In this document: one piece after another, positions 1 to 64,000 of the stretch | Position numbering within the stretch: position 1 is the first letter of the stretch | How the letters are laid out: the number at the start of each line of letters is the position of its first letter | Source: Candidatus Nanoarchaeia archaeon | GTDB lineage: Archaea > Nanobdellota > Nanobdellia > SCGC-AAA011-G17 > JACPNG01 | DNA: 64,000 bases | Direction: 5' to 3' | Assembly: GCA_028714095.1 (NCBI GenBank) | Contig: JAQTMY010000001.1 | Span: forward strand, 277,804-341,803 | The notes under the pieces: generated by a model | Database searches by the model: none | Seen by the model: the letters and a program-made list of their open reading frames with translations, nothing else | What the model was told of the DNA's origin: nothing | Made by a program: the position numbers and the translations under genes

Positions 1-82
1 TAAGGAATTTTAATTACTTTTTTATAAATCTTTTGATAAAATTGTGACTCATTCACGCAAAGTTGAAAAAAAGAAAAAGGGT

Positions 83-382
83 TTATTTCTTACTCAATGT
101 TATTTCTATGGTTGAAACCCTTACCTGTTTGCCTTCCTTGTTTTCAAACTCTTCAGAATCAATTTTTATGTCTTTGACTGCTACTGTGTTTTCTAAAAAT
201 CTCTTTGCAGATACTTCAGCAATGTCAACCGCTCTTGAGATAAACTTTCCTCTTGCCTTAATTACCACTTCATCTGCACCCTGTGTTGTGAACTGCATTA
301 CAACCCCAGTTACATAATTCATGAAGGGTTTTGGTCCAATGAAAACTGTGTGGTTATCTTCTTTTTGTGATTTCTCTGACAT
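83..382 (-). CDS. albA: DNA/RNA-binding protein Alba
   Basis: 99-aa ORF. FIGPKPFMNYVTGVVMQF..VVIKARGKFISRAVDIAEV matches the Alba/Sac10b signature. GGGAGGT Shine-Dalgarno-like box upstream. Confidence 0.9.
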   Translation of the reverse strand: MSEKSQKEDNHTVFIGPKPFMNYVTGVVMQFTTQGADEVVIKARGKFISRAVDIAEVSAKRFLENTVAVKDIKIDSEEFENKEGKQVRVSTIEITLSKK

Positions 383-396
383 TTTAACCTACCTCC

Positions 397-603
397 CTAG
401 TCTAGGACAATATCTTTTTCTCTTTTTTTAACAGTCTTGACAATGTAACCTGCAATGGTATTTCTTAATTTCTTTGAAGGAATAGAAGCAACCCTATCAA
501 GAACTTTCTTGTTTTTATCAAAATCCTTTGTAAGCATATCTTTATGTATTTTAAGGATCTTTTCTCCAGTTCTTTTGATTAATTTTGTTTTGATTCTTCC
601 CAT
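397..603 (-). CDS. rps17e: 30S ribosomal protein S17e
   Basis: 68-aa basic ORF. N-terminus MGRIKTKLIKRTGEKIL is typical of S17e. Confidence 0.85.
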   Translation of the reverse strand: MGRIKTKLIKRTGEKILKIHKDMLTKDFDKNKKVLDRVASIPSKKLRNTIAGYIVKTVKKREKDIVLD

Positions 604-637
604 AGTTCCAGAATTCGGGATAAAGAATATATAAACC

Positions 638-1414
638 TTATGTTTTTCTTTTCAAGAATGAAAATCCGGTTTTATGGCTTTTTTTGGCTATTTTAGGGGT
701 TTTTATGGGTTTACCCTCAAATACTGCTATAATATCTTCCCTGTCAATGAATTCTTTTCTAAGGCCCCTCCTGTCTAATTCTATACAAACCCTTTCGCAT
801 AATTCAAGGAATTTCCTTGGAATGCCATTTGCCTTGTCTATAAGATAAGTTGCTCCGTCATCTGTGAACAAGGGTTTTCCTTTTGTTCTTGCCTCAAGCA
901 AAGCCTTTGCATTTTTTCTTGTAAGCCCCTTCATTTGTATAACTCTCCCTCCAATCCTCGCCTTCATAGCATTAGAAAAATTATCAAGTCTTGGAATCTG
1001 GGTTATTACAACAGACTTAACATAACCATTCTCCCAATGTATTTTTAATAATCCTTTTAATGTATCTTTAGCTACCTGTGCTTCATCCAGTAAAATAACT
1101 ACATTCTTTGGATATTCCTTAAAGAAACTCCTAAATAAGGTGTTATGCTGTTTTAGATATCTTTCAAAATTAAATTCTTCATCAATACCCTCACAGTCAA
1201 CATAAACCGGGGTGTGATTCTTAACCTTTAATTCAAGCCATTTTAATAGAGAAGTTTTTCCAGTCCCTGATTCACCTGTAACAAAACAGACATTTCCTCC
1301 TACAACATAATCCATAAGTTTTTTTTGTTCTTCTTCTACCCCAATTAGATTAGGATTAAACTTAATGTCGAAAGGATTTTCCTTAAATCCATATCTTTTA
1401 TACCAGGGTTTCAT
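638..1414 (-). CDS. P-loop AAA-type ATPase (ExeA/ORC-like), function unknown
   Basis: Walker A GESGTGKT and Walker B VVILLDEAQ; 258 aa. Confidence 0.6.
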   Translation of the reverse strand: MKPWYKRYGFKENPFDIKFNPNLIGVEEEQKKLMDYVVGGNVCFVTGESGTGKTSLLKWLELKVKNHTPVYVDCEGIDEEFNFERYLKQHNTLFRSFFKEYPKNVVILLDEAQVAKDTLKGLLKIHWENGYVKSVVITQIPRLDNFSNAMKARIGGRVIQMKGLTRKNAKALLEARTKGKPLFTDDGATYLIDKANGIPRKFLELCERVCIELDRRGLRKEFIDREDIIAVFEGKPIKTPKIAKKSHKTGFSFLKRKT

Positions 1415-1446
1415 AGTCCTATTTTTGTTATTGAACTTAAAAAGTA

Positions 1447-2502
1447 TTATGGACTTAAAACATATATTTCTCTATCAATTATATTACCCTTAGACCGATA
1501 TACCAATTTATTCTCTATTTTGATATTAAGTTTGCTTAATATCCCTTCCATGTCAGGTTTGGTTGAACCTTTTCTGAAAGGAAGGACTGGAGAAATAAAA
1601 ACAATCTTTTTCCTTGCGATTTGTTTTAGTTCTTTTAAAGAATCAAAGTATAGTCTTGTTAGCTCATTCTTGATATGATTTGCTTTGTCCTCGTCAGGAA
1701 TTCTTGTTAGAAAAGGCCCTAGATATGGTTCAGTAACAATACAATCCACTTTTTTTATAAATTTGCTTGCTTCTCTTGCATCGCCGTAAAATATATCATA
1801 TTTATTTTTTATTTTGTAGTTCTTCTCAAGCCACTTAAGGTTCTGTTTACATCCTTCATAAGTCTTGAAATCCTTTTCAATTCCATAGGAATTGATTCCC
1901 ATTAAAAGTGCTTCCTGCATAATTGTTCCAGTGCCGCAGAAAGGATCTAATAAATCTTCATTTTCCTTTATGCCTGAAAGGGTTATAAGAATCTTTGTAA
2001 GTCTTATTGAAGTTATTTTCAGTCTGTCAAAGTAGGGTTTTGAATCTCTCTTTATGTATTCTAGGGGATTTGAAACTAAAATTGTCCTAGCTATGTAATT
2101 GTTGTAGATTACAAATTCGATAAAATCTTTTTTGTTTTCAGAAGGGCTGAAAAATTCCCCCTGTTTCGGTTTTTTAATGATAACTTTAATCTTTTGTTCT
2201 TTTAGGTATTTTTTCACTGCTTCCTGTGTTTCTTTCAGGTTTTTATTGCCATAAATACTAAATCCAATCTTTATGCTATCTTGATTATAGTCTAGGTCTT
2301 TAATGTTGAAAACCTCTGCAATTTTTACTGTTCCCCCAAGTTCATTTATTATTTTTTCATTAAGATTATTAATTGAGACCAAGGCTATCTTCTTGTTGTA
2401 TTCCTTAACCCTAAAATCATATTTTCTTGATTGGAGATAGCTTTCTATTTCAGCCAAACTTAATTCCGGGTCCCTCCCAAGTACAAAAAGATAATCTTTC
2501 AT
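1447..2502 (-). CDS. SAM-dependent RNA methyltransferase (Trm11/UPF0020-like, probable tRNA m2G)
   Basis: SAM motif LDPFCGTGTIMQEA and DPPY-like motif IVTEPYLG. The N-terminal LGRDPELSLAEIESYL pattern is seen in archaeal Trm-G10-type enzymes. Confidence 0.6.
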   Translation of the reverse strand: MKDYLFVLGRDPELSLAEIESYLQSRKYDFRVKEYNKKIALVSINNLNEKIINELGGTVKIAEVFNIKDLDYNQDSIKIGFSIYGNKNLKETQEAVKKYLKEQKIKVIIKKPKQGEFFSPSENKKDFIEFVIYNNYIARTILVSNPLEYIKRDSKPYFDRLKITSIRLTKILITLSGIKENEDLLDPFCGTGTIMQEALLMGINSYGIEKDFKTYEGCKQNLKWLEKNYKIKNKYDIFYGDAREASKFIKKVDCIVTEPYLGPFLTRIPDEDKANHIKNELTRLYFDSLKELKQIARKKIVFISPVLPFRKGSTKPDMEGILSKLNIKIENKLVYRSKGNIIDREIYVLSP

Positions 2503-2574
2503 GTTATTTTCCTAATTTATTGTTTTAAATATATTCCTATCACAAATTTTAAATAAATTGAATTAACCTTAATA

Positions 2575-3663
2575 TTGATGAAAAGAGGTCAGATATCACA
2601 GGTCTTTATATACTTATTTGCTCTCCTTATTATTGTTTTTGTATTAATTTTTGGTTTTTCATTATTTTCCAAATCAAAACAATATGGTGAGTCTGTTGAT
2701 ATTCAGAATTTTGTTTCAACCCTGTCTTCCAAGATAGAATCATTAAATCAGCTTGAAGAGGGGTCTGAACAGACATTTTTATATTTATTGCCATCAACCA
2801 TAGATAAAATCTGCTTTGCAGACTCATCTGAATTGGACAAGACAGTTGATTCAGAATTAAATTTAATTTATTCCAAGGAAAAAAATCTTTATCTATTTCC
2901 AGGTCAGGCCTATAAGATAAATAGTTTATATCTTGATAAAAATCCATTGTGCATACAAAAAAATTCATTAAGCCTTAAGCTAACTAAAAATAAGGACGGA
3001 GTTTCTATCTCTTCAGAAGATTCTGTTGAAAAATGCAATACTCTTTTATTTAACAAAGAAGATAATATTGATATTTTATTTATTCCAGAATCTTATACAA
3101 ACATGGAGGCATTTTTGGAAGACTCAAAGGATTACATGGCAGTTTTATTGTCAAAAGAACCGTTAATCTCAAATAAGAAAGTATTTAATTTTTATTCATT
3201 GAATGAAATTCCAGAACTAAGTTGTACAAAAGATTATATTTTATTGTGTGATTTGCAAAAAATCCAAAAAGCAGCAATATCCTGCCCCCATGACATTATT
3301 GTTGTATTGTCAAAAAATGGAAAGTTATCTGGATTAAGATCCACCAGCCAGGGGAATATTATAATAATAAGTACAGGAGATAACAAATTAGTTATCAGCC
3401 ATGAGTTTGGTCATGCCTTTGCTAACCTTGCAGATGAATACCTAATAAAGGAGTTTAAGGGAAATCTCGAGAATGCTCCAAACTGTGATACCTCTCCATG
3501 CAAAAAATGGAATGGTAATGGGTGTTATGGGGGATGTTCCCTTGATAATTATTACAGGCCAAGCGCAGATTCAATCATGAAAAGCTTTGGCTTATTCTCA
3601 GATAATGAATTTAATCAGCCATCAAGAGAGGCATTTATAGAAAAGATGGGAGTTTACCAATGA
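2575..3663 (+). CDS. Pilin-like (class III) signal peptide protein with zincin metalloprotease domain (M64-like)
   Basis: N-terminus MMKRGQISQVFIYLFALLIIVF. Zinc motif HEFGHAFANLADEY at nt 3400-3441. Family assignment comes from motif memory only. Confidence 0.6.
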   Translation: MMKRGQISQVFIYLFALLIIVFVLIFGFSLFSKSKQYGESVDIQNFVSTLSSKIESLNQLEEGSEQTFLYLLPSTIDKICFADSSELDKTVDSELNLIYSKEKNLYLFPGQAYKINSLYLDKNPLCIQKNSLSLKLTKNKDGVSISSEDSVEKCNTLLFNKEDNIDILFIPESYTNMEAFLEDSKDYMAVLLSKEPLISNKKVFNFYSLNEIPELSCTKDYILLCDLQKIQKAAISCPHDIIVVLSKNGKLSGLRSTSQGNIIIISTGDNKLVISHEFGHAFANLADEYLIKEFKGNLENAPNCDTSPCKKWNGNGCYGGCSLDNYYRPSADSIMKSFGLFSDNEFNQPSREAFIEKMGVYQ

Positions 3664-4205
3664 AAAAAATATTTTATTTGTTAATAATAATCCTCTTAGC
3701 AGGTTTTGTCAGTTCATCAAGGGTTTATGTTCTTGACATGGAATATGATAAAGGGGAATTAAAGTTATTAAATCAGTTTTCTTTGTTTGGATTTGCCCCA
3801 GATTATAAGAATTCTGCAGGAGATTATTCCTTAACGTTCTATGATTCAAATGGAAATAAAATCAAGACAATAAGCTTGGATTTGCCTTTGATAAGGTATT
3901 CAGATGTTTCAACAGAAAAAGGAACAGAAGGCGATGTTGAATTCTTGGATAATGCTAAATTTTCTATAATATTGCCCTATCCTGAGAATGCTGCAGAAAT
4001 AAAAATAACTAAAGGCCCTCAGGAGTTGCTTAAAACAAAAGTTTCAGAATCCTCAGATAAAAAATCTCGATTTACCATCTGGATATTGGTTTTAATTATA
4101 ATCTTATTAATATTCCTATTGCTTACATTATTTATAAGAAAAAAGATTAAGTTTATATCTAACCAGCACCAACAATTACAACAATGGAACCAAAAAAGAC
4201 TTTGA
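3660..4205 (+). CDS. Secreted protein with C-terminal membrane anchor, unknown function
   Basis: ATGA overlap with the upstream gene. Sec-type signal MKKIFYLLIIILLAGFVSSS. C-terminal TM helix plus basic tail. Confidence 0.5.
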   Translation: MKKIFYLLIIILLAGFVSSSRVYVLDMEYDKGELKLLNQFSLFGFAPDYKNSAGDYSLTFYDSNGNKIKTISLDLPLIRYSDVSTEKGTEGDVEFLDNAKFSIILPYPENAAEIKITKGPQELLKTKVSESSDKKSRFTIWILVLIIILLIFLLLTLFIRKKIKFISNQHQQLQQWNQKRL

Positions 4206-4384
4206 AGCTTGTATTATTAATACCCTTAATAGCTGCAATAATTTATTTAGTTTATATTTTAATCCCAAAACCAATACCAGGAGGAATCCAGCCTGCCCCA
4301 ATATCAAAAACTTTAATATTTTCCACAGGTTCTTTTATTATTGGTTATGGATTATTTTTAGTTTTTATATATAAGAAAAAATAA
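4184..4384 (+). CDS. Small two-helix membrane protein (hypothetical)
   Basis: 66-aa hydrophobic ORF overlapping the previous gene end. ORF-level evidence only. Confidence 0.3.
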   Translation: MEPKKTLKLVLLIPLIAAIIYLVYILIPKPIPGGIQPAPISKTLIFSTGSFIIGYGLFLVFIYKKK

Positions 4385-4400
4385 AAAATTTAAGTTAGGA

Positions 4401-4757
4401 TTAACAAGCACCGCATTGATTATTGCATTGTCTTGCAGCTGCAGGATCCCCAGAATAACCACAAGAATATGTATAGGGATTAGTGCTTCTATCTATTCTA
4501 CAACAATATTTGCTACTTCCTCCACTACCTGTGTTTCTACTCCATATTCCACCCATAGCGTCACTTTGGGCAGCGAATAACGACCAGCTTTCTAACCAAC
4601 TTTTACTAAAAGCTTGCCCAACAACATTCCCTTCTCCATCAACCGTTCCAATAATCTCAGATTTAGATTGATAGAGCGTAGTAACTATAATTGCAACAAT
4701 AGCAACAACTCCAACAAGGATTAGGTAAGGTATTATCCCTTTTTTTGTTTTGCTCAT
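4401..4757 (-). CDS. Small signal-anchored Cys-rich protein
   Basis: N-terminal TM/signal anchor (IIPYLILVGVVAIVAIIV). Six Cys in the last 35 residues, ending ..QCNNQCGAC. GAGGTGAT SD 5 nt upstream of the ATG. Confidence 0.5.
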   Translation of the reverse strand: MSKTKKGIIPYLILVGVVAIVAIIVTTLYQSKSEIIGTVDGEGNVVGQAFSKSWLESWSLFAAQSDAMGGIWSRNTGSGGSSKYCCRIDRSTNPYTYSCGYSGDPAAARQCNNQCGAC

Positions 4758-4766
4758 ATAATCACC

Positions 4767-5762
4767 TCATGAATTGTATAGATAACTAAATGCATAAATT
4801 TTATTTAAAGCTTCCGAATTCATCAAAACAAAGGTTTCAATCAATGCTCCAATTAAGAATAATACAAATGCAAGAACAAATAACTTGTAAAAATCAATGA
4901 ATAAATTATTTTCCTTAGCTTTTTCAAATAATCTGTTTAATAAGTATACAAGCAAAAGAGTTAATAGAATCGACAATATCCTTAGCAACATGAACTGGTC
5001 AAGATAGTATAAAATCATATAAGCTCCAACAAAAATGAGAATAGATATCCCAAGTATCCCAAAGAAGTCCTTTACTTTCTTTGAACTGGTAATCAATAAA
5101 GATATCTTAGCCCCAGAAACAGCAGCAAGTATATATGCCATTCCTTCAAAGAAGAACTGAGGCAAAATTATTAATAAGATTATTAATAAATACAGCCATG
5201 CACTCTCTCCTGAATAAAATGATGCAGTTAATGCTCTATATCCAAATAAGGTTCCCCATGCTGATGCATTCCATATGATAAAAAAGATCCCGCCTTCAAC
5301 AAAGAATAAACTTAAAATAAAACAGGCCAATAAAACCCAGAAGTTGTTCATAAAAATACTTCCCATTAAACTAAAATCAAATACATTTCCTCTTAATGCA
5401 GGGTCAACAAATAATTGTTCTTTTAATATATTTGAGGTGTCAAATCCTAATTGGGGTAATATGAATGAATAAATTGTAAAAACTAAGAATACTCCAAGAA
5501 ATATTACAAAATAACTCCAGATTATTTTTTTTGTTAGGAAATAAAATCTAAAATAACATTTACTCCTTGCTTTCCCCTCTTTTTCAAATATTTTCTTCAT
5601 GATTGGCAAGAACAACAATGAAGTGAAAACAATAGCCACCAATCCTGAATTTGCCCCGAACAATAATCTAGAAATTGCCAAACCAATAGAGGAATAAGCA
5701 ATTGATATTAAGAATAACCACCTCTTTTTTATATCTCCAGCAAAAAGCCGTTCAAAAACCAT
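4767..5762 (-). CDS. Polytopic membrane protein (possibly SpoIIM/DUF95-like)
   Basis: The ORF runs to 5855, but the ATG at 5762 abuts the stop of the upstream gene (5764). Many hydrophobic helices. Family call is weak. Confidence 0.45.
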   Translation of the reverse strand: MVFERLFAGDIKKRWLFLISIAYSSIGLAISRLLFGANSGLVAIVFTSLLFLPIMKKIFEKEGKARSKCYFRFYFLTKKIIWSYFVIFLGVFLVFTIYSFILPQLGFDTSNILKEQLFVDPALRGNVFDFSLMGSIFMNNFWVLLACFILSLFFVEGGIFFIIWNASAWGTLFGYRALTASFYSGESAWLYLLIILLIILPQFFFEGMAYILAAVSGAKISLLITSSKKVKDFFGILGISILIFVGAYMILYYLDQFMLLRILSILLTLLLVYLLNRLFEKAKENNLFIDFYKLFVLAFVLFLIGALIETFVLMNSEALNKIYAFSYLYNS

Positions 5763-5763
5763 C

Positions 5764-6108
5764 TTATCTCTTTTTATGTTTTCCTCTGGTCTTGGTTTTT
5801 TTCTTAGCCACTCTCTTTGTTGTTTTGTGTTTTCTTGCATGCTCTTCATGCACAAACAAAGCCGCCAATAAATAAGAGACTATCAAAATTGCAGGTGCAG
5901 CTCCTAACACAGCCCCCAATAATCCAAGGAAGTTTGGTGGAGCGCAATTAATTCCAAAGAATCTACAGGCAGTAGAATTTGTTATAAGATCCCATTCACC
6001 GAAGAATACAGCAATAACGCTGAATACTGTAAATATCAAAAATAGTAAAAGTTTCTGGTGATTTGGCCTCAATGTTTCTTTTAAACTCATAAATATATTA
6101 TACTCCAA
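5764..6108 (-). CDS. Small membrane protein with Lys/Arg-rich C-terminal tail
   Basis: 114-aa ORF with two or three hydrophobic segments, then HARKHKTTKRVAKKKTKTRGKHKKR. Confidence 0.4.
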   Translation of the reverse strand: MEYNIFMSLKETLRPNHQKLLLFLIFTVFSVIAVFFGEWDLITNSTACRFFGINCAPPNFLGLLGAVLGAAPAILIVSYLLAALFVHEEHARKHKTTKRVAKKKTKTRGKHKKR

Positions 6109-6168
6109 TATTTATATAAAGGTTTCTATTTCTCAGTTTTCACTCATTATTTTTGTGAAAAAAACAGA

Positions 6169-7122
6169 TTAAATCTGCCTGAATACCAACCCTGGCAGAT
6201 TAGTCTGTAAAAACTTTTCAGCACTTTTGCTTAAATCTCCAGAACTTAAAAATAAAACAGGCAGTTGTTTTTGTGTTGATTCATGATGTGCTAGAGTTAA
6301 ATCTCCCTCATTTATTTTTGTTTTCTTCTTGGCTTTTACATAATATTTTAAATCTCCAAGATTAGATTTGATATTTACAATAAATGAATAATCACTATTT
6401 CTTTTAATCACCTCTTCTTTTAATACCTCAATATTATTCTTAAGAAAGTATTCCAGTAAAATTTCCTTGAAAGTTGAACTTTCATCTTTTCTTTCAATGG
6501 TTTTTTCTTTTTTGATTTCTCTCTTCTTTCTTATTTTTTCTTTGACTGGTTCTTTGACCTTTTCCAGAACTTCTTGAACCTCAGGTTCTATTATATCTTC
6601 CTTAATAATTTCTTTTGGGAGCTCTACCTGATTTTCCAATGTTTCTTTTTCTTTTACTTTTTGCATTAATTCAGTATCAGCTTTTAGGATAGTTTCAATC
6701 AGGGGCTTAGCATCCTCCTCTTTTGTTAGATGCCATTTCCAGAATAATTCAGATTCAGAATTAAGTATTACTTTTAAAGGTATAGCAAAATCTCTTATCT
6801 CTCTTAATGCAACCCTCTGCCATGGCTCGCATTCCTTGTCTCTTAATATTTTTTTCTCTTGTAGGAGATCATAGATCTTTCCAGGCATCTCGCCAAGATA
6901 ATTTCTCAGTCTTGCAAGTTTATGTTCCTGCCCTCTTGTATAGTATAATGGACTGCCTCCAATCTTTGCTTTTGTGATAAGTACATCCTGTTTCTCAACT
7001 AATTCAGCAAGTATTGCAGAAGAAAATAAAATATTTGTTCCAAGACTTTTATTTATCTCTACAGGCAAAACCGGGCCATGTGCCTTGACAAAAGTCAAAG
7101 CTTTTTCTCTTAGTTCTATCAT
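6169..7122 (-). CDS. Hypothetical protein with N-terminal winged-helix-like repeats and a charged linker
   Basis: 317-aa ORF. No family recognised. Has its own TATA box (7147-7154). Confidence 0.4.
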   Translation of the reverse strand: MIELREKALTFVKAHGPVLPVEINKSLGTNILFSSAILAELVEKQDVLITKAKIGGSPLYYTRGQEHKLARLRNYLGEMPGKIYDLLQEKKILRDKECEPWQRVALREIRDFAIPLKVILNSESELFWKWHLTKEEDAKPLIETILKADTELMQKVKEKETLENQVELPKEIIKEDIIEPEVQEVLEKVKEPVKEKIRKKREIKKEKTIERKDESSTFKEILLEYFLKNNIEVLKEEVIKRNSDYSFIVNIKSNLGDLKYYVKAKKKTKINEGDLTLAHHESTQKQLPVLFLSSGDLSKSAEKFLQTNLPGLVFRQI

Positions 7123-7146
7123 ATTTTAATAATCAAAATAAACTCA

Positions 7147-7154
7147 TTTATAAA
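7147..7154 (-). promoter_or_regulatory. TATA box TTTATAAA
   Basis: Lies 25-32 nt upstream of the ATG at 7122, consistent with a leaderless transcript. Confidence 0.45.
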
Positions 7155-7178
7155 AAACTTGCTATTGGAGAATCTATA

Positions 7179-7697
7179 TTATGGTCTTACCCAGTTGATC
7201 TCATAATAGGTGACACAGTCCTCTTCATCCACAATACCAATCAATAAGTTTTTCTTGGTGGAATGAGCTACTCTGTTTTTTGCTGAGAATTCATACCAGG
7301 TTAATACATCTGCTTCAGCAACAGGATAAACAATCCATTTGGCATGATCCTCTCCAGGTCTTATCCCTTTGTCATAAACTCTGAAATCAGCCCCAAACTT
7401 TAAAGCGGTCTTAACAATATATCCCCTTTCTCTTAAATCCTTGAATACATTGTATCTTATCCAGAAATTTGGTTCAATTTTTTGGGATTTTTTTATAAAA
7501 TCCTTCTCGCTTATCTGTTTATCTTTATCATCTTTTACTATCATTTTTTCTTTCTGCATTAAGAATAAAGCTTCAGAAAGAGTATAATTTATGGAATTTC
7601 CCTTGATTTCTCCGAATTTTGATTTATCATAAAGTTGCAGTCCTAACTCATCCTTCTCAGCTATTACCCTTTCCCTTGAAAAAATACCCTTTATCAT
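7179..7697 (-). CDS. endA: tRNA-splicing endonuclease
   Basis: Catalytic-domain pattern GYIVKTALKFGADFRVYDKG..HAKWIVYPV. The ORF extends to 7805, but that part overlaps rnz on the other strand. ATG at 7697 (MIKGIF) is preferred, giving 172 aa. Confidence 0.8.
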   Translation of the reverse strand: MIKGIFSRERVIAEKDELGLQLYDKSKFGEIKGNSINYTLSEALFLMQKEKMIVKDDKDKQISEKDFIKKSQKIEPNFWIRYNVFKDLRERGYIVKTALKFGADFRVYDKGIRPGEDHAKWIVYPVAEADVLTWYEFSAKNRVAHSTKKNLLIGIVDEEDCVTYYEINWVRP

Positions 7698-7748
7698 AAA
7701 TCCACTAAAAGAAAAACTATTTAAAAACCTTTCCTGTATCCTATATTT

Positions 7749-8645
7749 ATGAAAATAACTTTTTTGGGCACTGGCTCTATGGTACCAACAATAGAAAGGA
7801 ATCATTCCTCTATTTTGTTTAACTATAACTCTGAGAATATTTTAGTTGATTGCGGAGAAGGAACACAAAAGCAATTAAGGAAAGCAAAAATTTCTCCGGC
7901 AAAGATAACAAGGATTTTAATTACCCACTGGCACGGAGACCATGTTTTAGGAATTCCAGGATTACTAAGCACATTAAGATGGAGTAACTATACTAAAACA
8001 TTGGAAATTTATGGACCAAAAGGAACAAAGAAGTATTTCTCAAATATGATGAATGGTTTTGATAGCCATATTCTCCCAACCCTTAAGGTTAAGCTAATTG
8101 AAATAAATAAAAAATTGGTTTTTGAAAATAAGGATTTTTATGTCGAAACACTTCCAGTAGTTCATACTAAAAATTGCCTGGCATATAATTTTATTGAAAA
8201 AGATAAAAGAAGAATAAATTTAAGTTATTTAAAGAAATTTGGTCTAAAAAATAATCCAATCCTAAAGAGCTTGTCTCAGGGAAAAGACATAGTTTATAAT
8301 GGAAAAAAGATTAGTGCAAAAAAAGCAACAATATTAAACAAAGGAAGAAAACTATCGATAGTTCTGGATACTATATTTTTCCCAGGATTATATAAGATTG
8401 CAAAAAATTCAGATTTATTTGTATGTGAATCGACTCATCTATCAAGAGAACAGAAAGAATCAAATGATTATGAACATTTAACTTCTGAACAGGCAGCTAT
8501 AACAGCTAAAAAAGCCAAGGTTAAAAAATTAATTCTAACTCACTTTAGCCAGAGATACAAAGATGTAATGCCATTGGAAAAAGAAGCTAAAAAAATATTT
8601 AAGAATACAATAACTGCAAAAGATTTAATGACAATTAATGTCTAA
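7749..8645 (+). CDS. rnz: Ribonuclease Z (tRNA 3' endonuclease)
   Basis: MKITFLGTGS start. Metallo-beta-lactamase motif ITHWHGDH. 298 aa. Confidence 0.9.
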   Translation: MKITFLGTGSMVPTIERNHSSILFNYNSENILVDCGEGTQKQLRKAKISPAKITRILITHWHGDHVLGIPGLLSTLRWSNYTKTLEIYGPKGTKKYFSNMMNGFDSHILPTLKVKLIEINKKLVFENKDFYVETLPVVHTKNCLAYNFIEKDKRRINLSYLKKFGLKNNPILKSLSQGKDIVYNGKKISAKKATILNKGRKLSIVLDTIFFPGLYKIAKNSDLFVCESTHLSREQKESNDYEHLTSEQAAITAKKAKVKKLILTHFSQRYKDVMPLEKEAKKIFKNTITAKDLMTINV

Positions 8646-9471
8646 ATTTATGATTATAAATATTAAACAAGAATAGGTCTGTCCATACTAATTTTAGGAT
8701 TCTGAAGAATGCATAAGACAATAATCCCAATACCATAAAGATTGCTCCAATTAACCCCTCGCTTCCTACAAATCCTATTCCATAGTTGATTCCAACCATA
8801 AATAAAATTAAGACTGTTTGGGTAATAAGTATCAAGATTAGGACAGCAAGAAGATATCCTGGTTTCTTAAAGAATGCCCTAGATGAGGTTATTAATGATT
8901 TTAATGTATTTTTCTTGTCCAGAAACAGGCAGGCGTATCTTAATAATAACATTAATTTAAGTAACAAAACAGCAACTATAATCAAGATCCCCATAATAAC
9001 TAGTGCAACGCCTTTTGGAATAGTATTAATCAATAGATATCCAATAAGCCAGGCTATAATCAAGAGTATCAACCCAATTAGGTAAACAAATATTCTTAGT
9101 AAAACAACTCTCCAGAATGCTTTCTCGTCTTCCTTGATTATTCTGAAAAGGTTTATTTTCCTTTTTTCAATAATGTTTCTTAGCATCTTAAATTTCAGAG
9201 CCATTAAGCCAGAGCCTATAAAAAAATTAACCAAGACAAACAAGATTAAATATGAAATTATCCTTAGCAAATTTTCCTGCAGGAATGAAAGCCCCCCCGC
9301 TTCAAAAAATGACTGGGCATCAAAGCTTGCTAATGATCCAAACTGGGAAAATCCACTTATTATCATAAAAAACAAGAATAATCCATAGGTAATTATTATG
9401 CTTATTAGATCAGGAATAAACAAAACTGGTTTAATTTGTTTCCAGGATTTAAAATACACCTCCTTAAACAT
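8635..9471 (-). CDS. Polytopic membrane protein, unknown function
   Basis: 278-aa hydrophobic ORF. TTTATAAA box at 9495-9502, 24-31 nt upstream. Confidence 0.45.
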   Translation of the reverse strand: MFKEVYFKSWKQIKPVLFIPDLISIIITYGLFLFFMIISGFSQFGSLASFDAQSFFEAGGLSFLQENLLRIISYLILFVLVNFFIGSGLMALKFKMLRNIIEKRKINLFRIIKEDEKAFWRVVLLRIFVYLIGLILLIIAWLIGYLLINTIPKGVALVIMGILIIVAVLLLKLMLLLRYACLFLDKKNTLKSLITSSRAFFKKPGYLLAVLILILITQTVLILFMVGINYGIGFVGSEGLIGAIFMVLGLLSYAFFRILKLVWTDLFLFNIYNHKFRH

Positions 9472-9596
9472 AAAGAATACAAAAGCTAAGGGATTTATAA
9501 AATTAGTGGAAAGAAATGTGCCTTATTTTACTGGAGAATCTGAATAGTAAAAAGAAAGGTTTTTATGTTCTAAACTTAATAATTTATTAAATCAAA

Positions 9597-10106
9597 ATGA
9601 AAGTGATATTATATATGGCTATAAGCGTGAATGGGATGATTGCTAAAAGTGATGATAACACCTCCTGGATAACCCCCGAAGAATGGAGGAGCTATAGTCT
9701 ATTTGTAAGAAAAGCAGGAAATCTTATTGTGGGACGCAGAACCTATGAAATTCTTACTAAACAACCAGAATTTGCAGAGTTTAAAGACATAAAACTTGTT
9801 GTAGTATCTAAAAAACAAGATATTAATCTTGTAAGTCGAAAACACTTAATCGCTGAATCCCCAAAAAAAGCATTAACTTTTCTTAAAAATTTTAAAAGAA
9901 TAGTTGTAGCTGGAGGAGGCACTCTAAATAACTCCTTCCTTGAAGAAAATCTTATTGATGAAATTTATTTGGATGTTGAACCAATTATAATAACCACAGG
10001 CATACCATTGTTTAAGGGTAAGGAATTTGTAAAAAATTTAAAGTTTATAAATCAACAAAAAATAAGTGAGAACGAAATTCAGTTACATTACACAATTGTA
10101 AAATAA
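9597..10106 (+). CDS. Dihydrofolate reductase-like / RibD C-terminal domain protein
   Basis: MKVILYMAISVNGMIA..IVGRRTYE..VAGGGTLNNSFL pattern of the RibD_C/DHFR-like fold. Confidence 0.6.
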   Translation: MKVILYMAISVNGMIAKSDDNTSWITPEEWRSYSLFVRKAGNLIVGRRTYEILTKQPEFAEFKDIKLVVVSKKQDINLVSRKHLIAESPKKALTFLKNFKRIVVAGGGTLNNSFLEENLIDEIYLDVEPIIITTGIPLFKGKEFVKNLKFINQQKISENEIQLHYTIVK

Positions 10107-10109
10107 AAA

Positions 10110-11021
10110 TTACTCTTTCTTCTTAATCTGGTCTTTAAGATTTAATTTATTAAGTAATTCCTTATACCTGTTTCTGATTGTAACTTCTGTAACACCTGCT
10201 GTATCAGCAACCTCTCTCTGTGTTTTTTTCTCATTGTTAATCAAAGCAGCAACATACAATGAAGCAGCAGCTATTCCGGTTGGACCTCTTCCAGAAGTCA
10301 ACTCAGAATTCTGGGCCATCTCTAAAATTTCAACAGCCTTACTCTGAGTATCTGCACTTAGTTTCAAAGCAGATGCAAATCTTGGGATATAATCAACAGG
10401 ATTGCTTGGAAGTATCCTTATTCCTAATTCTCTTGTTATAAATCTGTAAGTTCTTCCAACTTCTTTCTTGTCAATACCAGATGCTTCAGATATCTCATCT
10501 AAGGTTCTTGGAACTTCGTGTCTTCTGCATGCAGCATACAATGCTCCAGCAACAACAGACTCCATCGATCTTCCTCTAACTAGACCTCTCTGAACAGCTA
10601 AGGTATAAATTCTTGAAGCTTCCTCTTCAACAGATTTTGGTAATTTAAGATATGAAGCAACTCTTCTTAATTCAGCCAAAGCTAATTTTAAGTTTCTTTC
10701 AATTGCTGTACTAACTCTGTATTGCCATTTTCTTAATCTGAAGTATTTATTCTTGCCTTTCCCTTCTAACTTATAGATATCGCCTTTTTGTCCAACATCG
10801 GTTCCAATCCCTTTGTCAAACTTGGTATAGGTGATTGGAGCTCCTGTTCTTCTCATCTTGTCAGCCTGGTCATGGTCGAATTCTCTCCATTCCTGGCTGA
10901 AATCAATCATCTTTTCTTCTATAACTAGTCCGCAATCTTTGCAAATAACTTCTCCTTTTTCATGGTTAAGAATAAGATTAATTCCCCCGCATTCCGGGCA
11001 TTTTTTAATATAATGGGTCAT
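10110..11021 (-). CDS. tfb: Transcription initiation factor TFB (TFIIB)
   Basis: Zn ribbon CPECGG..CKDCG followed by cyclin-fold repeats. The ORF extends to 11081, but the TTTATAAA box at 11094-11101 is only 13 nt from that ATG. ATG at 11021 (MTHYIKKCPECG) is preferred. Confidence 0.9.
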   Translation of the reverse strand: MTHYIKKCPECGGINLILNHEKGEVICKDCGLVIEEKMIDFSQEWREFDHDQADKMRRTGAPITYTKFDKGIGTDVGQKGDIYKLEGKGKNKYFRLRKWQYRVSTAIERNLKLALAELRRVASYLKLPKSVEEEASRIYTLAVQRGLVRGRSMESVVAGALYAACRRHEVPRTLDEISEASGIDKKEVGRTYRFITRELGIRILPSNPVDYIPRFASALKLSADTQSKAVEILEMAQNSELTSGRGPTGIAAASLYVAALINNEKKTQREVADTAGVTEVTIRNRYKELLNKLNLKDQIKKKE

Positions 11022-11138
11022 GTTTATAAGTTCCCCTAATAACCACTTACGAATAATATCATCGTAAGGTTTATATATCATACCATAAGTTTATTTATAA
11101 ATCTTCCGGTTGGTTTTTCACTCAAAAAACAAGAGAAT

Positions 11139-11516
11139 TTACTGTAAAACTGCCTGTATCCCAACATCCTGACCAGGCCTGTTGGTTACTTTTGCTTTGC
11201 CTTTGTCAGTTTCTATGATAGTTCCTTTTGTAATAATATTTCTTCTTATGTAGTTCCTGTTTGCAGGATTGTCAACTACGCTTATTATTTTGGCTTTAAT
11301 ATGTTTTTTTGTTTTTGGATCATAAACATTTGCTATATCTTCAAACAAAGTTTTGAATTTTAGGTTTCCACCAAGAACTCTTACTTTTTTTATCCTTCTA
11401 TTTTCAATTTTTGTTAAAACTGGCAGGCTTCCTAACTCATTTAGTTTCTTTTTTCTCCAGGGCTTGTATTTTCCACCAGTAAGTTTAGTTTTTGCTTTTC
11501 TCTGTGAGATTGCCAT
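11139..11516 (-). CDS. rps8e: 30S ribosomal protein S8e
   Basis: MAISQRKAKTKLTGGKYKPWRKKK N-terminus; 125 aa. Confidence 0.9.
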   Translation of the reverse strand: MAISQRKAKTKLTGGKYKPWRKKKLNELGSLPVLTKIENRRIKKVRVLGGNLKFKTLFEDIANVYDPKTKKHIKAKIISVVDNPANRNYIRRNIITKGTIIETDKGKAKVTNRPGQDVGIQAVLQ

Positions 11517-11539
11517 AATCGTTTCTTAAAAATAGGCCA

Positions 11540-11547
11540 TTTATAAA
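11540..11547 (-). promoter_or_regulatory. TATA box TTTATAAA (rps8e)
   Basis: Lies 24-31 nt upstream of the ATG at 11516. Confidence 0.45.
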
Positions 11548-11572
11548 CCTTACTATTTGAATTTTAGAAAGG

Positions 11573-11580
11573 TTTAAATA
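11573..11580 (+). promoter_or_regulatory. TATA box TTTAAATA (LSm-L37e unit)
   Basis: Lies 26-33 nt upstream of the ATG at 11606. Confidence 0.45.
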
Positions 11581-11605
11581 CTGCCTTCTTACTTTAAAAC
11601 TTAAA

Positions 11606-11830
11606 ATGGAATCAGACAGACCTTTAGATGCATTGAATCAATCACGTGGCAGAAGAGTCATGATTGAGCTTAAGAACCAGAAACAGTTTATTGGAAAACT
11701 TAAAGCATTCGACATTCATATTAATGTGGTTCTAGAAGACACAGACGAACTTGAAAACGGTGAAGTCAAGAGAAAATTAGGTACAGTATTCTTAAGGGGA
11801 GATACCATAATTTTAATTTCTCCACAGTAG
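11606..11830 (+). CDS. Sm-like (LSm/SmAP) RNA-binding protein
   Basis: Sm1/Sm2 pattern [42 protein letters not shown]. Confidence 0.85.
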
Positions 11831-11834
11831 GAAG

Positions 11835-11999
11835 ATGGTAAAAGGAACACATTCTATGGGTAAGAAATCTGGTAAAAAGAACTTTATCAGATGCAGAAGA
11901 TGCGGAAAGAAAACCTATCACATTAAAAAGAAAAAGTGTTCAAGCTGTGGTTTTGGAAAATCAGCTAAGCTGAGAAAGTATTCTTGGCAGAAAAAATAA
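11835..11999 (+). CDS. rpl37e: 50S ribosomal protein L37e
   Basis: 54-aa ORF not in the supplied track, translated by hand: [55 protein letters not shown]4 zinc ribbon. The LSm-L37e pair is conserved in archaea. Confidence 0.85.
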
Positions 12000-12061
12000 G
12001 ATTTATATAGTATTCTTGACTGACTATAATTAAATTATGTTAGTAAAAAGAGGGAAAAGTA

Positions 12062-13249
12062 ATGGCTAGACTATCTGAATTATTGACTAAAGAACAAGTT
12101 AAAAAAATAAAAAACCGTTATGACTTTGCTGAAGAGGTTGCTGAAGCCCGTATTTCTTTTGAGAGTAAAACAAGCGCTTTAATGGAAGAACTTATGAGAC
12201 TAGGTGCAAGGGATTTGGATGCATTCCATTATGGAGGGAGGACCGTAGCGGGGTGGAGAGATCAAATAAGTGACTTAAATAATGAACTTATTACCCTCTA
12301 TGAGCGACTTGAGCGGGAGCGTAATAGACACGTTATAAAATCCTTAAATGATTCTATAAAAGAGTCTCAGAATAGAATAAAGGTCTATCAAGGAGATATT
12401 GTAAAAGCTCTTGCAATTGGATTTCATAGTTTATCTGCCGGGGATGTAAGAGAGGAATCTGAAAGAGAAAGAAGAATAAAACCTTATAGACAAAATATTG
12501 AAGATATTGTAAAGTATGCTGAAACAAAAAGGGAATTTGGAGAAAGAAAATTATTCAAGCATTATGCAACATCTAAAAGAACAAAAGAACTTATGTCTGG
12601 AGGCATGAGTTATGATGATGCTGTAAAAACCCTTAAAGAGGAAATTGATCAGGATACTGAAGGAAAATACAAAGGAAAAGGGTTCTGGTATTATGTTAAA
12701 ACTGCTGAAGAATTTATTAAGGGTGCGAGACATCCGATAAGAAATATTAAAGGAAGAGCAAGAGAAAAAGGTTACCTTAGAACAAGACCCCAGCACGTTG
12801 ATATTGAATCTGAAAAAGAAGCTTATAATGCTTTTAAAGAAGGGGGGGTTTCTGAAAGAGTTCTAAAATATCAAAAAGATATTATTGAATTAGAGTCTTT
12901 AAGAAAAGGATTAGCTCATAAACATCGTGCAGGAAATTCTTCTTCTGATTATCATAACCTTAATGAAGGACTTGGAAAAACTCTTAATTATGTAGGGAAA
13001 GAGCAAAAAAAAGAACTTGATGAATATTTAAAAAAGAAAAGACATAGTCTTGAAGAAAAAGTTGCAGCAGCAGCTTTATTCTGGATTGCTGGAATAATTG
13101 CTTTGGCAAGGGCAAAAGGAACTTCAATTACTGGAGGCTTTGCCATTTCAAACCAGTATTATGTTAATCCAAATAATATTTTATTTGTGGTAGGATTCTT
13201 ATGTTTGATTATTGGAACAGCAGTTTATCTGCATCATAAAAAAGAATAA
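12062..13249 (+). CDS. Coiled-coil protein with C-terminal membrane anchor, unknown function
   Basis: 395-aa charged helical ORF ending in two hydrophobic helices (AALFWIAGIIALA.., ILFVVGFLCLIIGTAVYL). Confidence 0.45.
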   Translation: MARLSELLTKEQVKKIKNRYDFAEEVAEARISFESKTSALMEELMRLGARDLDAFHYGGRTVAGWRDQISDLNNELITLYERLERERNRHVIKSLNDSIKESQNRIKVYQGDIVKALAIGFHSLSAGDVREESERERRIKPYRQNIEDIVKYAETKREFGERKLFKHYATSKRTKELMSGGMSYDDAVKTLKEEIDQDTEGKYKGKGFWYYVKTAEEFIKGARHPIRNIKGRAREKGYLRTRPQHVDIESEKEAYNAFKEGGVSERVLKYQKDIIELESLRKGLAHKHRAGNSSSDYHNLNEGLGKTLNYVGKEQKKELDEYLKKKRHSLEEKVAAAALFWIAGIIALARAKGTSITGGFAISNQYYVNPNNILFVVGFLCLIIGTAVYLHHKKE

Positions 13250-13254
13250 GAACC

Positions 13255-13262
13255 TTTATAAA
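13255..13262 (+). promoter_or_regulatory. TATA box TTTATAAA (tRNA-Leu)
   Basis: Lies 26-33 nt upstream of tRNA position 1. Confidence 0.4.
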
Positions 13263-13287
13263 ATAACTAATTCTGAATTTCCCTTAT

Positions 13288-13371
13288 GCGGACGTGCCGG
13301 AGCGGTCAAACGGAACGGGTTTAGGCCCCGTTGGCTTAGTGCCTACGCAGGTTCGAACCCTGTCGTCCGCA
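13288..13371 (+). tRNA. tRNA-Leu(UAG)
   Basis: Hand fold: acceptor GCGGACG/CGTCCGC, anticodon stem ACGGG/CCCGT, loop TTTAGGC, long variable arm, T-loop TTCGAAC, discriminator A. Confidence 0.85.
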
Positions 13372-13377
13372 GAACTT

Positions 13378-16300
13378 TTATTTAACACCTAAACTCATTA
13401 AATCCTCATCACAGAAATCTGTTTTCCTTGGATAATCTGTTTTTTTATAACCTTCAATAACCCCGCAAGTAGTTTTTACAAATCCACCCATGAGAAGATT
13501 CTTGTTTAATTTAAACGTTTTCACAAAAAGATTTGAATTTATTTTAATAGTTGATTCTTCGGATAAGCAAGCTGCAAGTTGCGCAGAAGTTGATTGCCCA
13601 ATCCCGACAATATTTTTACAATTATCTGGAATTACTGTTGCCCATAACTCATCAGTCTCACATCCATCAGTCGTTTTTATTATCAGGTAGAATCTTGCTA
13701 GATCTTCATCATTGGAATCTGTTTCTAGATTATCTCTATCTAATTCTCCAATTTTTTGTTTACCCGCTTTATCTCTTGCCCAGTAAGTTTCTGTAATCTG
13801 GCAGGCTTTCTCCATAACTAGTGTTATATCTTTATCATCTTCTTCTGGGTAATTAAGAAGACTTACCCTTAACCTATAGTCCTCTCCGTATTTAATATTT
13901 GAAGGCAAAGGTATCTCGATTTTATGGCTATCCCATTTAATTTGTGTATTTATATTTTTAATAATTGTACCCATTTTTCTATCAATGAGACTAACACCAA
14001 CTCTCATTCCTTCTACGTCTCCATCTGGTTTGCATCCCCCTGATTCAATCTCTGCCCATAAATTATTCTCTAAAAGTTTGGTTACTCCGGTTGCAGTACT
14101 TAATTTCGGTTGAGCTCCTTTGATAATATACTGCTTATATTCTTTTTCATCGTCGAGAATATTAATTCCTTCTAGTTCACATTTAGTGCTGGCTTCCACA
14201 TTCTTAGAATATTCCCCATTTTTCTGCTGGACTCCATTTACTTCCCCATAGGTTTTTACGGTAACTTTAATATCATCTGCCTTGCTATTTTTATATTTTC
14301 CTTTCTCATCATTTATAACCATGGTATACTGTTTATTATTCCCTTGGTTTGCAACAAGGGTTTGTCCAAACACCTCTAGTTTTGTACTGCTAATCTGAAT
14401 ATCACTTATTTGCTCATCAAAACCATCTTTTTGGGAGCTTACTCTAAATACAATTCTGTTTATTCCTAATGAAAGTGCATCTTTTTCCAAAACTAGTTGA
14501 GCAACTTTTTCTCCTTTAATAATATTATCCAAAATATAAAGTCCAGGTTCTTTTGTTACAGCTGCGGGCGCTTGAGGAGTACCCTCTGCACCCCCCTTAA
14601 TTTCAGCATTTATTTCAGCAGCTTTTTCTGATTCCTCTTTTTTAGAATGATCTCCTTCTGTAAGATAATCTTCTTTAGCCAAACCAGCTTCTAGATAAAT
14701 TTCTCCAGCTCGTCCATAACCTTTAGATCTAAGATTTTGATCATTAACTCCAGCAAGTATTGTTTTAAGTTCTTCTATGGTTGTTGCAGCCTTAATTTCT
14801 TCTGTTTTCTTTTCTCTCTCTTCTTTACTTAAGATTATTCCTTTATTTATCAGATCTTCTTCATATTTATTTTGTGCCTCACTTAAGTATACAGAAACAT
14901 TCCCATAATTTTCTAAATCCTGCAAGCTAAAGCTTCTTGTATCCAGCCAGCAATATCCTAATGCAACTCCTGATGAATCTTTTCCGCAGCTCCCGACATT
15001 CCTCCAATAATCCTTGTTTGAATTTCCGTCAGGATCTTCTACAGAGCAAACCCTTACAATGCTATCCGTAGTGCTGCTGATCCCAATCGTTGATGCAATT
15101 GTTTCTCCAGTGCTTTCTTTTAGTTCAGGTATGCATTCTTCCTCACTGTTAATATTTTTAGTAACTTCTTCTGTAACAGCATTATCCTGCAACTGATTTA
15201 ATCCATAATCTGTTGTGACTCTCCCAAATCCGCATTCAGTCACTTCATTAAGCTCGATACATACCTCATTAAATCCTTCTCCTGCTACAATGTCAACGTT
15301 TTTAGTTATATATCCTCCATATTCTATCTGGTCTTTATTCTCGCTTGTACTTCCCTGATCCCCATATGTAACGAATAATTTTCTTCCTGTTTTGCTGTCT
15401 CTCAAATAAACTCTATACCCGATCTTATCTGATCCGGAAATATCCTGGGTAGTTCCTGCATAGATATGGAAGAACACATTGTAACTTAGAGTTCCAAATT
15501 TCTCACTGTAAGGTTTTGAACTCATTGTAGCAATAAACTGGGAAGGATCTCTTGGGTTTACAAGTTTAGTCATGAACTCTCCAAGGTTTGGAATTGATCC
15601 GCTTACAAATCCTTTGCAGAATTCCATTTTTATTTGCTCAAGTTTCTTTGCCTTGAATGAATTATCAACCAAATTTCCATACTCACTTGTAAAGAACTCA
15701 ACACTCTTTAATGCATTTTCATAGCTACTTGAGAACTGAAGATATTCCCCCCCGCCTTCGATGCTGCTTCCGCTGAAGACATTTCCATTGAATAAGTTCT
15801 GGACAAATTTAGCAGCGCCTCCAGCCTCTTTCCAGAAAACATCACAAACATAAATGCTCTGGATTTTGTCGCATATGCCAACACTCTTCCCCTCTTCCTT
15901 TTGTGTTGTTAAACAGTCTTTTCCTGACTGGAATATTGATCTTATATTCTTGAATCCAGCTAAAACTCCTGTTGCACAAACAGGCAATATATCTCCAGAT
16001 CCCTGTGGCAGTACTATTGATCCAATTATCCCAGATCTTACAACATCCTTGACATACCAGGTTCCTCCAGCATTAAATCTTGAAACAGGACATACTATAG
16101 GATCGCATATATTGAATAATGCCTTGCAGTCTGAAACACTCATAGAGTCTGTGCAATGTCCCAAGGCTTTGTTTGTATCCCTGTTTGCAGCATTATAACT
16201 GCACTCAAATACTTTTTTGTCAATTTTTACAGTCCCTTGATCATCACATTTAAATGAATCAACAAAACTTTTGTATTTATATAATTGAGCTGGTTCTACT

Positions 16301-19300
16301 TCCTTAAGATAGCTTGCTGACTCTTTCATTGATATATCATCCTTGGTGCATAATAACCCATCAGAACCAACATTCATTAGACTAATACTGGATGCACTCC
16401 CATCGGCTGCATATTTTAAAACCTTTAAGTAATTTCCGTCTTTGTAAGGGATGCAGTAGGGTTTTCCATCAGAGTAAAATTCTGCTTTTGCATTTGCAGC
16501 ATAGTCGCTCCTCTTCCCGCTTTCCTGCACAATATCAACTACCAAATAACATTCGCTATCTTTTTTAAATAACTGACCGCTCCCGATTATTTTCTTTGCG
16601 TCCTTAGAAATATCATCTTCGTTTATAGGAATTAATCCTTTTATTTCCTCAAATTTGACTGGATTTCCTTTTTCATCTTTTTTAAGAACATACCCTACAG
16701 CAGTCTTTTTATCCTTGCTCATTGTAACAGTGGATAAAATATTATTTATTTCAGCACATCCACCATTATTTTCTGTTAATCCTTTCCACTCTTTTTGTCT
16801 TTGTTCAATGCTCTTTGATTTTTGAAGTTCAAGATTTTGTATTGCAATCTTGTAAAGTTTTTCTTTTTCTGCTTTGTCCTCTATGTTGCTGTCCTTGAAT
16901 AATTTTTCAGTTTCTTTGTAAGCAGAATTTTTCTCTTCAAGGCTTTTGATTAAAGCTGTTTTCTCCTCTGCTATTGTTTTAAAGTATCCTTCCTCTTTCT
17001 TATCAAGCCCATCGGGTTTATTGTTGAGTATTGAACTTAAGATTAAATACTGCTTGACATCTTTTGAATCAACAATAAACTCTTTGCCATCTTTATTAAA
17101 ATCTTTTATTTCTTTTTCCAGTTCCTGATAGGCCAGACTCTCATATAATTTTCCGTCCTTAAGCTGGTCGTTAAAGTCATCAACTTTGGTATCAACCTCG
17201 TCAATTATTGATTCTGCAAATTCTCCAGTCTCCATTAAACATTCATCATAACTCTGATAAAATTCCCCAATTTTCCCTGCAGATTCTAAACTTACTTTTG
17301 TAATGCTGTTTGCCTGGCAGAAATCTTTCAGTCCCTGTATCTCTTCATACCCATTCATGACTATGCTTCTTGCATTTGCCTTGTTTCCTATCAAGAAATT
17401 CTTTGCTGTGATGAATGCAAATGTTGCTCCGCATCCAATCGTCCAGCCCTTTACAATATCCTCTGTTGTGTTTATTATTCCATCTAATGTTTTTATTGTG
17501 GAGTCAAGATTTCCTATATGATTGTCTAATTCTTCAGTTGTAAAATTAATTAATTTTATCCCTTTATCAATTGGAATTCTTACATTAAACTCGCTTGTAC
17601 TGTAAACCTTTGCTCTCCCAGGTATTATTGTTATCTGGGCAGCCTTTAATGATTCTACTTTTTTTAATTCAACCTCTATCTTCTTGCCGGTCTTTGAAGT
17701 TATTTCTTGTTTCTTTTCTATCTCTAATTTTATATTTTCCCCATCCGCTTCATCAGGGTATTTATGTTCCTTTAATTTTTCAGAATTTTTATTGTAATTG
17801 GAATCTTCATTAAGTTTGCTTGCAAGCAAATTTCTTACTGCAAGAACTCCTTCTACATAACTTGTGTCTGCAGTATCTCCACATCCTAATCCATTATAAG
17901 CTCTTAATGCCCTTTCCCATCCAGTATAACCTGCATATTGTTTTTGATATTCAGCATTTGCACAATAACTTTTTACCTTGCTCTCATAATTACTCCCTTC
18001 ATTATACTCGTCGTATTTTTTCTTTAAGAATTCAATCCCAATTCTTATGTTTTCATTAGGATCAAATCTTACATCAAGGTCTTTTGTCCCCTCTTCATCT
18101 TTAATCTCATCCAGCTCAGCTAATTGAGCAAGGACTTTTTCTTTAGTACCTTCATCTTTAATATTAAATGCACAGGTGCTTTCTTGATTCCCTAGGTCTT
18201 TATAGAGCTTAGCATTACTATCAACTTCTTTTACAGTTCCAGGCATAAGTTGCATTAATCCTATTGCCCCACAATATTCTTTGTTTAATTTTGAGATTAA
18301 GCTAGGATAAAATCCGCTCTCATAAATTATTAAAGCTTTAACCAATAAAGGATCTATATCTTTTTCTTTAGCATATTCTAAAATTTTTTCATCATACTTG
18401 TTTTGATAAGTTTCAGCTTGAACCCCAATCCTTTTGAGATCTCCACTCTTAGCATTGGTCTTGATATCCTCAATTTTCAATAGACCCGGTCCTTTTATTT
18501 CCTCACCCTTGGAGACAGTTACATCATCCTCATTAATGTCTATTATTTTATATCCAGTATTCTTTAATGCTTCATTAATCTTATAATCAGATGTATCATC
18601 TCCAACTCTAACGCTTGCAGATGCTCCCTGATGTTTTTTGATTTCCTTAACTTCAATGATTGCTTCTTCTGAACCAAGCTTTATATTTTCAGATGAAGAA
18701 CTTATTCCCGCAGAAGCCAAGGTCAGGTAGGTGCTGTATTTATCAAGATTGGTAGTATCCTTTATGTTTCCCAGCTCGTCTAAAATCCTGCTTCTGAATG
18801 AGTTGAAATCGCTGTCAGCGTTAGCTAGTTTAGCTTTAGTCATTAAGTCCGCATAAGCCTCAAGGATCTTGCCTGTATAAATATCATATTCTGAACTTGA
18901 TCCAGAGACTAACTCCCTTGCTTTTTTGAAATTAGTTACTGCTGCACAATCAAGCTTAAATGCAAAATCACTATTAATATCCACTTTCTCGTCTTCTATA
19001 TTCTTGCAGGGATCTTCAGTATTATAATTTGTTGTACTCTTGCTTATTTCCAAATTTATTGTTCCACTGTCCTTAAAGTTGGTTAATTTAACCTCACCAG
19101 AACCATCATCTTCTTTCTCAATTTTTTCAACATACCAGTCTGTCCCGGGTATGTAGTTTGATTCAAACACCTCTACAATATCTATTTCCTTATTTTTGTA
19201 AATCTGGAACGTTGCACTTTTGCTTAAGGAATTAACAATGCCATCTAATCTTACTTTTATTATATCAACTCCACTGCTCCCCAATAATCCGCTTATCCCG

Positions 19301-20226
19301 CTTAAAGAAATCTGATTTGAGGTTTGCCCGACTTTTATTTTTTGCAGGCCTCCAACCGGAGTTAATGTATAATCATAGACCTGTATTGTTGCACTATCAC
19401 TGTCAAGGCTGTCTAGTCTTACATAATATTCTCCATCTAAGAATGATTCCTGGCTTATTGAGTTATAGCCTTCTGCAAAAGAGATAGTTCCTGTGTCTGT
19501 TTGTCCACTCACCCCCTCTTTTAATTTTGTTAGAATATTTTGTACAGCCTCAAAAAGAGTTCTGGATTCTCTTGTTGTTCCTCCAGTAAATTCATTTGCA
19601 GCTTTTTGATAAATCACCTTTGTTAATCTTCCATAGTTCAAGCTCCTGTCTGTGCTGAACTCAATCCTTGCACTTAAGTTTAAGTCAATTTCTTCAGGAA
19701 TCTGGTCTTCGTTGTCAAATCTTTTGATCTCAACTAAAATAATCCCTAGATTATCAAGATCTTTTTGGTCCATTGTGCCTAAAATTGTTTTAACAGGTGC
19801 TAATGGATCCTTGTAATAACTTTTTGGAGGATAATAGGAAATACCCTGGACATAAGGATTGGAGGTGATTGGGGTAACTACAATATTATTTATTGAAGGT
19901 ATTCCTATAGTAGGTTCTCCAGTTGAACTTTGTTCCCCTAAGAAACTTCCCAAGGTATTTCCTCCCAAATAGATGAAAACAGGAACTTCCCCTTTAGTTA
20001 ACAGATTACTTTGTAAAACTGTTGGATCTACTTGTTTTGGATATACACTAATTGCCTCTCCAAGATCCTCATAGAAATTAATCCCGCTTAAGATTGTATC
20101 ACTGCTCGCATATCTTGATAATGCGCTTGTTGTTCTAGTTGTTGTCGGTGTTCTTGCAGCCTCAACAATAGGGATATTGCTTACTAGGAAAATTACAATC
20201 ATTGCTATTGCAATTATTTTCTTCAT
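13378..20226 (-). CDS. Giant secreted protein (2,282 aa) with lytic transglycosylase (SLT/GH23) region
   Basis: Uninterrupted 6.8-kb ORF. Sec signal MKKIIAIAMIVIFLVSNIPIVEA. SLT motifs IIYESGF (Glu636, codon 18319-18321), GLMQLMPGT and RAYNGLG. Cys-dense block at about residues 1290-1400. Confidence 0.8.
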   Translation of the reverse strand: MKKIIAIAMIVIFLVSNIPIVEAARTPTTTRTTSALSRYASSDTILSGINFYEDLGEAISVYPKQVDPTVLQSNLLTKGEVPVFIYLGGNTLGSFLGEQSSTGEPTIGIPSINNIVVTPITSNPYVQGISYYPPKSYYKDPLAPVKTILGTMDQKDLDNLGIILVEIKRFDNEDQIPEEIDLNLSARIEFSTDRSLNYGRLTKVIYQKAANEFTGGTTRESRTLFEAVQNILTKLKEGVSGQTDTGTISFAEGYNSISQESFLDGEYYVRLDSLDSDSATIQVYDYTLTPVGGLQKIKVGQTSNQISLSGISGLLGSSGVDIIKVRLDGIVNSLSKSATFQIYKNKEIDIVEVFESNYIPGTDWYVEKIEKEDDGSGEVKLTNFKDSGTINLEISKSTTNYNTEDPCKNIEDEKVDINSDFAFKLDCAAVTNFKKARELVSGSSSEYDIYTGKILEAYADLMTKAKLANADSDFNSFRSRILDELGNIKDTTNLDKYSTYLTLASAGISSSSENIKLGSEEAIIEVKEIKKHQGASASVRVGDDTSDYKINEALKNTGYKIIDINEDDVTVSKGEEIKGPGLLKIEDIKTNAKSGDLKRIGVQAETYQNKYDEKILEYAKEKDIDPLLVKALIIYESGFYPSLISKLNKEYCGAIGLMQLMPGTVKEVDSNAKLYKDLGNQESTCAFNIKDEGTKEKVLAQLAELDEIKDEEGTKDLDVRFDPNENIRIGIEFLKKKYDEYNEGSNYESKVKSYCANAEYQKQYAGYTGWERALRAYNGLGCGDTADTSYVEGVLAVRNLLASKLNEDSNYNKNSEKLKEHKYPDEADGENIKLEIEKKQEITSKTGKKIEVELKKVESLKAAQITIIPGRAKVYSTSEFNVRIPIDKGIKLINFTTEELDNHIGNLDSTIKTLDGIINTTEDIVKGWTIGCGATFAFITAKNFLIGNKANARSIVMNGYEEIQGLKDFCQANSITKVSLESAGKIGEFYQSYDECLMETGEFAESIIDEVDTKVDDFNDQLKDGKLYESLAYQELEKEIKDFNKDGKEFIVDSKDVKQYLILSSILNNKPDGLDKKEEGYFKTIAEEKTALIKSLEEKNSAYKETEKLFKDSNIEDKAEKEKLYKIAIQNLELQKSKSIEQRQKEWKGLTENNGGCAEINNILSTVTMSKDKKTAVGYVLKKDEKGNPVKFEEIKGLIPINEDDISKDAKKIIGSGQLFKKDSECYLVVDIVQESGKRSDYAANAKAEFYSDGKPYCIPYKDGNYLKVLKYAADGSASSISLMNVGSDGLLCTKDDISMKESASYLKEVEPAQLYKYKSFVDSFKCDDQGTVKIDKKVFECSYNAANRDTNKALGHCTDSMSVSDCKALFNICDPIVCPVSRFNAGGTWYVKDVVRSGIIGSIVLPQGSGDILPVCATGVLAGFKNIRSIFQSGKDCLTTQKEEGKSVGICDKIQSIYVCDVFWKEAGGAAKFVQNLFNGNVFSGSSIEGGGEYLQFSSSYENALKSVEFFTSEYGNLVDNSFKAKKLEQIKMEFCKGFVSGSIPNLGEFMTKLVNPRDPSQFIATMSSKPYSEKFGTLSYNVFFHIYAGTTQDISGSDKIGYRVYLRDSKTGRKLFVTYGDQGSTSENKDQIEYGGYITKNVDIVAGEGFNEVCIELNEVTECGFGRVTTDYGLNQLQDNAVTEEVTKNINSEEECIPELKESTGETIASTIGISSTTDSIVRVCSVEDPDGNSNKDYWRNVGSCGKDSSGVALGYCWLDTRSFSLQDLENYGNVSVYLSEAQNKYEEDLINKGIILSKEEREKKTEEIKAATTIEELKTILAGVNDQNLRSKGYGRAGEIYLEAGLAKEDYLTEGDHSKKEESEKAAEINAEIKGGAEGTPQAPAAVTKEPGLYILDNIIKGEKVAQLVLEKDALSLGINRIVFRVSSQKDGFDEQISDIQISSTKLEVFGQTLVANQGNNKQYTMVINDEKGKYKNSKADDIKVTVKTYGEVNGVQQKNGEYSKNVEASTKCELEGINILDDEKEYKQYIIKGAQPKLSTATGVTKLLENNLWAEIESGGCKPDGDVEGMRVGVSLIDRKMGTIIKNINTQIKWDSHKIEIPLPSNIKYGEDYRLRVSLLNYPEEDDKDITLVMEKACQITETYWARDKAGKQKIGELDRDNLETDSNDEDLARFYLIIKTTDGCETDELWATVIPDNCKNIVGIGQSTSAQLAACLSEESTIKINSNLFVKTFKLNKNLLMGGFVKTTCGVIEGYKKTDYPRKTDFCDEDLMSLGVK

Positions 20227-22136
20227 ACTAACTCCGGATATTCAAAAAACATACTATTTGTATATTCGTTAAATTCATCTGTGAATTTGGATGCATCTTC
20301 GTAAAACAAATCTGAATCATCATATATTGCATACAAAAGGATTTTATTAGATCCATTTAATTGATCTCTTGATAAACTAAACTCAAATTCCCCTCCGCCT
20401 ATTAGATTTTGTTTAATCTTCTGCTCAGGGATGATATTTTCTACGCATTGACTTTTTGTTTGTCCTATCAAACCTAAAATTCCATCAGGTACATCAACGC
20501 ATTTTACAATTGTCCTTTCTGGTATTGTTATTGTTTTTCCTTCTTCATCAATAATATAAGATCTAACCTTGTAAGTTCCTGGAATAATTTTTAATATCCC
20601 TTCCTTGTTGCTTACTATCGTATTATAATTATCACTTTTAAATTCAAAGAACACATTTTCATTTTCAACCTTTCTTATCGCTCCTGTATTCTTATTAATT
20701 AATCTAACTTCATAACCTAAATTATAATAAGGCTCCAGATAAATAACAGCCTCATCCTCTTTTGTTGTTGATAAAATCTTGTTTCCTACCCCAAATTCGT
20801 TTTCTGCAGTAAGATACCCATTTACACATCCAGGGAAATATCCGTCAAATACCCCAGAACTTTCACCGATATAGCAGTTGCTAAACCCGCAATTATAAGA
20901 AAGCTTGGCAGGAGCTTCTTCATTCGTTTTAATATCAATAGTTCTTATTCTCACTAATTGAGTTTTGGAATTGCATATTTTATTATTGAACATTGAGATA
21001 TTATTATTGCTTAATGTATCCTTTCTTGGCTGGTTTTTCTCTATAACAACCATTGTTGCAAACTGGAATATATCCTTATCAGAATTTAGTGTAAATAGAA
21101 CAGGATATCTTATGTTATAGGCAAACTGATATTCATTTATGCAGAACCCCCCAGGCAATATATTATTACTTGTTCCTGAAAAACCCTGAGCAACAAGTAT
21201 CTCTCCTTCATTTGGTGTAACCTCTGTCTCAAATGGCCAGGATTGAAGATATCTTAAGTTGATGTTTATATCATAACTTTTCTTTAAAGCTCTCCATTCA
21301 AAGTATTTTTCAGTATTTGCATACCTAGTCCCTATAATCTTTATGTTTGGGATGTTTGTTTCTACAATTGCTTTTAGTTTATTATTTACCTCTTCAGTCA
21401 TCCATACTTTTGCTCCGCAGCTAAATTCAGTTCCAGAGTAAGGGATATCATCATAAACAGTTAACATGTCAATTGTTTTTTCCTCCAGAAAATAGTCAGT
21501 ATTTTCCTGCTCTAGTATCTGGACAGCTATTTTATATAATTCTCCAAAATCAGATTCAAGAACAGAACTAAAATCCTCTATCTTGAATTCTTTATCAGCC
21601 CTTTTTATTGTGGTTGGCATATTTAATCCAGTTCCAATCTCATTATTTTCTATGCTTATTTTAACCTCTTTTTCCCCGGTTTTGATGTTGTATCCTGAAA
21701 ATCCACTGAAATTATTTAAACATAAATCTAAATTTGATTTAACATAAATTCCCAGGTTTTTTTCTATCTCTCCAAGGCTTGGATACTGTAACTTATCTAC
21801 ATTGTTTGCTTTCCTGTAGTACCAGTAAGGAACTTCCAGATCTCCGAATGATAGTTTATTTGAGACTTTGTTGAAATCTGATATAGGAATGTTATCATCT
21901 TCTACATCAAGATACCCTCCCTGTAACCCCATCAGTTGGCTTCCTGAGAAAGTTACCTGCTGTAAGCAGCTCTCAACAAAATTTTTTACACTCTCTATCT
22001 CTTCACCTTCTTTCTCCCCAGTCAGAATCTCATTGCTTTTGTTTAACATTACTTCCCGGAAGGCAATGAATGCTCCAAGTACTACAACAATTATTATTCC
22101 TATTATTACAAATAAACTGACCTGACCTCTTTTCAT
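20223..22136 (-). CDS. Large extracellular protein with pilin-like (class III) signal peptide
   Basis: N-terminus MKRGQVSLFVIIGIIIVVVLGAF. ATGA overlaps on both sides. Its N-terminal ~170 aa are paralogous to ORF 55332-56018. Confidence 0.6.
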   Translation of the reverse strand: MKRGQVSLFVIIGIIIVVVLGAFIAFREVMLNKSNEILTGEKEGEEIESVKNFVESCLQQVTFSGSQLMGLQGGYLDVEDDNIPISDFNKVSNKLSFGDLEVPYWYYRKANNVDKLQYPSLGEIEKNLGIYVKSNLDLCLNNFSGFSGYNIKTGEKEVKISIENNEIGTGLNMPTTIKRADKEFKIEDFSSVLESDFGELYKIAVQILEQENTDYFLEEKTIDMLTVYDDIPYSGTEFSCGAKVWMTEEVNNKLKAIVETNIPNIKIIGTRYANTEKYFEWRALKKSYDININLRYLQSWPFETEVTPNEGEILVAQGFSGTSNNILPGGFCINEYQFAYNIRYPVLFTLNSDKDIFQFATMVVIEKNQPRKDTLSNNNISMFNNKICNSKTQLVRIRTIDIKTNEEAPAKLSYNCGFSNCYIGESSGVFDGYFPGCVNGYLTAENEFGVGNKILSTTKEDEAVIYLEPYYNLGYEVRLINKNTGAIRKVENENVFFEFKSDNYNTIVSNKEGILKIIPGTYKVRSYIIDEEGKTITIPERTIVKCVDVPDGILGLIGQTKSQCVENIIPEQKIKQNLIGGGEFEFSLSRDQLNGSNKILLYAIYDDSDLFYEDASKFTDEFNEYTNSMFFEYPELV

Positions 22137-22324
22137 TTTAGAGCTATAACTAATTTCGAGCCTCCGAGTTTTTTTATTTTAATTAATTTTTTCTTCTGCA
22201 TGTCTTCTATTATATCTGTAACTGTGGCATTTTTTATATTAAAAAAAGCAGCAATCATGCTGAAGTTCACTAGATTATCTCTTTTTTTTACAAAGTCCAA
22301 TATCTCTGCTTCTGTTGGTATCAT
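22133..22324 (-). CDS. Small winged-helix-like DNA-binding protein
   Basis: 63 aa; pattern ILDFVKKRDNLVNFSMIAAFFNIKNATVTDIIEDMQKKKLIKIKKLGG. First gene of the unit, with an ATGA overlap to the next. Confidence 0.5.
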   Translation of the reverse strand: MIPTEAEILDFVKKRDNLVNFSMIAAFFNIKNATVTDIIEDMQKKKLIKIKKLGGSKLVIALK

Positions 22325-22399
22325 TTAAAGTACTTTAAAAGCTTTATTTTAGTTGAAAAGCTTAAAAAAGCCTTTCTTTTAGGTTTAAAATATTTTAAA
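22324..22399. promoter_or_regulatory. Two perfect 16-nt palindromes of the form TTTAAA-N4-TTTAAA
   Basis: TTTAAAGTACTTTAAA at 22324-22339 touches the start codon. TTTAAAATATTTTAAA lies at 22384-22399. AAAGCTTT palindromes sit between them. Confidence 0.3.
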
Positions 22400-22457
22400 A
22401 CCTTTAATAATCTGAAAATAAATAGACAAAACTAATATATAAACATTTTGAAAGGGA

Positions 22458-22529
22458 TGGGCCCAGCCGGGATCGGACCGGCGACCTCTTCCACGTCAAG
22501 GAAACGTCATACCACTAGACCATGGGCCC
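22458..22529 (-). tRNA. tRNA-Val(GAC)
   Basis: Hand fold of the reverse complement: acceptor GGGCCCA/TGGGCCC, anticodon stem TTTCC/GGAAG, loop TTGACGT. The T-loop reads TCCGATC (C at position 55), which is atypical. Confidence 0.75.
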
Positions 22530-22541
22530 AAAAATATTGAA

Positions 22542-22616
22542 AGCCTCAGGAGGGAGTTGAACCCCCGACCTCCTGATTACAAGTCAGGCGCTCTAGCCAG
22601 GCTGAGCTACTGAGGC
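22542..22616 (-). tRNA. tRNA-Thr(UGU)
   Basis: Hand fold: acceptor GCCTCAG/CTGAGGC, anticodon stem CCTGA/TCAGG, loop CTTGTAA, T-loop TTCAACT. Confidence 0.85.
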
Positions 22617-22716
22617 ACAGATTATGACAACAGGGGTTTTTTTAAAAACGTTTCTATTAATACAAGTATATATATTATCTGGAAAAAGAGAGTTGTCTCT
22701 CTTTTAGTTAAAAATA

Positions 22717-23168
22717 TCGTAAGGGTTTCCTTAACCTTCTTAGGTAGCCTTGTTGATTTTGCTTGAATCTTCAGGTTTTAGCATTGGGGAAAGACAAAGA
22801 GGACCAAGTCCAAGGTTATAAATCACAGAATAACCTTTGACTATTTCTTGGATGGTCTCTTCATCAAGATCATCTGGGATAGTAAACCCCCTTATTGCAT
22901 TAAGAATTTTAAGGCAAGGTTTGCATTTTAAAGCATGCTCTTCTGTCCTGCTTAATTTTTCCTTAATCCCCTTAATCTCTTTAGGTGGGTTTTTTATATG
23001 GCAGATCGAGACCCAAGCAATTATGATAGCTATAGTCTCATTTTTCTTTGTGCACATGTTCCCTCATAGGCGCCTCCTGGGGTTTTACAGTTTTGCCACG
23101 TCTATATAACTATAGAATATATTCCTACCTAAGGACAATACTCACAGATGCAAGGAAAACCCTTACGA
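22717..23168. repeat. ~450-bp segment bounded by nested imperfect inverted repeats (structured RNA or MITE-like element)
   Basis: TCGTAAGGGTTTCCTT (22717-22732) pairs with AAGGAAAACCCTTACGA (23152-23168), with one indel. Just inside, CTTAGGTAG (22739-22747) pairs with CTACCTAAG (23125-23133). Confidence 0.5.
22740..23057 (-). CDS. Hypothetical 105-aa ORF inside the inverted-repeat-bounded segment
   Basis: ORF only, with no recognisable family. It may be spurious if the segment is an RNA. Confidence 0.25.
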   Translation of the reverse strand: MCTKKNETIAIIIAWVSICHIKNPPKEIKGIKEKLSRTEEHALKCKPCLKILNAIRGFTIPDDLDEETIQEIVKGYSVIYNLGLGPLCLSPMLKPEDSSKINKAT

Positions 23169-23206
23169 ATTATTTAAACAAGATTTTATAGAATAAATTT
23201 TATTAT

Positions 23207-24976
23207 TTAAATCTTTGCATGCAGGATTTCTAATCCTCTTCTGGTTATTCTTAATTCTTTCTTCCACCCTTTGTCATGCTTGATTGTTTCAGTTTTTATT
23301 AATCCTAAATCTTCAAGTTTTTTCTTTATGGCATTCCCTCTTCTCACACTAATATTAAATAATTCATAAACCTTTGAAATATTAAATCCCTCACTTTTTG
23401 ATACAAATTCCAGGAATTTTTTATCCTCACTTTCAAGATCAAATTCCTGTTTTTTAATCTTAACTTGCTCTTCTAGAAATTCTCTTGGAGCAGCAATTCC
23501 TGAAGCTTTAAATGCTTCATCTATATTTTCTACCTCTTCATCAATTTCCTTGTCAACTCTTTCCTTAACATAACCTTTTTTCTCCTCGTCCTTAAGAACT
23601 CTAGTCCCCATCCTTTCTTTTAGTTCATCATCTGTCACAACCTCATCCTTTAAGTGGACTAATGGGGTTTTTATCATAAATGGGCTTGTATGTCTTTCAG
23701 ATAATTTTACCAAGGCCTCTCCGACCATTAACATTGAGAAATAATCTTTGTGTTCTCTTAACTGCATAATTCCCGATATCTGTTCAAGGTCATCAGGCAG
23801 TACCTGCTGAAAAGCAATATTGCATGCACTATTTCCAGCTACAACCTCGCTTAATTTAGAGATATGCTGGTCTAAACAGATTAATCCAATACCATATTCT
23901 CTTACCTCTCTGTATAATACATCTGTGGCACTTTCTTTAATGAAATTTGGTTTATCCTTAAGGAATATGTTGTGGGCTTCATCAATTAAAATTGCCTGTG
24001 TAAATTCTCCTCTTGATGAATTCTCATTTGTTTTCTTATATTTGTATAAATAACTTAGGACAAACTCACAGAAGAACTTTTTCTGAGAACTGTTTAATGA
24101 ATGAAGTTCAAACAAAAGCTTGTCTCCAAAATAATCTTCAACCTTAACACTGTCTCTTCCTTTATATCCGATGACTTCCCCGAAGTCTCCAAAAGTTAAT
24201 GCGTGTGCAATTCTTAAAGCAGAAACTACCCATTCACTTTCCCTGTTTCTTATTTTCATTTCTTCTTCCTTAATTTCTAGTCTATCTTTTATCTGATGCC
24301 AAGTTGGATAATTATCAGAACCCTCATAAACTCCAAACTCCCTGAAAGCTTCATCTAACGTCTCTACCAGTATTTTATGTACTCCATAACTTGCAAAGAA
24401 ACTTTCAGTAATCATATCAACCAATAAGCTAATCCATTCTTTGTCAGGCACCCCTTTTGGTGGCCTGTTGATGTTTATCCTAAAGTTATTGTTTATTTTT
24501 GAATTACCTATTGTATAAACTTTAATCGTATTGTCTATTAAAATTAAGGACCTGAAACTTTTTTTCCAGTCAAAAATCCAGAATGGTTTTTTGTTTCTGA
24601 TTAAATTTCCAAGAAGTATGAATGCAAAATTAGTTTTACCAGATCCACTCATCCCACTCACACATATATGCCTTGGCCAGTCCCTATCTCTCAATCCAAA
24701 TGGATAATAATCTTTCTCAGCATAAGATATCATTCCTAGTGTATATGGTCCTCCAATAATGTCTTTTTGAGGGGGTTCAAGAAGAATTTTTTGGCTGAGC
24801 ATACTCTGGTTAAGATATTTGTGATATAATGCACTAATTGCCTGTTCTACCTCAAATTGTTCCTCTCCTCTTTCAGAGAGTCTGTATCTTAGATATAGTG
24901 CATCGATCTTTTTGCCAAAAACCGGCCTAAGCTTTCTGCACATTTCCTCAATAGTTAAGTCTCTTTCAAAAGCCAT
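23207..24976 (-). CDS. HerA/FtsK-like (DUF87-type) P-loop ATPase with C-terminal winged helix
   Basis: Walker A VSGMSGSGKTNFAF, FDWKKSF, Walker B AILIDEAHNIF. C-terminal ~70 aa are wHTH-like (ISKVYELFNISVRRGNAIKKKLEDLGLIK). Confidence 0.6.
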   Translation of the reverse strand: MAFERDLTIEEMCRKLRPVFGKKIDALYLRYRLSERGEEQFEVEQAISALYHKYLNQSMLSQKILLEPPQKDIIGGPYTLGMISYAEKDYYPFGLRDRDWPRHICVSGMSGSGKTNFAFILLGNLIRNKKPFWIFDWKKSFRSLILIDNTIKVYTIGNSKINNNFRININRPPKGVPDKEWISLLVDMITESFFASYGVHKILVETLDEAFREFGVYEGSDNYPTWHQIKDRLEIKEEEMKIRNRESEWVVSALRIAHALTFGDFGEVIGYKGRDSVKVEDYFGDKLLFELHSLNSSQKKFFCEFVLSYLYKYKKTNENSSRGEFTQAILIDEAHNIFLKDKPNFIKESATDVLYREVREYGIGLICLDQHISKLSEVVAGNSACNIAFQQVLPDDLEQISGIMQLREHKDYFSMLMVGEALVKLSERHTSPFMIKTPLVHLKDEVVTDDELKERMGTRVLKDEEKKGYVKERVDKEIDEEVENIDEAFKASGIAAPREFLEEQVKIKKQEFDLESEDKKFLEFVSKSEGFNISKVYELFNISVRRGNAIKKKLEDLGLIKTETIKHDKGWKKELRITRRGLEILHAKI

Positions 24977-24978
24977 TT

Positions 24979-25452
24979 TTACTCTAAGATTTTGTCAAGC
25001 ATGCTGGATTCGCTTTCTTTTTCTCTCAATTCCCTGTTCCACTCTCTTAGCTCTTTCTTCAGCATTGCAATATCTCTCCAGCATTCTAATTTTTCTTTTG
25101 CCTTAAGTTCCTCTAACTCTGCTTTTTTCTTAAGTAAATTTAATTTTTCTGCTGTTGCAGTAGGATCTGTACTAGAAACACTAATACTCATGGTATTAAT
25201 CTGACTTACAATCTTATCAATATCGTTGGCAATTTCCTTGGTTAATCTTTTTCTCTCTTCAACAAGTTCAAAAATTTCTTTTTGGCCTTCCTTTAATGAA
25301 ACAACATCTCTTTTCTGAATATTCTTTAATATATCTTCTCCTTCTGATTCCTCAAAATGAGCAGAGTAATCTCTAATCTTATTTTTTTCTTTTTTATTCT
25401 CATCTATCTCGAGATCAGATAAAAATCCTTCAAGTATGTCTCTCCTAACCAT
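24979..25452 (-). CDS. Coiled-coil protein, unknown function
   Basis: 157-aa highly charged heptad-like ORF. Its stop lies 2 nt before the ATPase start. Confidence 0.45.
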   Translation of the reverse strand: MVRRDILEGFLSDLEIDENKKEKNKIRDYSAHFEESEGEDILKNIQKRDVVSLKEGQKEIFELVEERKRLTKEIANDIDKIVSQINTMSISVSSTDPTATAEKLNLLKKKAELEELKAKEKLECWRDIAMLKKELREWNRELREKESESSMLDKILE

Positions 25453-25492
25453 TTTAACTACTTAATAATAAAAAAGAATTAATATATAAACA

Positions 25493-25527
25493 TTCCGGTT
25501 TATTCTGGGTTTTCCGGGGTCTTCCGG
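25493..25527 (-). promoter_or_regulatory. Three CCGGAA direct repeats upstream of a TATATAAA box
   Basis: Plus-strand TTCCGG at 25493-98, 25512-17 and 25522-27. TATATAAA at 25483-90 lies 31-38 nt upstream of the ATG at 25452. Confidence 0.3.
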
Positions 25528-25528
25528 A

Positions 25529-25714
25529 CTAATCATCAACTACTCTGACCGCCCCTTCAGGAGCATTGGCCTCACAGGCCCTGCATCCAATACACTCTTC
25601 AGGATTCTTTACAATAATTTTTCCTTTCTCTTTTGCAAAAACTCCTGTAGGACAGATATCTATAATTTCATCATGTTTTCCAAGTTTATCATAATTTATA
25701 ATTGGTTTTGGCAT
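25529..25714 (-). CDS. Small 4Fe-4S ferredoxin-like protein
   Basis: 61 aa with CPTGVF and CIGCRACEANAP cluster motifs. Confidence 0.65.
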   Translation of the reverse strand: MPKPIINYDKLGKHDEIIDICPTGVFAKEKGKIIVKNPEECIGCRACEANAPEGAVRVVDD

Positions 25715-25716
25715 TT

Positions 25717-26280
25717 CTACCCCCTCCTTTGTACTTTAGAGAAATCACAAAAAGTAACAGGATGTATCTTTTTGACATTATTCTTAATTGAAACCTGTAT
25801 CTTGTTTCTTATAATGTCCATTAAAACTTCAATATAATCTCTTTCTCCAATCTCCCTCTTCAGCTCTTCAATCATGACTTTTCTTAGGCTTTTCAGAACG
25901 TTTCTGGCAGCTTTTCCTTTAGTAATTAACATAGGTTTTATTATAATTTCAACATTATCCTTGGTTTTTAATTTTAAAGAATCTGCAATCTTTGAAGAGT
26001 TTATTCTTACAGATCTTTTAAGATGACTTTGAGGTATTTCATAACCAAAGAGTTCTGTAAATCCCCCTTTGTCCTTTACCTCTGTAACTTGGAAAATAAG
26101 TCTTGCATTTGGTTTTTTGACATCAGCAATCTTCCCAATGTCAACAATTACAGCCCTTCCTTTTAATTCATTAATATCATAAGCAGGAGTTTCCCCAATA
26201 ATTTGTTCTCTAAATTCCTTTGAGGCATAAATATCAAACCATTTTTTCTTTCCTTTTTTCAAAGTGCTCTTATTTGCCAT
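25717..26280 (-). CDS. rps3ae: 30S ribosomal protein S3Ae (S1e)
   Basis: KKGKKKWFDIYASKEFREQIIGETPA N-terminal signature; 187 aa. Confidence 0.85.
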   Translation of the reverse strand: MANKSTLKKGKKKWFDIYASKEFREQIIGETPAYDINELKGRAVIVDIGKIADVKKPNARLIFQVTEVKDKGGFTELFGYEIPQSHLKRSVRINSSKIADSLKLKTKDNVEIIIKPMLITKGKAARNVLKSLRKVMIEELKREIGERDYIEVLMDIIRNKIQVSIKNNVKKIHPVTFCDFSKVQRRG

Positions 26281-26317
26281 TTTTAAATTTCACCTATTTG
26301 TCCCTTAATAAACTTTT

Positions 26318-27676
26318 CTATTCCTCCTCAGAAAGTACTTTCTGAGCAGTTTCTATGAACTCTTTTTCTTTGTCTTGAGGGATTACAGCTCCGCAAGCAA
26401 GGGTATGCCCCCCAGATACAAAGTCTCCAACTTTTTTGGTTATCTTTAATAATTTGCTTCTTATGTCTGGCCCCTCTCCACCCGAAACCCTTCCTGATAT
26501 TTTGGTTTCTCCCACCGGATCATGGGCCATAATTAATACCATCTTTCCTTTTTCATAAATATTGGAATGAGATATTATTGAGGCAACAACTCCAACAAGA
26601 CTTATATTAATATTATTTCCTGCATGGATAATAACATAATTTTTTCCTTCAATAAACATCTCTTTGTTTTTGTAGAACCAATCTAATGATTTTCCTAATT
26701 TGCTCCTGTATTCTTCCAGAACTTTTAATCCTTCTTCCTTGACTTTTGATTTGTCTAAACATAAAGAAACTCCAAGTGAAGTTTTATTTAATCTTGCACA
26801 GGCATTAAGCATAGTGGAAAATTCCCTAAGATCTTCAATCCCTTCTATCTCTTTCACACAATAGCATTTTCTGGAGATGTTTTCAGATTCCTCGCTCCCA
26901 ATTCTCTTTAAGATTATTGCAGTTATTATTTTTTTTAGTTCGTCTTCACTTAAATCTGAAACCTTCCTAAAATTATTTTCTTTTTTGATATTAATTCCTA
27001 ATTCTTCTAAAAACCTGATCGCATTTTCTTCCTTTCCAGTTACTTCAGGTATATAAGGATCAAAACAATATTGTATTGCCTTATATATTGCTTTTTCTTT
27101 AGAACCCAAAAAATAAAATCCTTCTTTGATAAATATTTCTTTGTTTTCTATGGTTTCATCTAGTATTTTCTTGTTTACTCCTGAGAACTCTCCTTTTTCC
27201 TGATTGTCCCCCAAGGCTCCGACTATTGCTAAAAACCCTAAATCTTTGTTTATTTTATTAAATTCTTTTGCAAATAAATATACTATGCCTGCAGCAGAAA
27301 CCTCTTCATATCTTAACCTCTTGCTTGGGTTTAGATTAGTTATATCCCCTTTGTAATCTTCATGCATGTGATGATCTAAAACAAAAATATTTTTTCCTTT
27401 TAATCTCTTTTCAATATCCTTGAGCATGGCAGATCCTAAATCCAAAAAGAAAAAAGTTTCATAGTCCTCATGTTTAATTTCATCCAAGATTCTGTAATCA
27501 AGTTGTCTTGTAAATGAAACTGAAAAATTAAATTCTTCTCGAGTGAGTGCTTTAATTAGGATGGCAGCAGAACTAATCCCATCAGCATCCAGTTGACTTA
27601 TAATTCTTATAGGTTTTTTTGGAAGCTGTCTGAATCTTTTGACAGCTTCCTTTATCTCACCTAATAATATATCCAT
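26318..27676 (-). CDS. DHH/DHHA1 phosphoesterase, RecJ/GAN (Cdc45-like) family
   Basis: DHH motif SQLDADGISSAAIL, HHMHED, DHHA1 motif GGHTLACGA. The S15-RecJ-like-S3Ae neighbourhood is typical of archaea. Confidence 0.75.
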   Translation of the reverse strand: MDILLGEIKEAVKRFRQLPKKPIRIISQLDADGISSAAILIKALTREEFNFSVSFTRQLDYRILDEIKHEDYETFFFLDLGSAMLKDIEKRLKGKNIFVLDHHMHEDYKGDITNLNPSKRLRYEEVSAAGIVYLFAKEFNKINKDLGFLAIVGALGDNQEKGEFSGVNKKILDETIENKEIFIKEGFYFLGSKEKAIYKAIQYCFDPYIPEVTGKEENAIRFLEELGINIKKENNFRKVSDLSEDELKKIITAIILKRIGSEESENISRKCYCVKEIEGIEDLREFSTMLNACARLNKTSLGVSLCLDKSKVKEEGLKVLEEYRSKLGKSLDWFYKNKEMFIEGKNYVIIHAGNNINISLVGVVASIISHSNIYEKGKMVLIMAHDPVGETKISGRVSGGEGPDIRSKLLKITKKVGDFVSGGHTLACGAVIPQDKEKEFIETAQKVLSEEE

Positions 27677-27677
27677 C

Positions 27678-28133
27678 TTAACTTATAAGAAGTTTTACCT
27701 TTTCTCTATCATACTTCCAGTCTTGAGGCAACTTCCCTGTCCTTTTATAATATTTTATTAACCTATTAATCTTACTCCTGGTTAATAAAATTCCTCTCTT
27801 GGCACCTTCATCTTTTTTGTTTGTTTCAAGATGTTTCATCAATAATATCTCTTTCTTAATTAAAGCTGTAAAATCTTCAGGAAGTTCTTTATTCAGTTTG
27901 TTGTCTTCAAGAATTTTTGTTATCTTCTTGCCTGTAACTGTGTTAACATCAGGAACTCCATAGGAATCTCTTAATTCTATCCCAATCTCACTAGCGGTTT
28001 TTCCTTTTTTTGCTAGTTTTAGGACTAATTGTTCAACCTCTTTAATATCCCTTTTCATCCATCCTGGTTTTATTTTTTTACCTGGCTTTTTGCTTGAACT
28101 TTTTCCTTTATTCCTTGAATGCATCCTTGCCAT
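27678..28133 (-). CDS. rps15: 30S ribosomal protein S15 (S13e)
   Basis: MARMHSRNKGKSSSKKP start with GGAGGA SD 8 nt upstream. The track start at 28148 is a TTG extension. Confidence 0.85.
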   Translation of the reverse strand: MARMHSRNKGKSSSKKPGKKIKPGWMKRDIKEVEQLVLKLAKKGKTASEIGIELRDSYGVPDVNTVTGKKITKILEDNKLNKELPEDFTALIKKEILLMKHLETNKKDEGAKRGILLTRSKINRLIKYYKRTGKLPQDWKYDREKVKLLIS

Positions 28134-28150
28134 AACATAATCCTCCAACG

Positions 28151-28172
28151 CAGAAATAGATTTCTATTTCTG
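28151..28172 (-). promoter_or_regulatory. Perfect 9-bp hairpin in the rps15 leader
   Basis: CAGAAATAG-ATTT-CTATTTCTG lies immediately 5' of the SD on the mRNA strand. The candidate TATA box is at 28224-28231. Confidence 0.3.
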
Positions 28173-28233
28173 GTATAAGCAAGCCTAAACCGGCCTATCC
28201 ATCTCACTTTCAGTTAATTTAGTATTTATAAAT

Positions 28234-28836
28234 CTAACTAAAAATAGCTTTAATCCCAATAGTTATAAATTTGACCCCCCAGGCAATTGTTATTAATCCC
28301 AAGATAGTTGATACTGTTTGTATTGTGGTTTTCCCAATAAACTTATGGATTCTTTCTGATTGGTAGAATAAAATTACTGTAAATGTTAACACGATTAAAA
28401 CAGACATCCCAGTCAAGAATCTCCCGTAATCATTTATAGCAACCAAGATTGCAGTTATTGCAGCAGGTCCAGTTAATAATGGAGTTCCAATTATTGCTGC
28501 TATTGCTCTTGCAGAATCCCCCTTTAATTTTTCTTTATTATTGGATAAAGATCCCCCCAAAGCCATTTTAATTCCTAATATACCAAGGATAATTCCTCCT
28601 GCAATTCTAAATTCTTCAATATTGGTGCTAAATAATTCAAGTAAGGTTTCTCCCAATACGATTACCATTAATGATAAAAGTCCGGCTACTAGCACAGCAT
28701 ATGTTGCAGTTTTCTGTCTATCCTTCTTTTTCATAGAGGATGTTGCTGAAAAAAATACTGCAAGACTTGCTAATGGATCAAATATTACCACAAATAAAAT
28801 TATCAGCTGTATGAAAATATCTATCATAATCATCAC
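28234..28836 (-). CDS. MarC-family (UPF0056) integral membrane protein
   Basis: 200 aa, six hydrophobic helices, N-terminal FDPLASLAVF motif. Confidence 0.65.
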   Translation of the reverse strand: MMIMIDIFIQLIILFVVIFDPLASLAVFFSATSSMKKKDRQKTATYAVLVAGLLSLMVIVLGETLLELFSTNIEEFRIAGGIILGILGIKMALGGSLSNNKEKLKGDSARAIAAIIGTPLLTGPAAITAILVAINDYGRFLTGMSVLIVLTFTVILFYQSERIHKFIGKTTIQTVSTILGLITIAWGVKFITIGIKAIFS

Positions 28837-28879
28837 TTCTTTTAGAAGTCTTTAAAGTTCTTTAATTTATAAAATTAAC

Positions 28880-29137
28880 TCATAATTTATAGATTTTGTC
28901 TGAGTTCCTTACAACGTCTACTACCCTTATCCCGACAGAATCCCCCCTTTTTGCTTCATTTATTGGTTTTCTGTCTATTTGCATGCTCTCTACTTCCTGT
29001 TCAAAATCTGTAGTAGCACCTTTAATTTTTATTGTATCTCCTACCTTAAGAGTTCCGGTCAGGGTTACCGCAACAACCCCCAATTTTGAAAAATATGTCT
29101 CAATTTTTCCAATTTCTTTCATTTTAATAATATTCAC
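28880..29137 (-). CDS. Small EF-Tu domain-2-like beta-barrel protein
   Basis: 85 aa; LKVGDTIKIKG..EVESMQIDRKPINEAKRGDSVGIRV resembles translation-factor domain II. Confidence 0.5.
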   Translation of the reverse strand: MNIIKMKEIGKIETYFSKLGVVAVTLTGTLKVGDTIKIKGATTDFEQEVESMQIDRKPINEAKRGDSVGIRVVDVVRNSDKIYKL

Positions 29138-29194
29138 CCCCTTATATTAAGTATAAGAATTATATAAAAATATCTATCAAACCATAAATTAGGA

Positions 29195-29295
29195 TAGCCC
29201 CGCCAGGATTCGAACCTGGGTCTCCGGAGCCAAGGTCCGGAATGATTGGCCACTACATTCCGCAGAAATATTAAATGTATTTCTTCTACGGGGCT
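29195..29295 (-). tRNA. tRNA-Gln(UUG)-like with ~28-nt non-canonical intron in the D-arm region
   Basis: Hand fold: acceptor AGCCCCG/CGGGGCT, anticodon stem CCGGA/TCCGG, loop CCTTGGC, T-arm CCAGG-TTCGAAT-CCTGG. An extra segment after position ~9/10 contains the hairpin AGAAATA/TATTTCT. Confidence 0.6.
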
Positions 29296-29331
29296 GCGAG
29301 GCTTACCCTGACAAAGATAAAAAGAACTCTT

Positions 29332-29925
29332 TTAAAAACCTTTCCTTAGCTTATATCTCCCTCTAGACTCTACTTTCTCAAACCTTTTCATAAATTCCTT
29401 GTCAGGGTGATAAGCCCTGAATATTTCCTCAAAACTTTCATAAAAGACTTTATAATGTTTAGCTCTTATTGCCTGTTTTAATAAATGCAAATCTACAGCC
29501 TTATCTTCAATTTTATCTGAAAAAAAACTTAAACCAAAATCAATAAAATAAATTTCATCATTTTTTAATATCATGTTGCTTGTTGTTAGATCTCCATGTA
29601 TTATATTCTGGTTGTGCATCTGCCTTATTTGTTTTCCAATCTTGATGCATATCTCTTTTCTGTTTTTTAATTTATCAAAAATATCTTTTAACAAGTCTCC
29701 ATTAATGAATTCCATCTCTATTTTCATGTTTTTATTATCAACAGAAATTAATTTTGGTTTTTTAACATCAATCTTTTCCAGAACCTTAGCTTCTCTTTTT
29801 GTCCTGAATTTCCTTAATTTTTCATCTATTTCATTTATCCTGTATTCTTTTTTTATCCTGTGTTTTATTACTTTGTTCTTATCTTTATAGATAACTGCTT
29901 CTGCTCCCTGCTGTAATATTTCCAT
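29332..29925 (-). CDS. bud32: Bud32/PRPK-type serine/threonine kinase (KEOPS subunit)
   Basis: GAEAVIYKD..KHRIKKEYRINEIDEKLRKFRTKREAKVL and catalytic IIHGDLTTSNMIL..IDFGLS. Confidence 0.75.
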   Translation of the reverse strand: MEILQQGAEAVIYKDKNKVIKHRIKKEYRINEIDEKLRKFRTKREAKVLEKIDVKKPKLISVDNKNMKIEMEFINGDLLKDIFDKLKNRKEICIKIGKQIRQMHNQNIIHGDLTTSNMILKNDEIYFIDFGLSFFSDKIEDKAVDLHLLKQAIRAKHYKVFYESFEEIFRAYHPDKEFMKRFEKVESRGRYKLRKGF

Positions 29926-29988
29926 TATATTCTGTTCAATTAAAAATTTAAAACACTATCTATTATACATCTATATACTATCTATATT

Positions 29989-30013
29989 AAAAAAGGCGCA
30001 GTAGTATTGCGCC
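29989..30013 (-). terminator. Hairpin plus T-run downstream of the small-ORF trio
   Basis: GGCGCA-GTAGTAT-TGCGCC (29995-30013), followed on the minus strand by TTTTTT (29989-29994). Confidence 0.35.
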
Positions 30014-30040
30014 GGGAATTTTAAATCTCTTCAGATACCC

Positions 30041-30130
30041 CTAAATTATCTTCAATAACTCAAGGATAATACCTCCGAAGAGAAGGAGAAGAAAAAAAAT
30101 GGCAAGACAAGTAAACCACATTTTTTTCAT
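30041..30130 (-). CDS. 29-aa hydrophobic peptide (hypothetical)
   Basis: Hand translation: MKKMWFTCLAIFFLLLLFGGIILELLKII. Not in the ORF track. Confidence 0.25.
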   Translation of the reverse strand: MKKMWFTCLAIFFLLLLFGGIILELLKII

Positions 30131-30138
30131 TTTTTCTC

Positions 30139-30273
30139 CTATGCTGGGAATTTTGTGCTAAGCCATAACACAAACCCAGCAATGAGAATTAAGACAATCG
30201 TCCCTATAAGCAATTCTACTCTTATAAGATAGAACCACCCTGGGACTTTTAATACTAGGGAAACTTTTTTCAT
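30139..30273 (-). CDS. 44-aa hydrophobic peptide (hypothetical)
   Basis: Hand translation: MKKVSLVLKVPGWFYLIRVELLIGTIVLILIAGFVLWLSTKFPA. Lies 8 nt upstream of the next small ORF. Confidence 0.25.
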   Translation of the reverse strand: MKKVSLVLKVPGWFYLIRVELLIGTIVLILIAGFVLWLSTKFPA

Positions 30274-30324
30274 GATATTCCTTTCCAATATTGAGTTTCC
30301 CCTAAAACACCGCCCTGAAGAAAG

Positions 30325-30507
30325 TTAACGCCGTTTTTGATGATGTTGATTATCTATTGGGGAATATCCTGCTAAGATAAGCCAGGTTCCAGGGTCAATT
30401 ATTATTTTGAGAGCTGAGAGAAATGTCTCTGGATCCAAACCCTCAAACTCAACAGTTGTTTCCCGCTCATCATCTTTATCTTTGACAGTAATTTTAATAG
30501 ACCTCAT
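30325..30507 (-). CDS. 60-aa acidic soluble protein (hypothetical)
   Basis: ORF only. It is the first of three co-directional small ORFs. Confidence 0.3.
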   Translation of the reverse strand: MRSIKITVKDKDDERETTVEFEGLDPETFLSALKIIIDPGTWLILAGYSPIDNQHHQKRR

Positions 30508-30714
30508 AAATCCTCCAATTTAGTTTTTCCACCTCTTCCTGCCTTTTGAATTTTAGATTGACTCTGTTGTGTATTAGAACTTAAATGCCTAAAAAGGCTA
30601 CAGAGTTTGTCCTAAAATTTTATTGGACAGGTATAAAGTGAAATAGTTATTAGTAGACATCCATCATTTATAAATCTTACTATTTGTTACTATTGCCAAG
30701 TAACTAAACAAATC

Positions 30715-30722
30715 TTTAAATA
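30715..30722 (+). promoter_or_regulatory. TATA box TTTAAATA
   Basis: Lies 22-29 nt upstream of the ATG at 30744. Confidence 0.4.
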
Positions 30723-30743
30723 TAATCTAAAAAACATATTATT

Positions 30744-31232
30744 ATGCAAAAAAGAGGTCAGATCTCAGAGGTTTTTATCTGGATTGCAGCAGCAATCATC
30801 ATGGGTTTAATTTTATACTTTGGAGTTAAAACTGCATTTAGGCTTCAAAATACAGGCAACCAAGTAGCCCTAAATAAAGAAATAGAGGACTTTAAGAGTG
30901 AGGTTGAAAAATATTATTACTTAGATAAGGGCTCTTCCAAAAAAATAACACTTAATTTCCCTTCAGAAATAACTAATATTTGTTTCTCTAATGGTAATGC
31001 TGCAACCAAAAACAAGGATATAGAGCAGGGGATAGATTTTATAGTTAAGGAAGAGGCTAAAAAACCAGATGGAAATAATATGTTTTTAATACCTTTAGAT
31101 TCTTATTCAAATACAGGGTTTTATATTCCTTATCTTAAACACGAAGGAGCCAATTTATTATGTTTTGAAAACAATAAAAATTTGTTTATTATTTCTAAAG
31201 GCGATCACGTAGATATTAAGGAGACTATATAA
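30744..31232 (+). CDS. Pilin-like (class III signal peptide) protein
   Basis: MQKRGQISEVFIWIAAAIIMGLILYF. Shares PSEITNICFS / PSTIDKICFA and the N-terminal region with ORF 2575-3663. Confidence 0.6.
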   Translation: MQKRGQISEVFIWIAAAIIMGLILYFGVKTAFRLQNTGNQVALNKEIEDFKSEVEKYYYLDKGSSKKITLNFPSEITNICFSNGNAATKNKDIEQGIDFIVKEEAKKPDGNNMFLIPLDSYSNTGFYIPYLKHEGANLLCFENNKNLFIISKGDHVDIKETI

Positions 31233-31302
31233 ATATATACATACTCCTTAAAAAGAAGAGCCCTTTTCAGAGCTCCCAATTGTTTTTTGTCCAGACTATC
31301 CC

Positions 31303-31896
31303 TTAGCTTATTATGAATATGAAGAGTTGAATTAAGAAAATTATCGCAAAGCTGGCATAATAGGCAAGAAAGTTTAGGGCAAGAATCTTTACCGATTTCA
31401 AAATACGCTCTTGCCAGTCACACTTCATAAGCCATTCAAGATTCAACCCAATCATTACGAACCAGGTCAGCATAGGAAGACAGAAGCCGAGAGAAACAAG
31501 AAAATCTCTTTTATAGATTCTGCTTAACTCTCTTGAGAAGAACCCGACTAGTAATCCCGCGAGAACTGGAATCCATCTCCCATCCTCTAACCACCGCAGT
31601 AATTTTTGAGGTACTGTTTCAATATCTGCATAGACTGTTGGAAAATTCATTTTTTTTAATGCTTCCACAGTCTTGTGTCCGTTAATTATTTCAAATTGAT
31701 TATCTTTTTTTCTAATTCGGATTCGTATTGGCCTGATTTTATCTGCTTTCTGATCAAGAACATCTTGGAGATATCTTTCCATACCTTTTATGCTTTTAGA
31801 GTTGGGATGATGTGTCATTTTCAAATCTGATACCTTTAAGATTATGGAACCACTTCTTCGATTGAATATTTCATTTAGATTGTAAAGTTTTTTCAT
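31303..31896 (-). CDS. ParB/sulfiredoxin-like N-terminal domain fused to a 3-4 helix membrane domain
   Basis: RPIRIRIRKKDNQFEIINGHKTVEALKKMNFPTVYADI resembles the ParB-like nuclease core. The C-terminal half is hydrophobic. AGGAGG SD upstream. Confidence 0.45.
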   Translation of the reverse strand: MKKLYNLNEIFNRRSGSIILKVSDLKMTHHPNSKSIKGMERYLQDVLDQKADKIRPIRIRIRKKDNQFEIINGHKTVEALKKMNFPTVYADIETVPQKLLRWLEDGRWIPVLAGLLVGFFSRELSRIYKRDFLVSLGFCLPMLTWFVMIGLNLEWLMKCDWQERILKSVKILALNFLAYYASFAIIFLIQLFIFIIS

Positions 31897-32019
31897 TAGA
31901 ATCTCCCTCCTTTCAGACCTTCCGGCCTGATTGAAATTTGTTTGATTTTTATAAATAACTTAGAATGCCTTTGATTTTTAATATGTCTTAACTGAGAAAA
32001 CCCTTATTTATAAAATTAA

Positions 32020-33354
32020 TTAAAATTTAACCTTACCTTTAAATTTCTTCATTATCTTTTCTGGGTTGTTTCCCTTGAACATCTTAAGCATCTTCTTGCT
32101 CTGTCTGTATTGTTTTAACAAATCTCTTACGTCGCTGATGTTTAATCCAGAGCCTTTAGCTATCCTGTCAATTCTCTCAGAAGTTAAAGTTTCAGGATCC
32201 TCTAATTCTCCCTTAGTCATGGACTGCATTATAAACTTCCATTTTTTTAGTTTCTCTTCCTGGACGTCCAGCATGTCTTTAGGTATGTTGACATTTGAAA
32301 AACCAGGAATCATGTCCATTATCTTGTTTAATGGCCCCAACTTTTTCATGCCTTCAAGTTGTTCATACAAATCAAGGAAATTAAAATCACCTTTCAGGAA
32401 TTTCTTCCCCAAGTCTTTTGTTTTTTCCTCATCTAACTCTACATTCACTTTTTCAAGTAAAGCTTCTATATCCCCCATTCCAAGTAATCTTGAAACAAAA
32501 CCTTTTGGATTAAATGATTCTAAAGCATCAACTTTTTCTCCCACTCCAATAAATTTAATCTTGGCCCCTGTAGTGCTGCAAGCAACTAAAGCTCCACCGC
32601 CTTTTGCAGTTCCATCAAGTTTAGTTATTATAATCCCTGTTATGTTTACAGATTTATGGAATTGTTCAGCTTGAACCTGAGCCGCCTGTCCGATATCTGC
32701 ACTTAAAACCAATAATCTTTCATCAGCCTTGATATAATTGTTTAATTCCTCAATTTCTTTTATTAAATCGCTACTTAGTGCATCCCTCCCAGCAGTATCA
32801 ATCAATAGAATATCATAGTCCTTGTATTTTTTCTCAAATTCTTTATAGATTTTTAATGCATCTTTTTCTTTTTTGTCTATGAAACAGTCAATATTAATTG
32901 AATCTGAGATTTGTTTTAGCTGCTCTGGTGCAGCAGGCCTGTGAACATCCAAACCAATAGCAGCAACTTTCTTTCCTCTCTTGGAATAATATTTTGCCAG
33001 TTTTCCTATTGTGGTTGTTTTTCCACTTCCAAATAAACCAACCATCATAATTTTGAAGGGTTTTTTATTAACATTAATTTCTTCTTTCTCTTCCCCTAGA
33101 AATTTAACTAATTCTTCATAAACTACTTTAATCAAGAATTCTCTAGGATTGATCTGCTTTGTAATTTCATCTATAGCTCTTTTCTTAATATTATTTGTTA
33201 AATCTAAGACTAATTTTACATTAACATCAGCTTTAATCAAGGCTTTCTGGATGTCTTTTACTAAATCTTCAATTAGTCTTTTATCTACAAAAGAGCTTCT
33301 TGCTATCTTCCTTAAAGTTTCCTTTAAGCTTTCTCCAAGTTTTTCCAAAACCAT
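32020..33354 (-). CDS. srp54: Signal recognition particle protein SRP54
   Basis: GLFGSGKTTTIGKLA, DTAGR, and a Met-rich C-terminal M domain. Confidence 0.92.
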   Translation of the reverse strand: MVLEKLGESLKETLRKIARSSFVDKRLIEDLVKDIQKALIKADVNVKLVLDLTNNIKKRAIDEITKQINPREFLIKVVYEELVKFLGEEKEEINVNKKPFKIMMVGLFGSGKTTTIGKLAKYYSKRGKKVAAIGLDVHRPAAPEQLKQISDSINIDCFIDKKEKDALKIYKEFEKKYKDYDILLIDTAGRDALSSDLIKEIEELNNYIKADERLLVLSADIGQAAQVQAEQFHKSVNITGIIITKLDGTAKGGGALVACSTTGAKIKFIGVGEKVDALESFNPKGFVSRLLGMGDIEALLEKVNVELDEEKTKDLGKKFLKGDFNFLDLYEQLEGMKKLGPLNKIMDMIPGFSNVNIPKDMLDVQEEKLKKWKFIMQSMTKGELEDPETLTSERIDRIAKGSGLNISDVRDLLKQYRQSKKMLKMFKGNNPEKIMKKFKGKVKF

Positions 33355-33375
33355 ACTTTTGGTTATTAATGTTTA

Positions 33376-33383
33376 TTTATAAG
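33376..33383 (-). promoter_or_regulatory. TATA box TTTATAAG (srp54)
   Basis: Lies 22-29 nt upstream of the ATG at 33354. Confidence 0.4.
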
Positions 33384-33420
33384 TGTAGTTAGTATATTGA
33401 TGTATTTACTTGGAGAGAAT

Positions 33421-33453
33421 AAAAAAAGCCTCCTCTCCGAAGAGGGGAGGCTT
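33421..33453 (-). terminator. Bacterial-type intrinsic terminator
   Basis: On the minus strand: 12-bp GC-rich stem (33426-37 / 33442-53, one G-U pair), TTCG tetraloop, then a run of 7-8 T. Lies 26 nt after the stop at 33479. Confidence 0.6.
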
Positions 33454-33478
33454 GCCATAGATAGTTGTAAGGCGGTAG

Positions 33479-34027
33479 TTAGAAGTTCAGGGTAAGTCCT
33501 GCTCCTCCGTAAAATCCGCCGGCGTCATAATCTGCAATTTTCACGACCTTATAACTTCCCTCGGTTGTTAACAAGAAGAAATCGAATATCCTGACAGATA
33601 TCCTTCCCCCGAATTCAAATCCAAGATTATTGTCCTTGAAAGTGTTAAACGGGTTTTTTTCTTGTATCCATGCTTCAACGACTCCCGCGAGAAGTGAGAT
33701 GTCGATCGTTGCTTCCGGATCGAAATGATATGCCACGATGAGACTCAGATATTTATGACTCATCGTTGTTTTTTCGTTCAAGAAGATTGTTTCGCCATGT
33801 AGATCTTCCATAAAAGACCCTGCGGCGTACAGGCCGAAATGTTTGAGTACAAATACCTCAAGATTGACATTGTAAGTCAACCCTCCTGTGTCGTAATTGT
33901 AGATGCTTGTGCTTTTTTCATCGTTGTTTTTTTTCAACCCAACTGATCCGCCGATACGGAGTGTGTCGGCTGAAACCGCGAACGCGAAAATCGAGATTAA
34001 CAAAATAGTGATTGTTATTTTTTTCAT
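33479..34027 (-). CDS. Outer-membrane-protein-like small beta-barrel (OmpX/OmpW-size)
   Basis: Signal MKKITITILLISIFAFAVSA, alternating amphipathic strands, C-terminal AGLTLNF ending in Phe (OMP beta-signal). Confidence 0.6.
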   Translation of the reverse strand: MKKITITILLISIFAFAVSADTLRIGGSVGLKKNNDEKSTSIYNYDTGGLTYNVNLEVFVLKHFGLYAAGSFMEDLHGETIFLNEKTTMSHKYLSLIVAYHFDPEATIDISLLAGVVEAWIQEKNPFNTFKDNNLGFEFGGRISVRIFDFFLLTTEGSYKVVKIADYDAGGFYGGAGLTLNF

Positions 34028-34060
34028 TTTTTACCTTCACTTTTTATTTTGAGGTTTTCA

Positions 34061-36067
34061 TCATCGAACTTGCGCTTGCACTGGACCGCCAGCAGGAACT
34101 CTGATAATCTTGCCTTTGTAGTCGTATAATGCAATCGCCCTGTAGTAATATACTCCGTTCCGATCTAGGGTTTGAGTGTCTCGATACACTCCCGGCGAAT
34201 ATTGGGTCGCGTTTATTTGAATTTCATGACCTGAGGAATCTGAACGATAGAATTCATATCCTCTGAATATTATTCCCGGGAGGCTTCCGGCTGGGCAGGG
34301 TTGAATAAACCCATAAACCCATGCGGACAATCGGCTCGACTCACTCTTCAACCAGGTATCGTAGGATAAACATTCACCGAACCAGATGAAGTTTACTGTT
34401 GTGGTAGACGAAAGTTTGCAGAGATTTGGGGTAGTAACCGTAATCGTGGCATTTCCAGGAGTTCCGCTTTCGAAATTGCGCTGGTAATTTCCATAAATGC
34501 CTGTTGTCCAATTGCCGTTATCGATGCTGAATACAATATTCGTCGGTTTGCTGTAAAGTGCCCCGTTCTGATAGATTTCTGTATTTGCAACGCCTATTTC
34601 GTATCCGTTCGCCAAATACTCGGCTTTGTCGGTCGTTAATTTTAATTCAAACGCCGAGCAACAATCCTCCGCTATCGCGTAAGTTGTGGCACTTGCACTA
34701 TCGTAACCGTCATTGACAGTTATTTCCGCAGTATACTTCCCGGCTTTGGAGGGTTTAACCTTAAGTTCGTTTGTGGTTTCTGCAGTTGCAAGCCCATTAA
34801 CCTTCCAGCTGAATACAAGAGGGTCTCCGTCTGGATCTGAAGCTATTGCAGTAAATGTAAATTCGCCCCCAGATAAGCAGCTCTTATCCGGATTCACCCC
34901 GAGGCTTACGAGTGGCGGTTGGTTCTTAACTGTAATCGTTTTTTTTACAGTAGAACTTTCCCCACAGGTATCTTTAACGGTTTCTGTTATTGTGAAGGTT
35001 CCGACAGAATTGTATATGTATGTCGGATTCTGGACAGTCGAATTGCCTGTTCCATCCCCAAAGTCCCAAAGATAGGAGGTAATGTTGCCATCAATATCTG
35101 TAGACTGGTCACTGAAAGTTACCGTTTCTCCGCGTTTGCTTTGGGTTGGCGAGAATGAGAACCCACCAATTGGAGGATGATTACCGAAGCACTTACTCCT
35201 GACTTCGATACTGTGTTTCATATTGGGAGATTCACAGCCATCGTATTCTGTAAGCGTTACCGTAAAGACCCCCACGGCATTGAAGGTATGCGAAGGATCT
35301 TTGACCGTCGAATTGCCTGTTCCATCCCCAAATTCCCAATTATGAGTCATCACTTGGATTTTTCCGTCATCTGTGGAAAGATTTGTAAATACAACCGTAT
35401 CGCCTTCAGTTATTGGGCTGGAAGGGGAAAACGTGAAATCGACATTTGGTGTTTGGTTCCCGGAGCAGGGGTCAGGATTACAGTTGGTACACAACTGTCC
35501 TTCACCAACGGGATTAACCGGATTATTTATGAAATTGTAATTCCCGTTGTTACTGTAGAATCTCATATGCGGTCTTAGGGCCTCATTTGCAACTGCAGTA
35601 TGGTAGATTTCAACCTCAAGTATGACCGTCCCAGCAGCGTAATTACCGGGGGGGATTGTAAAATTTCCTACCCCTTGATTTGGTCCGTGAGTTGGAGGAG
35701 TTATAACTGTCCCAATGCCCGGGGTGACAATTCCTGCCAATACAGTATAGGTTTTCAGTGGGGTTCCGTGGCTATCCGGTTTAATATAAACCGAAACATA
35801 CTGACCGATATTGGTGCTTTTTTCGAACGACCAACGCACCTTAAAGTGCGTTGCGTCGATGTTGCAATAACATCCATCGATATCCACGTTTAAACACTGA
35901 ACCTTGGGATTGTTATCTCCGCCTTGATAATTTCCCTTCTCTACAGAGGAACTTGGTGTTGGCTCAGAGAATGGATTTTCATTCTCTTTATCACAACATG
36001 TGAAAATCATCGAAAGAGAAAGAGCGGAGACAATAATCAGACTGTAGAAAACAGTTTTTTTAACCAT
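34061..36067 (-). CDS. Lipoprotein with tandem PKD domains
   Basis: ATG at 36067 is preceded by AAGGAG. Lipobox-like LSMIFTC. Two PKD cores: W[ED]FGDGTGNSTV[KQ][DN]P. A third Ig-like repeat carries DPDGDPL. Confidence 0.7.
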   Translation of the reverse strand: MVKKTVFYSLIIVSALSLSMIFTCCDKENENPFSEPTPSSSVEKGNYQGGDNNPKVQCLNVDIDGCYCNIDATHFKVRWSFEKSTNIGQYVSVYIKPDSHGTPLKTYTVLAGIVTPGIGTVITPPTHGPNQGVGNFTIPPGNYAAGTVILEVEIYHTAVANEALRPHMRFYSNNGNYNFINNPVNPVGEGQLCTNCNPDPCSGNQTPNVDFTFSPSSPITEGDTVVFTNLSTDDGKIQVMTHNWEFGDGTGNSTVKDPSHTFNAVGVFTVTLTEYDGCESPNMKHSIEVRSKCFGNHPPIGGFSFSPTQSKRGETVTFSDQSTDIDGNITSYLWDFGDGTGNSTVQNPTYIYNSVGTFTITETVKDTCGESSTVKKTITVKNQPPLVSLGVNPDKSCLSGGEFTFTAIASDPDGDPLVFSWKVNGLATAETTNELKVKPSKAGKYTAEITVNDGYDSASATTYAIAEDCCSAFELKLTTDKAEYLANGYEIGVANTEIYQNGALYSKPTNIVFSIDNGNWTTGIYGNYQRNFESGTPGNATITVTTPNLCKLSSTTTVNFIWFGECLSYDTWLKSESSRLSAWVYGFIQPCPAGSLPGIIFRGYEFYRSDSSGHEIQINATQYSPGVYRDTQTLDRNGVYYYRAIALYDYKGKIIRVPAGGPVQAQVR

Positions 36068-36104
36068 TTTAGATACTCCTTTCAATAGAGAGAAATGGTT
36101 TTCT

Positions 36105-36119
36105 ATTCTGAGTCAGAAT
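36105..36119. promoter_or_regulatory. 15-nt perfect palindrome ATTCTGAGTCAGAAT
   Basis: Lies 38-52 nt upstream of the PKD lipoprotein ATG; a candidate operator. Confidence 0.3.
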
Positions 36120-36301
36120 TTTATAATCTAAATTACCTTTTAATATCTCCTTTTGTTAAGGTAATTCGGGTTATCCTTTAAGTTTAGATTTCCACATAGA
36201 AATCTAAGTATTGATGAATTATAAAATTCCGGCTTTTAAATACCGGAGAATAGGTAAGTAATTTATTTATAAACTTTGCTATTACTGAGTTAGGACAAAA
36301 A

Positions 36302-37111
36302 TTAGAGCTTTTGGTTGTTTTTCTTGTCTTCTCCAATACATATCTGGTAGAAATCGCATTCTCCATTCCCCCACTTACATAAAGCCCCCTGGCATTTAGG
36401 ATAATCCTTAACATCATCACTCTGAGTTAATTCATGGATTTTTTTAACCTCAGATTTAGCATAATCAATCAAGGCTTTATCAACATCAATAAACTCCTCT
36501 CCAAATCTTAGAAAATTAATCCCTGCCTTTGAAGGCATTTTTCCATATTTCTCTAAATATAATAAAGAATAAAGAGCTAGCTGTAATTTATATTCAGGAG
36601 TTATATATTCCTTATTTGAAGTTTTATAATCAACAATAATCCCTTCTTCATCATAAACCGCATCAATATACCCTCTTATCTTGTATTTATTGCTAATGAC
36701 TTCTACCTCTGTTTTTGGTTTTAATTTATTAAAACTATTAATTAAATCATCAGGATTTAGTTTATCTAATAAGTCATTAACCCAGCTCCCGATCATGTCC
36801 CTTGTTTCTTCAAAATAAAAACCAATTTTTTCCTTGAAAGGAACAGATTCAAAAATATCTGTTTTATTGTCAACCCAGTGTTTTTTTAATAATTCCAAAG
36901 CAAGCATCTTTAGTTCAAACTCAAAATTCTCTTTTGAAATCTGGTTAATGTCAACTTTGAAAAAATCCTCTAAAACACTATGGACAATGTTCCCCCTAAC
37001 AAGATGTATTGATTTTTTTGTTGGAAATCCCTTGATGTATTGATAATAATACCTTCTAGGGCACTGTTTATACATGTTTATTGAACTGGCAGAATGATAT
37101 TCCCTAGGCAT
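36302..37111 (-). CDS. PD-(D/E)XK nuclease with Fe-S Cys cluster (Cas4/RecB-exonuclease family)
   Basis: N-terminal CPRRYYYQY. GYIDAVYDEEGIIVDYKTS nuclease core. C-terminal CQGALCKWGNGECDFYQIC. TATATAAA at 37133-40. Confidence 0.7.
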   Translation of the reverse strand: MPREYHSASSINMYKQCPRRYYYQYIKGFPTKKSIHLVRGNIVHSVLEDFFKVDINQISKENFEFELKMLALELLKKHWVDNKTDIFESVPFKEKIGFYFEETRDMIGSWVNDLLDKLNPDDLINSFNKLKPKTEVEVISNKYKIRGYIDAVYDEEGIIVDYKTSNKEYITPEYKLQLALYSLLYLEKYGKMPSKAGINFLRFGEEFIDVDKALIDYAKSEVKKIHELTQSDDVKDYPKCQGALCKWGNGECDFYQICIGEDKKNNQKL

Positions 37112-37168
37112 CTATCATAAAATTTTTAACGATATATAAATTTAAGTGTACTAAAAACAATATATTTT

Positions 37169-38299
37169 CTAAATTCCAATGCTTTTCATTAATTCTTCTT
37201 TATTAAACTCTTTTAAATTATCATAATTTTGGCCGGTTCCGTAATAAATTATTGGTTTTCCTGTTATGTATGAAACAGAAATTGCAGCCCCACCCTTTTC
37301 ATCAACATCTAACTTGCTTAGTATTATTGCATCAATCCCAATTGCTTCATTAAAATCTCTAACCTGTTCTATACAGTCATTTCCAGTAATAGATTCTCCA
37401 ACAAAAATCTTTAAATCAGGTTTAGAAATTCTTATTATTTTTTTCATCTCATCAATTAAATTTTTATTGCTGTGCAGTCTCCCTGCAGTATCAATCAAAA
37501 CAACATCTATCTTTTTGGATTCAGCATGTTTTATCCCATCATAGCAGACCGCTGCAGGATCTGCTCCATACTCCTGTTTTATTACTTTTATGCCTAATTT
37601 GTTTCCATGCTCTTCTAACTGTTGGATTGCTGCTGCCCTGAAAGTATCTGCAGCAACCAGAATACAACTTAAATTATTATCCTGTAATTTCTTTGCAATT
37701 TTTGCAATCGTTGTTGTTTTCCCGCTCCCATTTACGCCAACAAAGACAATAACAAAAGGTTTTTTTTCTTTAACCTTCTTTATTAAATCAAATTTGTTAT
37801 CTTCAAATAAACCTTCAATGCTTGACTTTAAGCTTTCAAGGATAGTCTCTTCAATCTTGCCTTTTTTTAATGGACTGTCAACCAGGTCTTTTTTTAAATC
37901 TTCTTTTATTTTTTCAATAACTTCTAAAGCTACATTACTTTCAAGCAAAGCTAATTCCAATTCATAAAATAATTCATCAAACTTTTCCTCATCAATCTTC
38001 TTTGTTGTTATGACTTCATGGAATTTTTTGAAGAAACCCTTTTTTTCCTTAAATTCTTCCTTTTCCTCAATAACTTCTGGTTTCTTTATCTCTCCCCTAA
38101 ATAATTCCTTTTCTTCTGTTTTCTCTTCAAAATCTCTTGTTTTTTTATGTTCTACTTTTTCTTCCTTGACTTCAACGATTTTTTCTTTTGGTTTTTCCTC
38201 TACCTTAACTTCTATTCTCTCTTCAGGAGCCTCTTCTTCCACTTTTTTAGAGAAGATTTTTGTTGCTTCCTTTATCTTTTCCTTTAAAAACTTAAACAT
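37169..38299 (-). CDS. ftsY: SRP receptor FtsY
   Basis: Acidic N-terminal region, GVNGSGKTTTIAKIA, DTAGR. Confidence 0.92.
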   Translation of the reverse strand: MFKFLKEKIKEATKIFSKKVEEEAPEERIEVKVEEKPKEKIVEVKEEKVEHKKTRDFEEKTEEKELFRGEIKKPEVIEEKEEFKEKKGFFKKFHEVITTKKIDEEKFDELFYELELALLESNVALEVIEKIKEDLKKDLVDSPLKKGKIEETILESLKSSIEGLFEDNKFDLIKKVKEKKPFVIVFVGVNGSGKTTTIAKIAKKLQDNNLSCILVAADTFRAAAIQQLEEHGNKLGIKVIKQEYGADPAAVCYDGIKHAESKKIDVVLIDTAGRLHSNKNLIDEMKKIIRISKPDLKIFVGESITGNDCIEQVRDFNEAIGIDAIILSKLDVDEKGGAAISVSYITGKPIIYYGTGQNYDNLKEFNKEELMKSIGI

Positions 38300-38320
38300 A
38301 GAATTAGCTAATAGCTTTAA

Positions 38321-38328
38321 TTTATAAA
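38321..38328 (-). promoter_or_regulatory. TATA box TTTATAAA (ftsY)
   Basis: Lies 22-29 nt upstream of the ATG at 38299. Confidence 0.45.
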
Positions 38329-38421
38329 CTTAGTGCCACCTTTATCTCATACTTTATCTAATCTGGACTCCGCGGTCCGATCCCCGTGGCCCATATTCTA
38401 GAAAAGATTATATACTAAAAA

Positions 38422-38610
38422 TTGGTGATTAATCGTATGGATAAAAATAATTTTAGTTTAATCAGATTTATAAGTGGGATTATATTTTGTTTAAGTAGTG
38501 CAATTTTAATGTTCTTAGGAAATCAAGATATTCCCATACCTGTTAAAATTAGTTTATTAATTGTAGGTATTGGTTTAATTTCATCCTCTAGATTTAGATT
38601 ATTAAAATAA
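38422..38610 (+). CDS. Small two-helix membrane protein (hypothetical)
   Basis: 62-aa ORF only. Confidence 0.3.
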   Translation: MVINRMDKNNFSLIRFISGIIFCLSSAILMFLGNQDIPIPVKISLLIVGIGLISSSRFRLLK

Positions 38611-38635
38611 ATTGGGCTCAAAATTATGAACTTAA

Positions 38636-39604
38636 TCAAACGCCCAGAGCATACATTTTTTTGATAACTAATGTCCCATAACTTCCAGGGGGCAATTCAA
38701 AATTAACTTCTGCAGTCTTATCATCAATCTGTTTTAATCTAAGATTATTTACCTTGATTAATAAGTTCCTTTCATTCCCTTCAGAGCTTGCCTCCGGTAA
38801 TTCTTTAATTAAAAAATCCTCTTCTTTGATTCCTTCCTCAGATAAAAGACCCTTGTAAATTTCTCCAATCTCTCCCTTCAGTTCTGTCAAGAACCCAACA
38901 ACAGGAACTTTGATATTTTCCACTTTATTATTGGAAACAATCATATCCCCGCTAAAATTTTCTATTGTTTTATAATTCTCATACTTTTTTCCGAGGTGAC
39001 TATAAAGTGCTTTGTTGAACAAATAACTTTGATAGGCATTGACATAAAATCTTAGTTTTTTACTTCCAATCTTTCTTATCTCGCTGACATAATCCTTGCC
39101 CTTGACTTCTAATCTAAGCATATTGCAGAATTCAGAAAATCTTTTCTTTACCAAACTTTGTCCTAGTAAATGATTTCTTCCTGAAAATCTTTGGTCATCA
39201 AAATAATTTTCCATAAAATTAACTTTTCCTAGTTTTTTATCCAAGTTTCTCACAATAATCTTAAAGATATTTCCTCTTAGCTGTCCAAGTCTTAATCTTT
39301 CATTCCCATAACCAACAAATTTTATTTTTGTGTCTTTAATTAAAACCCTTTCAATTTTGTCTTTCTTAACCCCCCGAACAGAAAAATATTGTTTGGTTTC
39401 AGCATTCTTGTCTTTTAGCCCAGCAACATTAAAGTTTTTCTCGCTTATCTTCCCTCTCCTTGCTAGTTCTTTTATCACATCCATCGTGTTCCAGTTTTTT
39501 TTCCATAATAAGAAGTAAGCGTACTCTCCAGATTTTTTAAGTTCCTTAAAGTCCGGAATTTCTTCAACATAAAAGTCCTCTGGTTGTTGTTTTATTATAT
39601 ACAT
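38636..39604 (-). CDS. truD: tRNA pseudouridine synthase D (Pus7/TruD)
   Basis: QPEDFYVEEI start region and catalytic GLKDKNAETKQYFSV motif. Confidence 0.85.
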   Translation of the reverse strand: MYIIKQQPEDFYVEEIPDFKELKKSGEYAYFLLWKKNWNTMDVIKELARRGKISEKNFNVAGLKDKNAETKQYFSVRGVKKDKIERVLIKDTKIKFVGYGNERLRLGQLRGNIFKIIVRNLDKKLGKVNFMENYFDDQRFSGRNHLLGQSLVKKRFSEFCNMLRLEVKGKDYVSEIRKIGSKKLRFYVNAYQSYLFNKALYSHLGKKYENYKTIENFSGDMIVSNNKVENIKVPVVGFLTELKGEIGEIYKGLLSEEGIKEEDFLIKELPEASSEGNERNLLIKVNNLRLKQIDDKTAEVNFELPPGSYGTLVIKKMYALGV

Positions 39605-39688
39605 AATCTTTTAATAAAACCAAAAATCTATAAACTTATCTATTTTAAAATATAAATCCTTTTAAAAGAAATTATATTAGGCATAAAA

Positions 39689-40306
39689 ATGGCTGAAGTT
39701 GTCATAACCTATGAAACATTATATGAACTTCTGAGAAGAGAAAAGTTTAGAGAAGAACTCCAAAAACTGGATGAAAATTTCTTTAAGGATGTAGTCAACT
39801 ATCTTAAGGATAAGACTTTAATCTTAAATTCCCAGTCCCAGAAAGAATCAATCTTTACATCTGTTGAAACAAGCAAAACTAAAAGACAGATAGAGAATAC
39901 ATCTAAAATCTTAAAAGAACTCTATGAAAGAAGAGAAGCAAAGATAGTAAGAATGGCCATGTTTTCTTCAAGAGCAGAAGACCCAATACAAATTGAATCC
40001 TTATTGCCAGAAGAAAAGAAAATGTATGAATCATTAAAAGAGACACTTGATTCATTTAGGCAGGGCATCCTTTATAATTTGCTTGCTGAGAAAATGCCTG
40101 AAATGGTTAAAAATGAGATTTCAAAAGATTTAAAAACCCCCGAAATCCCGAGAAGTAATAAGTTAATAAAATTTAAAGAGGCTGTACCAAAATTTATTGG
40201 TGAAGATACCTATATTTATGGTCCTTTCGAGCCTGAAGACATAGCAAACCTGCCAATAAAAACGGCAGATTTATTAATACAAAAAAATAGAGCTGAACCG
40301 ATATGA
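39689..40306 (+). CDS. GINS-like DNA replication complex subunit (Gins51/15-type)
   Basis: TYETLYELLRREKFREELQKLDENFF..YERREAKIVRMA..LLPEEKKMYESL matches my memory of the archaeal GINS A-domain pattern. ATGA overlap with rpl44e. Confidence 0.55.
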   Translation: MAEVVITYETLYELLRREKFREELQKLDENFFKDVVNYLKDKTLILNSQSQKESIFTSVETSKTKRQIENTSKILKELYERREAKIVRMAMFSSRAEDPIQIESLLPEEKKMYESLKETLDSFRQGILYNLLAEKMPEMVKNEISKDLKTPEIPRSNKLIKFKEAVPKFIGEDTYIYGPFEPEDIANLPIKTADLLIQKNRAEPI

Positions 40307-40608
40307 AAATCCCAAAAACAATCAAAAGATATTGCAAAAAATGCAACAAACCTACTGAACATTCTATTAATTTAGCAAAAAAAAGAGATAGAGGTACCTT
40401 AAAGAGGGGTTCTATTGCAAGAGGTAAGAAAAGAGGTAGAGGAGCAGGTTTAGGAAACAAAGGAAGATGGGGTTCTAAGCCAACTAAACCCAAGATGTCT
40501 GGAAAGAAAACCTCTAAGAAAAGGGACCTAAGATTTAAGTGCAAGGAATGCGGAAAAACCTCTGTTCAAAAAAAAGGAGTAAGAACCAAGAAAATGGTTT
40601 TTGAATAA
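40303..40608 (+). CDS. rpl44e: 50S ribosomal protein L44e
   Basis: [29 protein letters not shown] zinc-ribbon r-protein pattern. Confidence 0.85.
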
Positions 40609-40612
40609 GAAT

Positions 40613-40801
40613 ATGAGAACAGCAACAAAACAACCATTAAGCAAATTTTTAAGGGTAAGATGCGCTAAATGCAAAAATGAACAAATCATATTTGGTAAGC
40701 CAGCCTCAAGAGTAGATTGCTTAGTATGTAATACTCCATTAGCAGAACCTTCGGGTGGAAAAGGTAAATTCAAGGGCAGAGTTTTGGAGGTTCTTGAATA
40801 A
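40613..40801 (+). CDS. rps27e: 30S ribosomal protein S27e
   Basis: [42 protein letters not shown] at 40613 is preferred over the TTG at 40601. Confidence 0.85.
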
Positions 40802-41587
40802 ATGTTTTATAAGAAACAAGGTTTGCCAGAAGAATCTGATGTAGTCATTTGTACAGTAAAAAAGATACTGCCTCATTCTGTTTTTGTTGATCTTGATGAA
40901 TATGAAAATCTGGAAGGTATGCTTCATATTTCAGAAGTTGCTCCAGGAAGAATAAGAAATCTTCGTGATTATGTAATTGAAGGCAAGAAATTAGTATGCA
41001 AGATACTTAAAGTTGACACTTATCAAAGACAGATTGATCTTTCATTAAGAAGGGTTCCAATTTCTCTTATGAAAAAGAAGAATGAAGAATATAAACAGGA
41101 ACAGAAGGCAGAGAAACTTTTGGAATTCCTGGCAAAGAATAATAAAATTGATATTAAAACCGTTTATGAAAAAATTGGTAATAAGCTTGTTGAGGAATTT
41201 GGTGGTTTATATTATGCTTTTGAAGAGATTGTTAAGGATAAAACCGATTTAAGGCATTTAAAGATTGAGGAAAAATTAAGGAAAGACGTAATCGAGTTAG
41301 TCAAGGATAAAATTAAACTCCCAGAGTTCAGGGCAAAAACTTTTTTGATATTATCTTCTCCAACTTCAATAGGGATTAGGGATATTAAGGAATCAGTAAG
41401 CAAGGGAGTTGAATTTGCAAATAAAAATAACTATAAGGTTAAATTATCTTATGTAAGTGCTCCAAGATACAAACTGGAAGTATTTTCTACAGATCATAAA
41501 ACAGCGGAAAAAGGGCTTAAAGAAATTTCTGAATTCATAATAAAAGAATTAATCTCAAGGGGGGGTGTTGCAGAATCCCAAAAATAG
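40802..41587 (+). CDS. eif2a: Translation initiation factor aIF2 alpha
   Basis: S1 domain PEESDVVICTVKKILPHSVFVDLDEY..EGMLHISEVAPGRIRNLRDYV. Confidence 0.9.
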   Translation: MFYKKQGLPEESDVVICTVKKILPHSVFVDLDEYENLEGMLHISEVAPGRIRNLRDYVIEGKKLVCKILKVDTYQRQIDLSLRRVPISLMKKKNEEYKQEQKAEKLLEFLAKNNKIDIKTVYEKIGNKLVEEFGGLYYAFEEIVKDKTDLRHLKIEEKLRKDVIELVKDKIKLPEFRAKTFLILSSPTSIGIRDIKESVSKGVEFANKNNYKVKLSYVSAPRYKLEVFSTDHKTAEKGLKEISEFIIKELISRGGVAESQK

Positions 41588-41592
41588 AAATA

Positions 41593-41742
41593 TTGCACTG
41601 TGGTTCTTGTAATCTATATACTCTTGAAAAAAAATGCCCTAAATGTAACAAAGAAACACAATCAAACAAACCAGCAAGATATTCTATAGAAGATAAATAT
41701 GGAGAATATAGAAGGAAAGCTAAAAAACTATTTAAAGGGTGA
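41593..41742 (+). CDS. nop10: H/ACA RNP protein Nop10
   Basis: Hand translation: (L/M)HCGSCNLYTLEKKCPKCNKETQSNKPARYSIEDKYGEYRRKAKKLFKG. No in-frame ATG, so TTG at 41593 is the candidate start. The aIF2alpha-Nop10 pair is conserved. Confidence 0.7.
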   Translation: MHCGSCNLYTLEKKCPKCNKETQSNKPARYSIEDKYGEYRRKAKKLFKG

Positions 41743-41758
41743 AATTCAAGGTTAGAAA

Positions 41759-42508
41759 ATGGTATTTGAATTCAAATTTCTGAAAAAGGTGAAAATTAAT
41801 AATGCAATCCTTATAGAGGGTCTGCCAGGAATTGGAAATGTTGGAAAATTAACTTCTGATTTTCTTATTGAATCCTTAGATGCAGAAAAAATAATCGACA
41901 TAAGAACATATGACTTGCCTAATGCAGTCTTTGTCAATGAAGACAGCGTTGTTGAACTTCCTTCTCTGGCAATATACTATAAAAAACAGCCAAAGAATGA
42001 TTTGCTTATTTTGGCAGGCGATGTTCAGCCATTAGATGAAAGAGCATGTTATGAATTTTGTGATTCATTATTAAAATTTCTGAAGAAGAATAATGTAAAG
42101 GAAATAATTGCCCTGGGTGGGATAGGACTTGGGACAGAGCCAATTGAACCAAAAGTTTACTCTGCTTCTAATGATAAACGTATTACCTCAAGATATAAAC
42201 ATAAAAATCTTACCCATGATATCTTTGGGATTGTAGGGCCAATAGTTGGAGTAACAGGAATACTCCCTGCTTTGGCAAAAGACTATAACATACCTTCAAT
42301 AATATTATTGGCAGAAACATTAGGGCATCCAGGATATATTGGTATTAAGGGAGCAAGAGCAATTTTGCAGATTTTAAAAGAGAAATTTAATCTTAAACTT
42401 GACCTTAAGCAGATGGACGAAGAAATTACAGAATTGGAAAAAGAGATGAAAACTAAAGATTTAACAAAGATAGCAAAGAAAAGCAGCGGTATTGATTATA
42501 TTGGTTAA
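41759..42508 (+). CDS. PAC2-family proteasome assembly chaperone-like protein
   Basis: INNAILIEGLPGIGNVGKLTSDFLIE N-terminal signature. Confidence 0.7.
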   Translation: MVFEFKFLKKVKINNAILIEGLPGIGNVGKLTSDFLIESLDAEKIIDIRTYDLPNAVFVNEDSVVELPSLAIYYKKQPKNDLLILAGDVQPLDERACYEFCDSLLKFLKKNNVKEIIALGGIGLGTEPIEPKVYSASNDKRITSRYKHKNLTHDIFGIVGPIVGVTGILPALAKDYNIPSIILLAETLGHPGYIGIKGARAILQILKEKFNLKLDLKQMDEEITELEKEMKTKDLTKIAKKSSGIDYIG

Positions 42509-43722
42509 AATAATTTTGTTTGTTTCTCTTCTCTATCTTCTTTAATCTCGCCATAAACCCCATCGTATCCAGGATTAAATTTAAGTTTGCCTTCCCTGTT
42601 TTTTATAATAAGATCAGCAAGTTTTCTGTCAGTTACTTTTAAGATATCTTCATAAGAACTATTCATTAAAATATGATACTCATTTCCAAGATATTTAATC
42701 ATTCTGTTATAAATTTCTATTATCTTTTTTGATTCTAACTGTTTAATGTTATAAATAAAACTTATTAATTCAGTTAAAGGAATTAATTTATGATAAGGTT
42801 TATAGTTCTTAGCCTTAAATCCAGAAGGCCTGTCTGCTAATTCCTCTACTCTGTATTCAACTCCAATAGTCAATGGTTTGTTGCACTTAGGACATATTCC
42901 ATTTAGATTTCTGCTTTCATTAGGATTTAGATGGACGTTGCATAATCTATGGCCATCCCAGTGATATTTTCCATACTCAGGATAAACTTCTATTGTTCCA
43001 CTTAAATTATCCCCAGTTCTTATCGCATTTAATATGTTATTGTAAGTTAATTCACCGGAAAATATTGTTGCCTCTCTTCCTAATCTCCATGGATGAAAAG
43101 AATGTAAATCTGAAAAACTGACAATATTGAAATTATCCAAGCTTTTTACTCTCATATTCATTTCAGGATCACTTGACATTCCTGTTTCAAAAGCATGAAC
43201 CTTGTTTATTTTATCTCCAAAACATTGTTGCAAAGAATCAAAACCAGACTTGCTTCCTAAAGCACCAAACCACGAAGTCCATGCATGAGCTGGAATAACT
43301 TCAATCTTATCACTTATGTTATTTAACTTTTCAACAAACTCGATGCTTGACATTCCAAAAATAGGCCTGCCGTCATAATCAACTCTCCCTTTTTTTAATA
43401 ATTCATCTGTTATCTGTTTGACAACTTCTCCATTAGGGGCTAAAACAACAAGATGAACTCTTCTCCCTTTTCCATCCTGAGTATAAGCTAAAGAAATTTC
43501 AGTCTGCCATAAGAAAGGAAATTTATTTTTTGTCCATAAGATCCCATTTTCGTCTTCTGTTAATTTTTCCTTTAATTCCTTAATCCATAATGGATGTGTA
43601 AAATCTCCTGTTCCTAGTAAATCAACGCCTTTAATCCTCGCATTTTCTTCAAGTTTATCAATGTTAATATTTTTACTACAAGCTGCAGCATACCTGCTGT
43701 GTATATGTAAGTCAGCAATCAT
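42505..43722 (-). CDS. PHP-domain endonuclease (EndoQ-like)
   Basis: MIADLHIHSRYAAACS..GVDLLGTGDFTHPLW PHP motifs and Zn finger CPKCNKPLTIGVEYRVEELA. Confidence 0.65.
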   Translation of the reverse strand: MIADLHIHSRYAAACSKNINIDKLEENARIKGVDLLGTGDFTHPLWIKELKEKLTEDENGILWTKNKFPFLWQTEISLAYTQDGKGRRVHLVVLAPNGEVVKQITDELLKKGRVDYDGRPIFGMSSIEFVEKLNNISDKIEVIPAHAWTSWFGALGSKSGFDSLQQCFGDKINKVHAFETGMSSDPEMNMRVKSLDNFNIVSFSDLHSFHPWRLGREATIFSGELTYNNILNAIRTGDNLSGTIEVYPEYGKYHWDGHRLCNVHLNPNESRNLNGICPKCNKPLTIGVEYRVEELADRPSGFKAKNYKPYHKLIPLTELISFIYNIKQLESKKIIEIYNRMIKYLGNEYHILMNSSYEDILKVTDRKLADLIIKNREGKLKFNPGYDGVYGEIKEDREEKQTKLF

Positions 43723-43844
43723 AAGAATAAAAAAAGAGCTAACTATTTAAAGATTATTAGATACTTGTATATACTCAAAATATAAAAAACTTACCAATCT
43801 TTTGGTAAGTTAAATTAATTAAAACAAGACCAAATCTGAATCCG

Positions 43845-44456
43845 CTATAATCTTTTACGATTTCTGGTTAATCCCTTAATTTCATTTAGAATCTCTTTTC
43901 GTATCTTTTGGTCAGCTTTTTCAGGTAATACCCCCCCCGACAGGAGAACAATCTCTTTAAATCCTAATAGGGTAGTTGTGGGGAGTAAAGCCATAGTTTT
44001 GTAGTAGCATAAACTCCCCCCTCCATCTATAATGCTACCGTCCTGTAACCTAGTCATGGATAGTATATCTAAAAGAGAGATAGCGGACTTAGCAATCTCT
44101 ACTCGAGAATTTTCGAGAGATTCAGAGTTGAGCATATCTTTAAATTTTGCAAAGATAGGATCAAGCTCAGCCGTTTGAATCTCCCAATCTTGATGTTTAA
44201 CACACACAAGATAATTGGTGCCTTCTCTAACTTGTTTTACCCAGTAATTAAAAGCAGCTCTGAAGGAATCTACGAGTTCTTCAATACTCTTGAATATTTC
44301 AAGAAGAGTTAATAATTTTTTTTTATCTGAATCTAGATGGAGATCCGAACCTGCTACCATCCTGAGCGGATTAGATATTCTTTTTAACTCGTTACTAATT
44401 GATTCGAACTCAGATAAATCTTTTTTATCTTGAATTTTTCTCTTATTTTCTTCCAT
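43845..44456 (-). CDS. Hypothetical protein
   Basis: 203-aa ORF isolated by 120-nt and 230-nt spacers. Contains a C8/G8 homopolymer at 43931-43938. Confidence 0.4.
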   Translation of the reverse strand: MEENKRKIQDKKDLSEFESISNELKRISNPLRMVAGSDLHLDSDKKKLLTLLEIFKSIEELVDSFRAAFNYWVKQVREGTNYLVCVKHQDWEIQTAELDPIFAKFKDMLNSESLENSRVEIAKSAISLLDILSMTRLQDGSIIDGGGSLCYYKTMALLPTTTLLGFKEIVLLSGGVLPEKADQKIRKEILNEIKGLTRNRKRL

Positions 44457-44687
44457 TTTTCTCCTTTTCTTGGTTTTTCAGTTCTTCCTTTACCTCTAAA
44501 TTTATTTAACCTGTTTAAATTACTAAAAAGAAAGAGGGATTAGGTTTTCCAAGCCTCACATTGGCTTTTGTTGTAGGAAAAACTTAAATTATTTATTCAA
44601 TCACATAAAAAAAGTATATAAAACCTTTTATTTATTTTTTATAAAAAACCACAAAATTTAAATACTAAATGTTAATTATTACAAGAT

Positions 44688-45659
44688 ATGATTAAAGAAT
44701 TAGATTTATTAGACAAAAAAATATTGTATGAACTAGATATAAACTCAAGACAACCTCTAACAGTCTTGTCTAAAAAGGTTGGTAAAAGTAGAAATGTAAT
44801 TGAGTATAGAATAAAAAAACTCCAAGAAAAAGGAATTATTCAAGGCTTTGTAACTTTACTTGATGCAGGAAAATTAGGATTGACTGTATGGAATGTATAC
44901 CTAGAATTTCAAAATTTAGATTCAAAAAAAGAAAAAGAAATTATAAATTATCTAAAAAATAATTCTAAGATATGGTGGGTCGGTTTGACTACAGGTAAAT
45001 GGAATTTAATTTATAGTATATTTGTTAAAAATATAAAAGAATTTTACAACACAGTAACCGACTTTAATTCTAAATTTGGTAACTATATCCTTAACCAAAG
45101 TTTAGCGGCCCATGTGGATGTGGAGGTCATATCAAGAGGATATTTTTTAAATAAGCCAGGACTGAGTGTTGAATGGTACAAGGAATTTAAATCAATAAGC
45201 TTAGATGAAGTAGATAAAAAGATACTAAAAGAGTTAGCAACAAATGCAAGAATTTCATCAATAGAATTAGCTAAAAAACTAAATCTATCCCCTCGGATTA
45301 TATCTTATAGGATTAAAGAATTATTAAAAAAAGAAGTAATAACAAGATTTAGGCTTCAACTAAATGTGAAAAAATTTAACTATGGTTTTTATAAAATAAT
45401 TATTTACTTAAAAACAATTTCAAAAGATTATGATATCCAATTAAAAGAATATTGTAGACAGTTAGGAAATATAGTCCATTATGAGAAAAAGATCGGCCCC
45501 TGGATGTTGGAATTGGAATTAGATTCTGAAAGCTATGAAAAAGTAAATGAATTAATGAAGGTTATGAAAGAAAAATTTCCAGAGTATATCAAAAGTTATG
45601 AAATAATGTTAGTTTATGATGAACCAAAAGGAGAGTTGGATTTAACACAACAATTATAA
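44688..45659 (+). CDS. Tandem Lrp/AsnC-family transcriptional regulator
   Basis: Two HTH modules: LDKKILYELDINSRQPLTVLSKKVGKSRNVIEYRIKKLQEKGII and VDKKILKELATNARISSIELAKKLNLSPRIISYRIKELLKKEVI. Confidence 0.7.
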   Translation: MIKELDLLDKKILYELDINSRQPLTVLSKKVGKSRNVIEYRIKKLQEKGIIQGFVTLLDAGKLGLTVWNVYLEFQNLDSKKEKEIINYLKNNSKIWWVGLTTGKWNLIYSIFVKNIKEFYNTVTDFNSKFGNYILNQSLAAHVDVEVISRGYFLNKPGLSVEWYKEFKSISLDEVDKKILKELATNARISSIELAKKLNLSPRIISYRIKELLKKEVITRFRLQLNVKKFNYGFYKIIIYLKTISKDYDIQLKEYCRQLGNIVHYEKKIGPWMLELELDSESYEKVNELMKVMKEKFPEYIKSYEIMLVYDEPKGELDLTQQL

Positions 45660-45681
45660 AAAAGAAAAAATTAATTTTTAT

Positions 45682-46608
45682 TTATGTGAAATCTGTATTC
45701 TCCACAGTAAATGATGTTGCTATCGTGTCTTTATAGAAGTATGTTAACTCAATGTTCAATGGCTTCTTAAATGCAGTTTCCTGCAAGCTTGCTGTATCAA
45801 TGTCACAGCTTATTGTTCTTGCTCCACCAATTAATTCTACAAGACCATCATTACTATCTCCCAATCTGGCACATTTAATTGAAAGGTCTCCAACCCCGGA
45901 GAGTTTGACTCTTATTTTATCCTCCAATTCATCATTTAATCCACACTCAGAACTGAATGTTCCAGGAGCATAAACAACACCATCACCCTGAACCATTATG
46001 TCAAATGTTAGTTTTATTGATGTGCTTCTTGGAATCTGGCTCATACTTACTATACTGACAGGAGCTCCTGAGTTTTCTATACTCATGGCTTCATTGCTTA
46101 ATTCACACTGATCTTCATCGCCTTGACTGTTTGGTTTCTTCTTTAAGCATAAGTCACCAACAGCTTTTGTTTGGTATTCATAGCATACATCTGCTCTCAA
46201 GTCCTGAGGAAAATCTGAATCAAGATCATATTTATATTTTGCATTCTTGAACCTGACTTCAATCTGATCTGGCTCAGTAACCTTTTCTCTTATCTTGCTT
46301 CTTTTCTCAATCTTGGTTGTTGTTCTTTGAGATAATGAGCTTAGAGAAAATGCATCTTTTTCAATACCCTGCAACGTAACTATCATTTTTCCAGCCTCAA
46401 TGTCAGCTTCGCCCTGGTTCTTGGCAATTATTCCAATATCAAATTCATCTTCATTATTGTCTCCTACAACTAAAGGGGGTTCTCCTTCAACAAAGCCTAG
46501 TTCTAATCCTGTTGTCCCTCCTATAAATCTCCCACTCGTAGTTGTATCTGTTTGTGAACAACCAACTAAGAACAACCCCAATACTAATATCAAAAGATAC
46601 CTTTTCAT
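45682..46608 (-). CDS. Lipobox-type secreted protein, unknown function
   Basis: MKRYLLILVLGLFLVGCSQTD. Its start lies 1 nt after the stop of the upstream gene. Confidence 0.5.
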   Translation of the reverse strand: MKRYLLILVLGLFLVGCSQTDTTTSGRFIGGTTGLELGFVEGEPPLVVGDNNEDEFDIGIIAKNQGEADIEAGKMIVTLQGIEKDAFSLSSLSQRTTTKIEKRSKIREKVTEPDQIEVRFKNAKYKYDLDSDFPQDLRADVCYEYQTKAVGDLCLKKKPNSQGDEDQCELSNEAMSIENSGAPVSIVSMSQIPRSTSIKLTFDIMVQGDGVVYAPGTFSSECGLNDELEDKIRVKLSGVGDLSIKCARLGDSNDGLVELIGGARTISCDIDTASLQETAFKKPLNIELTYFYKDTIATSFTVENTDFT

Positions 46609-46609
46609 T

Positions 46610-47896
46610 TTATTTTTCCTCCAGGTAAATATTTAAACTTCCAATTGTGAAATCATTTCTTGGTTCAATCTTTATGTAGTTAGCTCCTCTCTGGACATAA
46701 TCTGAAATATCCTTTTTGAATATTTCATCTTTTGTGTCCATATTAAAATAAATGTCATTGATGAATATTTTTGCTTTCTTAGAATCAATCTTATTGTCAA
46801 ATTTCATCCTTAATATAACATTTTTAACTTCATATTCTGAGTCGCAATCAGCTACACAGTCGGTATAATCTGTTGTTCCTTTAGTATAGCTATCTTTGCA
46901 TTCATCAATGCATAAATCATAATCAGGAACGTCTATGTAATCATAGTCATCATCCTCAATGAAGAAGGTATATTCTTCTTCAGATGCCTCTGAAACCTCT
47001 AATTCAAGAACAACATCCTCAAGTATGAAGTCTCCTTTGTCAATATTAAATTCTAAAACATTTGTATCCTCTTTTAGGAAATCTTTTTCAATATCTAAGA
47101 CCGTTTCCCCTGCAGTGTCACACAAAACCTTTCCTTTATATATCTGGTTGTTGTTTAGGTTTATTATCAATAATCCCTCTCCAAGGTTTACACAGTTTAG
47201 ATAATATTTTAATTCTGCTTTCTTAATCCCTTTTTCTTCAGAAGAGGTCATAACAAATGTTCTTTTTACTTTTTTATTCTCTTCCATAAATCCATATTTT
47301 AAGTAAAGATCACTCAGTTCAAATTCTTTCTTGAAGATTGCAGACTTGACAATAAACTTTAAAGTATTATCTTTTTTAAGATAATTTTTAGGCAGTTCAA
47401 TTGGCAGTTCTTGTGTAATTATCTTGCCATCAAATACTTTCTGGCCGTTAAGTTCTATTAGAATATCTCCCGAGCCCTTTGCCAGGAAGAAATAAAGATC
47501 TACTTTGTCTGCCACTTCTGCATTTTCCAACCTGAAATATACTGTTTCAGGGGTGTTTGAAAACAAGGTTCTGCTGAAATATATCTTATCTCTTAGGTCA
47601 ATTAACTCCTCAGTAATTTTAGAATAAATTGCAATGTTATTGAATTCTTTTTTGATAGTATCTTCATCAAATTTATACACCCTCCCAGGAGAAACTGCCA
47701 ATAAACTGACTTTATTCAATTCAGTTTGAGTAGTTTCAGTGGAATCTGATGGAATTGTTCCGGTATCATATTTTAAAAGTTCATCTCTCTGTTCAGCAGG
47801 TAATAAGATTACATAAACAATTATGAATAAAGCCAAAAGAAGGACAAAAGCGGCTACAGCTGCACCTCCTTCTAATGCACCTCTTCTCTCTCTCAT
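46610..47896 (-). CDS. Extracellular protein with archaellin/pilin-like N-terminus
   Basis: MRERRGALEGGAAVAAFVLLLALFIIVYVIL: an RRG-A cleavage-site-like motif followed by a hydrophobic stretch. The start at 47896 is preferred over 47908. Confidence 0.5.
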   Translation of the reverse strand: MRERRGALEGGAAVAAFVLLLALFIIVYVILLPAEQRDELLKYDTGTIPSDSTETTQTELNKVSLLAVSPGRVYKFDEDTIKKEFNNIAIYSKITEELIDLRDKIYFSRTLFSNTPETVYFRLENAEVADKVDLYFFLAKGSGDILIELNGQKVFDGKIITQELPIELPKNYLKKDNTLKFIVKSAIFKKEFELSDLYLKYGFMEENKKVKRTFVMTSSEEKGIKKAELKYYLNCVNLGEGLLIINLNNNQIYKGKVLCDTAGETVLDIEKDFLKEDTNVLEFNIDKGDFILEDVVLELEVSEASEEEYTFFIEDDDYDYIDVPDYDLCIDECKDSYTKGTTDYTDCVADCDSEYEVKNVILRMKFDNKIDSKKAKIFINDIYFNMDTKDEIFKKDISDYVQRGANYIKIEPRNDFTIGSLNIYLEEK

Positions 47897-47942
47897 AAAC
47901 AAATACATAAGTTTATTAATATATAAAGTTTGTTGTTAATAA

Positions 47943-49004
47943 ATGAGGCTAATTGCTTCTGATTTTAAAAAAGGCAATGTAAAATTAAAGATTGATACCC
48001 CCGAAGATTTGTGGTACCTTTCTCAGGTTTTAGATAAAGGGGATTTTGTAACAGGTAAAGCAACAAGAAAAATAAATCTCTCTGAATCTAGCTCAAAATC
48101 CTCTGTTGTAAAAAAAACAATAACCCTTAAGATAGAAGTTGAAAAGCAGGAGTTCCAGCCTTCTTCTAATATTCTTAGGCTTTTAGGAATTGTTAGATCT
48201 GAGATAGAAGATATCCCAAAAGGTTCGCATCATTCAATAAATATTGAAATAGGTTCTATAATTTCAATAAATAAGCAGTGGCTTAACTACCAGATTAAAA
48301 GATTAAAGGAGGCTTCTGAAAATAAAAAATCAGATATTCTTATTGTTGTATTAGATAGATCTGATGCAAGCTTTGCTTTACTAACGTCCCATGGTTATGA
48401 ATATCTGTCTGAACTTGAAGGAGAGGTTGAAAACAAAAGAACAAATCAAAAACCAACAAAAAATTTCTATTTAGAAGTTATTGAGCAGCTAAATGAATAT
48501 GTGAAAAGACTTAAAATTAAGACGATAATCTTGGCTTCACCATCCTTTTGGAAAGAGGATTTATTAAAGGAAATTGAGTCTAAAAATATTGAATTAGCCA
48601 ATATAATTAGGTTAGCTTCCTGTAATGTTACAGGTAAGGCCGGTATAGAAGAAGTATTAAGCAGGACAGAGGTAAAACAAATTCTAAAACAAGATAGAGT
48701 TATAATTGAAACAGATTTAGTTGATCATTTACTTATGAACATTGCAAAAGAAACTCTTTCTTCTTATGGATTAAGGCATGTTGAGGCAGCTGTAAATGCA
48801 GGTGCTGTTTCTAATTTATTAATTACTGATAAAACCCTATTGGAACATAAGGAAAAAGGAGAATTTGATAAAATTGAAAAATTAATGAGAGATGTAGAAT
48901 CTTCCCATGGAGAGGTGATAATAATCTCAACAGAGCATGATGCAGGAAAAAAATTGCAGGGCCTAAGTGGAATTGGTGCAATCTTAAGATATGAATTTAA
49001 GTAA
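47943..49004 (+). CDS. pelA: Pelota (Dom34) mRNA surveillance factor
   Basis: N-terminal pattern GNVKLKIDTPEDLWYLSQVLDKGDFV; 353 aa. Confidence 0.85.
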   Translation: MRLIASDFKKGNVKLKIDTPEDLWYLSQVLDKGDFVTGKATRKINLSESSSKSSVVKKTITLKIEVEKQEFQPSSNILRLLGIVRSEIEDIPKGSHHSINIEIGSIISINKQWLNYQIKRLKEASENKKSDILIVVLDRSDASFALLTSHGYEYLSELEGEVENKRTNQKPTKNFYLEVIEQLNEYVKRLKIKTIILASPSFWKEDLLKEIESKNIELANIIRLASCNVTGKAGIEEVLSRTEVKQILKQDRVIIETDLVDHLLMNIAKETLSSYGLRHVEAAVNAGAVSNLLITDKTLLEHKEKGEFDKIEKLMRDVESSHGEVIIISTEHDAGKKLQGLSGIGAILRYEFK

Positions 49005-50021
49005 TCTTGGTTCTTTCAATAATAATCTAACTACAAACCTGCTTGGAAAATCCCGGTCATAACTTTCCATAACTTTTTTTAATTTTTCCTGACTGAATAA
49101 TTCCACTAGTTCATTATATCCTTTATCATTAAGCCTATCCAGTCTTTTTCTCATCCTCGAGTTTAATATCAGCTCTTTCTTTAATTTTTGATTAACCCTG
49201 AACTCATAATTTTTAAATCCCTTTGAAAATTCCCTTGCAGCAATTAATCCAGGAATAATCCCCCCGAAAGTTGTTGTTTTAATTTGTGTTGCGGCATCTC
49301 CAACCAAAAAAATATTATCCTTGGATATCCTTGATAAAGGATTATAGATTGGGATAATCCCCCCTTGTTTGTTAATTATTTTCCCCCCCTCCAGTTTTAA
49401 TATTTTTTTGAATTCTATATTAAGATTTTTATTTGAAGCAATTCCTACCCTTGCAATTTTATTATTTTCAGGAACAACCCATGAGAAAGTTCCAATACCT
49501 AAATAAAATTTGACTAGGTCTTCATTAAACTTTCCTTTGAGCCTGACCTGTTTTGCAGCAATAAATTTTCTCTTATTGAATAATCCAGAATCCCTGGCAA
49601 CCCTTGAGAATGGGCCATCAGCCCCAATTATAAACTCATCCTTAACTCTTAAATTTTTAAAAATTAATTCATGGTCCTTTAATCTTATTAATTTTTCATT
49701 AGTTATTATCTTGACTCCTCTTTCTCTTGCTTTGTCAGCAATAAAACAGTCAAATTTACTTCTATCTAATACAAGATTTTTGTTTCTTAAATTAATAAAT
49801 AAACTTTTGTGGTTTGGGGCGATTATTTCTGCTTCTGGGATCTTATTAAGGATATAATCTTCTGAATAAATTTCTCTTGGTAGATTATTTGTTATTATCC
49901 CGGTGCATTGTACAGGTTTCCCAATCTCTTTGTCTTCCTCATAGATTTTTACATCATATTTTTTGGCTAAATTAAATCCTGAATAACTCCCTGCAGGTCC
50001 TGCTCCAATAATAGAAACCAT
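48984..50021 (-). CDS. Geranylgeranyl reductase family FAD-dependent oxidoreductase
   Basis: IIGAGPAGSYSG dinucleotide motif; VQCTGIIT; 345 aa. Confidence 0.8.
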   Translation of the reverse strand: MVSIIGAGPAGSYSGFNLAKKYDVKIYEEDKEIGKPVQCTGIITNNLPREIYSEDYILNKIPEAEIIAPNHKSLFINLRNKNLVLDRSKFDCFIADKARERGVKIITNEKLIRLKDHELIFKNLRVKDEFIIGADGPFSRVARDSGLFNKRKFIAAKQVRLKGKFNEDLVKFYLGIGTFSWVVPENNKIARVGIASNKNLNIEFKKILKLEGGKIINKQGGIIPIYNPLSRISKDNIFLVGDAATQIKTTTFGGIIPGLIAAREFSKGFKNYEFRVNQKLKKELILNSRMRKRLDRLNDKGYNELVELFSQEKLKKVMESYDRDFPSRFVVRLLLKEPRLLKFIS

Positions 50022-50061
50022 CTTAGTAAATTATTTAAACAACCCACTTTTATATAAGCGT

Positions 50062-51747
50062 ATGGGTGTTATAAGGGCTGTAAAAGACCTAAACAGGCTT
50101 AAAAAAATAGTTAATGTTTTATTTTCTTATGAATTAGGCAACTTGGTTTATAATCTGGGTTTGACAAAGCATCTAGCTTTTAGGAGAAGATTACAACATA
50201 AAAATCTTTTAAATAAAACCGAGTTTATAGCAGTCAAACTTAGGGAATCTATGGAAGAACTTTCTGGAGCTTTTGTAAAGCTTGGCCAGTTATTGAGTTT
50301 GCGTCCTGATTTAATCCCAAAAGAATACTGCGATGAATTTTCAAAACTGCAGGATAACCTTGAGCCATTTAATTATATTTATGTTAAAAGAATTATTGAG
50401 GACGAATTAAAGCGTCCTCTAAGCAAGGTATTTTCCTCTTTTGACAAGGAACCAATTGCCTCTGCTTCAATTGGCCAGGTTCATAAAGCAAAGCTCATCT
50501 CTGGAGAAATAGTTGCTGTAAAAGTACAACGACCCCATATAGAAGAAATTTTTGAAACCGATCTCGATTTACTTTATCATCTTGCTCATCTTGCTGAAAA
50601 AAAAATACCTGAGCTAAGACAGTATGATTTAAATGTAATTATCAAAGAATTTGAGGATTATACAAAAAAAGAACTAAATTATATTGTTGAAGCAAAAAAC
50701 ATTGATGATTTCTATAATAATTTCAAGCAGAATATAAATATAAAAATCCCCCGGGTATTCTGGGAATTTACGACTAAAAAAGTCCTGACTATGGAATTTA
50801 TTGATGGAGAGAAGATAACTGAAATAAAAAAATTAACAGAAGAAAGAAAAAAAAGAATAATTAAACTATTAACTGAATCACTAATCCACCAGGTTATTGA
50901 TTTTAGGATATTCCATGCAGACCCTCACCCAGGAAATATTTTATTATTGGAGAAAGACAGAATAGCTTTTCTTGATTTTGGGATTGTAGGTAGATTAAAT
51001 GAAGAACTTATTGAAAGGATAGAAAACGTAATGATTGGACTTATCAAGCCAGATAAGAATATTCTTGCAAAAGCCCTGATAGAGCTTGGTTTTGTAAAGG
51101 ATGGAGTTCCTGTAGATGAATTTAAGGAAGACCTCTCTCATTATCTAAGCTCTTATTATAATCTGGATGAATCCAGGATAGACCTTTCCTCTGCCTTGTA
51201 TGATATCCTTACCTTGTCAAGAAAATATAAAATGAAAATGCCAACGAGTTTTGTTTTGCTCGTTAAGTCTATTGCAACAACAGAGGGACTTGTAAGAAAT
51301 CTTGATCCAGAATATAATCTTGTAAAAGCCCTCAGGCCTGAAATATCCAAGATTATAAAGAAAAGGGCCACAGGAAAATTCGCATTTATTAAGTTAAAGA
51401 AAGAGGTTGATGAATTTACAGAGAATGTAAGGGAAATTCCTAAGGACGTGAGAGAGGCCCTGAAAAACATTAAAGACGGAAAAATAAGAGTGGACATAAA
51501 TAATAATGACATAAACAAATTTACTCTTGAATTAGATAGATCCAGTAATAGATTAACGTTTGGAGTTGTAATTGCAGCTTTATTGGTTTCGTCTGCATTG
51601 GTTATGGTTGCAGATCTGCCTCCATTGTATTTGGGGATCCCCATTCTAGGTATAATCTTTTTTATATTGGCAATCTTGTTTACTCTTGCCCTGTTGATAT
51701 CGATTATTAGAGAGAAAAGAGGTGAAAAATATGAAGAAACAAATTAA
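50062..51747 (+). CDS. ABC1/UbiB-family atypical kinase with C-terminal TM helices
   Basis: ASASIGQVHKAKL..GEIVAVKVQRP and HADPHPGNILL motifs. Confidence 0.8.
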   Translation: MGVIRAVKDLNRLKKIVNVLFSYELGNLVYNLGLTKHLAFRRRLQHKNLLNKTEFIAVKLRESMEELSGAFVKLGQLLSLRPDLIPKEYCDEFSKLQDNLEPFNYIYVKRIIEDELKRPLSKVFSSFDKEPIASASIGQVHKAKLISGEIVAVKVQRPHIEEIFETDLDLLYHLAHLAEKKIPELRQYDLNVIIKEFEDYTKKELNYIVEAKNIDDFYNNFKQNINIKIPRVFWEFTTKKVLTMEFIDGEKITEIKKLTEERKKRIIKLLTESLIHQVIDFRIFHADPHPGNILLLEKDRIAFLDFGIVGRLNEELIERIENVMIGLIKPDKNILAKALIELGFVKDGVPVDEFKEDLSHYLSSYYNLDESRIDLSSALYDILTLSRKYKMKMPTSFVLLVKSIATTEGLVRNLDPEYNLVKALRPEISKIIKKRATGKFAFIKLKKEVDEFTENVREIPKDVREALKNIKDGKIRVDINNNDINKFTLELDRSSNRLTFGVVIAALLVSSALVMVADLPPLYLGIPILGIIFFILAILFTLALLISIIREKRGEKYEETN

Positions 51748-51943
51748 ATCTATTATTAAGAAATTATTTGATAAACCAACAAAAAACAAAATTAAGAAAG
51801 CTGCAAAAATCACAGTTAGAGAGGCAAAGATCGTTGCCCCTAAAGCAAAAAAAGAAGTTGAAAAGATTTATCATTTTGGAAAGGATCATGCAAAAAAAAT
51901 AATCATAGAGATCAACAAAGAACCAGGGAAAAAGAAGAGATGA
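51731..51943 (+). CDS. Small Lys-rich protein (hypothetical)
   Basis: ORF overlapping the ends of both neighbours; composition-only evidence. Confidence 0.3.
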   Translation: MKKQIKSIIKKLFDKPTKNKIKKAAKITVREAKIVAPKAKKEVEKIYHFGKDHAKKIIIEINKEPGKKKR

Positions 51944-52794
51944 TGATTTTTTGGATACTAACCTTAATAGGATTAATCGGATTAGTTCTAGCTTCTTATT
52001 TTGATATTAAAACAAAGGAAGTCCCAAATATCATCAGTTTTTCAATGATTGCTCTTGGGTTAGGATTAAGATTGATTTATTCAATAATAACAAAGAATGA
52101 AATGTTTTTTAGGAACTCTTTGTTGATAGTTTCGGTATTTTTTATACTTGGCGGGATTTTGTATGTGTATAAAAAATGGGGGGGAGCAGACACAAAAATT
52201 CTTATGGCCCTGGGGGCTTTATTTTACCCATGGTCAACTCCTTACTTTTTAGTCTCATTTTTAATAATCTTTTTATTGGTTGCTTCTGTTTATGGTTTTA
52301 TCTGGGCAGCATATGTTTCAATAAAGCATAAGGAAGAATTCAAGAAAACTTTTGTTATAATATATAAAAAGAAAAAAACCCAGACAATAATATTATTTTT
52401 TGTTTTTCTGCTGCTTTTTGTTATTTCTCTGATCGTATCTGATATTTCCTTAAGGTTTGTTTTGATGTTGCTTGCAATCCTGTCATTGCTTTATCACTAT
52501 TTGTGGATATTTACCAAGGCTGTTGAAAAGTCCTGCATGGAAAAAACAGTTCCTGTTTCAAAACTTGTAGAAGGAGATTGGATTATTGGAGAAATTAAAA
52601 AAGGAAATAAAGTATTATATCCTAAAGATTTGCCACTTATCACAAAAAACCATATTAGTTTATTCAAGAAGTATGGAATTAAGGAAGTAAGAATAAGGGA
52701 GGGATTTGCTTTTATCCCGGTTTTCCTTATCACATTGGTAATAACTCTTTTCTTTGATAAGGTGTTCTTAACTTATGTAACTACCTTATTGTAG
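51940..52794 (+). CDS. A24-family prepilin/preflagellin peptidase (PibD/FlaK/EppA-like)
   Basis: Two catalytic Asp motifs in TM context: ASYFDIKTKEVPN and KKWGGADTKILMALG. C-terminal extension of about 90 aa. Confidence 0.75.
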   Translation: MMIFWILTLIGLIGLVLASYFDIKTKEVPNIISFSMIALGLGLRLIYSIITKNEMFFRNSLLIVSVFFILGGILYVYKKWGGADTKILMALGALFYPWSTPYFLVSFLIIFLLVASVYGFIWAAYVSIKHKEEFKKTFVIIYKKKKTQTIILFFVFLLLFVISLIVSDISLRFVLMLLAILSLLYHYLWIFTKAVEKSCMEKTVPVSKLVEGDWIIGEIKKGNKVLYPKDLPLITKNHISLFKKYGIKEVRIREGFAFIPVFLITLVITLFFDKVFLTYVTTLL

Positions 52795-52799
52795 TAAAG

Positions 52800-52807
52800 T
52801 TTATAAA
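52800..52807 (+). promoter_or_regulatory. TATA box TTTATAAA
   Basis: Lies 28-35 nt upstream of the ATG at 52835. Confidence 0.4.
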
Positions 52808-52834
52808 TAAGCCTCCTTACCCTCCTTGATCAAA

Positions 52835-53530
52835 ATGGATAAATTAAGACAACTGAGTCTGATAGCAATAATTACTGTAATTGGGGCAAAAAGCCCAAAT
52901 CTAGACTTAAATATATTAAAAAAATCAATAATTGAAGAAGCAAAATCTTGTTATGAGTTTCAGGTTGATCCCTCTCAATTTAACTATTCTGATTATATTG
53001 CTAAGATCAAAGGGAATGAGTCAATCCAAAAAGAGTTTGATATTAAAAATCTAAGTCAACTAGAGCAAAAATTCCTTGAAAAAAATATTTTATTTACTAG
53101 ATCCAGAAGCCCCCAGCTTAGATCATATGAAACAACAACAGTGCAGGATCCTATAACTTATTTCCTAGGCAAAATCGAAAGAGAAGATAGATTAATTATT
53201 AATACAAAAAAAGGAGAAATTTACTTTTATTTAATTTCTAATCCAGATGAATTAAACTTTGTTAAACATCCCTCCTTTGATAAAGATAAATATCATAAAG
53301 AAATCCAAATTTATTTTTGTAACCCAATCATCAAATCATTTTTTAGTCATGCAGATATGATCAATCCTGCCATGTGTGTTGATTCAACATTTATTTATTT
53401 TGATTTAGAAGATTTAAGAGGAAGAAATTTTTCCAACGTGCTTAAACGTGAAGTTATAAGGACAGTATACAAAGATTTCAAGATGTCAAGCCAAGATACA
53501 GAAGCTTTAGTACAAAAAATAGAGTTTTGA
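52835..53530 (+). CDS. Hypothetical protein
   Basis: ORF only. ATG at 52835 is preferred over the TTG at 52826 because of the TATA spacing. Confidence 0.4.
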   Translation: MDKLRQLSLIAIITVIGAKSPNLDLNILKKSIIEEAKSCYEFQVDPSQFNYSDYIAKIKGNESIQKEFDIKNLSQLEQKFLEKNILFTRSRSPQLRSYETTTVQDPITYFLGKIEREDRLIINTKKGEIYFYLISNPDELNFVKHPSFDKDKYHKEIQIYFCNPIIKSFFSHADMINPAMCVDSTFIYFDLEDLRGRNFSNVLKREVIRTVYKDFKMSSQDTEALVQKIEF

Positions 53531-53532
53531 TT

Positions 53533-55335
53533 TTATTTACAATCTCTTCTATATTTACAAAGGAATCCAGGGTTATTTTTTGGGTCTGGATGGCAATTCA
53601 GATTAAGAACTACCACATCGCATTCATAATTTCTAGCTGAAAATTCTTTTTTACGTTTGGTATCACAGCAAATTACCTCATCCTGAGACTTTTTGACTGC
53701 AGCAGGTTCTGCTGTAGTAGTTTGTACAGGTATGGAGTAACTCTTTGAAATTCTTTTTTTATCACATTTAGGGGGGTAGTCTGTACATTCATAAGTACTA
53801 TCAATAAGACACTCACAATACAAATTCTGCATCCTTGATTCCAGAGCAGTACGATAAACTGAAGATTTCTCTTTCCCCCATTCTTTATAAATTTCACTTA
53901 AACTCTTACAGGATGGATTTTTATTTTCTGCAAGGTTTTTGGGATCAACTAAGTAACTAGTTACATAGGGATTAAACAAACACCAACTATTAACTAATTT
54001 ATTATTAAACAACAAATTAGTACATAACCCTCCTGTTGCTCCCCCTGTTATATCTGATACCATCTCTCCAGAAATCTTATTAGTTCCGGTAGTGCATTTA
54101 CTAAATCCGTTTTCATTTGCAGTCAAATAATACCCGTCGTTTGTATACTTCATAGAAAAACATGGATTATTTACTTTTCCAGGTTCATTCATGTCTAAAA
54201 GAAATTGTCCATTGTCCATTGTCAATCCATAATCTTTTCCTTCGCATTTTTTCTCAAATTTCAAAGATTGACCTTTAAATTCGTAAGCAGGAATACCAGC
54301 ACTAGTTCCTAACTCCAAGAAATAAGAATCTGCTTCGCATTCTTTGTTGTTTAAACACAAAAGCTGGTCTTTTTTAAGTTTTAATGTTGGGCCCTTGCCG
54401 TCCTCTAAAATAATATTGCAGTCTCTTCCATAACAAACAATATTTCTCTTTTCCTCCTTCTTGACATTGATGATTGGATTTTGTTTTGCTTTCTCACAAT
54501 TTAATGAAACATCAGACAGAAAATTATAGCTGACCTCACACCCGGCAGGAACAGTGTTTAAATAAACATCAAATATCGGGGAAGGAATTATTAGACTATA
54601 GGTATCTTTTCCAATTCTTAGATAAATATCCTTAAGGTCTAATCTTTTAATATCTTTATCATTTACTATTTCAAATTCAAATGTACTCCCAGAAGCAAGA
54701 TTATAGAATTTGTATTCTTTGTTGTTAATCCTGAAATTAACTTTACTAGTACTCTTTACAGCATTAAGCTCAATTATTTTTTTATTATCCTTATCTGTAT
54801 AATAATCAAACTCAACTTCGTTAAGCAATGTAAATGCTTCTTTATTCCCATCTAATCCTAAAAATATATTTAAATTTTTAAGGTTCTCCTGGTTTTCTCC
54901 CTTGTATTCTGCATTCTTGGTTTTACATCCAGTTATCTTTGTAATCTGTAAATCCTTTATGCTTTTCTTTTCCTTGTCTACATCCATTGAGAATAATATG
55001 TTACAATATCCTTCTCTTGTGTCTATATCCTTTACAACATTCCCTGTTGCTGGCTGGTTAGTTTTACTTGATTCAAATAATTCCGTTGCTATTGCTTTAA
55101 CCTCTCCAATTCTACTTGCTGATTCTTTGTCTAACAAGCTTACAATTGAAATTGTTCCTGTTATCACATCACCTGTAACAATTGTTTCAGCTAATCCAAA
55201 ATAACTTGCCATTTGCTGGAAATCCTCTCCAGCTAATCCTGATTGCCCAACCATAAATAAACCCTTTACTATTTCAGCATGAGCAATACCAAGACTAAGC
55301 AAAATTACAATTCCTAAAACAATTATTTTTTTCAT
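53533..55335 (-). CDS. Secreted Cys-rich protein (600 aa), unknown function
   Basis: Sec signal MKKIIVLGIVILLSLGIAHA, many Cys in the C-terminal half, ATGA overlap with the upstream pilin-like gene. Confidence 0.55.
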   Translation of the reverse strand: MKKIIVLGIVILLSLGIAHAEIVKGLFMVGQSGLAGEDFQQMASYFGLAETIVTGDVITGTISIVSLLDKESASRIGEVKAIATELFESSKTNQPATGNVVKDIDTREGYCNILFSMDVDKEKKSIKDLQITKITGCKTKNAEYKGENQENLKNLNIFLGLDGNKEAFTLLNEVEFDYYTDKDNKKIIELNAVKSTSKVNFRINNKEYKFYNLASGSTFEFEIVNDKDIKRLDLKDIYLRIGKDTYSLIIPSPIFDVYLNTVPAGCEVSYNFLSDVSLNCEKAKQNPIINVKKEEKRNIVCYGRDCNIILEDGKGPTLKLKKDQLLCLNNKECEADSYFLELGTSAGIPAYEFKGQSLKFEKKCEGKDYGLTMDNGQFLLDMNEPGKVNNPCFSMKYTNDGYYLTANENGFSKCTTGTNKISGEMVSDITGGATGGLCTNLLFNNKLVNSWCLFNPYVTSYLVDPKNLAENKNPSCKSLSEIYKEWGKEKSSVYRTALESRMQNLYCECLIDSTYECTDYPPKCDKKRISKSYSIPVQTTTAEPAAVKKSQDEVICCDTKRKKEFSARNYECDVVVLNLNCHPDPKNNPGFLCKYRRDCK

Positions 55336-56018
55336 ATTGCAAATACAAACTTCAAGCTCTCCATATCATACATAAATGAATCATCATAAATTATTATCAA
55401 AGTATTTTTATCTAATTCAGCTACCTCAACCCTTAAATCTTTTTGCGTTGCAGAATCTATAATACAACTTATACAGAATTCTGGTTTTTTGCTTTCTTCA
55501 GATATTATTTTTCCTAAGTTATACATCTCATAGACTCTTGCATCAAACTCTGCAAGATATTCTTCATCTATTTCATAGGTTTTATCATCTTTAATTACCT
55601 TTAATGGATATCTAAAGTTTACATTTACCTTATCATCAATTGTAAATTCTGCTGCTGGATTTCCTCTTTCAACTTCATATCCAGTCAAATCAACACAATA
55701 ATCAATATTATATTCTACATATTTGTTTAGACTTTCTTCTATTTCTTTGATTGTAGTATAATCTTTAAGGTAAGCAAATCCTTCCACGTTGTTTTTTATG
55801 TCAGGATACTGACCTCCATAGAATAAAACTTCATATAAAGCATCATTTCCAATCATTTCTAAACAATTTTGTATATTTTCAGGAATTTGATTAAATTCTT
55901 CAGGAGTTTTAGTTATTTCTTTTTGGATTTGACCTTTGAAAATCAATAATAAACCAACAATAACAACTATGATAATTCCAATAATAATAAATAAAGTTAC
56001 CTGGCCTCTTTTACTCAT
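55332..56018 (-). CDS. Pilin-like (class III signal peptide) protein
   Basis: MSKRGQVTLFIIIGIIIVVIVGLLLIF. Paralogous to the N-terminal part of ORF 20223-22136 (EIE..L..YV..N.D.C motif region). Confidence 0.6.
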   Translation of the reverse strand: MSKRGQVTLFIIIGIIIVVIVGLLLIFKGQIQKEITKTPEEFNQIPENIQNCLEMIGNDALYEVLFYGGQYPDIKNNVEGFAYLKDYTTIKEIEESLNKYVEYNIDYCVDLTGYEVERGNPAAEFTIDDKVNVNFRYPLKVIKDDKTYEIDEEYLAEFDARVYEMYNLGKIISEESKKPEFCISCIIDSATQKDLRVEVAELDKNTLIIIYDDSFMYDMESLKFVFAI

Positions 56019-56053
56019 GATTAATCTAGGGAAATACTAACTTATAAAATTTG

Positions 56054-56680
56054 CTAAAAGAAACCGCTTCCAGGATACTGGTCATCGTAATCAACATCAT
56101 CAATTACTTCTTCTACCCTCTTTATTGTTTTTTCTTTTTTGTCTTCAGGGATCTTTGATATTATCTTCTTGGCAAGCTTTTCAGGATCCTTTAATTCTTT
56201 AGGAACCCATTCAAATGAAATTTTATCATCTTTGTACCTTGGAATAATATGAACTAAAACATGCGGGGCATTTTGTCCTGCAACCGCACCATTAGCAACA
56301 AATATGTTTGTTCCTTCAGCGTTTAAACCCTCAAAGATTCCAACTCCTATTTTATTTGCAATCAGAAATAGTTCTTTTATTGAGTAATCATCCATCTGCC
56401 CCAAAACCTTGAAATGTTTTTTTGGAAATAATATTACATGCCCTGGATTTGCAGGATTAATGTCAAGAACAGCCATAAAATCAGAATTTTCAAAAACTTT
56501 TGTGGCCTGTATATTTCCCTGAGATATTAAGCAAAAGATACATTTGCCCTCATTCATTTCATTAACTTCGTCTTCACTCATCCCAGAAATAATTTCTTGT
56601 AATTTTTTCTCTTTTTCAGCTTCACTCAGACCAGCTAGTTGAGATTGTATCTTGGCTATTTTTTCTTCACTCAAAACCAT
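56054..56680 (-). CDS. HIT-family nucleotide hydrolase/transferase
   Basis: CIFCLI, NPANPGHVILFPKKHF and histidine triad HVLVHIIPR. ATG at 56680 abuts the ef1b stop. Confidence 0.8.
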   Translation of the reverse strand: MVLSEEKIAKIQSQLAGLSEAEKEKKLQEIISGMSEDEVNEMNEGKCIFCLISQGNIQATKVFENSDFMAVLDINPANPGHVILFPKKHFKVLGQMDDYSIKELFLIANKIGVGIFEGLNAEGTNIFVANGAVAGQNAPHVLVHIIPRYKDDKISFEWVPKELKDPEKLAKKIISKIPEDKKEKTIKRVEEVIDDVDYDDQYPGSGFF

Positions 56681-56681
56681 T

Positions 56682-56957
56682 TTAACCAAAGGCTCTTGAA
56701 ACCTGAATTGTTTCAATACTACTGATTTCTTCTAGATTTTTAAGGTTTTCCTCTAGGTCATCATAGTTACCTATGGCTTCATCCATGGCAAATCTCGTTA
56801 TAATTGCCTTGATTCCGAATGCAACATCCTCTATATCCATTCCTAACAATTTAAATTTAGAACTTTCTATTTCTTTTTTTATTTTTTTCTTGGCCTCATT
56901 GATATCTGTATCTGGCTCTGCAAGAACACACTTAAGGGTTACAACAACATCAGCCAT
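56682..56957 (-). CDS. ef1b: Elongation factor aEF-1 beta
   Basis: MADVVVTLKCVL..DIEDVAFGIKAIITRF pattern; 91 aa. Confidence 0.85.
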   Translation of the reverse strand: MADVVVTLKCVLAEPDTDINEAKKKIKKEIESSKFKLLGMDIEDVAFGIKAIITRFAMDEAIGNYDDLEENLKNLEEISSIETIQVSRAFG

Positions 56958-56959
56958 TT

Positions 56960-57133
56960 TTAGTTTGGACCCTCAAAATTGCAGCTATGACATTTATATC
57001 TTGCGCCTATTTTTCTGCATTCAGAACATCTTATGATTTCTACCTCACCGCAGTTAGGGCACATAAACTTGCTTGAACCTATATCATTGATAATTTCCTT
57101 TTTGCATGATGTGCAATGTAATTTCTTTTTCAT
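56960..57133 (-). CDS. Double zinc-ribbon protein (COG2888-like, usually linked to ef1b)
   Basis: Hand translation: MKKKLHCTSCKKEIINDIGSSKFMCPNCGEVEIIRCSECRKIGARYKCHSCNFEGPN. Not in the ORF track. Confidence 0.6.
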   Translation of the reverse strand: MKKKLHCTSCKKEIINDIGSSKFMCPNCGEVEIIRCSECRKIGARYKCHSCNFEGPN

Positions 57134-57155
57134 GTCGTTTTTGTTAAATATAGCA

Positions 57156-57163
57156 TTTATAAA
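57156..57163 (-). promoter_or_regulatory. TATA box TTTATAAA
   Basis: Lies 23-30 nt upstream of the ATG at 57133. Confidence 0.45.
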
Positions 57164-57207
57164 CTTTTTGATAAGGTATAAAAACAGGTAAAATATAGGT
57201 TTTTTAG

Positions 57208-57280
57208 GCCCCTATCGTCTAGTCGGATAGGACACAAGTTTGCGGAACTTGCAACCCAGGTTCAAATCCTGGTGGGGGCA
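57208..57280 (+). tRNA. tRNA-Arg(GCG)
   Basis: Hand fold: acceptor GCCCCTA/TGGGGGC, anticodon stem CAAGT/ACTTG, loop TTGCGGA, T-arm CCAGG-TTCAAAT-CCTGG. Confidence 0.85.
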
Positions 57281-57427
57281 TTTAACTTGAAGTTAAAGAA
57301 ACCAAAGAACTTTAGCCGATTTGCAGGACTATTCTAAGAGATAGGACCTATGTCCCAAGGATCTGCAGCAAAATCTAAAACAAATAATATTTAAATGGGA
57401 TTCTTTTAATATTATTAAGGGTGAAAA

Positions 57428-58540
57428 ATGATTATTAAAATAATTCTTTATCATGCAATTATAATCCTGGCTATTTTAGCAGTATTACTTTACCATGTAC
57501 CAGTTATTTGGGTGATTATTAGTGCATTAATAATTTTAATTGCAATTACTTTTCACCCATTTAGGCTTTCCGCTGAAAGTATCCCTAAGGGGTTCACTGA
57601 AAAGAAATTTAACACCGGAAAAATAACTTTAAACTATGTTGAAGGTCCTAATAATGGTCCCCCACTATTGTTAATTCCGGGTCAAATGGAATTTTGGCAG
57701 GGATATAAATTAGTAATCCCTAATTTTTCAAAAAATTATCATGTTTTTGCGGTGGATATTAGGGGACATGGAAAATCAACACATACTCCTAGAAAATATT
57801 CTTATAATACAATTGGAGAAGACCTTAAATTATTCTTAGAAAGAGTTACTAAAAAACCTACAATTGTTTCTGGGCTTTCTTCGGGAGCTATCCTTTCTCT
57901 TTGGTTGGCTGCAAACGCACCAAAATATGTATCTGCAATAATAAGTGAAGACCCTCCACTTTTTTCATCAATGTATCCTAGAATCAAAAAAGAAAAGTAT
58001 ATGTATAGACTATTTGAAACTGCAATAGAAACTCTTGGAAAACCAAAGAGAGATATAAAGGGTTTTTTTCAAAAACAAGGAATTCCAATAAAAGGAAAAG
58101 AAGAACTTCTTATGATGCCTTCGTTTATAGCAGCCTATATCTCAATAAGTTTTAAGTTAAATAAAAAATTGCGTCCCTCAAAAAAATATGACTTACTTAA
58201 TGCTAGATTTGATCAGAGAGTTGGTTTAAAGTTCATAAGTGAATATGATGTTGATTTTTCAAAAGCTACAATTGATGGAAGATTAACTAAAGGATTTAAT
58301 CCAGAAAATACCTTAAGAAAAATAAAATGCCCAATGTTATTAATTCATGCATATTGGTCAAGAGATAAAAATTGGGGATTGCTTGGAGCATTGGATGATA
58401 AAGATGCAGAAAAAATTTGCTCAATTGTGAAGAACTTAAAGTATATAAAAGTAAATGCTATACATGATGTTCATTTAGCAAAACCAAAGATATTTATCAA
58501 AGTTGTAAATGATTATCTGGATAATTTAAGTATCTCTTGA
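57428..58540 (+). CDS. Membrane-anchored alpha/beta hydrolase
   Basis: Two N-terminal TM helices, oxyanion region LLLIPGQ, VDIRGHGKS, nucleophile elbow GLSSG. Confidence 0.7.
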   Translation: MIIKIILYHAIIILAILAVLLYHVPVIWVIISALIILIAITFHPFRLSAESIPKGFTEKKFNTGKITLNYVEGPNNGPPLLLIPGQMEFWQGYKLVIPNFSKNYHVFAVDIRGHGKSTHTPRKYSYNTIGEDLKLFLERVTKKPTIVSGLSSGAILSLWLAANAPKYVSAIISEDPPLFSSMYPRIKKEKYMYRLFETAIETLGKPKRDIKGFFQKQGIPIKGKEELLMMPSFIAAYISISFKLNKKLRPSKKYDLLNARFDQRVGLKFISEYDVDFSKATIDGRLTKGFNPENTLRKIKCPMLLIHAYWSRDKNWGLLGALDDKDAEKICSIVKNLKYIKVNAIHDVHLAKPKIFIKVVNDYLDNLSIS

Positions 58541-58611
58541 ACCATCTATAAATTCCATGTCCACCTTGTCCAAGATGTCTAACCTTTTTTCTATTTATTA
58601 TTTCCAAAGAA

Positions 58612-58761
58612 TTATTTTTTATTAAATTCCCAAATTGCAAGGGTGGTTAATGCAACTATGGAAACTCCCACAGAAACCCAAGGATTCCACATAGCAGAGT
58701 ATAAAACTATAAGTGCTGCAATTACTGTAAAAGTTCCTTTCTGTTCATTTGTTTTTTTCAT
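58612..58761 (-). CDS. 49-aa membrane peptide (hypothetical)
   Basis: Hand translation: MKKTNEQKGTFTVIAALIVLYSAMWNPWVSVGVSIVALTTLAIWEFNKK. Competes with plus-strand ORF 58643-58852. Confidence 0.25.
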   Translation of the reverse strand: MKKTNEQKGTFTVIAALIVLYSAMWNPWVSVGVSIVALTTLAIWEFNKK

Positions 58762-58965
58762 AATATTATTTAATAATAGTATTTATAAATTTATAGAAAT
58801 AGTAAATTTAGTAATATTTTGTTATACTTCTACAAACCTGCAAGCGGCTTAATTACTTTAAATCTGATATTTATTAATCGTGGGGGCATTATATCTTATT
58901 AAAGAATTCTTTCACAGCAATACTTATTTATTTCTTAATATACATCCATATACTATATTAAAATT

Positions 58966-58991
58966 AAAAAAGGGGCTTGACAGCCAGCCCC
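58966..58991 (-). terminator. Hairpin plus T-run after the Zn-ribbon ORF
   Basis: GGGGCT (58972-77) pairs with AGCCCC (58986-91). A run of 6 T follows on the minus strand (58966-71). Confidence 0.4.
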
Positions 58992-59013
58992 TTGAAAGAA
59001 TAACTTCAGGAAG

Positions 59014-59376
59014 TTATTTCTTTGATATGTCTTCCTGCAAGGGTTCATAGCGGAAGCAGAAGTTTTCATTAGGATTACATACTGCCTCTGGATGGACACT
59101 ATATCCATCTGGAATATGCAATCCACACGTTGGGCAATTCCGTTCCCACTCGCCTTCTTTTTTCGGATATCTTGCTCCGCACTTCGGGCAAAATATTTCC
59201 AAAAATAGGTTTGCAAGAAATCCGCCCTTATCCAAGTGAGAATTCCCGCAGAATGGGCACTTTTTGGGATTCAGCAACGCTTCATCAGACGGCAGCTGTT
59301 TCTTTAGTTTTTCCTGAACCGAAGCTGCATCCATTCCATGACCCACCATATTAAACCTTGGATTTGTTACACACAT
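59014..59376 (-). CDS. Multi-zinc-ribbon protein, unknown function
   Basis: CPFCG.., CPKCG.., CPTCG.. motifs. AAGGAG 8 nt upstream of the ATG. One 60-nt line inside counts 47% GC. Confidence 0.45.
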   Translation of the reverse strand: MCVTNPRFNMVGHGMDAASVQEKLKKQLPSDEALLNPKKCPFCGNSHLDKGGFLANLFLEIFCPKCGARYPKKEGEWERNCPTCGLHIPDGYSVHPEAVCNPNENFCFRYEPLQEDISKK

Positions 59377-59539
59377 AGACTTAACTCCTTCCTGGATCTT
59401 TCGACCCGGTTAAAAATTAGATTAGTTTGATTTTTAGTAAAATTTAAAAAAATTCAGGGGTATTCCAGTCTTAGATTGAAAAGTAATTAAACAAAACCAT
59501 AGTATAAAAACCTTTCCATTTCAAAAAAATAAAAGGAAA

Positions 59540-60601
59540 CTAAAATAAAGTTTCCCTGTTTAATGGAAATGCAGTTGAATGTCTTATGTCTGAAGCCTTA
59601 AGTATTGCCTGTGTAACCCGGTTTATTCCAATCCCGCATCCAGCATGCCTTATTGGTTTTTCTTTTATTATATTCAGATACCATTCAAAGCGTTTCTCAG
59701 CTTCCTCATTAATTTTTCCTTCATTGACTCCAACAAATTTTTGTTCATTCTTGATTTCCTCTTTCAGTAGTCTTAGCATGTCAGATTCCCTTAGTCTTTT
59801 AAGTAATATCTTAAAGTCTTCTTCTCTTTCTGCAGCTCCAACCGCTTCTCCACTATAAGGCATAATTAAGTCCATGCTGTTAACAACAAGATTCTCAGTC
59901 CTATTCAACCTCATATTAAAGAATTTAATTTGCTGTGGATAATGTGTTATGAATAAGGGTTTTCCATTGTTTAATCTAACTAGTTCTTGCTCATGTTCTG
60001 CTTTAAGATCATCACCAAACTTTAATCCAAAAGAATTTAACTTTTTTATTGCTTCTTTGTATTCTATTGAATTATAGGGCGGCTTAAGTTCGTCTAGATG
60101 TAAGGTATTCCCTGTTAAATGTCTAAGTTCATTGTAACAATTTTTTTCTACGTAATCAATCATGTTCCCAAATATATTACTTATTTCTGTTTTTAATTTT
60201 TCTAAGTCACAGTCTGCAACTTCAATCTCAAACAAAGGGAACTCGCATAAATGTCTTTCATCAGCTTTTTGTTCTTTTCTAAAACTTGGTCCCCAGCAAT
60301 AAGTTTTCCCAAAGGATTCCATAAAAGCTTCCAGCATTAGTTGTCCTGTTTGGTTAAGGTAGGCTGTTTCTTCAAATAAACTTGTTGAAAACAAAGTTGA
60401 AAAATTTTCACAAGCTCCGGTAGCTTTAGTAAGATGGGGTACTAATATTAATTGATATCCTTTATCCTCGCAGTATTTTGATGCACCTTTTATCAATGAA
60501 GCCTCCACCCTTGCAATCATTGCTACTTCTGGTAGAACAACTCTTTGTTCTATTTTATTTATTAGTTTTTCTTTTATTTCTTGTTTCATTTCTTCCTCCA
60601 T
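59540..60601 (-). CDS. Class II aaRS-like catalytic core (AsnRS/AspRS paralogue; archaeal asparagine synthetase A-like)
   Basis: Motif 2 FRKEQKADERHLCEFPLFEIE and motif 3 GCGIGINRV. No N-terminal OB anticodon-binding domain (353 aa). Confidence 0.65.
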   Translation of the reverse strand: MEEEMKQEIKEKLINKIEQRVVLPEVAMIARVEASLIKGASKYCEDKGYQLILVPHLTKATGACENFSTLFSTSLFEETAYLNQTGQLMLEAFMESFGKTYCWGPSFRKEQKADERHLCEFPLFEIEVADCDLEKLKTEISNIFGNMIDYVEKNCYNELRHLTGNTLHLDELKPPYNSIEYKEAIKKLNSFGLKFGDDLKAEHEQELVRLNNGKPLFITHYPQQIKFFNMRLNRTENLVVNSMDLIMPYSGEAVGAAEREEDFKILLKRLRESDMLRLLKEEIKNEQKFVGVNEGKINEEAEKRFEWYLNIIKEKPIRHAGCGIGINRVTQAILKASDIRHSTAFPLNRETLF

Positions 60602-60843
60602 AGATAGTCCATACTATCTTTTTCTTTTTTGACTGAAAGGTTTAGAGTTTTAACTAGGGTAAAAACAAATCCCCCTAGAAAAAACCCAGTTCAGTCTACT
60701 TACTGGAATACTAAAAAATTAATTAAAAAATATGAAACAAATTGATTTAGGATAAAATTAAAATTGGTTAGGATTATTTTTTTCATCCTAAAATTATTAA
60801 AAATTTCTTTACATATATAAACTTTTCTAAATATTAAAAATCC

Positions 60844-61368
60844 TTAATCAAAAAAATCCCAAAAAACACTAAAACCCATCAACCTAAACTTTAAAAGATT
60901 AATTTTTTTAGAACCCAGATTAAAAAAACTATCAACATGCTCAACAGTCAGATATTCAATATTATCATGGTCTATAATCTTATGGGCTATAAATCTTAAA
61001 TCTGTTCCTAAGATGTCTACATCAACTATCTTCCTTTCATATAAATTAAAATAAACCGCATTTCTGTCTCCTCCATCACTTATTTCAACAGTAGCATATT
61101 CTTCTCCTTTTTCATTATAATCAACTCTCTTGACAGAAACATACAAGGTCTTGTTATTTATTGTAATTGGAATTTCTGATCCAACAATGTTATAATAGTA
61201 AGTTACTCTGTTTGGTTCTGAAAAATCATGAATAGGCATATCTTTTGTTCTTATTTGTAGTTCTGGATATCTTACAAAATTAGGAAGATCCCAGTGATTT
61301 CTTAGTGGAGCAATAACTGTGGGGGTTATTAAGATAAATAACAAGATTAAAACCAAACCCCTTTTCAT
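60844..61368 (-). CDS. Secreted hypothetical protein
   Basis: N-terminus MKRGLVLILLFILITPTVIAP could be a Sec or a class III-like signal. Confidence 0.45.
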   Translation of the reverse strand: MKRGLVLILLFILITPTVIAPLRNHWDLPNFVRYPELQIRTKDMPIHDFSEPNRVTYYYNIVGSEIPITINNKTLYVSVKRVDYNEKGEEYATVEISDGGDRNAVYFNLYERKIVDVDILGTDLRFIAHKIIDHDNIEYLTVEHVDSFFNLGSKKINLLKFRLMGFSVFWDFFD

Positions 61369-61463
61369 AAAAAAATAAAAGAAATAAGATTATAAAAGAT
61401 TAACTAAACTTTTCTAATCTTTTTAAGTCAGGTAAAATAAACAAAATTTAGGTTTTATGATAT

Positions 61464-62417
61464 TTATTCCTCATCTTCTAATCCTTTTTCTGTGACTCTG
61501 AAAACAACCTCTCCATCTGGAAGATGCGGACTGTCAATAAGTTTAGCAACTCTCGTTCCTTTCTTTCCTTTTCTTAGGTAAATTCTTGTCTGGCTGTTAT
61601 GTCCGACAATGTTTCCACCAATTGCAGCAGTAGGATCTCCAAAGAAAACATCCGGCCTTGCCATAACTTGATTAGTTACATAGACAGCCAAGTTATACTG
61701 GTTAGCCAGTCTCATCAAAGTATGCATGTGCTTGTTTAGTTTTTGTTGTCTGTCAGCTAATTGTCCTCTTCCTGAAAAGTCAGCTCTAAAATGACTTGTC
61801 AAAGAATCGATTATAACAAGTTTTATGTTTTCTTTCTTGCATAGGTCTTCTGCTTTTTCAGACAATAACATTTGATGGTCTGAGTTAAATGCTCTTGCTA
61901 CATGAATGTTTCTTAGTATCTGTCCTGAATCCAATCCCATACCATTTGCAATCTGTATTATCCTTTCAGGCCTGAATGTAGATTCACCATCAATAAAAAT
62001 TACTTTTCCATCAGCTCCGCCTTTTTCTTTAGGTAGTTGGGTTGTTACAGCAAGTATATGGGCTATCTGGCTTTTAGAAGCACCGAATTCACCAAAGCAT
62101 TCTGAAATGCTTCCTGTTTCAAATCCTCCCCCTAATAAAGCGTCGAGATTTTTGCTTCCTGTTGTTATCTTGACTATGTCTTCTCTTTTTTTAAGCAAGT
62201 CCTCTCCAGACTCAAAACCCATGCTAAGTCCTTCTCTTGCAGCTCTTATTATTTTTCTTGCAGTAGCTTCAGTCACACCAGCAACATTGACTAATTCTCC
62301 AGGAGTTGAAACAGCCAGGCTCATCAAATTATCAAAACCTGCATCGTTTAATTTTTCTGCTGTTGCAGCTCCGACTCCAGGCAAATCTTTAATTGTAATT
62401 TCTTTTTTCTCAGCCAT
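61464..62417 (-). CDS. radA: DNA repair and recombination protein RadA
   Basis: N-terminal HhH region [13 protein letters not shown]. Core [32 protein letters not shown]. Confidence 0.9.
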
Positions 62418-62419
62418 TC

Positions 62420-62671
62420 TTATTCCTCCCCTTCCTCATTGAGATATAATTCTTCTTGAGCTTTTTGTAAAAGTAAAATAGCTTTTGGAATATCTCCTCT
62501 TCTAAGGTTAACTACGTCATTTCTCCATACGTCTTCGTCTTTCTTTTTCCATCTCCTTGAAAGACTTACGGTTTTAAATTCTACCTTGTCACCGTTTTTC
62601 TCTTTCTGATTAAGCCATACAGCAACATCAAAGTTGCCAGAACTCCATTTTTTAATAGGTCTATTTACCAT
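62420..62671 (-). CDS. Small basic/acidic protein co-transcribed with radA (possible PC4-like ssDNA binder, weak)
   Basis: 83 aa. Its stop lies 2 nt before the radA start. Fold assignment is speculative. Confidence 0.35.
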
Positions 62672-62792
62672 CTTTACCTCCGATTGCTTTCGCGTTTTAT
62701 TTCAGTGAAGGTTTAATTCCACTAACAGCCTAAAATCAAGCTTTATTTATAAGCCTTATTTGGGGTTGTCGGGAATATATTTACTTTAGTAT

Positions 62793-62981
62793 CTACTTCT
62801 TTCCTTTTTTAACTGGTTTTTCTTCATTGCATGTACATTTAGGCCCGCAACAGCAGTGATGCCATAGACTAAATATTACAAGTAAAACACCCAATCCAAT
62901 TATTACATATCTAGACCAGTCTGTATTTAACAAAGCAAATAATATAACTAATATTCCTATTACCCCTTTTACCCAATGCAT
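62793..62981 (-). CDS. Small membrane protein with Cys-rich tail
   Basis: Two TM helices, then WHHCCCGPKCTCNEE. Confidence 0.35.
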   Translation of the reverse strand: MHWVKGVIGILVILFALLNTDWSRYVIIGLGVLLVIFSLWHHCCCGPKCTCNEEKPVKKGKK

Positions 62982-63011
62982 AAAAACACCTCCAATTATT
63001 TAAAATAAAAT

Positions 63012-63659
63012 TTATTTATCTTTATATACTTTTTTAATGTAGTTTAATATTTCTGTATGGTCCAAAAAGAAAGGGTCTACATCTAACGTTTTTTTGTCAA
63101 AATATGTTCCTAATCCAAAAACCTTAATGCCCAAGGATTTGGCTGCCTGTATTCCTGCCGGAGAATCCTCAACTATAATTACCTCTTCAGGTTTTAATTT
63201 TAGTTTTTTTAGAGTAATTGAGTAACATTCTGGATCTGGTTTAGAAGAATTAAATTCCTCCCCACTGACGATTATATCAAATTCATTTAGGTTATTTAAA
63301 TCTAAAATCTTGTTTATGTGAATCAAATCAGTTCCGGTAGTTAATGCTAGTTTTATTTTATTCTTTTTTAAATAAGAAGTTAGTTCTTTAATACCCTTAA
63401 TTAAAGTATATTGCTCCAGATTATGGTAAATTAACCCCCCAACATCAGAAAGAATATCTTCTATGGTTTCTTTAGGAATATTTGGATAATTCTCTAAGAT
63501 GAACTGCCCCCTCTTTTTTCCAATAAATTCTTTGAATTTATCTTCTTTCAGTAAATACCCCTATTTGTCTAATGTTTCTGTAAGATCTTTAAACTTAATC
63601 AATTCACTATCCACGATAACTCCGTCAAAGTCAAATATCACAGCCTCAAATAAATTCAT
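63012..63659 (-). pseudogene. HAD-superfamily hydrolase (beta-phosphoglucomutase-like) interrupted by one in-frame TAG
   Basis: MNLFEAVIFDFDGVIVDSELIKFKDLTETLDK, then TAG (63561-63563), then the same frame continues through KLALTTGTD.. to EDSPAGIQAAKSLGIKVFGL. Confidence 0.6.
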
Positions 63660-63735
63660 GGCTAACCAGACTAACTATTTTTTAATAAACCTTATATGGA
63701 AAACTTGAAAATTTTACGTTAATCTATTAAAATTT

Positions 63736-64000
63736 CTACAAAGAACTAATCAATTCCTGCGCAGTTTCTTTGGCATCAAACCTTGAAACAGAATTGACAT
63801 TTAATTCTAATCTGTCATAAACCTCATTTTTGTTTACTCTTCCTGAAAATTTATACTGTTCTCCAAGTATTCTTTCTTTTATTTCATTGAACTTGTCAGG
63901 ATTTTTTCTTATTTCAATTAATTCTTCATCGCTTAAACAAAGAATCTTCTTGGCATTTTCCCTGAATAAAACAGTTCTTATGACTCCAGTCCCGTCATCG
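63736..64000 (-). CDS. RPA-like OB-fold ssDNA-binding protein, C-terminal fragment (runs off the window)
   Basis: Hand translation: ..DDGTGVIRTVLFRENAKKIL..GRVNKNEVYDRLELNVNSV..; stop TAG at 63736-63738. Confidence 0.5.
   Translation of the reverse strand, partial: DDGTGVIRTVLFRENAKKILCLSDEELIEIRKNPDKFNEIKERILGEQYKFSGRVNKNEVYDRLELNVNSVSRFDAKETAQELISSL

Follow-up and report, generated by a model that had tools for sequence, protein, structure and literature searches.

Genes for class III signal proteins paired with genes for secreted proteins in a DPANN archaeon: a putative adaptor–cargo module

Class III signal genes and the A24 peptidase gene

The window analyzed here is a 64,000-nucleotide stretch of the genome of a DPANN archaeon (Woesearchaeota/Pacearchaeota-type "Nanoarchaeia"). 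In a rule-based six-frame scan of the window, class III-type N-termini ([KR]G followed by a hydrophobic stretch) were found only in five genes and, weakly, in a sixth. Four of the five head the gene pairs A to D (A1-A2 to D1-D2), whereas the fifth, E, is solitary, as a first-pass annotation of this DNA had described. All ten ORFs listed in that annotation were located at their coordinates and on their strands (10/10), and the couplings were verified as ATGA overlaps in pairs A, B and D and a 1-nt spacer in pair C. Sec- or lipobox-like ORFs make up about 9 of the 70 in the window, and such a gene lies directly downstream of 4/5 class III genes (binomial p ~1e-3). Since 16 of 47 co-directional gene pairs in this genome are separated by gaps of 5 nt or less, such tight spacing is common and overlap by itself is not special. 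GGAG-type Shine-Dalgarno motifs were found 7–15 nt upstream of A2, B2 and C2, within the preceding gene. The weak sixth gene (4401–4757, reverse strand; 118 aa, MSKTKKG/IIPYLILVGVV) may encode a small pilin-like protein and is conserved in one related locus; whether it is part of the class III system is uncertain.

The pairs had been regarded as four copies of one module with first genes from two paralogue families. Both relationships proposed among the first genes are real: A1 is similar, through its N-domain, to E over the whole of E (blastp 4e-15, with the PS.I..ICF motif; family B), and D1 matches the B1-family HMM (1.7e-27, HMM positions 1–223, with EIE..L..Y...N.D.C; family A). However, C1 represents a third, unrelated family, and the four downstream proteins (A2, B2, C2 and D2) share no similarity with one another on mutual comparison; the pairs are not a single module in four copies.

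The assignment of the N-termini as class III (prepilin-type) signals was borne out, with G/A/S at position -1 and Q at +1 being kept among family members at ~25% identity. In the B1 family, [KR][GAS]Q followed by a hydrophobic stretch is present in 202 of 219 representatives (92%), typically as KRG/QVTxFIIxGI (the slash marks the predicted cleavage site) with a modal leader length of 5 aa. Position -1 is G in 86%, A in 9% and S in 5%, and the mature positions +3, +5 and +9 are T (88%), F (79%) and G (94%), respectively. B1 begins with MKRG/QVSLFVIIGIII and D1 with MSKRG/QVTLFIIIGIII. The C1 family has [KR][GA]/Q in ~15/17 loci, with the N-terminus [KR][GA]/Q..AA.LVA.I..LI..YILF.PP, and the forms found in family B are KRG/QI, KKS/QY and KA/QI. 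Judging from these alignments, a class III N-terminus of the form [KR][GAS]/Q is conserved in each of three unrelated families. The experimentally defined sites of Methanococcus EppA are KG/QV, KG/QI and RA/QI (PMC4371748), and the window sites match their form, including the +1 Gln, in agreement with the likeness proposed earlier.

A gene for an A24 (FlaK/PibD/EppA-type) class III signal peptidase is located at 51940–52794 on the forward strand. The deduced protein (284 aa) matches Pfam Peptidase_A24 (5.8e-10) and, without reaching the family cut-off, NCBIfam FlaK (8e-15); it contains both catalytic Asp motifs (D22 and GGAD83). The gene is syntenic in four related loci, and its product is a candidate processing enzyme for the class III leaders. 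None of the window proteins matched a Pfam or NCBIfam pilin model above threshold, and neither a PilB/FlaI-type ATPase nor a TadC/FlaJ platform gene was found in the window or in ~1 Mb of related loci, based on Pfam lists and a crude Walker-A scan.

Organization of the individual pairs

Operon B, on the reverse strand, contains a third gene besides B1 and B2 that was missing from the earlier description. This small ORF (22133–22324, 63 aa), with weak wH-type NCBIfam matches, has a stop codon overlapping the B1 start (ATGA) and is probably the first gene of the operon. B1 (20223–22136, 637 aa) consists of the class III signal, a family-A adaptor N-domain (approximately residues 44–230) and subsequent beta-sandwich domains. 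In its AF2 model (pLDDT 84.6), a disordered linker (residues 33–43) separates a TM helix from a globular domain, in place of one continuous pilin alpha-1 helix, and Foldseek returned no type IV pilin match. B2 (13378–20226) is a giant Sec-signal protein of 2282 aa with an SLT lytic-transglycosylase domain (Pfam SLT 1.1e-14); it has no hydrophobic segment beyond the signal peptide and hence no membrane anchor. B2 orthologues, 1,600–2,280 aa in length, directly follow B1 homologues in five related loci. The wHTH ORF is a separate gene in one of these loci, and in seven B1 homologues it is fused in-frame before the KRG/Q site. A further related locus contains two tandem adaptor plus Sec-protein units.

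D1 (55332–56018, reverse strand; 228 aa) is a short family-A adaptor with the class III signal and the B1-type N-domain only. D2 (53533–55335, reverse strand; 600 aa), its presumed cargo, is a Cys-rich Sec-signal protein (24 Cys) in which no membrane anchor, no domain match and no similarity to other cargo proteins were detected. Together with an ORF of 234 aa on the forward strand (52826–53530, no Pfam match), D1 and D2 form a lineage-specific islet (52795–56053); in three of the four loci where the A24 peptidase gene is syntenic, the islet is missing from the interval separating this gene from the HIT gene.

In A1 (2578–3663, forward strand; alternative start at 2575), the class III signal is followed by a pilin-like N-domain of family B (~150 aa) and an M64-like Zn-metallopeptidase domain with the motif HEFGH (Pfam Peptidase_M64, 8.2e-14, above threshold; PDB 4df9/3p1v, ~1e-6). 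A2 (3660–4205, forward strand) has a Sec signal, a beta domain of ~110 aa and a TM anchor at its C-terminus. Homology of this beta domain to M64_N was tested and found unsupported. The A1-A2 pair is kept in five genomes, and the ATGA overlap is also present in four related loci. In one of these four, the peptidase has an ordinary TM anchor and no pilin-like N-terminus, so the class III signal is unnecessary for the partnership; seven other M64 homologues carry the A2 domain as a C-terminal fusion (domain E-values 8e-9 to 1e-4). A2 is thus predicted to be an accessory subunit of the A1 peptidase, and because plain-anchor and fused versions occur, a peptidase with its accessory domain explains pair A better than the tether module suggested at first. 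The family-B relative of A1, E (30744–31232, forward strand; 162 aa, N-terminus MQKRG/QISEVF), is a candidate true pilin; its AF2 model, of low confidence (pLDDT 60), shows a helix at residues 6–57 (52 residues) followed by beta strands and had no Foldseek match.

C1 (46610–47896, reverse strand, alternative start at 47908; 428 aa) is always divergent from the gene for Pelota, which its homologues adjoin in ~20/27 loci. C2 (45682–46608, reverse strand; 308 aa) is a lipoprotein (lipobox LVGC) whose family occurs as 1–3 tandem copies in relatives. Gene order in the relatives suggests that pair C is not a copy of a two-gene module but a remnant or reduced form of a larger conserved cluster in which C1 is accompanied by a polytopic membrane protein and by lipoproteins.

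Family-A adaptors and their cargo in related loci

The adaptor domain common to B1 and D1 (~200–220 aa) is found in a family of at least 8,500 clusters (8,538 representative clusters), with 77 full-length homologues of B1. Adjacency was surveyed in 80 independent metagenome loci selected by the adaptor motif alone. With signal peptides called by our own heuristic classifier rather than SignalP, a signal-peptide-like gene was found downstream of 49/54 evaluable family-A members, compared with 63/246 (26%) other ORFs (odds ratio 28, p = 2e-19); the adjacency is therefore strongly non-random in relatives, as the first-pass annotation would predict. The most frequent adaptor-to-cargo spacing is -4 nt (20/51 pairs), and 41 of 60 complete family-A genes encode adaptors shorter than 300 aa. 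By BLAST, the 69 cargo proteins form 33 mutually unrelated clusters, of which 24 hold a single protein each and one comprises the known giant lytic-transglycosylase proteins; no C-terminal TM helix was found in the surveyed cargo. These data suggest that pairs B and D are genuine instances of a very widespread DPANN module, apparently new to the literature, in which a conserved adaptor is combined with interchangeable cargo. Included in the module are giant proteins that degrade cell walls and are thought to mediate contact with the host.

Possible function and relation to known systems

The earlier proposal of tethering or display instead of a classical pilus stands for family A, where non-random pairing and interchangeable anchorless cargo fit it, but not for A2 (C-terminal TM helix) and C2 (lipobox), which are self-anchored and need no tether. 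We infer, leaning only modestly to this side, that processed pilin-like adaptors retain, at the cell surface, the secreted partners co-translated with them. The A24 peptidase would probably remove a leader of 3–10 residues from the class III proteins, so that the conserved hydrophobic helix at the mature N-terminus would serve as a membrane anchor or a filament-core segment; the adaptor may thus be retained in the membrane or built into an Epd-like filament. From the same tightly coupled operon, headed by the class III gene, the next product would be exported via the ordinary Sec or lipoprotein route, and the two would come together outside the cell. In pairs B and D, the adaptor, with its QVTxFIIxGI helix and disulfide-containing alpha/beta domain, would hold or present a secreted cargo that has no anchor and varies greatly. 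The syntenic wHTH-B1-B2 operon may be the ancestral version, mounting the giant SLT protein, which is peptidoglycan-lytic and has been implicated in contact with the host, and D1-D2 a short-adaptor version acquired as a 3.3-kb islet next to the peptidase gene. Pair A would be an M64-like zinc peptidase at the cell surface, its beta domain forming a detached subunit.

Bacterial minor pilins mount PilY1. The adaptors could similarly serve as the minor pilins of a pilus of the Epd-like type (TFF system 1) whose genes lie elsewhere in the genome, with the downstream Sec proteins as filament-mounted tip adhesins or effectors, which we consider rather unlikely. The EppA-type sites with +1 Gln, a near-invariant mature helix under more constraint than a simple anchor requires, the long N-terminal helix followed by beta strands in the E model and the frequent pairing of minor pilins with large secreted adhesins in archaeal T4P loci (PMC4858521) agree with it. 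However, Pfam lists and a crude Walker-A scan revealed no assembly ATPase or platform gene near any of ~100 family-A loci, so filament assembly has no local support, and neither the B1 model nor the low-confidence E model matched a pilin fold.

Less probable still is that the N-termini are uncleaved signal anchors of type II membrane proteins, the class III resemblance being superficial and the pairs compact operons with no common mechanism. Frequent tight spacing, the mutually unrelated first-gene families and second genes, the plain-anchor M64 homologues and the lack of pilin model matches would all be accommodated, but not the convergence of three unrelated families on [KR][GAS]/Q with constant spacing from the start, kept at 25% identity, nor the A24 peptidase encoded in the window; compaction also leaves the family-A enrichment with variable anchorless cargo unexplained. 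T2SS pseudopilins act on Sec-exported substrates, and by analogy the class III proteins, whose genes are always upstream and translationally coupled, could help their large, anchorless, Sec-exported partners cross or enter the S-layer and then dissociate, but this is very improbable: the vicinity has no gene for a secretion ATPase or platform, the conserved globular domain of the adaptor is sizeable and disulfide-containing, the extra beta-sandwich domains of B1 are typical of surface-exposed structural proteins, and one-to-one pairing with diverse cargo is more readily understood for a binding partner than for a general piston.

The favored surface-tethering adaptors resemble fimU-pilVWXY1E/PilY1 and the predicted minor-pilin/large-adhesin pairs of archaeal T4P loci (Makarova et al. 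2016, PMC4858521) in that a prepilin-signal gene adjoins one for a large Sec-signal non-pilin surface protein, with adhesion or enzyme domains, which it presumably mounts. In contrast, the window pairs sit alone among housekeeping genes, away from ATPase/platform genes, dozens of mutually unrelated cargo families share a single adaptor domain, and the adaptor is 230–740 aa long with no detectable pilin fold. The PibD-processed substrate-binding proteins of the Sulfolobus bindosome (bioRxiv 10.64898/2026.04.22.720090; PMC4371748) likewise carry class III signals on functional non-filament extracellular proteins, encoded outside TFF clusters and presumably processed by a single prepilin peptidase. 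Unlike these, the window proteins are not solute-binding and have no ABC transporter neighbours, and except in A1, with its M64 domain, the payload is mostly a separate Sec-exported polypeptide. The Epd pilins of Methanococcus maripaludis share the cleavage-site form, with the +1 Gln required by EppA, but the window proteins are far larger, lack the +5 Glu and do not match the DUF361/PF04021 model; compared with EppA, the window peptidase matches only FlaK/A24 models.

B2 belongs to the giant murein-lytic-transglycosylase proteins of Pacearchaeota/Woesearchaeota, presented as fam00969 by Castelle et al. (2021, PMC8204110), by its length, SLT domain and signal peptide. A text search of that paper returned no mention of pilins or pili, so the class III partner B1, the wHTH gene and the short-adaptor paralogues appear to be undescribed in its text. 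The catalytic domain of A1 resembles that of M64 peptidases (IgA peptidase; structures 4df9 and 3p1v from Bacteroides), and A1 adds to it an archaeal class III N-terminus and a pilin-like N-domain, with its accessory beta domain supplied as a separate membrane-anchored gene product, A2.

Four gene pairs and their relationships

The sequence studied (64 kb, ~32% GC) carries archaeal housekeeping genes for TFB, SRP54, FtsY, RadA, Pelota, eIF2-alpha and ribosomal proteins, together with five tRNAs. Since its proteins have their closest relatives among those annotated as "Candidatus Nanoarchaeia", Pacearchaeota or Woesearchaeota, the source is a DPANN archaeon of the Woese-/Pacearchaeota type. Two other regions are worth recording. 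A tRNA-Gln of 79 nt predicted by ARAGORN at 29192–29270 (minus strand) gave a partial Rfam tRNA match (positions 6–65, 33 bits); its structure may be unusual, or it may contain a small intron. The 34–36 kb region (33479–36085, minus strand), with 44% GC versus ~32% elsewhere, contains the gene for a lipobox protein of 674 aa (three PKD domains) and, after it, that for a Sec protein of 182 aa, and may have been acquired horizontally.

The first-pass annotation described four gene pairs, each with a class III (prepilin-type) signal in the first product and a secreted second product, as copies of one module: A1 (2575/2578–3663) and A2 (3660–4205) on the plus strand, and B1 (20223–22136) and B2 (13378–20226), C1 (46610–47896) and C2 (45682–46608), and D1 (55332–56018) and D2 (53533–55335) on the minus strand. 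A further class III gene, E (30744–31232, plus strand), is solitary. The positions, N-termini and junctions of the ten ORFs reported there were all borne out. Four of the five class III genes have a Sec- or lipobox-like gene directly downstream, a type that makes up ~9 of 70 ORFs in the window (binomial p ~1e-3). Close spacing on its own is unremarkable in this genome, gaps of 5 nt or less being found in 16 of 47 co-directional gene pairs of the window. GGAG-type Shine-Dalgarno motifs are located 7–15 nt upstream of A2, B2 and C2, within the preceding genes, and none was found upstream of the first genes of the pairs; such motifs for internal genes and none for first genes are the usual archaeal operon pattern.

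Two paralogue families had been proposed among the first genes, and both relationships hold. A1 and E are paralogues (blastp 4e-15), the whole of E aligning with the N-domain of A1 and sharing its PS.I..ICF motif (family B), and an HMM of the B1 family matches D1 at 1.7e-27 over the first ~220 positions (family A); C1 represents a third family. The four downstream proteins are mutually unrelated, and a shared origin for them, or for B2 and the D-type cargo, was rejected because BLAST gave no significant similarity. Only B and D are the same module. The surface-display reading is supported in part: these two belong to a real and widespread adaptor-plus-cargo arrangement, and A and C are separately conserved surface operons sharing only the class III N-terminus with B and D.

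The adaptor-cargo module of pairs B and D

The module was defined as a gene for a protein with the motif KRG/QVTxFIIxGI (a slash marks the cleavage site) and a Cys-GGY-Cys N-domain, the adaptor, followed within ~100 nt on the same strand by a gene for an anchorless signal-peptide protein, the cargo. B1/B2 and D1/D2 both have this layout, as do 49 of 54 independent loci. A word-indexed search with B1 returned 77 full-length homologues, and a profile including its N-domain matched 8,538 clusters (50% identity) at E <= 1e-3 and 1,635 at E <= 1e-30. D1 is a short adaptor equivalent to the B1 N-domain alone; the word-indexed search gave it one relative only, the rest being found by profile search and a metagenome motif scan. 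Other short adaptors (loci L004 and L033) are also followed by unrelated Sec proteins.

The metagenome scan, seeded with the adaptor motif alone, yielded 80 loci, in which 41 of 60 complete adaptor genes encode fewer than 300 aa. A signal-peptide-like N-terminus was detected in the products of 49 of the 54 evaluable downstream genes, and by eye 2 of the 5 called negatives also have one, compared with 63 of 246 other ORFs and 17 of 64 upstream neighbours in the same loci. For family A, the adjacency is enriched relative to those other ORFs (49/54 vs 63/246; odds ratio 28, Fisher p 2e-19). The commonest spacing is -4 nt (20 of 51 pairs).

The cargo is diverse: comparison of 69 proteins, of which 18 came from the window and earlier loci and the others from the scan, gave 33 clusters without BLAST similarity to one another. 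Nine have at least two members (one of them is B2-like) and 24 are singletons; the few Pfam matches are to Ig-like, FN3-like and PG_binding_1 domains. In B2 and D2, the signal peptide is the sole hydrophobic segment. No C-terminal TM helix was visible in ~35 cargo C-termini, and a common C-terminal docking motif or anchor was rejected, none being present in the same set. These observations give the surface-display reading its strongest support, in the form of a conserved membrane- or filament-anchored adaptor carrying interchangeable, anchorless cargo. The module exemplified by B and D is thus real and widespread, with no earlier description in the literature searched; a description of the adaptor family was not found in work on DPANN, class III signals, pilins or transglycosylases. 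A KRG/QVTxFIIxGI gene together with the next gene provides a genomic rule for finding candidate host-interaction proteins.

B2 (2282 aa) has a signal peptide and an SLT domain (Pfam, 1.1e-14). It belongs to the giant SLT proteins (fam00969), a group of extracellular proteins >1,500 aa long that have an SLT/GH23 domain and are restricted to Pace-/Woesearchaeota; these murein-lytic-transglycosylase proteins have been noted there as candidates for enzymes of host contact (PMC8204110). Directly after B1 homologues, in most cases overlapping them by 4 nt, come B2 orthologues of 2279 aa (L031), 2273 aa (L039) and >1615 aa (L038); the orthologue is split in L032 (1777 aa, and 1019 aa with SLT and Peptidase_M15_4) and partial in L030. 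Locus L037 (9001–20223) contains two family-A adaptors (740 and 732 aa) within 11 kb. Large signal-peptide proteins come after both of them (422 and 1225 aa in one unit, >1300 aa in the other), making this a tandem duplication of the module.

A 63-aa winged-helix ORF (22133–22324, minus strand) shares an ATGA overlap with the start of B1. In L030 (9819–10004) it stands as a gene of its own, and it is fused in-frame ahead of KRG/Q in one clade (P0034, P0035, P0036, P0040, P0041, P0044 and P0061), giving a 68–69-aa 'leader' in 8 of 219 representatives. If the fused forms are cleaved by prepilin peptidase, a cytoplasmic DNA-binding domain would be released.

Pair D and a 234-aa ORF form a 3.3-kb segment (52795–56053) that the related loci L005, L003 and L026 lack between their A24 peptidase and HIT genes, indicating that it is a lineage-specific islet gained beside the peptidase gene.

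Pairs A and C

A1 consists of a class III signal, the family-B N-domain and an M64-like zinc peptidase with the HExxH motif HEFGH, scoring 51.9 bits against Pfam M64 PF09471 (cut-off 26) and matching the PDB entries 4df9/3p1v at ~1e-6. A2 combines a Sec signal and a beta domain with a TM helix at its C-terminus. The pair recurs with its ATGA overlap in L001, L002 and L036, and also occurs in L035, in which the peptidase has a plain TM anchor only. Seven homologues carry the A2 domain as a fusion at the peptidase C-terminus (domain E values of 8e-9 to 1e-4), which provides a Rosetta-stone argument for physical association of A1 and A2; it is the peptidase that accounts for this association, and not the pilin-like signal. 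Identification of A2 as a detached M64_N domain (PF16217) was not supported (hhalign probability 0.6% vs P0023, no Pfam match), which leaves the fusion evidence untouched. Four genes downstream of the A pair in the related archaeal contig L002, a bacterial-type lipoprotein signal peptidase (Peptidase_A8) is encoded at 9072–9473 (plus strand), which is relevant to the processing of lipobox proteins such as C2.

C1 adjoins the Pelota gene divergently in ~20 of 27 related loci. In most of the distant relatives, it is followed by a 560–900-aa polytopic membrane protein without a Pfam family and by 1–3 tandem C2-type lipoproteins, an order seen in L025 (3824–10239), L018, L016, L021, L024 and others. 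The large polytopic protein of L018 has a 3D domain (PF06725, 1.1e-5), a domain associated by Pfam with peptidoglycan-acting enzymes. An HMM built from eight homologues detected no such polytopic protein in the window, and only C1 and C2 are retained there and in L005, with C1 alone in L003, L004 and L026. C2 bears its own lipid anchor.

Predicted signal processing, proposed surface retention and known systems

A class III signal has a short positive leader ending in [KR][GAS], with cleavage right before a hydrophobic stretch of ~20 residues. Judged from conservation across homologues, all five window proteins have one. The motif [KR][GAS]Q plus hydrophobic stretch is present in 202 of 219 B1-family sequences, in which the leader is most often 5 residues long, G (86%), A (9%) or S (5%) occupies position -1, and the mature end is near-invariant (Q-[VI]-T-x-F-I-I-x-G-I; T+3 88%, F+5 79%, G+9 94%), remaining conserved where overall identity drops to ~25%. 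Family B has the site forms KRG/QI, KKS/QY and KA/QI. C1 homologues mostly have [KR][GA]/Q..AA.LVA.I..LI..YILF.PP, and the +1 residue of C1 is A or E in the window and L005. The Epd pilins of Methanococcus have +1 Gln, +5 Glu and the DUF361 motif QxSxExxxL; here +1 Gln is present, family A has Phe and family B Val at +5, and PF04021 (DUF361) gave no match at E <= 0.1. In form, the sites agree with the EppA sites determined by experiment for M. maripaludis pilins (KG/QV, KG/QI, KG/QL and RA/QI), for which +1 Gln is required (PMC4371748). An A24 peptidase, the candidate processing enzyme, is encoded at 51940–52794 (plus strand; Pfam PF01478, 5.8e-10), with the two catalytic Asp in D22 and GGAD83 motifs; in L003, L004, L005 and L026 its gene shows synteny with C1 and Pelota. 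The motif conservation, the EppA-like sites and the presence of this peptidase thus make cleavage of the class III leaders a well-supported prediction.

A six-frame rule-based scan of the window ([KR]G plus a hydrophobic stretch near a start codon) recovered the five genes and a weak sixth (4401–4757, minus strand). The latter encodes a 118-aa protein with the pilin-like N-terminus MSKTKKG/IIPYLILVGVV, is kept beside a gene for a SpoIIM-like membrane protein in the close relative L001 (7800–8189) and could be a genuine small pilin. A 174-aa ORF (60844–61368, minus strand) starts with MKRG/LVLILLFILITPTVIAP, which can be read as a Sec signal or, with Leu at +1, as one of class III-like type; it could be placed in no family.

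In the type IV and archaeal pilin fold, the N-terminal alpha-1 helix runs unbroken into a globular beta-sheet domain, on which it packs. The B1 model (pLDDT 84.6) has a TM helix (4–34), a disordered linker (33–43), an alpha/beta domain and then beta-sandwiches, and Foldseek returned no pilin match for it, only weak Ig/CnaB-like ones (TM ~0.1). The E model has a pilin-like topology at low confidence (pLDDT 60), with helix 6–57 followed by beta strands, and gave no Foldseek matches. No Pfam or NCBIfam pilin model scored above threshold, the sole match being a sub-threshold Flp1_like for D1, and PDB sequence searches with B2, D2, the family-A profile and the A2 profile gave nothing useful. Pfam lists and a Walker-A scan, covering the window and ~1 Mb of related loci, revealed no gene for a PilB/FlaI-type ATPase or TadC/FlaJ platform. 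Epd-like "system 1" TFF clusters are present in some DPANN, according to a recent survey (bioRxiv 10.64898/2026.04.22.720090).

The most likely mechanism, which we hold with moderate confidence, is that the leader would be removed by the A24 peptidase, the hydrophobic N-terminus would be kept as a membrane anchor or filament core, and the co-translated Sec partner would be retained non-covalently at the surface. This offers a testable model for the retention and display of anchorless surface effectors. A wider reading, which we consider doubtful, is that Woese-/Pacearchaeota-type DPANN might have a dedicated, undescribed surface-display system. A single pilin-derived adaptor domain would be cut by an EppA-like peptidase, be built into a short Epd-like filament or pseudopilus and dock interchangeable, anchorless effectors encoded directly downstream, including the giant peptidoglycan-lytic protein; short-adaptor cassettes such as D1-D2 would move from genome to genome as islets and diversify host-contact specificity, and in one clade a fused cytoplasmic wHTH regulator released by processing would couple export to gene expression.

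Much of archaeal diversity belongs to the DPANN, the majority of which are believed to live attached to hosts. To our knowledge, the giant lytic-transglycosylase proteins are the main published clue to bacterial hosts of Pace-/Woesearchaeota. What is new here is that the giant SLT proteins are always accompanied by a conserved class III-signal partner, that the N-domain of this partner defines a huge family (at least 8,500 clusters at 50% identity), and that dozens of secreted proteins, unrelated to one another, are the partners of this family.

Among known systems, the minor-pilin/PilY1-type adhesin pairs and the Sulfolobus bindosome come closest. As in the bindosome, the class III-signal proteins are located away from TFF clusters. 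In contrast to both systems, the gene pairs form isolated units, very diverse cargo is served by one adaptor, and that adaptor has no detectable pilin fold. The bindosome concept, in which class III signals are found on non-pilins, is thereby extended to a two-polypeptide adaptor/cargo form.

Follow-up and report, generated by a model that had tools for sequence, protein, structure and literature searches.

Why an archaeon that makes no murein should carry, in one compact gene unit, a secreted giant with a murein-cleaving domain and a membrane-anchored companion is the question raised by a locus within a 64,000-nucleotide stretch of DNA (hereafter the window), which is archaeal, of the Woese-/Pacearchaeota type within DPANN, and places TFB, S8e, LSm and S3Ae as neighbours of the unit. 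The unit comprises three co-directional minus-strand ORFs of 63, 637 and 2,282 codons, the last two encoding proteins termed here the partner and the giant; with its leader and a candidate processing gene located elsewhere in the window, it is laid out as follows:

22325..22454, minus strand: leader, conserved intergenic stretch from tRNA-Val to the first gene, candidate promoter/operator
22133..22324, minus strand: 63-aa ORF, first gene of the unit, winged-helix-like protein with sub-threshold domain matches
20223..22136, minus strand: 637-aa ORF, the partner, with a class-III (prepilin-type) signal / N-terminal membrane helix, MKRG/QVS...
13378..20226, minus strand: 2,282-aa ORF, the giant
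51940..52794, plus strand: Peptidase_A24 (class III signal / prepilin peptidase), Pfam PF01478, 40 bits (cut-off 26.5), E=5.8e-10

The original prediction, made from the letters alone, described a coupled unit acting on another organism's wall. What it observed is real: translation confirmed the ORFs, the quoted N-termini, the motifs and the ATGA stop/start overlaps at both junctions, the stop of the 63-aa ORF overlapping the start of the partner. What it made of the locus is partly supported. An assembly artefact is an unlikely source of the full-length giant ORF, because orthologues at 59% and 36% identity match it in length class and architecture. Its parts are these:

20158..20226, minus strand, residues 1-23: signal peptide, Sec-type, MKKIIAIAMIVIFLVSNIPIVEA/A, cleavage site placed by inspection
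18982..20157, minus strand, residues 24-415: N-terminal scaffold module, conserved (BLAST conservation map, local HMM)
17830..18396, minus strand, residues 611-799: SLT/GH23 module, in a variable insert between the N-terminal and mid modules
17020..17739, minus strand, residues 830-1069: mid module, conserved, with an IIPGR...IPIDK beta region and an amphipathic helix
14617..16479, minus strand, residues 1250-1870: Cys-rich core, conserved, the family-defining module
13381..14616, minus strand, residues 1871-2282: C-terminal tail, lineage-specific, homologous only to the tail of the closest relative

The giant carries what appears to be an intact murein lytic transglycosylase of the family-1 SLT type. 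Pfam SLT (PF01464) matches at 54.4 bits (cut-off 21.3, E=1.1e-14), bearing out the motif-based assignment; the match falls in two stretches, starting with residues 615-673, and the domain is therefore split by an insertion. Its motifs are Glu636-Ser637 (IIYES), GLMQLMPGT and RAYNGLG, the first two aligning with the catalytic Glu-Ser and the GLMQ of Neisseria LtgA and E. coli Slt70. Glu-Ser, GLMQ and AYNG are conserved among SLT-bearing relatives, where the catalytic Glu is invariant (34/34 aligned), the Ser is kept in 32/34 and the GLMQ Gln in 38/38. NCBIfam and PHROG lytic transglycosylase / lytic tail protein profiles also match the module, as do, weakly, EtgA and a flagellar-assembly lytic transglycosylase.

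Outside this module, the Sec signal of the giant, assigned by inspection, is its sole strongly hydrophobic segment and has an equivalent in all homologues examined; the reading of the giant as an archaeal protein located outside the cytoplasm is supported. The helix at residues ~905-925, initially called hydrophobic, lies under the transmembrane-like hydrophobicity threshold and is the amphipathic helix of the mid module, with a conserved C-x2-T-x6-K-N-[FL]. The Cys-dense block noticed at the outset is conserved more strongly than any other part of the family: a 10-sequence core alignment contains 16 invariant Cys. PDB searches found no relative of the N-terminal module, the mid module or the Cys-rich core, the AF2 model of the core is too poor for interpretation, and these analyses revealed no recognisable fold or function for any scaffold module. 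The C-terminal tail, with just a weak Pfam match to A2M, is probably built of beta-sandwich or binding modules that contain Cys pairs; elsewhere in the family, the enzymatic modules sit at this position.

Homologues are restricted to Nanoarchaeia, Woese- and Pacearchaeota. A search with the Cys-rich core matched 968 cluster representatives at E<=1e-3 (834 at E<=1e-30), and 553 matches lie in species-representative genomes. The N-terminal module is positive by local HMM in 134/157 members and the mid module is detected in 146/157. SLT, by contrast, occurs in only 41 of the 157 (~26%) and at two different positions, so that the motif set first taken to define the device does not; the family-defining part is a conserved three-module scaffold that appears undescribed. 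Replacing or joining SLT are Amidase_3, Amidase_2, Peptidase_M15 (Peptidase_M15_4), 3D, PG_binding_1 and PT-HINT. Amidase_3, Amidase_2, Peptidase_M15_4, 3D and PG_binding_1 recognise features, of MurNAc-peptide and D-Ala, that are peculiar to bacterial murein. The proposal of action on a foreign wall is strengthened, since bacterial peptidoglycan is overwhelmingly the target of these variable modules. The central function of the scaffold may nevertheless be something other than wall attack, because about three quarters of the sampled members have no SLT and about two thirds of the sampled SLT-negative tails contain no recognisable murein-related domain.

The pair of giant and partner occurs in essentially every member of the lineage sampled. 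The unit adjoins S8e, LSm and TFB in ~70% of long loci, and its position between S3Ae and S8e/LSm/TFB is kept across orders; vertical inheritance of the locus, with the pair present throughout the Woese-/Pacearchaeota group, is the best reading. Inheritance of this kind, universal, from a single locus and beside housekeeping genes, would be just as expected of a structural envelope protein.

The claimed coupling of partner and giant is near-universal. A partner lies directly upstream of the giant in 59/60 evaluable loci and the sixtieth was found by tblastn, while a -4 nt overlap joins the two genes in 35 loci. The class III motif is present in 75 of 77 full-length partner homologues, with Gln at +1 in 72, and no Pfam domain was found in any of the 77. 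The "pilin-like" description thus holds for the signal but not for the predicted fold: the AF2 model (pLDDT 82) breaks the helix after the transmembrane segment and continues into a 600-aa multidomain ectodomain, comprising a novel alpha/beta domain (~residues 46-370) and tandem beta-sandwich domains (~390-610), for which PDB and viral fold searches returned weak Ig-like matches only. The A24 peptidase, which is unlinked and would act in trans, is a candidate processing enzyme for the partner.

The 63-aa protein does match winged-helix families, as suggested, but always under threshold (MarR_2 at 22.3 bits, cut-off 27; MarR, Fe_dep_repress and others, including the C-terminal winged helix of CdvB). 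Nor is it a fixed member of the unit: a small winged-helix gene is present in just 9/59 loci, in a clade-specific manner, being separate in seven and fused in two. Where it is fused in frame to the partner (seven protein clusters, two genome loci), it forms a 60-aa cytoplasmic domain ahead of the partner signal. The small protein is conserved in two relatives (L001 and L003), and the leader shared by these and the window has a mean column identity of 88%, even though identity between the giants falls to 59% and 36%. This candidate promoter/operator contains a TATA-like TTTATATA, a near-palindrome AAAGGTTTTAAAATATTTTAAACCT, repeats of AAAG(G)CTTTT and, ~19-27 nt ahead of the ATG, another A/T box.

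We favour, with slightly better than even confidence, a two-component complex of the cell surface, inherited vertically, through which interchangeable murein-active modules are presented to bacterial walls. The partner would be inserted in the membrane through its class-III-signal helix, probably trimmed by the A24 peptidase, and would project its novel alpha/beta domain outward on a beta-sandwich stalk. The giant would be exported by Sec and, having no anchor of its own, would most probably be retained at the cell surface through the partner, at a stoichiometry of roughly 1:1. It would serve as a disulfide-rich three-module scaffold into which evolution has plugged peptidoglycan-active modules, the present one being a family-1 SLT lytic transglycosylase with a seemingly intact Glu-Ser active site. 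Such a complex could bind and locally cleave bacterial murein, and so serve to attach to a bacterial host or prey cell, to breach it, or to harvest wall material; we know of no bacterial host for any Woese- or Pacearchaeote. The 63-aa winged-helix protein would be a clade-specific add-on, possibly an autoregulator at the upstream palindrome or a cytoplasmic adaptor.

The pair could instead be the main S-layer-like envelope system, a membrane stalk with a large canopy comparable to SlaB/SlaA, in which the hydrolase modules are secondary and serve defence or feeding. Universality, synteny, a housekeeping neighbourhood and vertical inheritance all suit this, as do a membrane-anchored partner with a beta-sandwich stalk, a large anchorless secreted subunit and the majority of members without an identifiable enzyme module. 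We nevertheless consider it unlikely: searches turned up no S-layer protein with a similar sequence or fold, and enzymatic inserts and tails as polymorphic as these would be unusual in lattice-forming subunits. Known archaeal S-layer subunits are much smaller than the 2,000-3,700 aa of this family, and are typically heavily N-glycosylated, whereas sequons are strongly depleted in the giant (4 against 18.9 expected).

Distinctly unlikely, in our estimate, is a giant that is released as a diffusible polymorphic "bacteriolysin" or nutrient-scavenging carrier acting at a distance, with the partner as export or maturation factor instead of anchor. The absence of a membrane anchor fits, as do polymorphic C-terminal modules, including the PT-HINT pretoxin domain of member P0006, that recall polymorphic toxin systems; bacteria-killing secreted archaeal peptidoglycan hydrolases are documented (PMC12352652), and use of wall-derived amino acids has been proposed for Pacearchaeota (PMC11537232). 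Yet PT-HINT is confined to that one member among those examined, a conserved scaffold of >1,500 aa is a costly diffusible carrier for a ~0.5-0.8 Mb genome, and the giant is coupled in translation, in a strict 1:1-style manner, to a partner that is anchored in the membrane and has a large ectodomain, which suggests that the two form a stable complex.

A partner that is a genuine minor or tip pilin, so that a type IV filament presents the giant at its tip as adhesin or harpoon, is very improbable. It would account for the conserved class III motif and the A24 peptidase; DPANN genomes encode type-IV-filament systems, and filament incorporation has been proposed for large class-III-signal proteins (bioRxiv 10.64898/2026.04.22.720090). 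Filament ATPase and platform genes are, however, absent near the locus, in the window and in related loci, the partner model has no pilin head, and in the seven fused clusters a cytoplasmic domain precedes the signal. Origin as a mobile element or virus remnant, such as a lytic-domain tape-measure or ejection protein, is scarcely credible despite a weak likeness of the SLT lobe to the Bacillus SPbeta YomI/CwlP-type tape-measure SLT and a PHROG "lytic tail protein", the flanking tRNA genes and an integrase that one relative (L007) has downstream of its giant, and is disfavoured by the conserved genomic position, the near-universal pair, a core without match in 50,697 phage records and a base composition equal to that of the rest of the window.

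The surface complex that we favour can be set beside systems already described. Giant lytic-transglycosylase proteins of Woese- and Pacearchaeota are published (Castelle 2021, "fam00969", PMC8204110; Vigneron 2022, PMC9723730), with murein attack or attachment already proposed for them, so the central item is not new. The present giant is almost certainly a member of that family (including the AR20 protein of Castelle 2015), sharing its lineages, size class (up to ~3,000 aa), extracellular location, SLT/GH23 and proposed bacterial wall action. Those papers define the family by SLT annotation, however, and here it is defined by an SLT-independent scaffold; this scaffold, the exchange of SLT for amidase, M15, 3D or HINT modules, the obligate partner with its class III signal and the clade-specific winged-helix gene were not found in the texts searched and appear undescribed.

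Among more distant systems, SlaA and SlaB of Sulfolobales are adjacent, co-expressed genes in which a membrane-anchored beta-sandwich stalk holds a much larger anchorless outer protein. The present pair would share this plan, but no sequence or fold similarity was detected, its anchor is N-terminal instead of C-terminal, and its large subunit bears enzymes together with polymorphic modules. In polymorphic toxin systems (Zhang/Aravind type), an N-terminal secretion signal is combined with a long conserved body and variable C-terminal effectors. That plan recurs here, with PT-HINT in one member, but the effectors mainly hydrolyse or bind peptidoglycan, immunity genes did not turn up, and the giant of the window bears its enzyme in an internal insert and lacks HINT. 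SPbeta YomI/CwlP and T7 gp16 are likewise very long, have an SLT-type domain and sometimes further peptidoglycan-cleaving domains, and breach the target wall on contact; the giant, alike in length and in a locally weakly similar SLT lobe, differs in its unrelated scaffold, chromosomal and vertically inherited gene, and Sec export with a membrane partner in place of virion packaging. VirB1, EtgA and flagellar lytic transglycosylases also use a family-1 SLT for local wall opening by a surface machine, but are small and open the producer's own wall, whereas here a murein-free producer mounts the enzyme on a 2,282-aa scaffold. Ultrasmall or predatory cells have predation-associated surface proteins that are huge and multi-domain and include wall-degrading domains, SLT among them; the SPEARE proteins of Nanohaloarchaeota are one example. 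Omnitrophota "Archaeovorins" (bioRxiv 10.1101/2023.11.21.568195) answer to the same description; the likeness of the giant to both is one of general description, sizes, domain sets and lineages being different. For the partner, a parallel is offered by archaeal class-III-signal "functionalised" proteins such as those for sugar binding in the bindosome (bioRxiv 10.64898/2026.04.22.720090), which share a prepilin-type signal, a hydrophobic helix, a large non-pilin ectodomain and a location apart from filament machinery, but the partner has no solute-binding fold and is coupled to a giant secreted protein, not an ABC transporter. Against this background the locus represents a solid and moderately novel extension of a known family, from which we infer the mechanism and the target organism.

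Three co-directional genes on the reverse strand, for a small 63-aa protein, a 637-aa partner and a 2,282-aa giant, form the unit analyzed here, with an ATGA stop/start overlap seen in the sequence at both junctions:

13378-20226, reverse strand: 2,282-aa giant ORF, from ORF call and translation
giant residues 611-799, reverse strand: SLT module, from Pfam PF01464
20223-22136, reverse strand: 637-aa partner ORF, from ORF call and translation
22133-22324, reverse strand: 63-aa ORF, from ORF call and translation

The original prediction had described these overlaps, and all strings it quoted are present in the translations of the three ORFs; as an observation it is confirmed, and its interpretation is supported in part only. 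Directly upstream of the unit, on the same strand, lie tRNA-Thr (TGT) and tRNA-Val (GAC), the giant's stop codon is 5 nt from the end of a convergent tRNA-Leu, and the flanks encode TFB, the ribosomal proteins S8e, S3Ae and S13/S15e, LSm, and a GINS-associated DHH protein. The window is archaeal, with a uniform G+C content of ~32%, and since the homologues of giant and partner all come from 'Candidatus Nanoarchaeia / Woesearchaeota / Pacearchaeota' assemblies, its source organism is a DPANN archaeon of the same group. The sole G+C-rich stretch (44% vs ~32%) holds a gene at 34061-36085 (-), whose 674-aa product has a signal peptide, three PKD domains and one Big_9 domain; this gene may be a recent horizontal acquisition. 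A tRNA-Gln call at 29192-29270 (-), a gene of 79 nt according to ARAGORN, is weak (at 33 bits it barely exceeds the Rfam gathering score, and the model match is truncated); the tRNA may be atypical or contain an intron.

The giant is a scaffold, to which the SLT module is an accessory. BLAST comparison with homologues of 1,775-2,708 aa delimits three conserved blocks, residues 1-415, ~830-1070 and ~1250-1870, and SLT residues 611-799 fall in the variable insert between the first two. Pfam searches of the homologues found SLT in this same insert only in the closest relative (P0002), near the C-terminus in three others (P0004, P0007, P0010), a pretoxin HINT domain in P0006, and no domain at all in P0003, P0005 and P0009. 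The conserved Cys-rich core contains 16 invariant cysteines, and an exhaustive HMMER search with it yielded 968 cluster representatives at 50% identity, 834 of them at E<=1e-30; the best 150 of the 968 matches are mostly 1,500-3,800 aa long, with the shorter ones looking like fragments. A pattern scan of one genome per species recovered 553 stretches encoding the core. Local HMMs placed N-module, insert, mid-module, spacer, core and tail in this order in 134 of 157 sequences, and most of those without the full order look fragmentary. No significant sequence relative in the PDB was obtained with profiles of the N-module, mid-module or core. For the core, an AlphaFold model based on just 10 aligned sequences has a pLDDT of 51 and is not interpretable, a PDB fold search with it giving only generic beta-sandwich matches (E>=0.008).

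What the scaffold carries is variable. An SLT-like module occurs in 41 of the 157 sequences (26%), in the insert or, more commonly, in the tail, and a Pfam census of 22 SLT-negative tails revealed Amidase_3 (twice), Amidase_2, Peptidase_M15_4 and a 3D domain, as well as PG_binding_1, DUF2272, Metallophos and TPM_phosphatase. Bacterial murein is the specific target of MurNAc-L-Ala amidases, D-Ala-D-Ala peptidases and PG_binding_1, which would be pointless against pseudomurein, a polymer with neither MurNAc nor D-amino acids. The murein specificity of the tail modules thus argues that the family is a carrier of interchangeable enzymes and binders aimed at bacterial walls, and for a foreign-wall target the census weighs more than the single SLT module does. 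Single-linkage clustering of the variable regions lumped nearly all of them into one. A recurrent module with the motifs HYRESSLNF...YNG(P/L)GYR, located at ~640-760 of P0003 in the insert position that SLT takes in the giant and elsewhere in tail position (as in the P0112 tail), is not recognised by Pfam and could be a lysozyme-like or transglycosylase module that has diverged. In many tails the enzyme domain is preceded by a shared Cys-rich repeat, C-x2-C-G...C-x3-C-H...C-Y-F...C-S-D-F.

Pfam SLT (PF01464) matches the giant with 54.4 bits (cut-off 21.3, E=1.1e-14) in two stretches, indicating a domain split by an insertion, of roughly 70-100 aa, between motifs II and III; the motifs follow one another as IIYES (636-637), GLMQLMPGT and RAYNGLG. 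A PDB sequence search aligns LLVKALIIYESGF...GAIGLMQLMPGT to the part of Neisseria LtgA and E. coli Slt70 that holds their catalytic Glu-Ser and GLMQ, with EmtA and EtgA also matched, and NCBIfam and PHROGs agree in returning a flagellar-assembly lytic transglycosylase and a lytic tail protein, respectively. Across the 41 family members with a detectable SLT, the catalytic Glu is retained in 34/34 aligned sequences and the Ser after it in 32/34, the Gln of GLMQ in 38/38 and the Y-N-G motif in ~27/28. By profile and motifs the module is assigned to GH23, SLT family 1, and the active site of a family-1 lytic transglycosylase is intact and under purifying selection. The SLT claim, which was to fall with an insignificant Pfam match or a variable Glu636, therefore stands, the match being significant and Glu636 invariant in 34/34. 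A search for a close bacterial donor of the module returned only weak matches to small bacterial SLT proteins.

The partner's N-terminus, MKRG/QVSLFVIIGIIIVVVLGAF (the slash marking the cleavage position), fits the class III motif [KR]-[GA]/[Q...], as defined in FlaFind, and continues into a hydrophobic helix of ~20 residues. Among its 77 full-length homologues, of 600-740 aa and none with a Pfam domain or a name, 75 have the motif [KR]-[GAS]/Q-[VI]-[TS] plus hydrophobic helix, with Gln at +1 in 72, and the window encodes a Peptidase_A24 at 51940-52794 (PF01478, 40 bits vs a cut-off of 26.5). The description of this protein as pilin-like therefore holds for its N-terminus and fails for its architecture. 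In an AlphaFold (AF2) model from 45 sequences (pLDDT 82), a membrane helix at the N-terminus is followed by a low-confidence linker or break at residues 33-42, an alpha/beta domain of ~320 residues with conserved cysteines and then several beta-sandwich domains, unlike the long helix and single small head of a pilin. Fold searches of PDB and viral libraries gave generic tandem-Ig similarity (TM-scores <=0.16), to Gram-positive pilus/adhesin domains and phage fibre proteins, and no pilin with a meaningful TM-score; the partner profile had no significant match to PDB sequences. With a pilin-like N-terminus on such a multidomain body, the partner is not a pilin by architecture. It resembles functionalised archaeal class-III-signal proteins such as bindosome subunits (bioRxiv 10.64898/2026.04.22.720090).

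Other genes in the window bear similar N-termini. A second pair, smaller and of the same design, with a 4-nt overlap, comprises 55332-56018 (-), a 228-aa class-III-signal paralogue of the partner's N-terminal alpha/beta domain (HMM E=7e-29; BLASTP 25% over 230 aa), and 53533-55335 (-), a Sec-signal protein of 600 aa unmatched in Pfam and NCBIfam, which suggests that this domain of the partner is a reusable anchor or adaptor for secreted proteins. The gene at 2575-3663 (+) encodes a class-III-signal protein of 362 aa (MMKRGQISQVF...) that includes a Peptidase_M64 (IgA-peptidase-like) domain (E=8e-14); it overlaps by 4 nt the gene of a 181-aa signal-peptide protein (3660-4205, +), and the two are another pair of prepilin-type anchor and coupled secreted protein. 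Further prepilin-type N-termini belong to 30744-31232 (+), MQKRGQISEVF..., to 60844-61368 (-), MKRGLVLILL..., and to 46610-47908 (-), ...RERRGALEGG..., the last followed by a lipoprotein-like 308-aa ORF (45682-46608, -). Five of the 61 non-overlapping ORFs of at least 70 aa have the class III motif, 46610-47908 being a sixth candidate, by eye only, and in the source genome the class III signal seems to serve as one of the main routes of export or anchoring.

Partner and giant are inherited together. Seven loci with giant homologues have a gene for 613-711 aa directly upstream in six, the contig beginning at the giant in the seventh; S8e and LSm adjoin all seven, TFB was called in six and S3Ae in four. 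A search with the giant's core alignment gave 80 species-level loci, of which 60 include the giant's start and at least 2.2 kb upstream: a partner-family ORF lies immediately upstream in 59, with a gap of exactly -4 nt in 35, and in the lone exception (L042) the partner was detected by tblastn. S8e, LSm and TFB occur within 10 kb in ~70% of the long loci. This conserved pairing amid conserved neighbours marks the pair out as an ancient core locus of the lineage, passed on vertically, rather than a mobile island. On one contig from a MAG labelled 'Bacillota bacterium' (L085, DATKUW010000047.1), partner and giant are accompanied by archaeal TFB, S8e, LSm and S3Ae, and the contig is almost certainly mis-binned DPANN. 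Two genes upstream of the tRNA pair, one for a 589-aa HerA/DUF87-like P-loop ATPase with weak Zot/ResIII matches (23207-24976, -) and one for a 157-aa coiled-coil-like protein (24979-25452, -), were rejected as members of the system, being linked to it in 2 of the 80 loci, those of the two closest relatives. Genes that vary adjoin the pair in relatives (L006 14960-16083; L009 532-1152; L007 15388-16512): the giant has directly downstream a gene for a 111-aa LysM protein in L006 and, downstream, one for a phage-type integrase in L007, and LAGLIDADG homing-endonuclease-like genes occur in L006 and L009.

The co-directional overlapping genes, the archaeal host genome, the swapping of modules and the universal pairing are established, and together with a Sec-type giant that has no anchor of its own and a membrane-anchored, class-III-signal partner they are the basis for a mechanism. 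The A24 peptidase would trim the partner, which would hold the giant at the cell surface in fixed stoichiometry; their complex would bind and locally open bacterial peptidoglycan, perhaps in attaching to or entering a bacterial host or prey, or in harvesting wall material; and the winged-helix protein, in one sub-clade, might tune expression or provide a link to the cytoplasmic face. Taken as a whole, with a partner-held giant that opens bacterial peptidoglycan and a winged-helix add-on, we judge this mechanism somewhat better than an even bet. Alternatively, the pair could be primarily an S-layer-like envelope system, analogous to SlaA/SlaB and with the enzymes as decorations, which would fit its universality and its housekeeping position. 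Against this are the polymorphic modules, the lack of any homology found to known S-layer subunits (for partner, N-module, mid-module and core the PDB gave no relatives by sequence or fold, the core model being of low confidence), and a striking depletion of N-x-S/T sequons in the giant, 4 observed against 18.9 +/- 3.9 expected (1,000 shuffles, minimum 7). The remaining ORFs of the window are only mildly depleted (65 vs 79.5), and the giant's deficit may reflect avoidance of N-glycosylation. An S-layer-like role, the main rival, appears unlikely.

The small gene is the least constant element of the unit. Its 63-aa product has, judging from its sequence, probably a winged-helix fold, as had been proposed, yet no wHTH-family profile matches it above the curated threshold: the best, MarR_2, scores 22.3 bits vs a cut-off of 27, and ~10 other wHTH families match with lower scores. 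It also matches the protein-binding C-terminal winged helix of CdvB (E=1.8e-4). Present with the same ATGA coupling in the related loci L001 and L003, the winged-helix gene is separate in 7 of 59 loci and fused to the partner in 2, so that of the three-gene coupling originally predicted to be fixed, giant and partner are kept (59/60, and by tblastn in the 60th) and the winged-helix gene is not (9/59). In seven protein clusters from independent assemblies, a winged-helix domain is fused in frame before an intact M-KKRG-Q class III motif, a position that places it in the cytoplasm; that signal-peptidase cleavage frees the fused domain is speculative. Upstream of the winged-helix gene is a 130-nt leader (22325-22454, -) with counterparts at L001 5755-5895 and L003 5764-5904, whose mean column identity among the three genomes is 88%, compared with 36-59% identity of their giants. 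It includes a TATA-like TTTATATA, a near-palindrome, AAAGGTTTTAAAATATTTTAAACCT, compatible with an operator site, and a repeated AAAG(G)CTTTT; a scan for sigma-70 promoters and terminators, with models inapplicable to archaea, gave counts equal to chance. In Pacearchaeota, a conserved 42-45 aa ORF, MKKYLLL[VI]EDE[RK]LWEKFK..., unrelated to the winged-helix gene, lies over the partner's start (L005 6024-6161; L007 6024-6152), where that gene sits in the window's clade; a visual impression of a ribbon-helix-helix regulator found no Pfam match. L005 and L006 also have a 64-67 aa ORF with two TM segments upstream.

A further reading would make the pair the host-contact organelle of Woese-/Pacearchaeota, with modules that encode its hosts and with A24 cleavage freeing, or matching in stoichiometry, a cytoplasmic winged-helix factor. 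SLT, amidases, M15, 3D and PG-binding domains would then set, lineage by lineage, which bacterial wall chemistries, and hence which hosts, can be attached to and opened, and a winged-helix domain before the class III signal, as a fusion or a coupled gene, would tie export of the complex to gene regulation, to our knowledge an undescribed use of class III signal peptidase. We regard this combination as quite improbable. The giant's N-terminal signal is its sole strongly hydrophobic segment, and the 'hydrophobic helix' initially reported in it is in fact a conserved amphipathic motif, C-x2-T-x6-K-N-[FL], below the transmembrane threshold. A giant acting as a diffusible bacteriolysin or scavenging enzyme is a decidedly doubtful proposition. 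For a pilus-tip adhesin the chances seem slim indeed, no filament ATPase or platform gene being found near the partner, either in the 64-kb window or in the genes called at related loci. Origin from a phage or mobile element is essentially ruled out by a core for which no phage relatives were found, a conserved chromosomal position and uniform composition.

For the favoured mechanism, a peptidoglycan-opening complex held by the partner, the giant 'murein hydrolase' of Woese- and Pacearchaeota makes up one side of a universal surface complex of two proteins, the scaffold bearing a polymorphic enzyme set with specificity for the peptidoglycan of bacteria. These archaea, which may or may not live on bacteria, rank with the most widespread of those not yet cultivated. 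A single-domain annotation thereby becomes a testable system, well defined and widespread, with its function inferred from sequence alone: the module repertoire could be used for predicting host wall types, partner and scaffold are targets for antibodies, cryo-ET and pull-downs in enrichments, and the SLT module is easy to assay. DPANN-specific surface proteins gain two additions, a giant family of unknown fold (~1,000 clusters at 50% identity) and the partner family.

Among known systems, polymorphic toxins are alike in having a conserved N-terminal and central body (here in 134/157) with variable tails or inserts (SLT, Amidase_3, Amidase_2, M15_4, 3D, Metallophos, TPM); they differ in that PT-HINT occurs only in P0006 and is absent from the giant, and no conserved small gene that might confer immunity was seen downstream, tRNA-Leu following the giant's stop. 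Phage tape-measure or ejection proteins with lytic domains offer a functional resemblance, the giant's SLT lobe weakly matching SPbeta YomI/CwlP, as do giant proteins on the surface of other cells that are ultrasmall or predatory. The system is not homologous to these phage, toxin or giant-surface-protein analogues beyond the enzyme modules. Closest is the DPANN giant lytic transglycosylase family fam00969, extracellular SLT-domain proteins of about 2,000-3,000 aa (up to 3,000 aa as published) placed in a 51-family module restricted to Woese-/Pacearchaeota, earlier noted in three genomes (Rinke 2013; Castelle 2015) and regarded as lineage-specific and possibly for attachment to bacterial walls (PMC8204110). 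Such proteins have also been read as evidence of predation (PMC9723730), and the idea is cited elsewhere (PMC11537232; PMC12352652). The core item of the original prediction was known, giant SLT proteins having been published, and the giant, matched to the published description by its size (2,282 aa), SLT, signal peptide and lineage, is almost certainly a new member of that family. In the literature searched we found no description of the SLT-independent scaffold or its module polymorphism, of the obligate class-III-signal partner, or of the winged-helix gene, whether separate or fused; with a modular scaffold, a partner that is universal and a winged-helix gene limited to one clade, the family gains a new system-level picture.

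Follow-up and report, generated by a model that had tools for sequence, protein, structure and literature searches.

Here we describe a two-gene island of foreign composition in the genome of a Woesearchaeal (DPANN) archaeon. The window, that is, the whole 64-kb stretch of DNA that was analysed, lies within a 509-kb contig and encodes archaeal TFIIB, S8e, S3Ae, aIF2-alpha, GINS, aRF1, RadA and a tRNA-intron endonuclease. Its relatives carry the names Woesearchaeota or Nanoarchaeia, and its srp54 product shares 90% identity with that of the Nanoarchaeia MAG STA_79 and 60-71% with those of Woesearchaeota MAGs. In at least 44 of 80 relatives ftsY lies upstream of srp54 with no such cargo, and an ancestral ftsY-srp54 linkage is supported; the archaeal host and conserved neighbourhood proposed in an earlier note, made from the sequence alone, are thereby borne out. 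That note had placed the island between srp54 and ftsY, which is right on the srp54 side; on the other side the gene for a Cas4-like nuclease intervenes (Table 1). The nuclease scores 59.7 bits with the cas4 model, under the cut-off of 65, and its gene is also found in a relative here called L002 (81% amino acid identity) and in the cassette-free relative L011 (50%). A further gene of the window codes for a protein of 2282 aa that contains an SLT lytic-transglycosylase domain; in small-genome Woesearchaeota, such proteins have been read as a possible sign of bacterial hosts (PMC8204110).

Table 1. Features of the island and its surroundings (window coordinates)
Feature	Position	Strand	Basis and remarks
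srp54, host flank	32020..33354	-	Pfam SRP54, SRP_SPB, SRP54_N
57-nt conserved block	33374..33430	-	From T-run to srp54 TATA box (33374-33382)
Putative hairpin and T-run terminator	33421..33453	-	Arms 33426-33437 / 33442-33453; loop TTCG
Compositional island	33458-36110		Sole one in the 64-kb window; two intact genes inside
Predicted OmpA/OmpX-like barrel, 182 aa	33479..34027	-	Sec signal and 8 strands; AF2, Foldseek, profile
Predicted exported PKD/Ig-repeat surface protein, 668 aa	34061..36067	-	Pfam PKD_4, Big_9
Shine-Dalgarno-like AAGGAG	36076..36081	-	8 nt 5' of the PKD-gene ATG; read from sequence
Putative structured leader	36108..36234	-	Nested hairpins; conserved in L002
TATA-like box, archaeal	36264..36273	-	TTTATAAATA; read from sequence; conserved in L002
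Cas4-like PD-(D/E)XK nuclease	36302..37111	-	Host gene directly upstream of slot; PDDEXK_1 E 1.1e-23
ftsY (SRP receptor), host flank	37169..38299	-	TIGR00064 313.9 bits (cut-off 260.7); Pfam SRP54 E 6.2e-73

The island has a GC content of 42-45% against a background of ~31% in the 64-kb window. In 300-nt windows GC runs at 40-47% over ~33400-36000 and at 26-35% in the flanks, and the bins at 34-36 kb reach 43.7% and 44.7%, no other 1-kb step in the 64 kb exceeding 38.2%. The third codon position follows suit, with GC3 values of 0.47 for the barrel gene and 0.43 for the PKD gene compared with 0.19-0.30 in 13 host genes, and a tetranucleotide L1 of 0.454 makes the island the most deviant 2.65-kb window (median 0.18, 95th percentile 0.245). 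Across 1.2 Mb of DNA from related archaea, only two islands of at least +9% GC were found, this one and that of L002. That the island is compositionally foreign is supported, and sliding-window GC, GC3 and tetranucleotide analyses all reproduce the abrupt shift that the earlier note had seen, although the flanking genes, put there at 22-27% GC, measure 31-33%. Tetranucleotide correlation (r 0.60-0.74) indicated no sampled bacterial locus as donor.

The gene nearer srp54 encodes a 182-aa protein that begins with a Sec-type signal, MKKITITILLISIFAFAVSA, cleavable before D, and ends in AGLTLNF, a beta-signal with a terminal aromatic Phe; both features had been noticed earlier and are readily seen in the sequence. 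AF2 with a 19-sequence alignment gave a model with pLDDT 89.5 and pTM 0.79 (a single-sequence run reached a pLDDT of only 36), in which a signal helix is followed by eight long beta-hairpin strands, two of them split by DSSP. In Foldseek this model matched OmpA (9fzc_A, TM 0.74, E 7e-9), Ail, OprF-N, OmpX, OmpW and NspA (TM 0.62-0.74 overall), and the top matches are all 8-stranded outer-membrane proteins. An HMM built from 16 PF13505-positive homologues alone gave the protein a score of 62.7 bits across residues 2-165, and a PDB profile search matched it to OprF-N at E 9.5e-5. Direct Pfam and NCBIfam scans assigned it to no family, the PF13505 model of Pfam giving no match up to E 10. Word-indexed searching of 5.8 billion proteins recovered nothing but the protein itself, and homologues emerged from exhaustive HMMER scanning: phmmer against 1.84 billion sequences found P0124 (E 2.7e-5) and P0125 (E 2.4e-4), both PF13505 members, and in the full scan of 1.84 billion representatives all matches were of the OMP_b-brl type. 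Structure prediction and profile thus identify the 182-aa protein as an OmpA/OmpX-type barrel of eight strands, kin to PF13505, which upholds the transmembrane barrel first suggested from strand pattern and size. No BamA/Omp85 was found among ORFs of at least 120 aa in the 64-kb window of the 509-kb contig.

The second gene encodes a 668-aa protein with the N-terminus MVKKTVFYSLIIVSALSLSMIFTCC. Its signal peptide includes the motif IFTC, which resembles a lipobox. Next come a unique stretch of ~160 aa, the PKD and Big domains (about residues 200-470) and, at the C-terminus, a domain that is again unique and contains Cys. Membership of the PKD domain is above the Pfam threshold (PKD_4, PF18911, E 4.5e-38, 129.6 bits against a cut-off of 27, in 3 stretches; PF00801, 106.4 bits), so that the tandem PKD cores claimed earlier are present, as is the AAGGAG before the gene. 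The lipobox-like LSMIFTC is likewise there in sequence, although it is not a canonical lipobox: it reads I-F-T-C(C), with Phe at -2 and Thr at -1, against the pattern [LVI][ASTVI][GAS]C. Neither Lgt nor Lsp was found in the 64-kb window, and the protein may be Sec-exported and carry a lipid anchor. Database matches to it are domain-only, fall in the middle of the protein and cover 22-55% of the query; they are mixed between bacteria and archaea and are therefore uninformative on origin. Nor does the Shine-Dalgarno-like motif serve as the bacterial mark for which it had been taken, because 12 of 49 host ORF starts (ORFs of at least 120 aa) have it too (13 of 51 with the cassette genes included).

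The sequences that frame the two genes are shared with L002, the nearest relative, which comes from another study and has an SRP54 90% identical to that of the window. There the same flanks enclose a different cargo, a gene of 46% GC and GC3 0.475 for a 688-aa secreted ORFan with no Pfam, NCBIfam or PDB relative and no bacterial homologue. The flanks of the two loci can be aligned as far as 36111 on one side and from 33457 on the other, and the cargoes between them, both of 44-46% GC, are unrelated; the site is thus a slot whose content differs between genomes, at odds with the single insertion event envisaged earlier. On the 5' side, the aligned flank has a mean column identity of 84%, and the homology stops at the 3' side of the leader. 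A motif like the slot's TATA box sits ~25-30 nt 5' of most host gene starts, and this box probably drives the slot. The leader comprises inverted repeats I3 (36111-36127 / 36218-36234) and I4; its consensus fold has 31 pairs, including one compensatory pair, and it has no second copy in the window or among 93 loci.

On the 3' side lies the GC stem with TTCG loop and T-run (33421-33427) that had been pointed out before, with 12-nt arms containing 1 mismatch and a folding energy of -18.1 kcal/mol (z -2.7). L002 keeps the hairpin with compensating pair changes (-20.7 kcal/mol, z -5.1). Because it is conserved there behind unrelated cargo, the predicted terminator is part of the conserved slot and not of the cargo, as against its earlier assignment to a bacterial cassette; host genes end likewise, with similar hairpin and T-run sites 3' of genes at 31277-31256, 43811-43788, 36247-36228 and 30013-29995. 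The total of such sites, 16 observed against 10.8 +/- 3.6 expected, is not significant. Rfam gave nothing above threshold in the slot region; an nse_sRNA match on the hairpin scored 27 bits, below the gathering score of 75, and was taken as chance.

The T-run opens onto the 57-nt block, which occurs once in the window and recurs, at 91% over 57 nt (BLASTN E 1e-17), in the archaeal pair of fragments L082/L083. These hold the nearest homologue of the gene pair, in the order partner C-terminus, barrel, 57-nt block, TBP; the C-terminal 121 aa of the partner are 57% identical between the window and L083, and the barrels are 31% identical. Both ORFs are intact in the two archaeal versions. At 31-57% amino acid identity, the synonymous sites of the two archaeal copies are saturated. 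The slot comparison thus comprises two genomes (the window and L002) and one 1.4-kb fragment, and the srp54 loci of all 79 other relatives are without the cassette. GC3 is 0.43-0.56 in all three cargoes and 0.2-0.3 in the host genomes, which argues against long residence in the latter. Elsewhere, a metagenome scan gave 0 matches to the 27-nt flank motif and 0 confirmed matches to the partner C-terminal domain, viral scans with the 3' and 5' slot motifs gave 0 matches, and phage DNA and plasmid protein searches gave none.

The gene pair itself has a bacterial cast. The barrel family adjoins a PKD/Fn3 surface protein in five of the six bacterial contexts with DNA for a partner, and in seven of eight when the two archaeal contexts are added; the bacterial contexts include sigma-54 activators and CapB/C. 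Residues 411-613 of the PKD protein align to the bacterial partner in L088 (E 2.5e-9), and the partner C-terminal domain shows weak homology to bacterial partners (hhalign E 0.053, BLASTP E 5e-6). The PF13505 barrel family and its pairing with PKD proteins are both present in bacterial contigs, which supports the bacterial type that the earlier note had assigned to the cassette, and from this conserved adjacency we take the pair to be a bacterial-type module.

On balance, we favour the view that the archaeal genome has an expression slot under host control and that the island is its exchangeable cargo. The slot, which lies between the Cas4-like nuclease gene and srp54, comprises a probable archaeal promoter with its TATA-like box, then ~120 nt of structured leader and, abutting the srp54 promoter, a terminator of hairpin and T-run. 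The present cargo is of bacterial ancestry, a surface module of two genes that encode a PKD/Ig-repeat protein and a barrel with an intact C-terminal beta-signal. Since the adjacency of the two genes is conserved in bacteria, the barrel may act as a membrane-embedded dock and the PKD protein as an exposed adhesin. Both proteins would be exported by Sec in the archaeon; OmpA and OmpX are able to insert without BAM in vitro, and a small barrel of this kind might do so too, with the membrane of the archaeon itself or a diderm partner's outer membrane as its target. The pair would then mediate cell-cell contact. Cargo may be swapped by recombination through or beside the conserved flanks, and would be drawn from a reservoir of ~45% GC outside the AT-rich host genomes, bacterial by family, with the donor unsampled.

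An alternative that we consider unlikely is a dedicated system of site-specific capture, in which mobile cassettes were inserted beside the hairpin elements, in an integron-like or hairpin-guided manner, with the 57-nt block either travelling along or serving as attachment site. Three different high-GC cargoes adjoin the same 57-nt block, which in L082/L083 precedes TBP instead of srp54; homology breaks at the hairpin bases on both sides; and integrons have been reported in Archaea (PMC9668308). However, no tyrosine recombinase, integrase or transposase was found among ORFs of at least 120 aa in the 64 kb. Neither target-site duplications nor terminal or direct repeats surround the cargo, and the 3' hairpin has no GTTRRRY core and no attC R/L box structure. 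The single occurrence of the motif in the window and its absence from the viral and metagenome collections searched also speak against such capture, and homologous recombination through conserved flanks fits the window/L002 pair equally well.

Somewhat less probable again is the single, recent arrival of a bacterial cassette, with its own Shine-Dalgarno sequence and terminator, directly from a diderm bacterium, as a passenger with no adapted role. The unameliorated GC3 and deviant tetranucleotide signature, the bacterial family and gene pairing, and the absence of the pair from the srp54 loci of the other 79 relatives are what such an event would leave. Against it, promoter, leader and terminator are host sequence held in common with L002 around a different cargo, and both ORFs have stayed intact in two archaeal versions. 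The search for the origin of best hits, called for earlier, led for both genes to the second archaeal contig (57% and 31%), and the best bacterial barrels are merely 21-28% identical to that of the window, none among the 15 billion proteins searched qualifying as donor of the pair. Of the proposed horizontal origin from a diderm bacterium, the bacterial family and pairing therefore stand, and a recent transfer from a direct donor is not supported.

That these are native archaeal surface genes, made GC-rich by amino-acid composition or expression-linked codon bias, seems very improbable: the two cargo proteins are indeed surface proteins rich in Gly, Thr and Pro, the promoter is the host's and the L002 cargo lacks a bacterial homologue, but GC3 is up by 0.15-0.25, not GC1 and GC2 alone, the barrel and its pairing are bacterial, and the other 79 Woesearchaeal srp54 loci are without the pair. 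Least credible of all is a chimera, a bacterial fragment misjoined or misbinned into an archaeal contig: composition does step sharply at both island edges, but the 2.65-kb insert has archaeal genes on either side within its contig, the Logan contig L001, a separate per-run assembly, is 100% identical over 5197 bp across both junctions, two further samples join a homologous pair to an AT-rich archaeal flank with TBP, and in L002 this site is likewise occupied by a gene of high GC. Independent assemblies cross the junctions, and the chimerism raised for checking by the earlier note is therefore excluded as far as assemblies show.

For the exchangeable cargo that we favour, the function is possibly that of a cell-contact module, perhaps aimed at a diderm partner. 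A bolder proposal, which we hold to be doubtful, is that a small-genome Woesearchaeote living on a diderm bacterium uses the captured barrel, the adhesin and the giant lytic transglycosylase as host-contact hardware, with BAM-free insertion of the barrel into the outer membrane of the partner or the envelope of the archaeon, and a dedicated hairpin-framed slot that repeatedly captures foreign surface genes. If this were true, an OMP-type barrel would for the first time be seen to function in an archaeon, and the slot would be a cargo-exchange site of a kind new to archaea. Two archaeal genomes hold an intact barrel with its beta-signal and the bacterial partner gene, the window copy lying under what is probably an archaeal promoter, and the giant protein of the same organism would be a peptidoglycan-lytic one at the cell surface. 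If expressed, the pair would bear on host recognition and attachment in DPANN archaea, on bacterial hosts for some of them, and on the BAM-free function of small barrels in vivo. The site and framing elements of the slot recur in relatives around unrelated high-GC cargo, and the slot would offer a compact, experimentally tractable case of targeted cargo turnover in reduced genomes.

OMP-type transmembrane beta-barrels are regarded as characteristic of diderm bacteria and of the organelles descended from them. Neither genes for them nor their assembly are known from archaea, which is why a barrel-adhesin pair in an archaeon is unexpected. The predicted barrel resembles the OmpA transmembrane domain, OmpX/Ail, OprF-N, NspA and OmpW (PF13505) in size, Sec signal and eight antiparallel strands, and shares with them the terminal G-x-x-hydrophobic-x-Phe and profile homology. 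It differs from them in being encoded by an archaeon, in a host with no known BAM, and in lacking a periplasmic domain. The closest counterparts of the whole module are the uncharacterised bacterial pairs of a barrel and a PKD/beta-propeller/Fn3 protein (L084-L088, L093, L089/90), with a homologous barrel, the same adjacency at a distance of 10-50 bp, and partners that likewise have PKD, Ig-like and Fn3-like C-terminal parts. In L084-L088 the two genes stand the other way round (the barrel, then a 758-769-aa PKD protein), whereas in L093 and L089/90 the partner lies 5' of the barrel as in the window. The N-terminal beta-propeller repeats of the bacterial partners are absent from the window protein, whose own N-terminal region is unique and whose Cys-rich C-terminal domain is common to L083 alone. 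Small outer-membrane barrels are coupled to an adhesin in the Myxococcus gliding platform, where CglE and CglF hold CglB, and in systems of the Treponema TDE1717 type; the analogy is one of mechanism only. The barrel homologue P0124 matches the NCBIfam models TDE1717 (E 1e-5) and CglE (E 0.007), both far under the family cut-offs, and no Glt genes accompany the window pair.

As to the slot, integron cassettes, reported from Archaea too (PMC9668308), are similar in having promoterless ORFs behind a resident promoter, a 3' hairpin and a cross-domain flavour. They differ in that neither IntI (among ORFs of at least 120 aa in the 64 kb) nor attC architecture nor a cassette array was found here. 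Replacement flexible genomic islands, known from bacteria and some archaea, hold non-homologous, surface-related cargo of atypical GC at the same locus in different genomes. The window and L002, two genomes, agree with these in position, conserved flanks, unrelated cargo and atypical composition, and depart from them in scale and framing, the islands here being tiny, with 1-2 genes set between a shared promoter and leader on one side and a shared terminator on the other.

The two ORFs encoding a 668-aa PKD/Ig protein and a 182-aa protein, here called the cargo, lie in a host that is an archaeon: the window carries genes for TFIIB, ribosomal proteins S8e, S3Ae and S13/S15-N, aIF2-alpha, GINS51, a GAN-type DHH nuclease, PAC2, aRF1, RadA, a tRNA-intron endonuclease and TruD. 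Its SRP54 is 90% identical to that of a 'Candidatus Nanoarchaeia' MAG (STA_79; sister locus L002) and 60-71% identical to those of about 80 Woesearchaeota or Nanoarchaeota MAGs. Of these 80 loci, at least 44 have both genes on one strand with ftsY upstream, the two being 5 bp to 7 kb apart, and the linkage is therefore ancestral. The earlier note had placed a bacterial cassette between these two genes; the position was borne out, except that a Cas4-like nuclease gene separates the cassette from ftsY. The AAGGAG, IFTC and tandem PKD domains (Pfam E 4.5e-38) that it reported for the 668-aa gene, the signal peptide and AGLTLNF ending of the 182-aa protein and the 12-bp stem with its TTCG loop were all confirmed.

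Features of the slot and its surroundings (window coordinates unless a contig is named)
Feature	Position	Strand	Remark
ftsY	37169-38299	-	upstream flank of slot
Cas4-like PD-(D/E)XK nuclease gene	36302-37111	-	between ftsY and cassette
intergenic DNA, ~190 nt	between nuclease gene and 668-aa gene	-	
668-aa gene	34061-36067	-	tandem PKD domains (Pfam)
182-aa gene	33479-34027	-	signal peptide, AGLTLNF ending
hairpin + T-run	33421-33453	-	3' of 182-aa gene
57-nt block, T-run to TATA box	33374-33430	-	91% identity to L082/L083
same block, contig L083	1124-1180		
same block, contig L082	1100-1156		
srp54	32020-33354	-	downstream flank of slot

The compositional step at this island is real and unique in the 64 kb. 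GC in 300-nt windows is 40-47% at ~33400-36000 versus 26-35% around it, and no 1-kb bin outside the island exceeds 38.2%; the flanking genes, read earlier as 22-27% GC, measured 31-33%. Because GC3 is also raised (0.43-0.47 in the two cargo genes versus 0.19-0.30 in 13 host genes), the shift is more than amino-acid composition. By tetranucleotide profile, the island is the most deviant window in the 64 kb (L1 0.454; median 0.18).

The 182-aa protein is a predicted OmpA/OmpX-type barrel. Pfam and NCBIfam scans gave no direct family match, and a word-indexed protein search returned only the query, whereas an exhaustive HMMER search of 1.84 billion representatives matched four proteins: P0122 (31% identity, E 1.6e-16), P0124 (E 2.7e-5), P0125 (E 2.4e-4) and a repetitive, false-looking fourth. 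PF13505 (OMP_b-brl) was above threshold in both P0124 and P0125. A follow-up profile search yielded 18 proteins of 182-196 aa, 15 of 16 with PF13505 when the window protein and P0140 are set aside, and the window protein scored 62.7 bits against a profile built only from 16 PF13505-positive homologues. AF2 gave a pLDDT of 36 when run with no alignment and, with a 19-sequence alignment, a pLDDT of 89.5 (pTM 0.79), in a model where a signal helix precedes eight long strands (DSSP splits two). The top Foldseek match in the PDB was the OmpA transmembrane domain (TM 0.74, E 7e-9), with Ail, OprF-N, OmpX, OmpW and NspA among the other best matches; OprF-N was also reached by the sequence profile (E 9.5e-5). 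The assignment to an outer-membrane-type barrel in the earlier note is backed by the AF2 model, Foldseek and the homologue profile, and the C-terminal G-L-T-L-N-F agrees with the bacterial beta-signal pattern.

The two cargo genes are a bacterial-type module. In bacterial contigs (L084-L086, L087 and L088; 43-44% GC), the gene after the barrel homologue, 10-50 bp away, encodes a 758-769-aa PKD protein; the neighboring genes, likewise bacterial, include those for a sigma-54 enhancer-binding protein, for CapB/CapC and for a radical-SAM enzyme. Ahead of the barrel lie a 603-aa SBBP/PKD protein at 18 bp in L093 and an Fn3-like partner at 10 bp in L089/L090. Pairing was thus found in 7 of 8 contexts, counting the window and the short archaeal contigs L082/L083; in the eighth (L091/L092), no partner gene adjoins the barrel in the DNA at hand, L091 stopping 83 bp past it. 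Residues 411-613 of the window partner align to the L088 partner (E 2.5e-9) and residues 413-632 to that of L093. Past the PKD part, a weak, in-register similarity to the bacterial partners persists (BLASTP E 5e-6; hhalign E 0.053), and no bacterial match was found for the N-terminal ~160 aa or the last 110 aa. In L089 (1380-4212), P0140 and its Fn3-repeat partner adjoin two transposase genes (Transposase_mut, DDE_Tnp_1), which hints at mobility of the pair in bacteria.

The site is a slot with exchangeable cargo. The alignment of L002 with the window runs from ftsY across the nuclease gene into the intergenic leader, stops at 36111 and resumes at 33457 with the hairpin, T-run and srp54; between these points L002 has a different gene (7810-9876), encoding a 688-aa secreted ORFan (MDD5178369.1; 46% GC, GC3 0.475) with no relative in Pfam, NCBIfam or PDB. 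The terminator hairpin is retained in L002 with altered pairs (-20.7 kcal/mol, z -5.1, versus -18.1 kcal/mol, z -2.7, in the window). Conserved behind different cargo, it therefore belongs to the host frame and not, as previously proposed, to a bacterial cassette. Host genes too end in hairpin and T-run sites, and SD-like motifs occur at 12 of 49 host ORFs (13 of 51 with the PKD gene), mostly at genes inside operons; neither feature is therefore diagnostic of bacterial DNA. Most window genes have a TATA box (TTTATAAAT-type) ~25-30 nt ahead of the ATG, a spacing that suggests leaderless mRNAs. Across 1.2 Mb (window and relatives), islands of +9% GC or more numbered just two, both at this slot. 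Upstream of the variable cargo is a structured leader of ~120 nt with nested hairpins (window 36108-36234, minus strand; L002 7575-7780), and mean column identity in the aligned 5' flank is 84%, versus 75-81% by BLASTN in neighboring coding regions. The leader matched no Rfam family and is unique both in the window and across 93 loci; it may serve as a regulatory RNA or as a site of recombination.

The pair also turns up in L082 and L083, two contigs of 1.4 kb that come from other samples (JGI 3300035701, SRR11719878). There the end of a partner gene, matching window residues 548-668 at 57% identity, precedes P0122 and then a strong terminator of the contigs' own (-30.9 kcal/mol). After this terminator comes the 57-nt block (E 1e-17 to the window), and next a TBP gene (Pfam E 1.1e-18) in place of srp54. 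The block either travels within a mobile unit or marks a rearrangement breakpoint. A second archaeal genome therefore has a diverged pair with the same flank block and a different gene downstream. Each archaeal version keeps both cargo ORFs intact.

The nearest relatives of the pair are thus archaeal-resident, though the family is bacterial. The flank block is 91% identical between the window and both L082/L083 and L002, yet the cargo proteins of the window and L082/L083 are only 31% and 57% identical. GC3 is 0.43-0.56 across all three cargoes, and long vertical residence in genomes of GC3 0.2-0.3 should erase such a signal; we therefore infer that cargo has been replaced repeatedly, out of a ~45% GC pool that lies beyond these genomes. 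The simplest reading is that exchange would proceed by homologous recombination in the flanking sequence. A site-specific mechanism competes seriously with this reading, since the homology breaks fall at hairpin bases and the 57-nt block recurs ahead of TBP, but searches found no integrase among ORFs of 120 aa or more in the 64 kb, no attC-like site and no flanking repeat. A recent, direct transfer from a diderm bacterium, as first proposed, may have taken place, but bacterial barrels are only 21-28% identical to that of the window. Chimerism is very unlikely at the assembly level: both junctions are covered by 5197 bp of a per-run Logan assembly (SRR22315509) that match window 33307-38503 at 100% identity, and related arrangements occur in further independent assemblies.

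The conserved adjacency implies that barrel and PKD protein work together; the barrel would serve as a dock in the membrane, and the exposed PKD/Ig protein as an adhesin. In this archaeon both have Sec signals and lie behind a host promoter, with its TATA box at 36264-36273. Small 8-stranded barrels can fold into bilayers in vitro without BAM, so BAM-free insertion of the window barrel is conceivable. Elsewhere in the window (13378-20226, minus strand), a 2282-aa protein with an SLT lytic-transglycosylase domain (E 1.1e-14) adjoins a 637-aa ORF of no family and a HerA/DUF87-type ATPase (20223-22136 and 23207-24976). Castelle et al. (PMC8204110) read giant murein-lytic proteins as a hint that Woesearchaeota with small genomes may live as episymbionts on bacteria. 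Together with the SLT protein, this makes the earlier idea that the pair acts at a bacterial partner's envelope plausible.

Also, a 162-aa protein (30744-31232, plus strand) starts with MQKRGQISEVFIWIAAAIIMG, a sequence resembling an archaeal class III (pilin-like) signal, and 20 kb away (51940-52794, plus strand) lies a gene for a Peptidase_A24 prepilin peptidase; the two jointly suggest a type IV pilus-like surface apparatus. An ORF at 2575-3663 (plus strand) matching Peptidase_M64 (IgA-peptidase-like; E 8e-14) may encode another secreted, bacterial-type protein. Additionally, a 79-nt tRNA-Gln(ttg) gene called by ARAGORN (29192-29270, minus strand) may contain an intron or be atypical, because Rfam matches it weakly and over a short stretch (33.2 bits, model positions 6-65).

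This is a real and unusual feature, whose two proteins the earlier note identified correctly. Its history is other than was proposed: the cargo is exchangeable within a host-framed slot, the pair is also present in another archaeon and the donor lies outside the sampled sequences. The protein family is already known; the archaeal setting and the slot are new.
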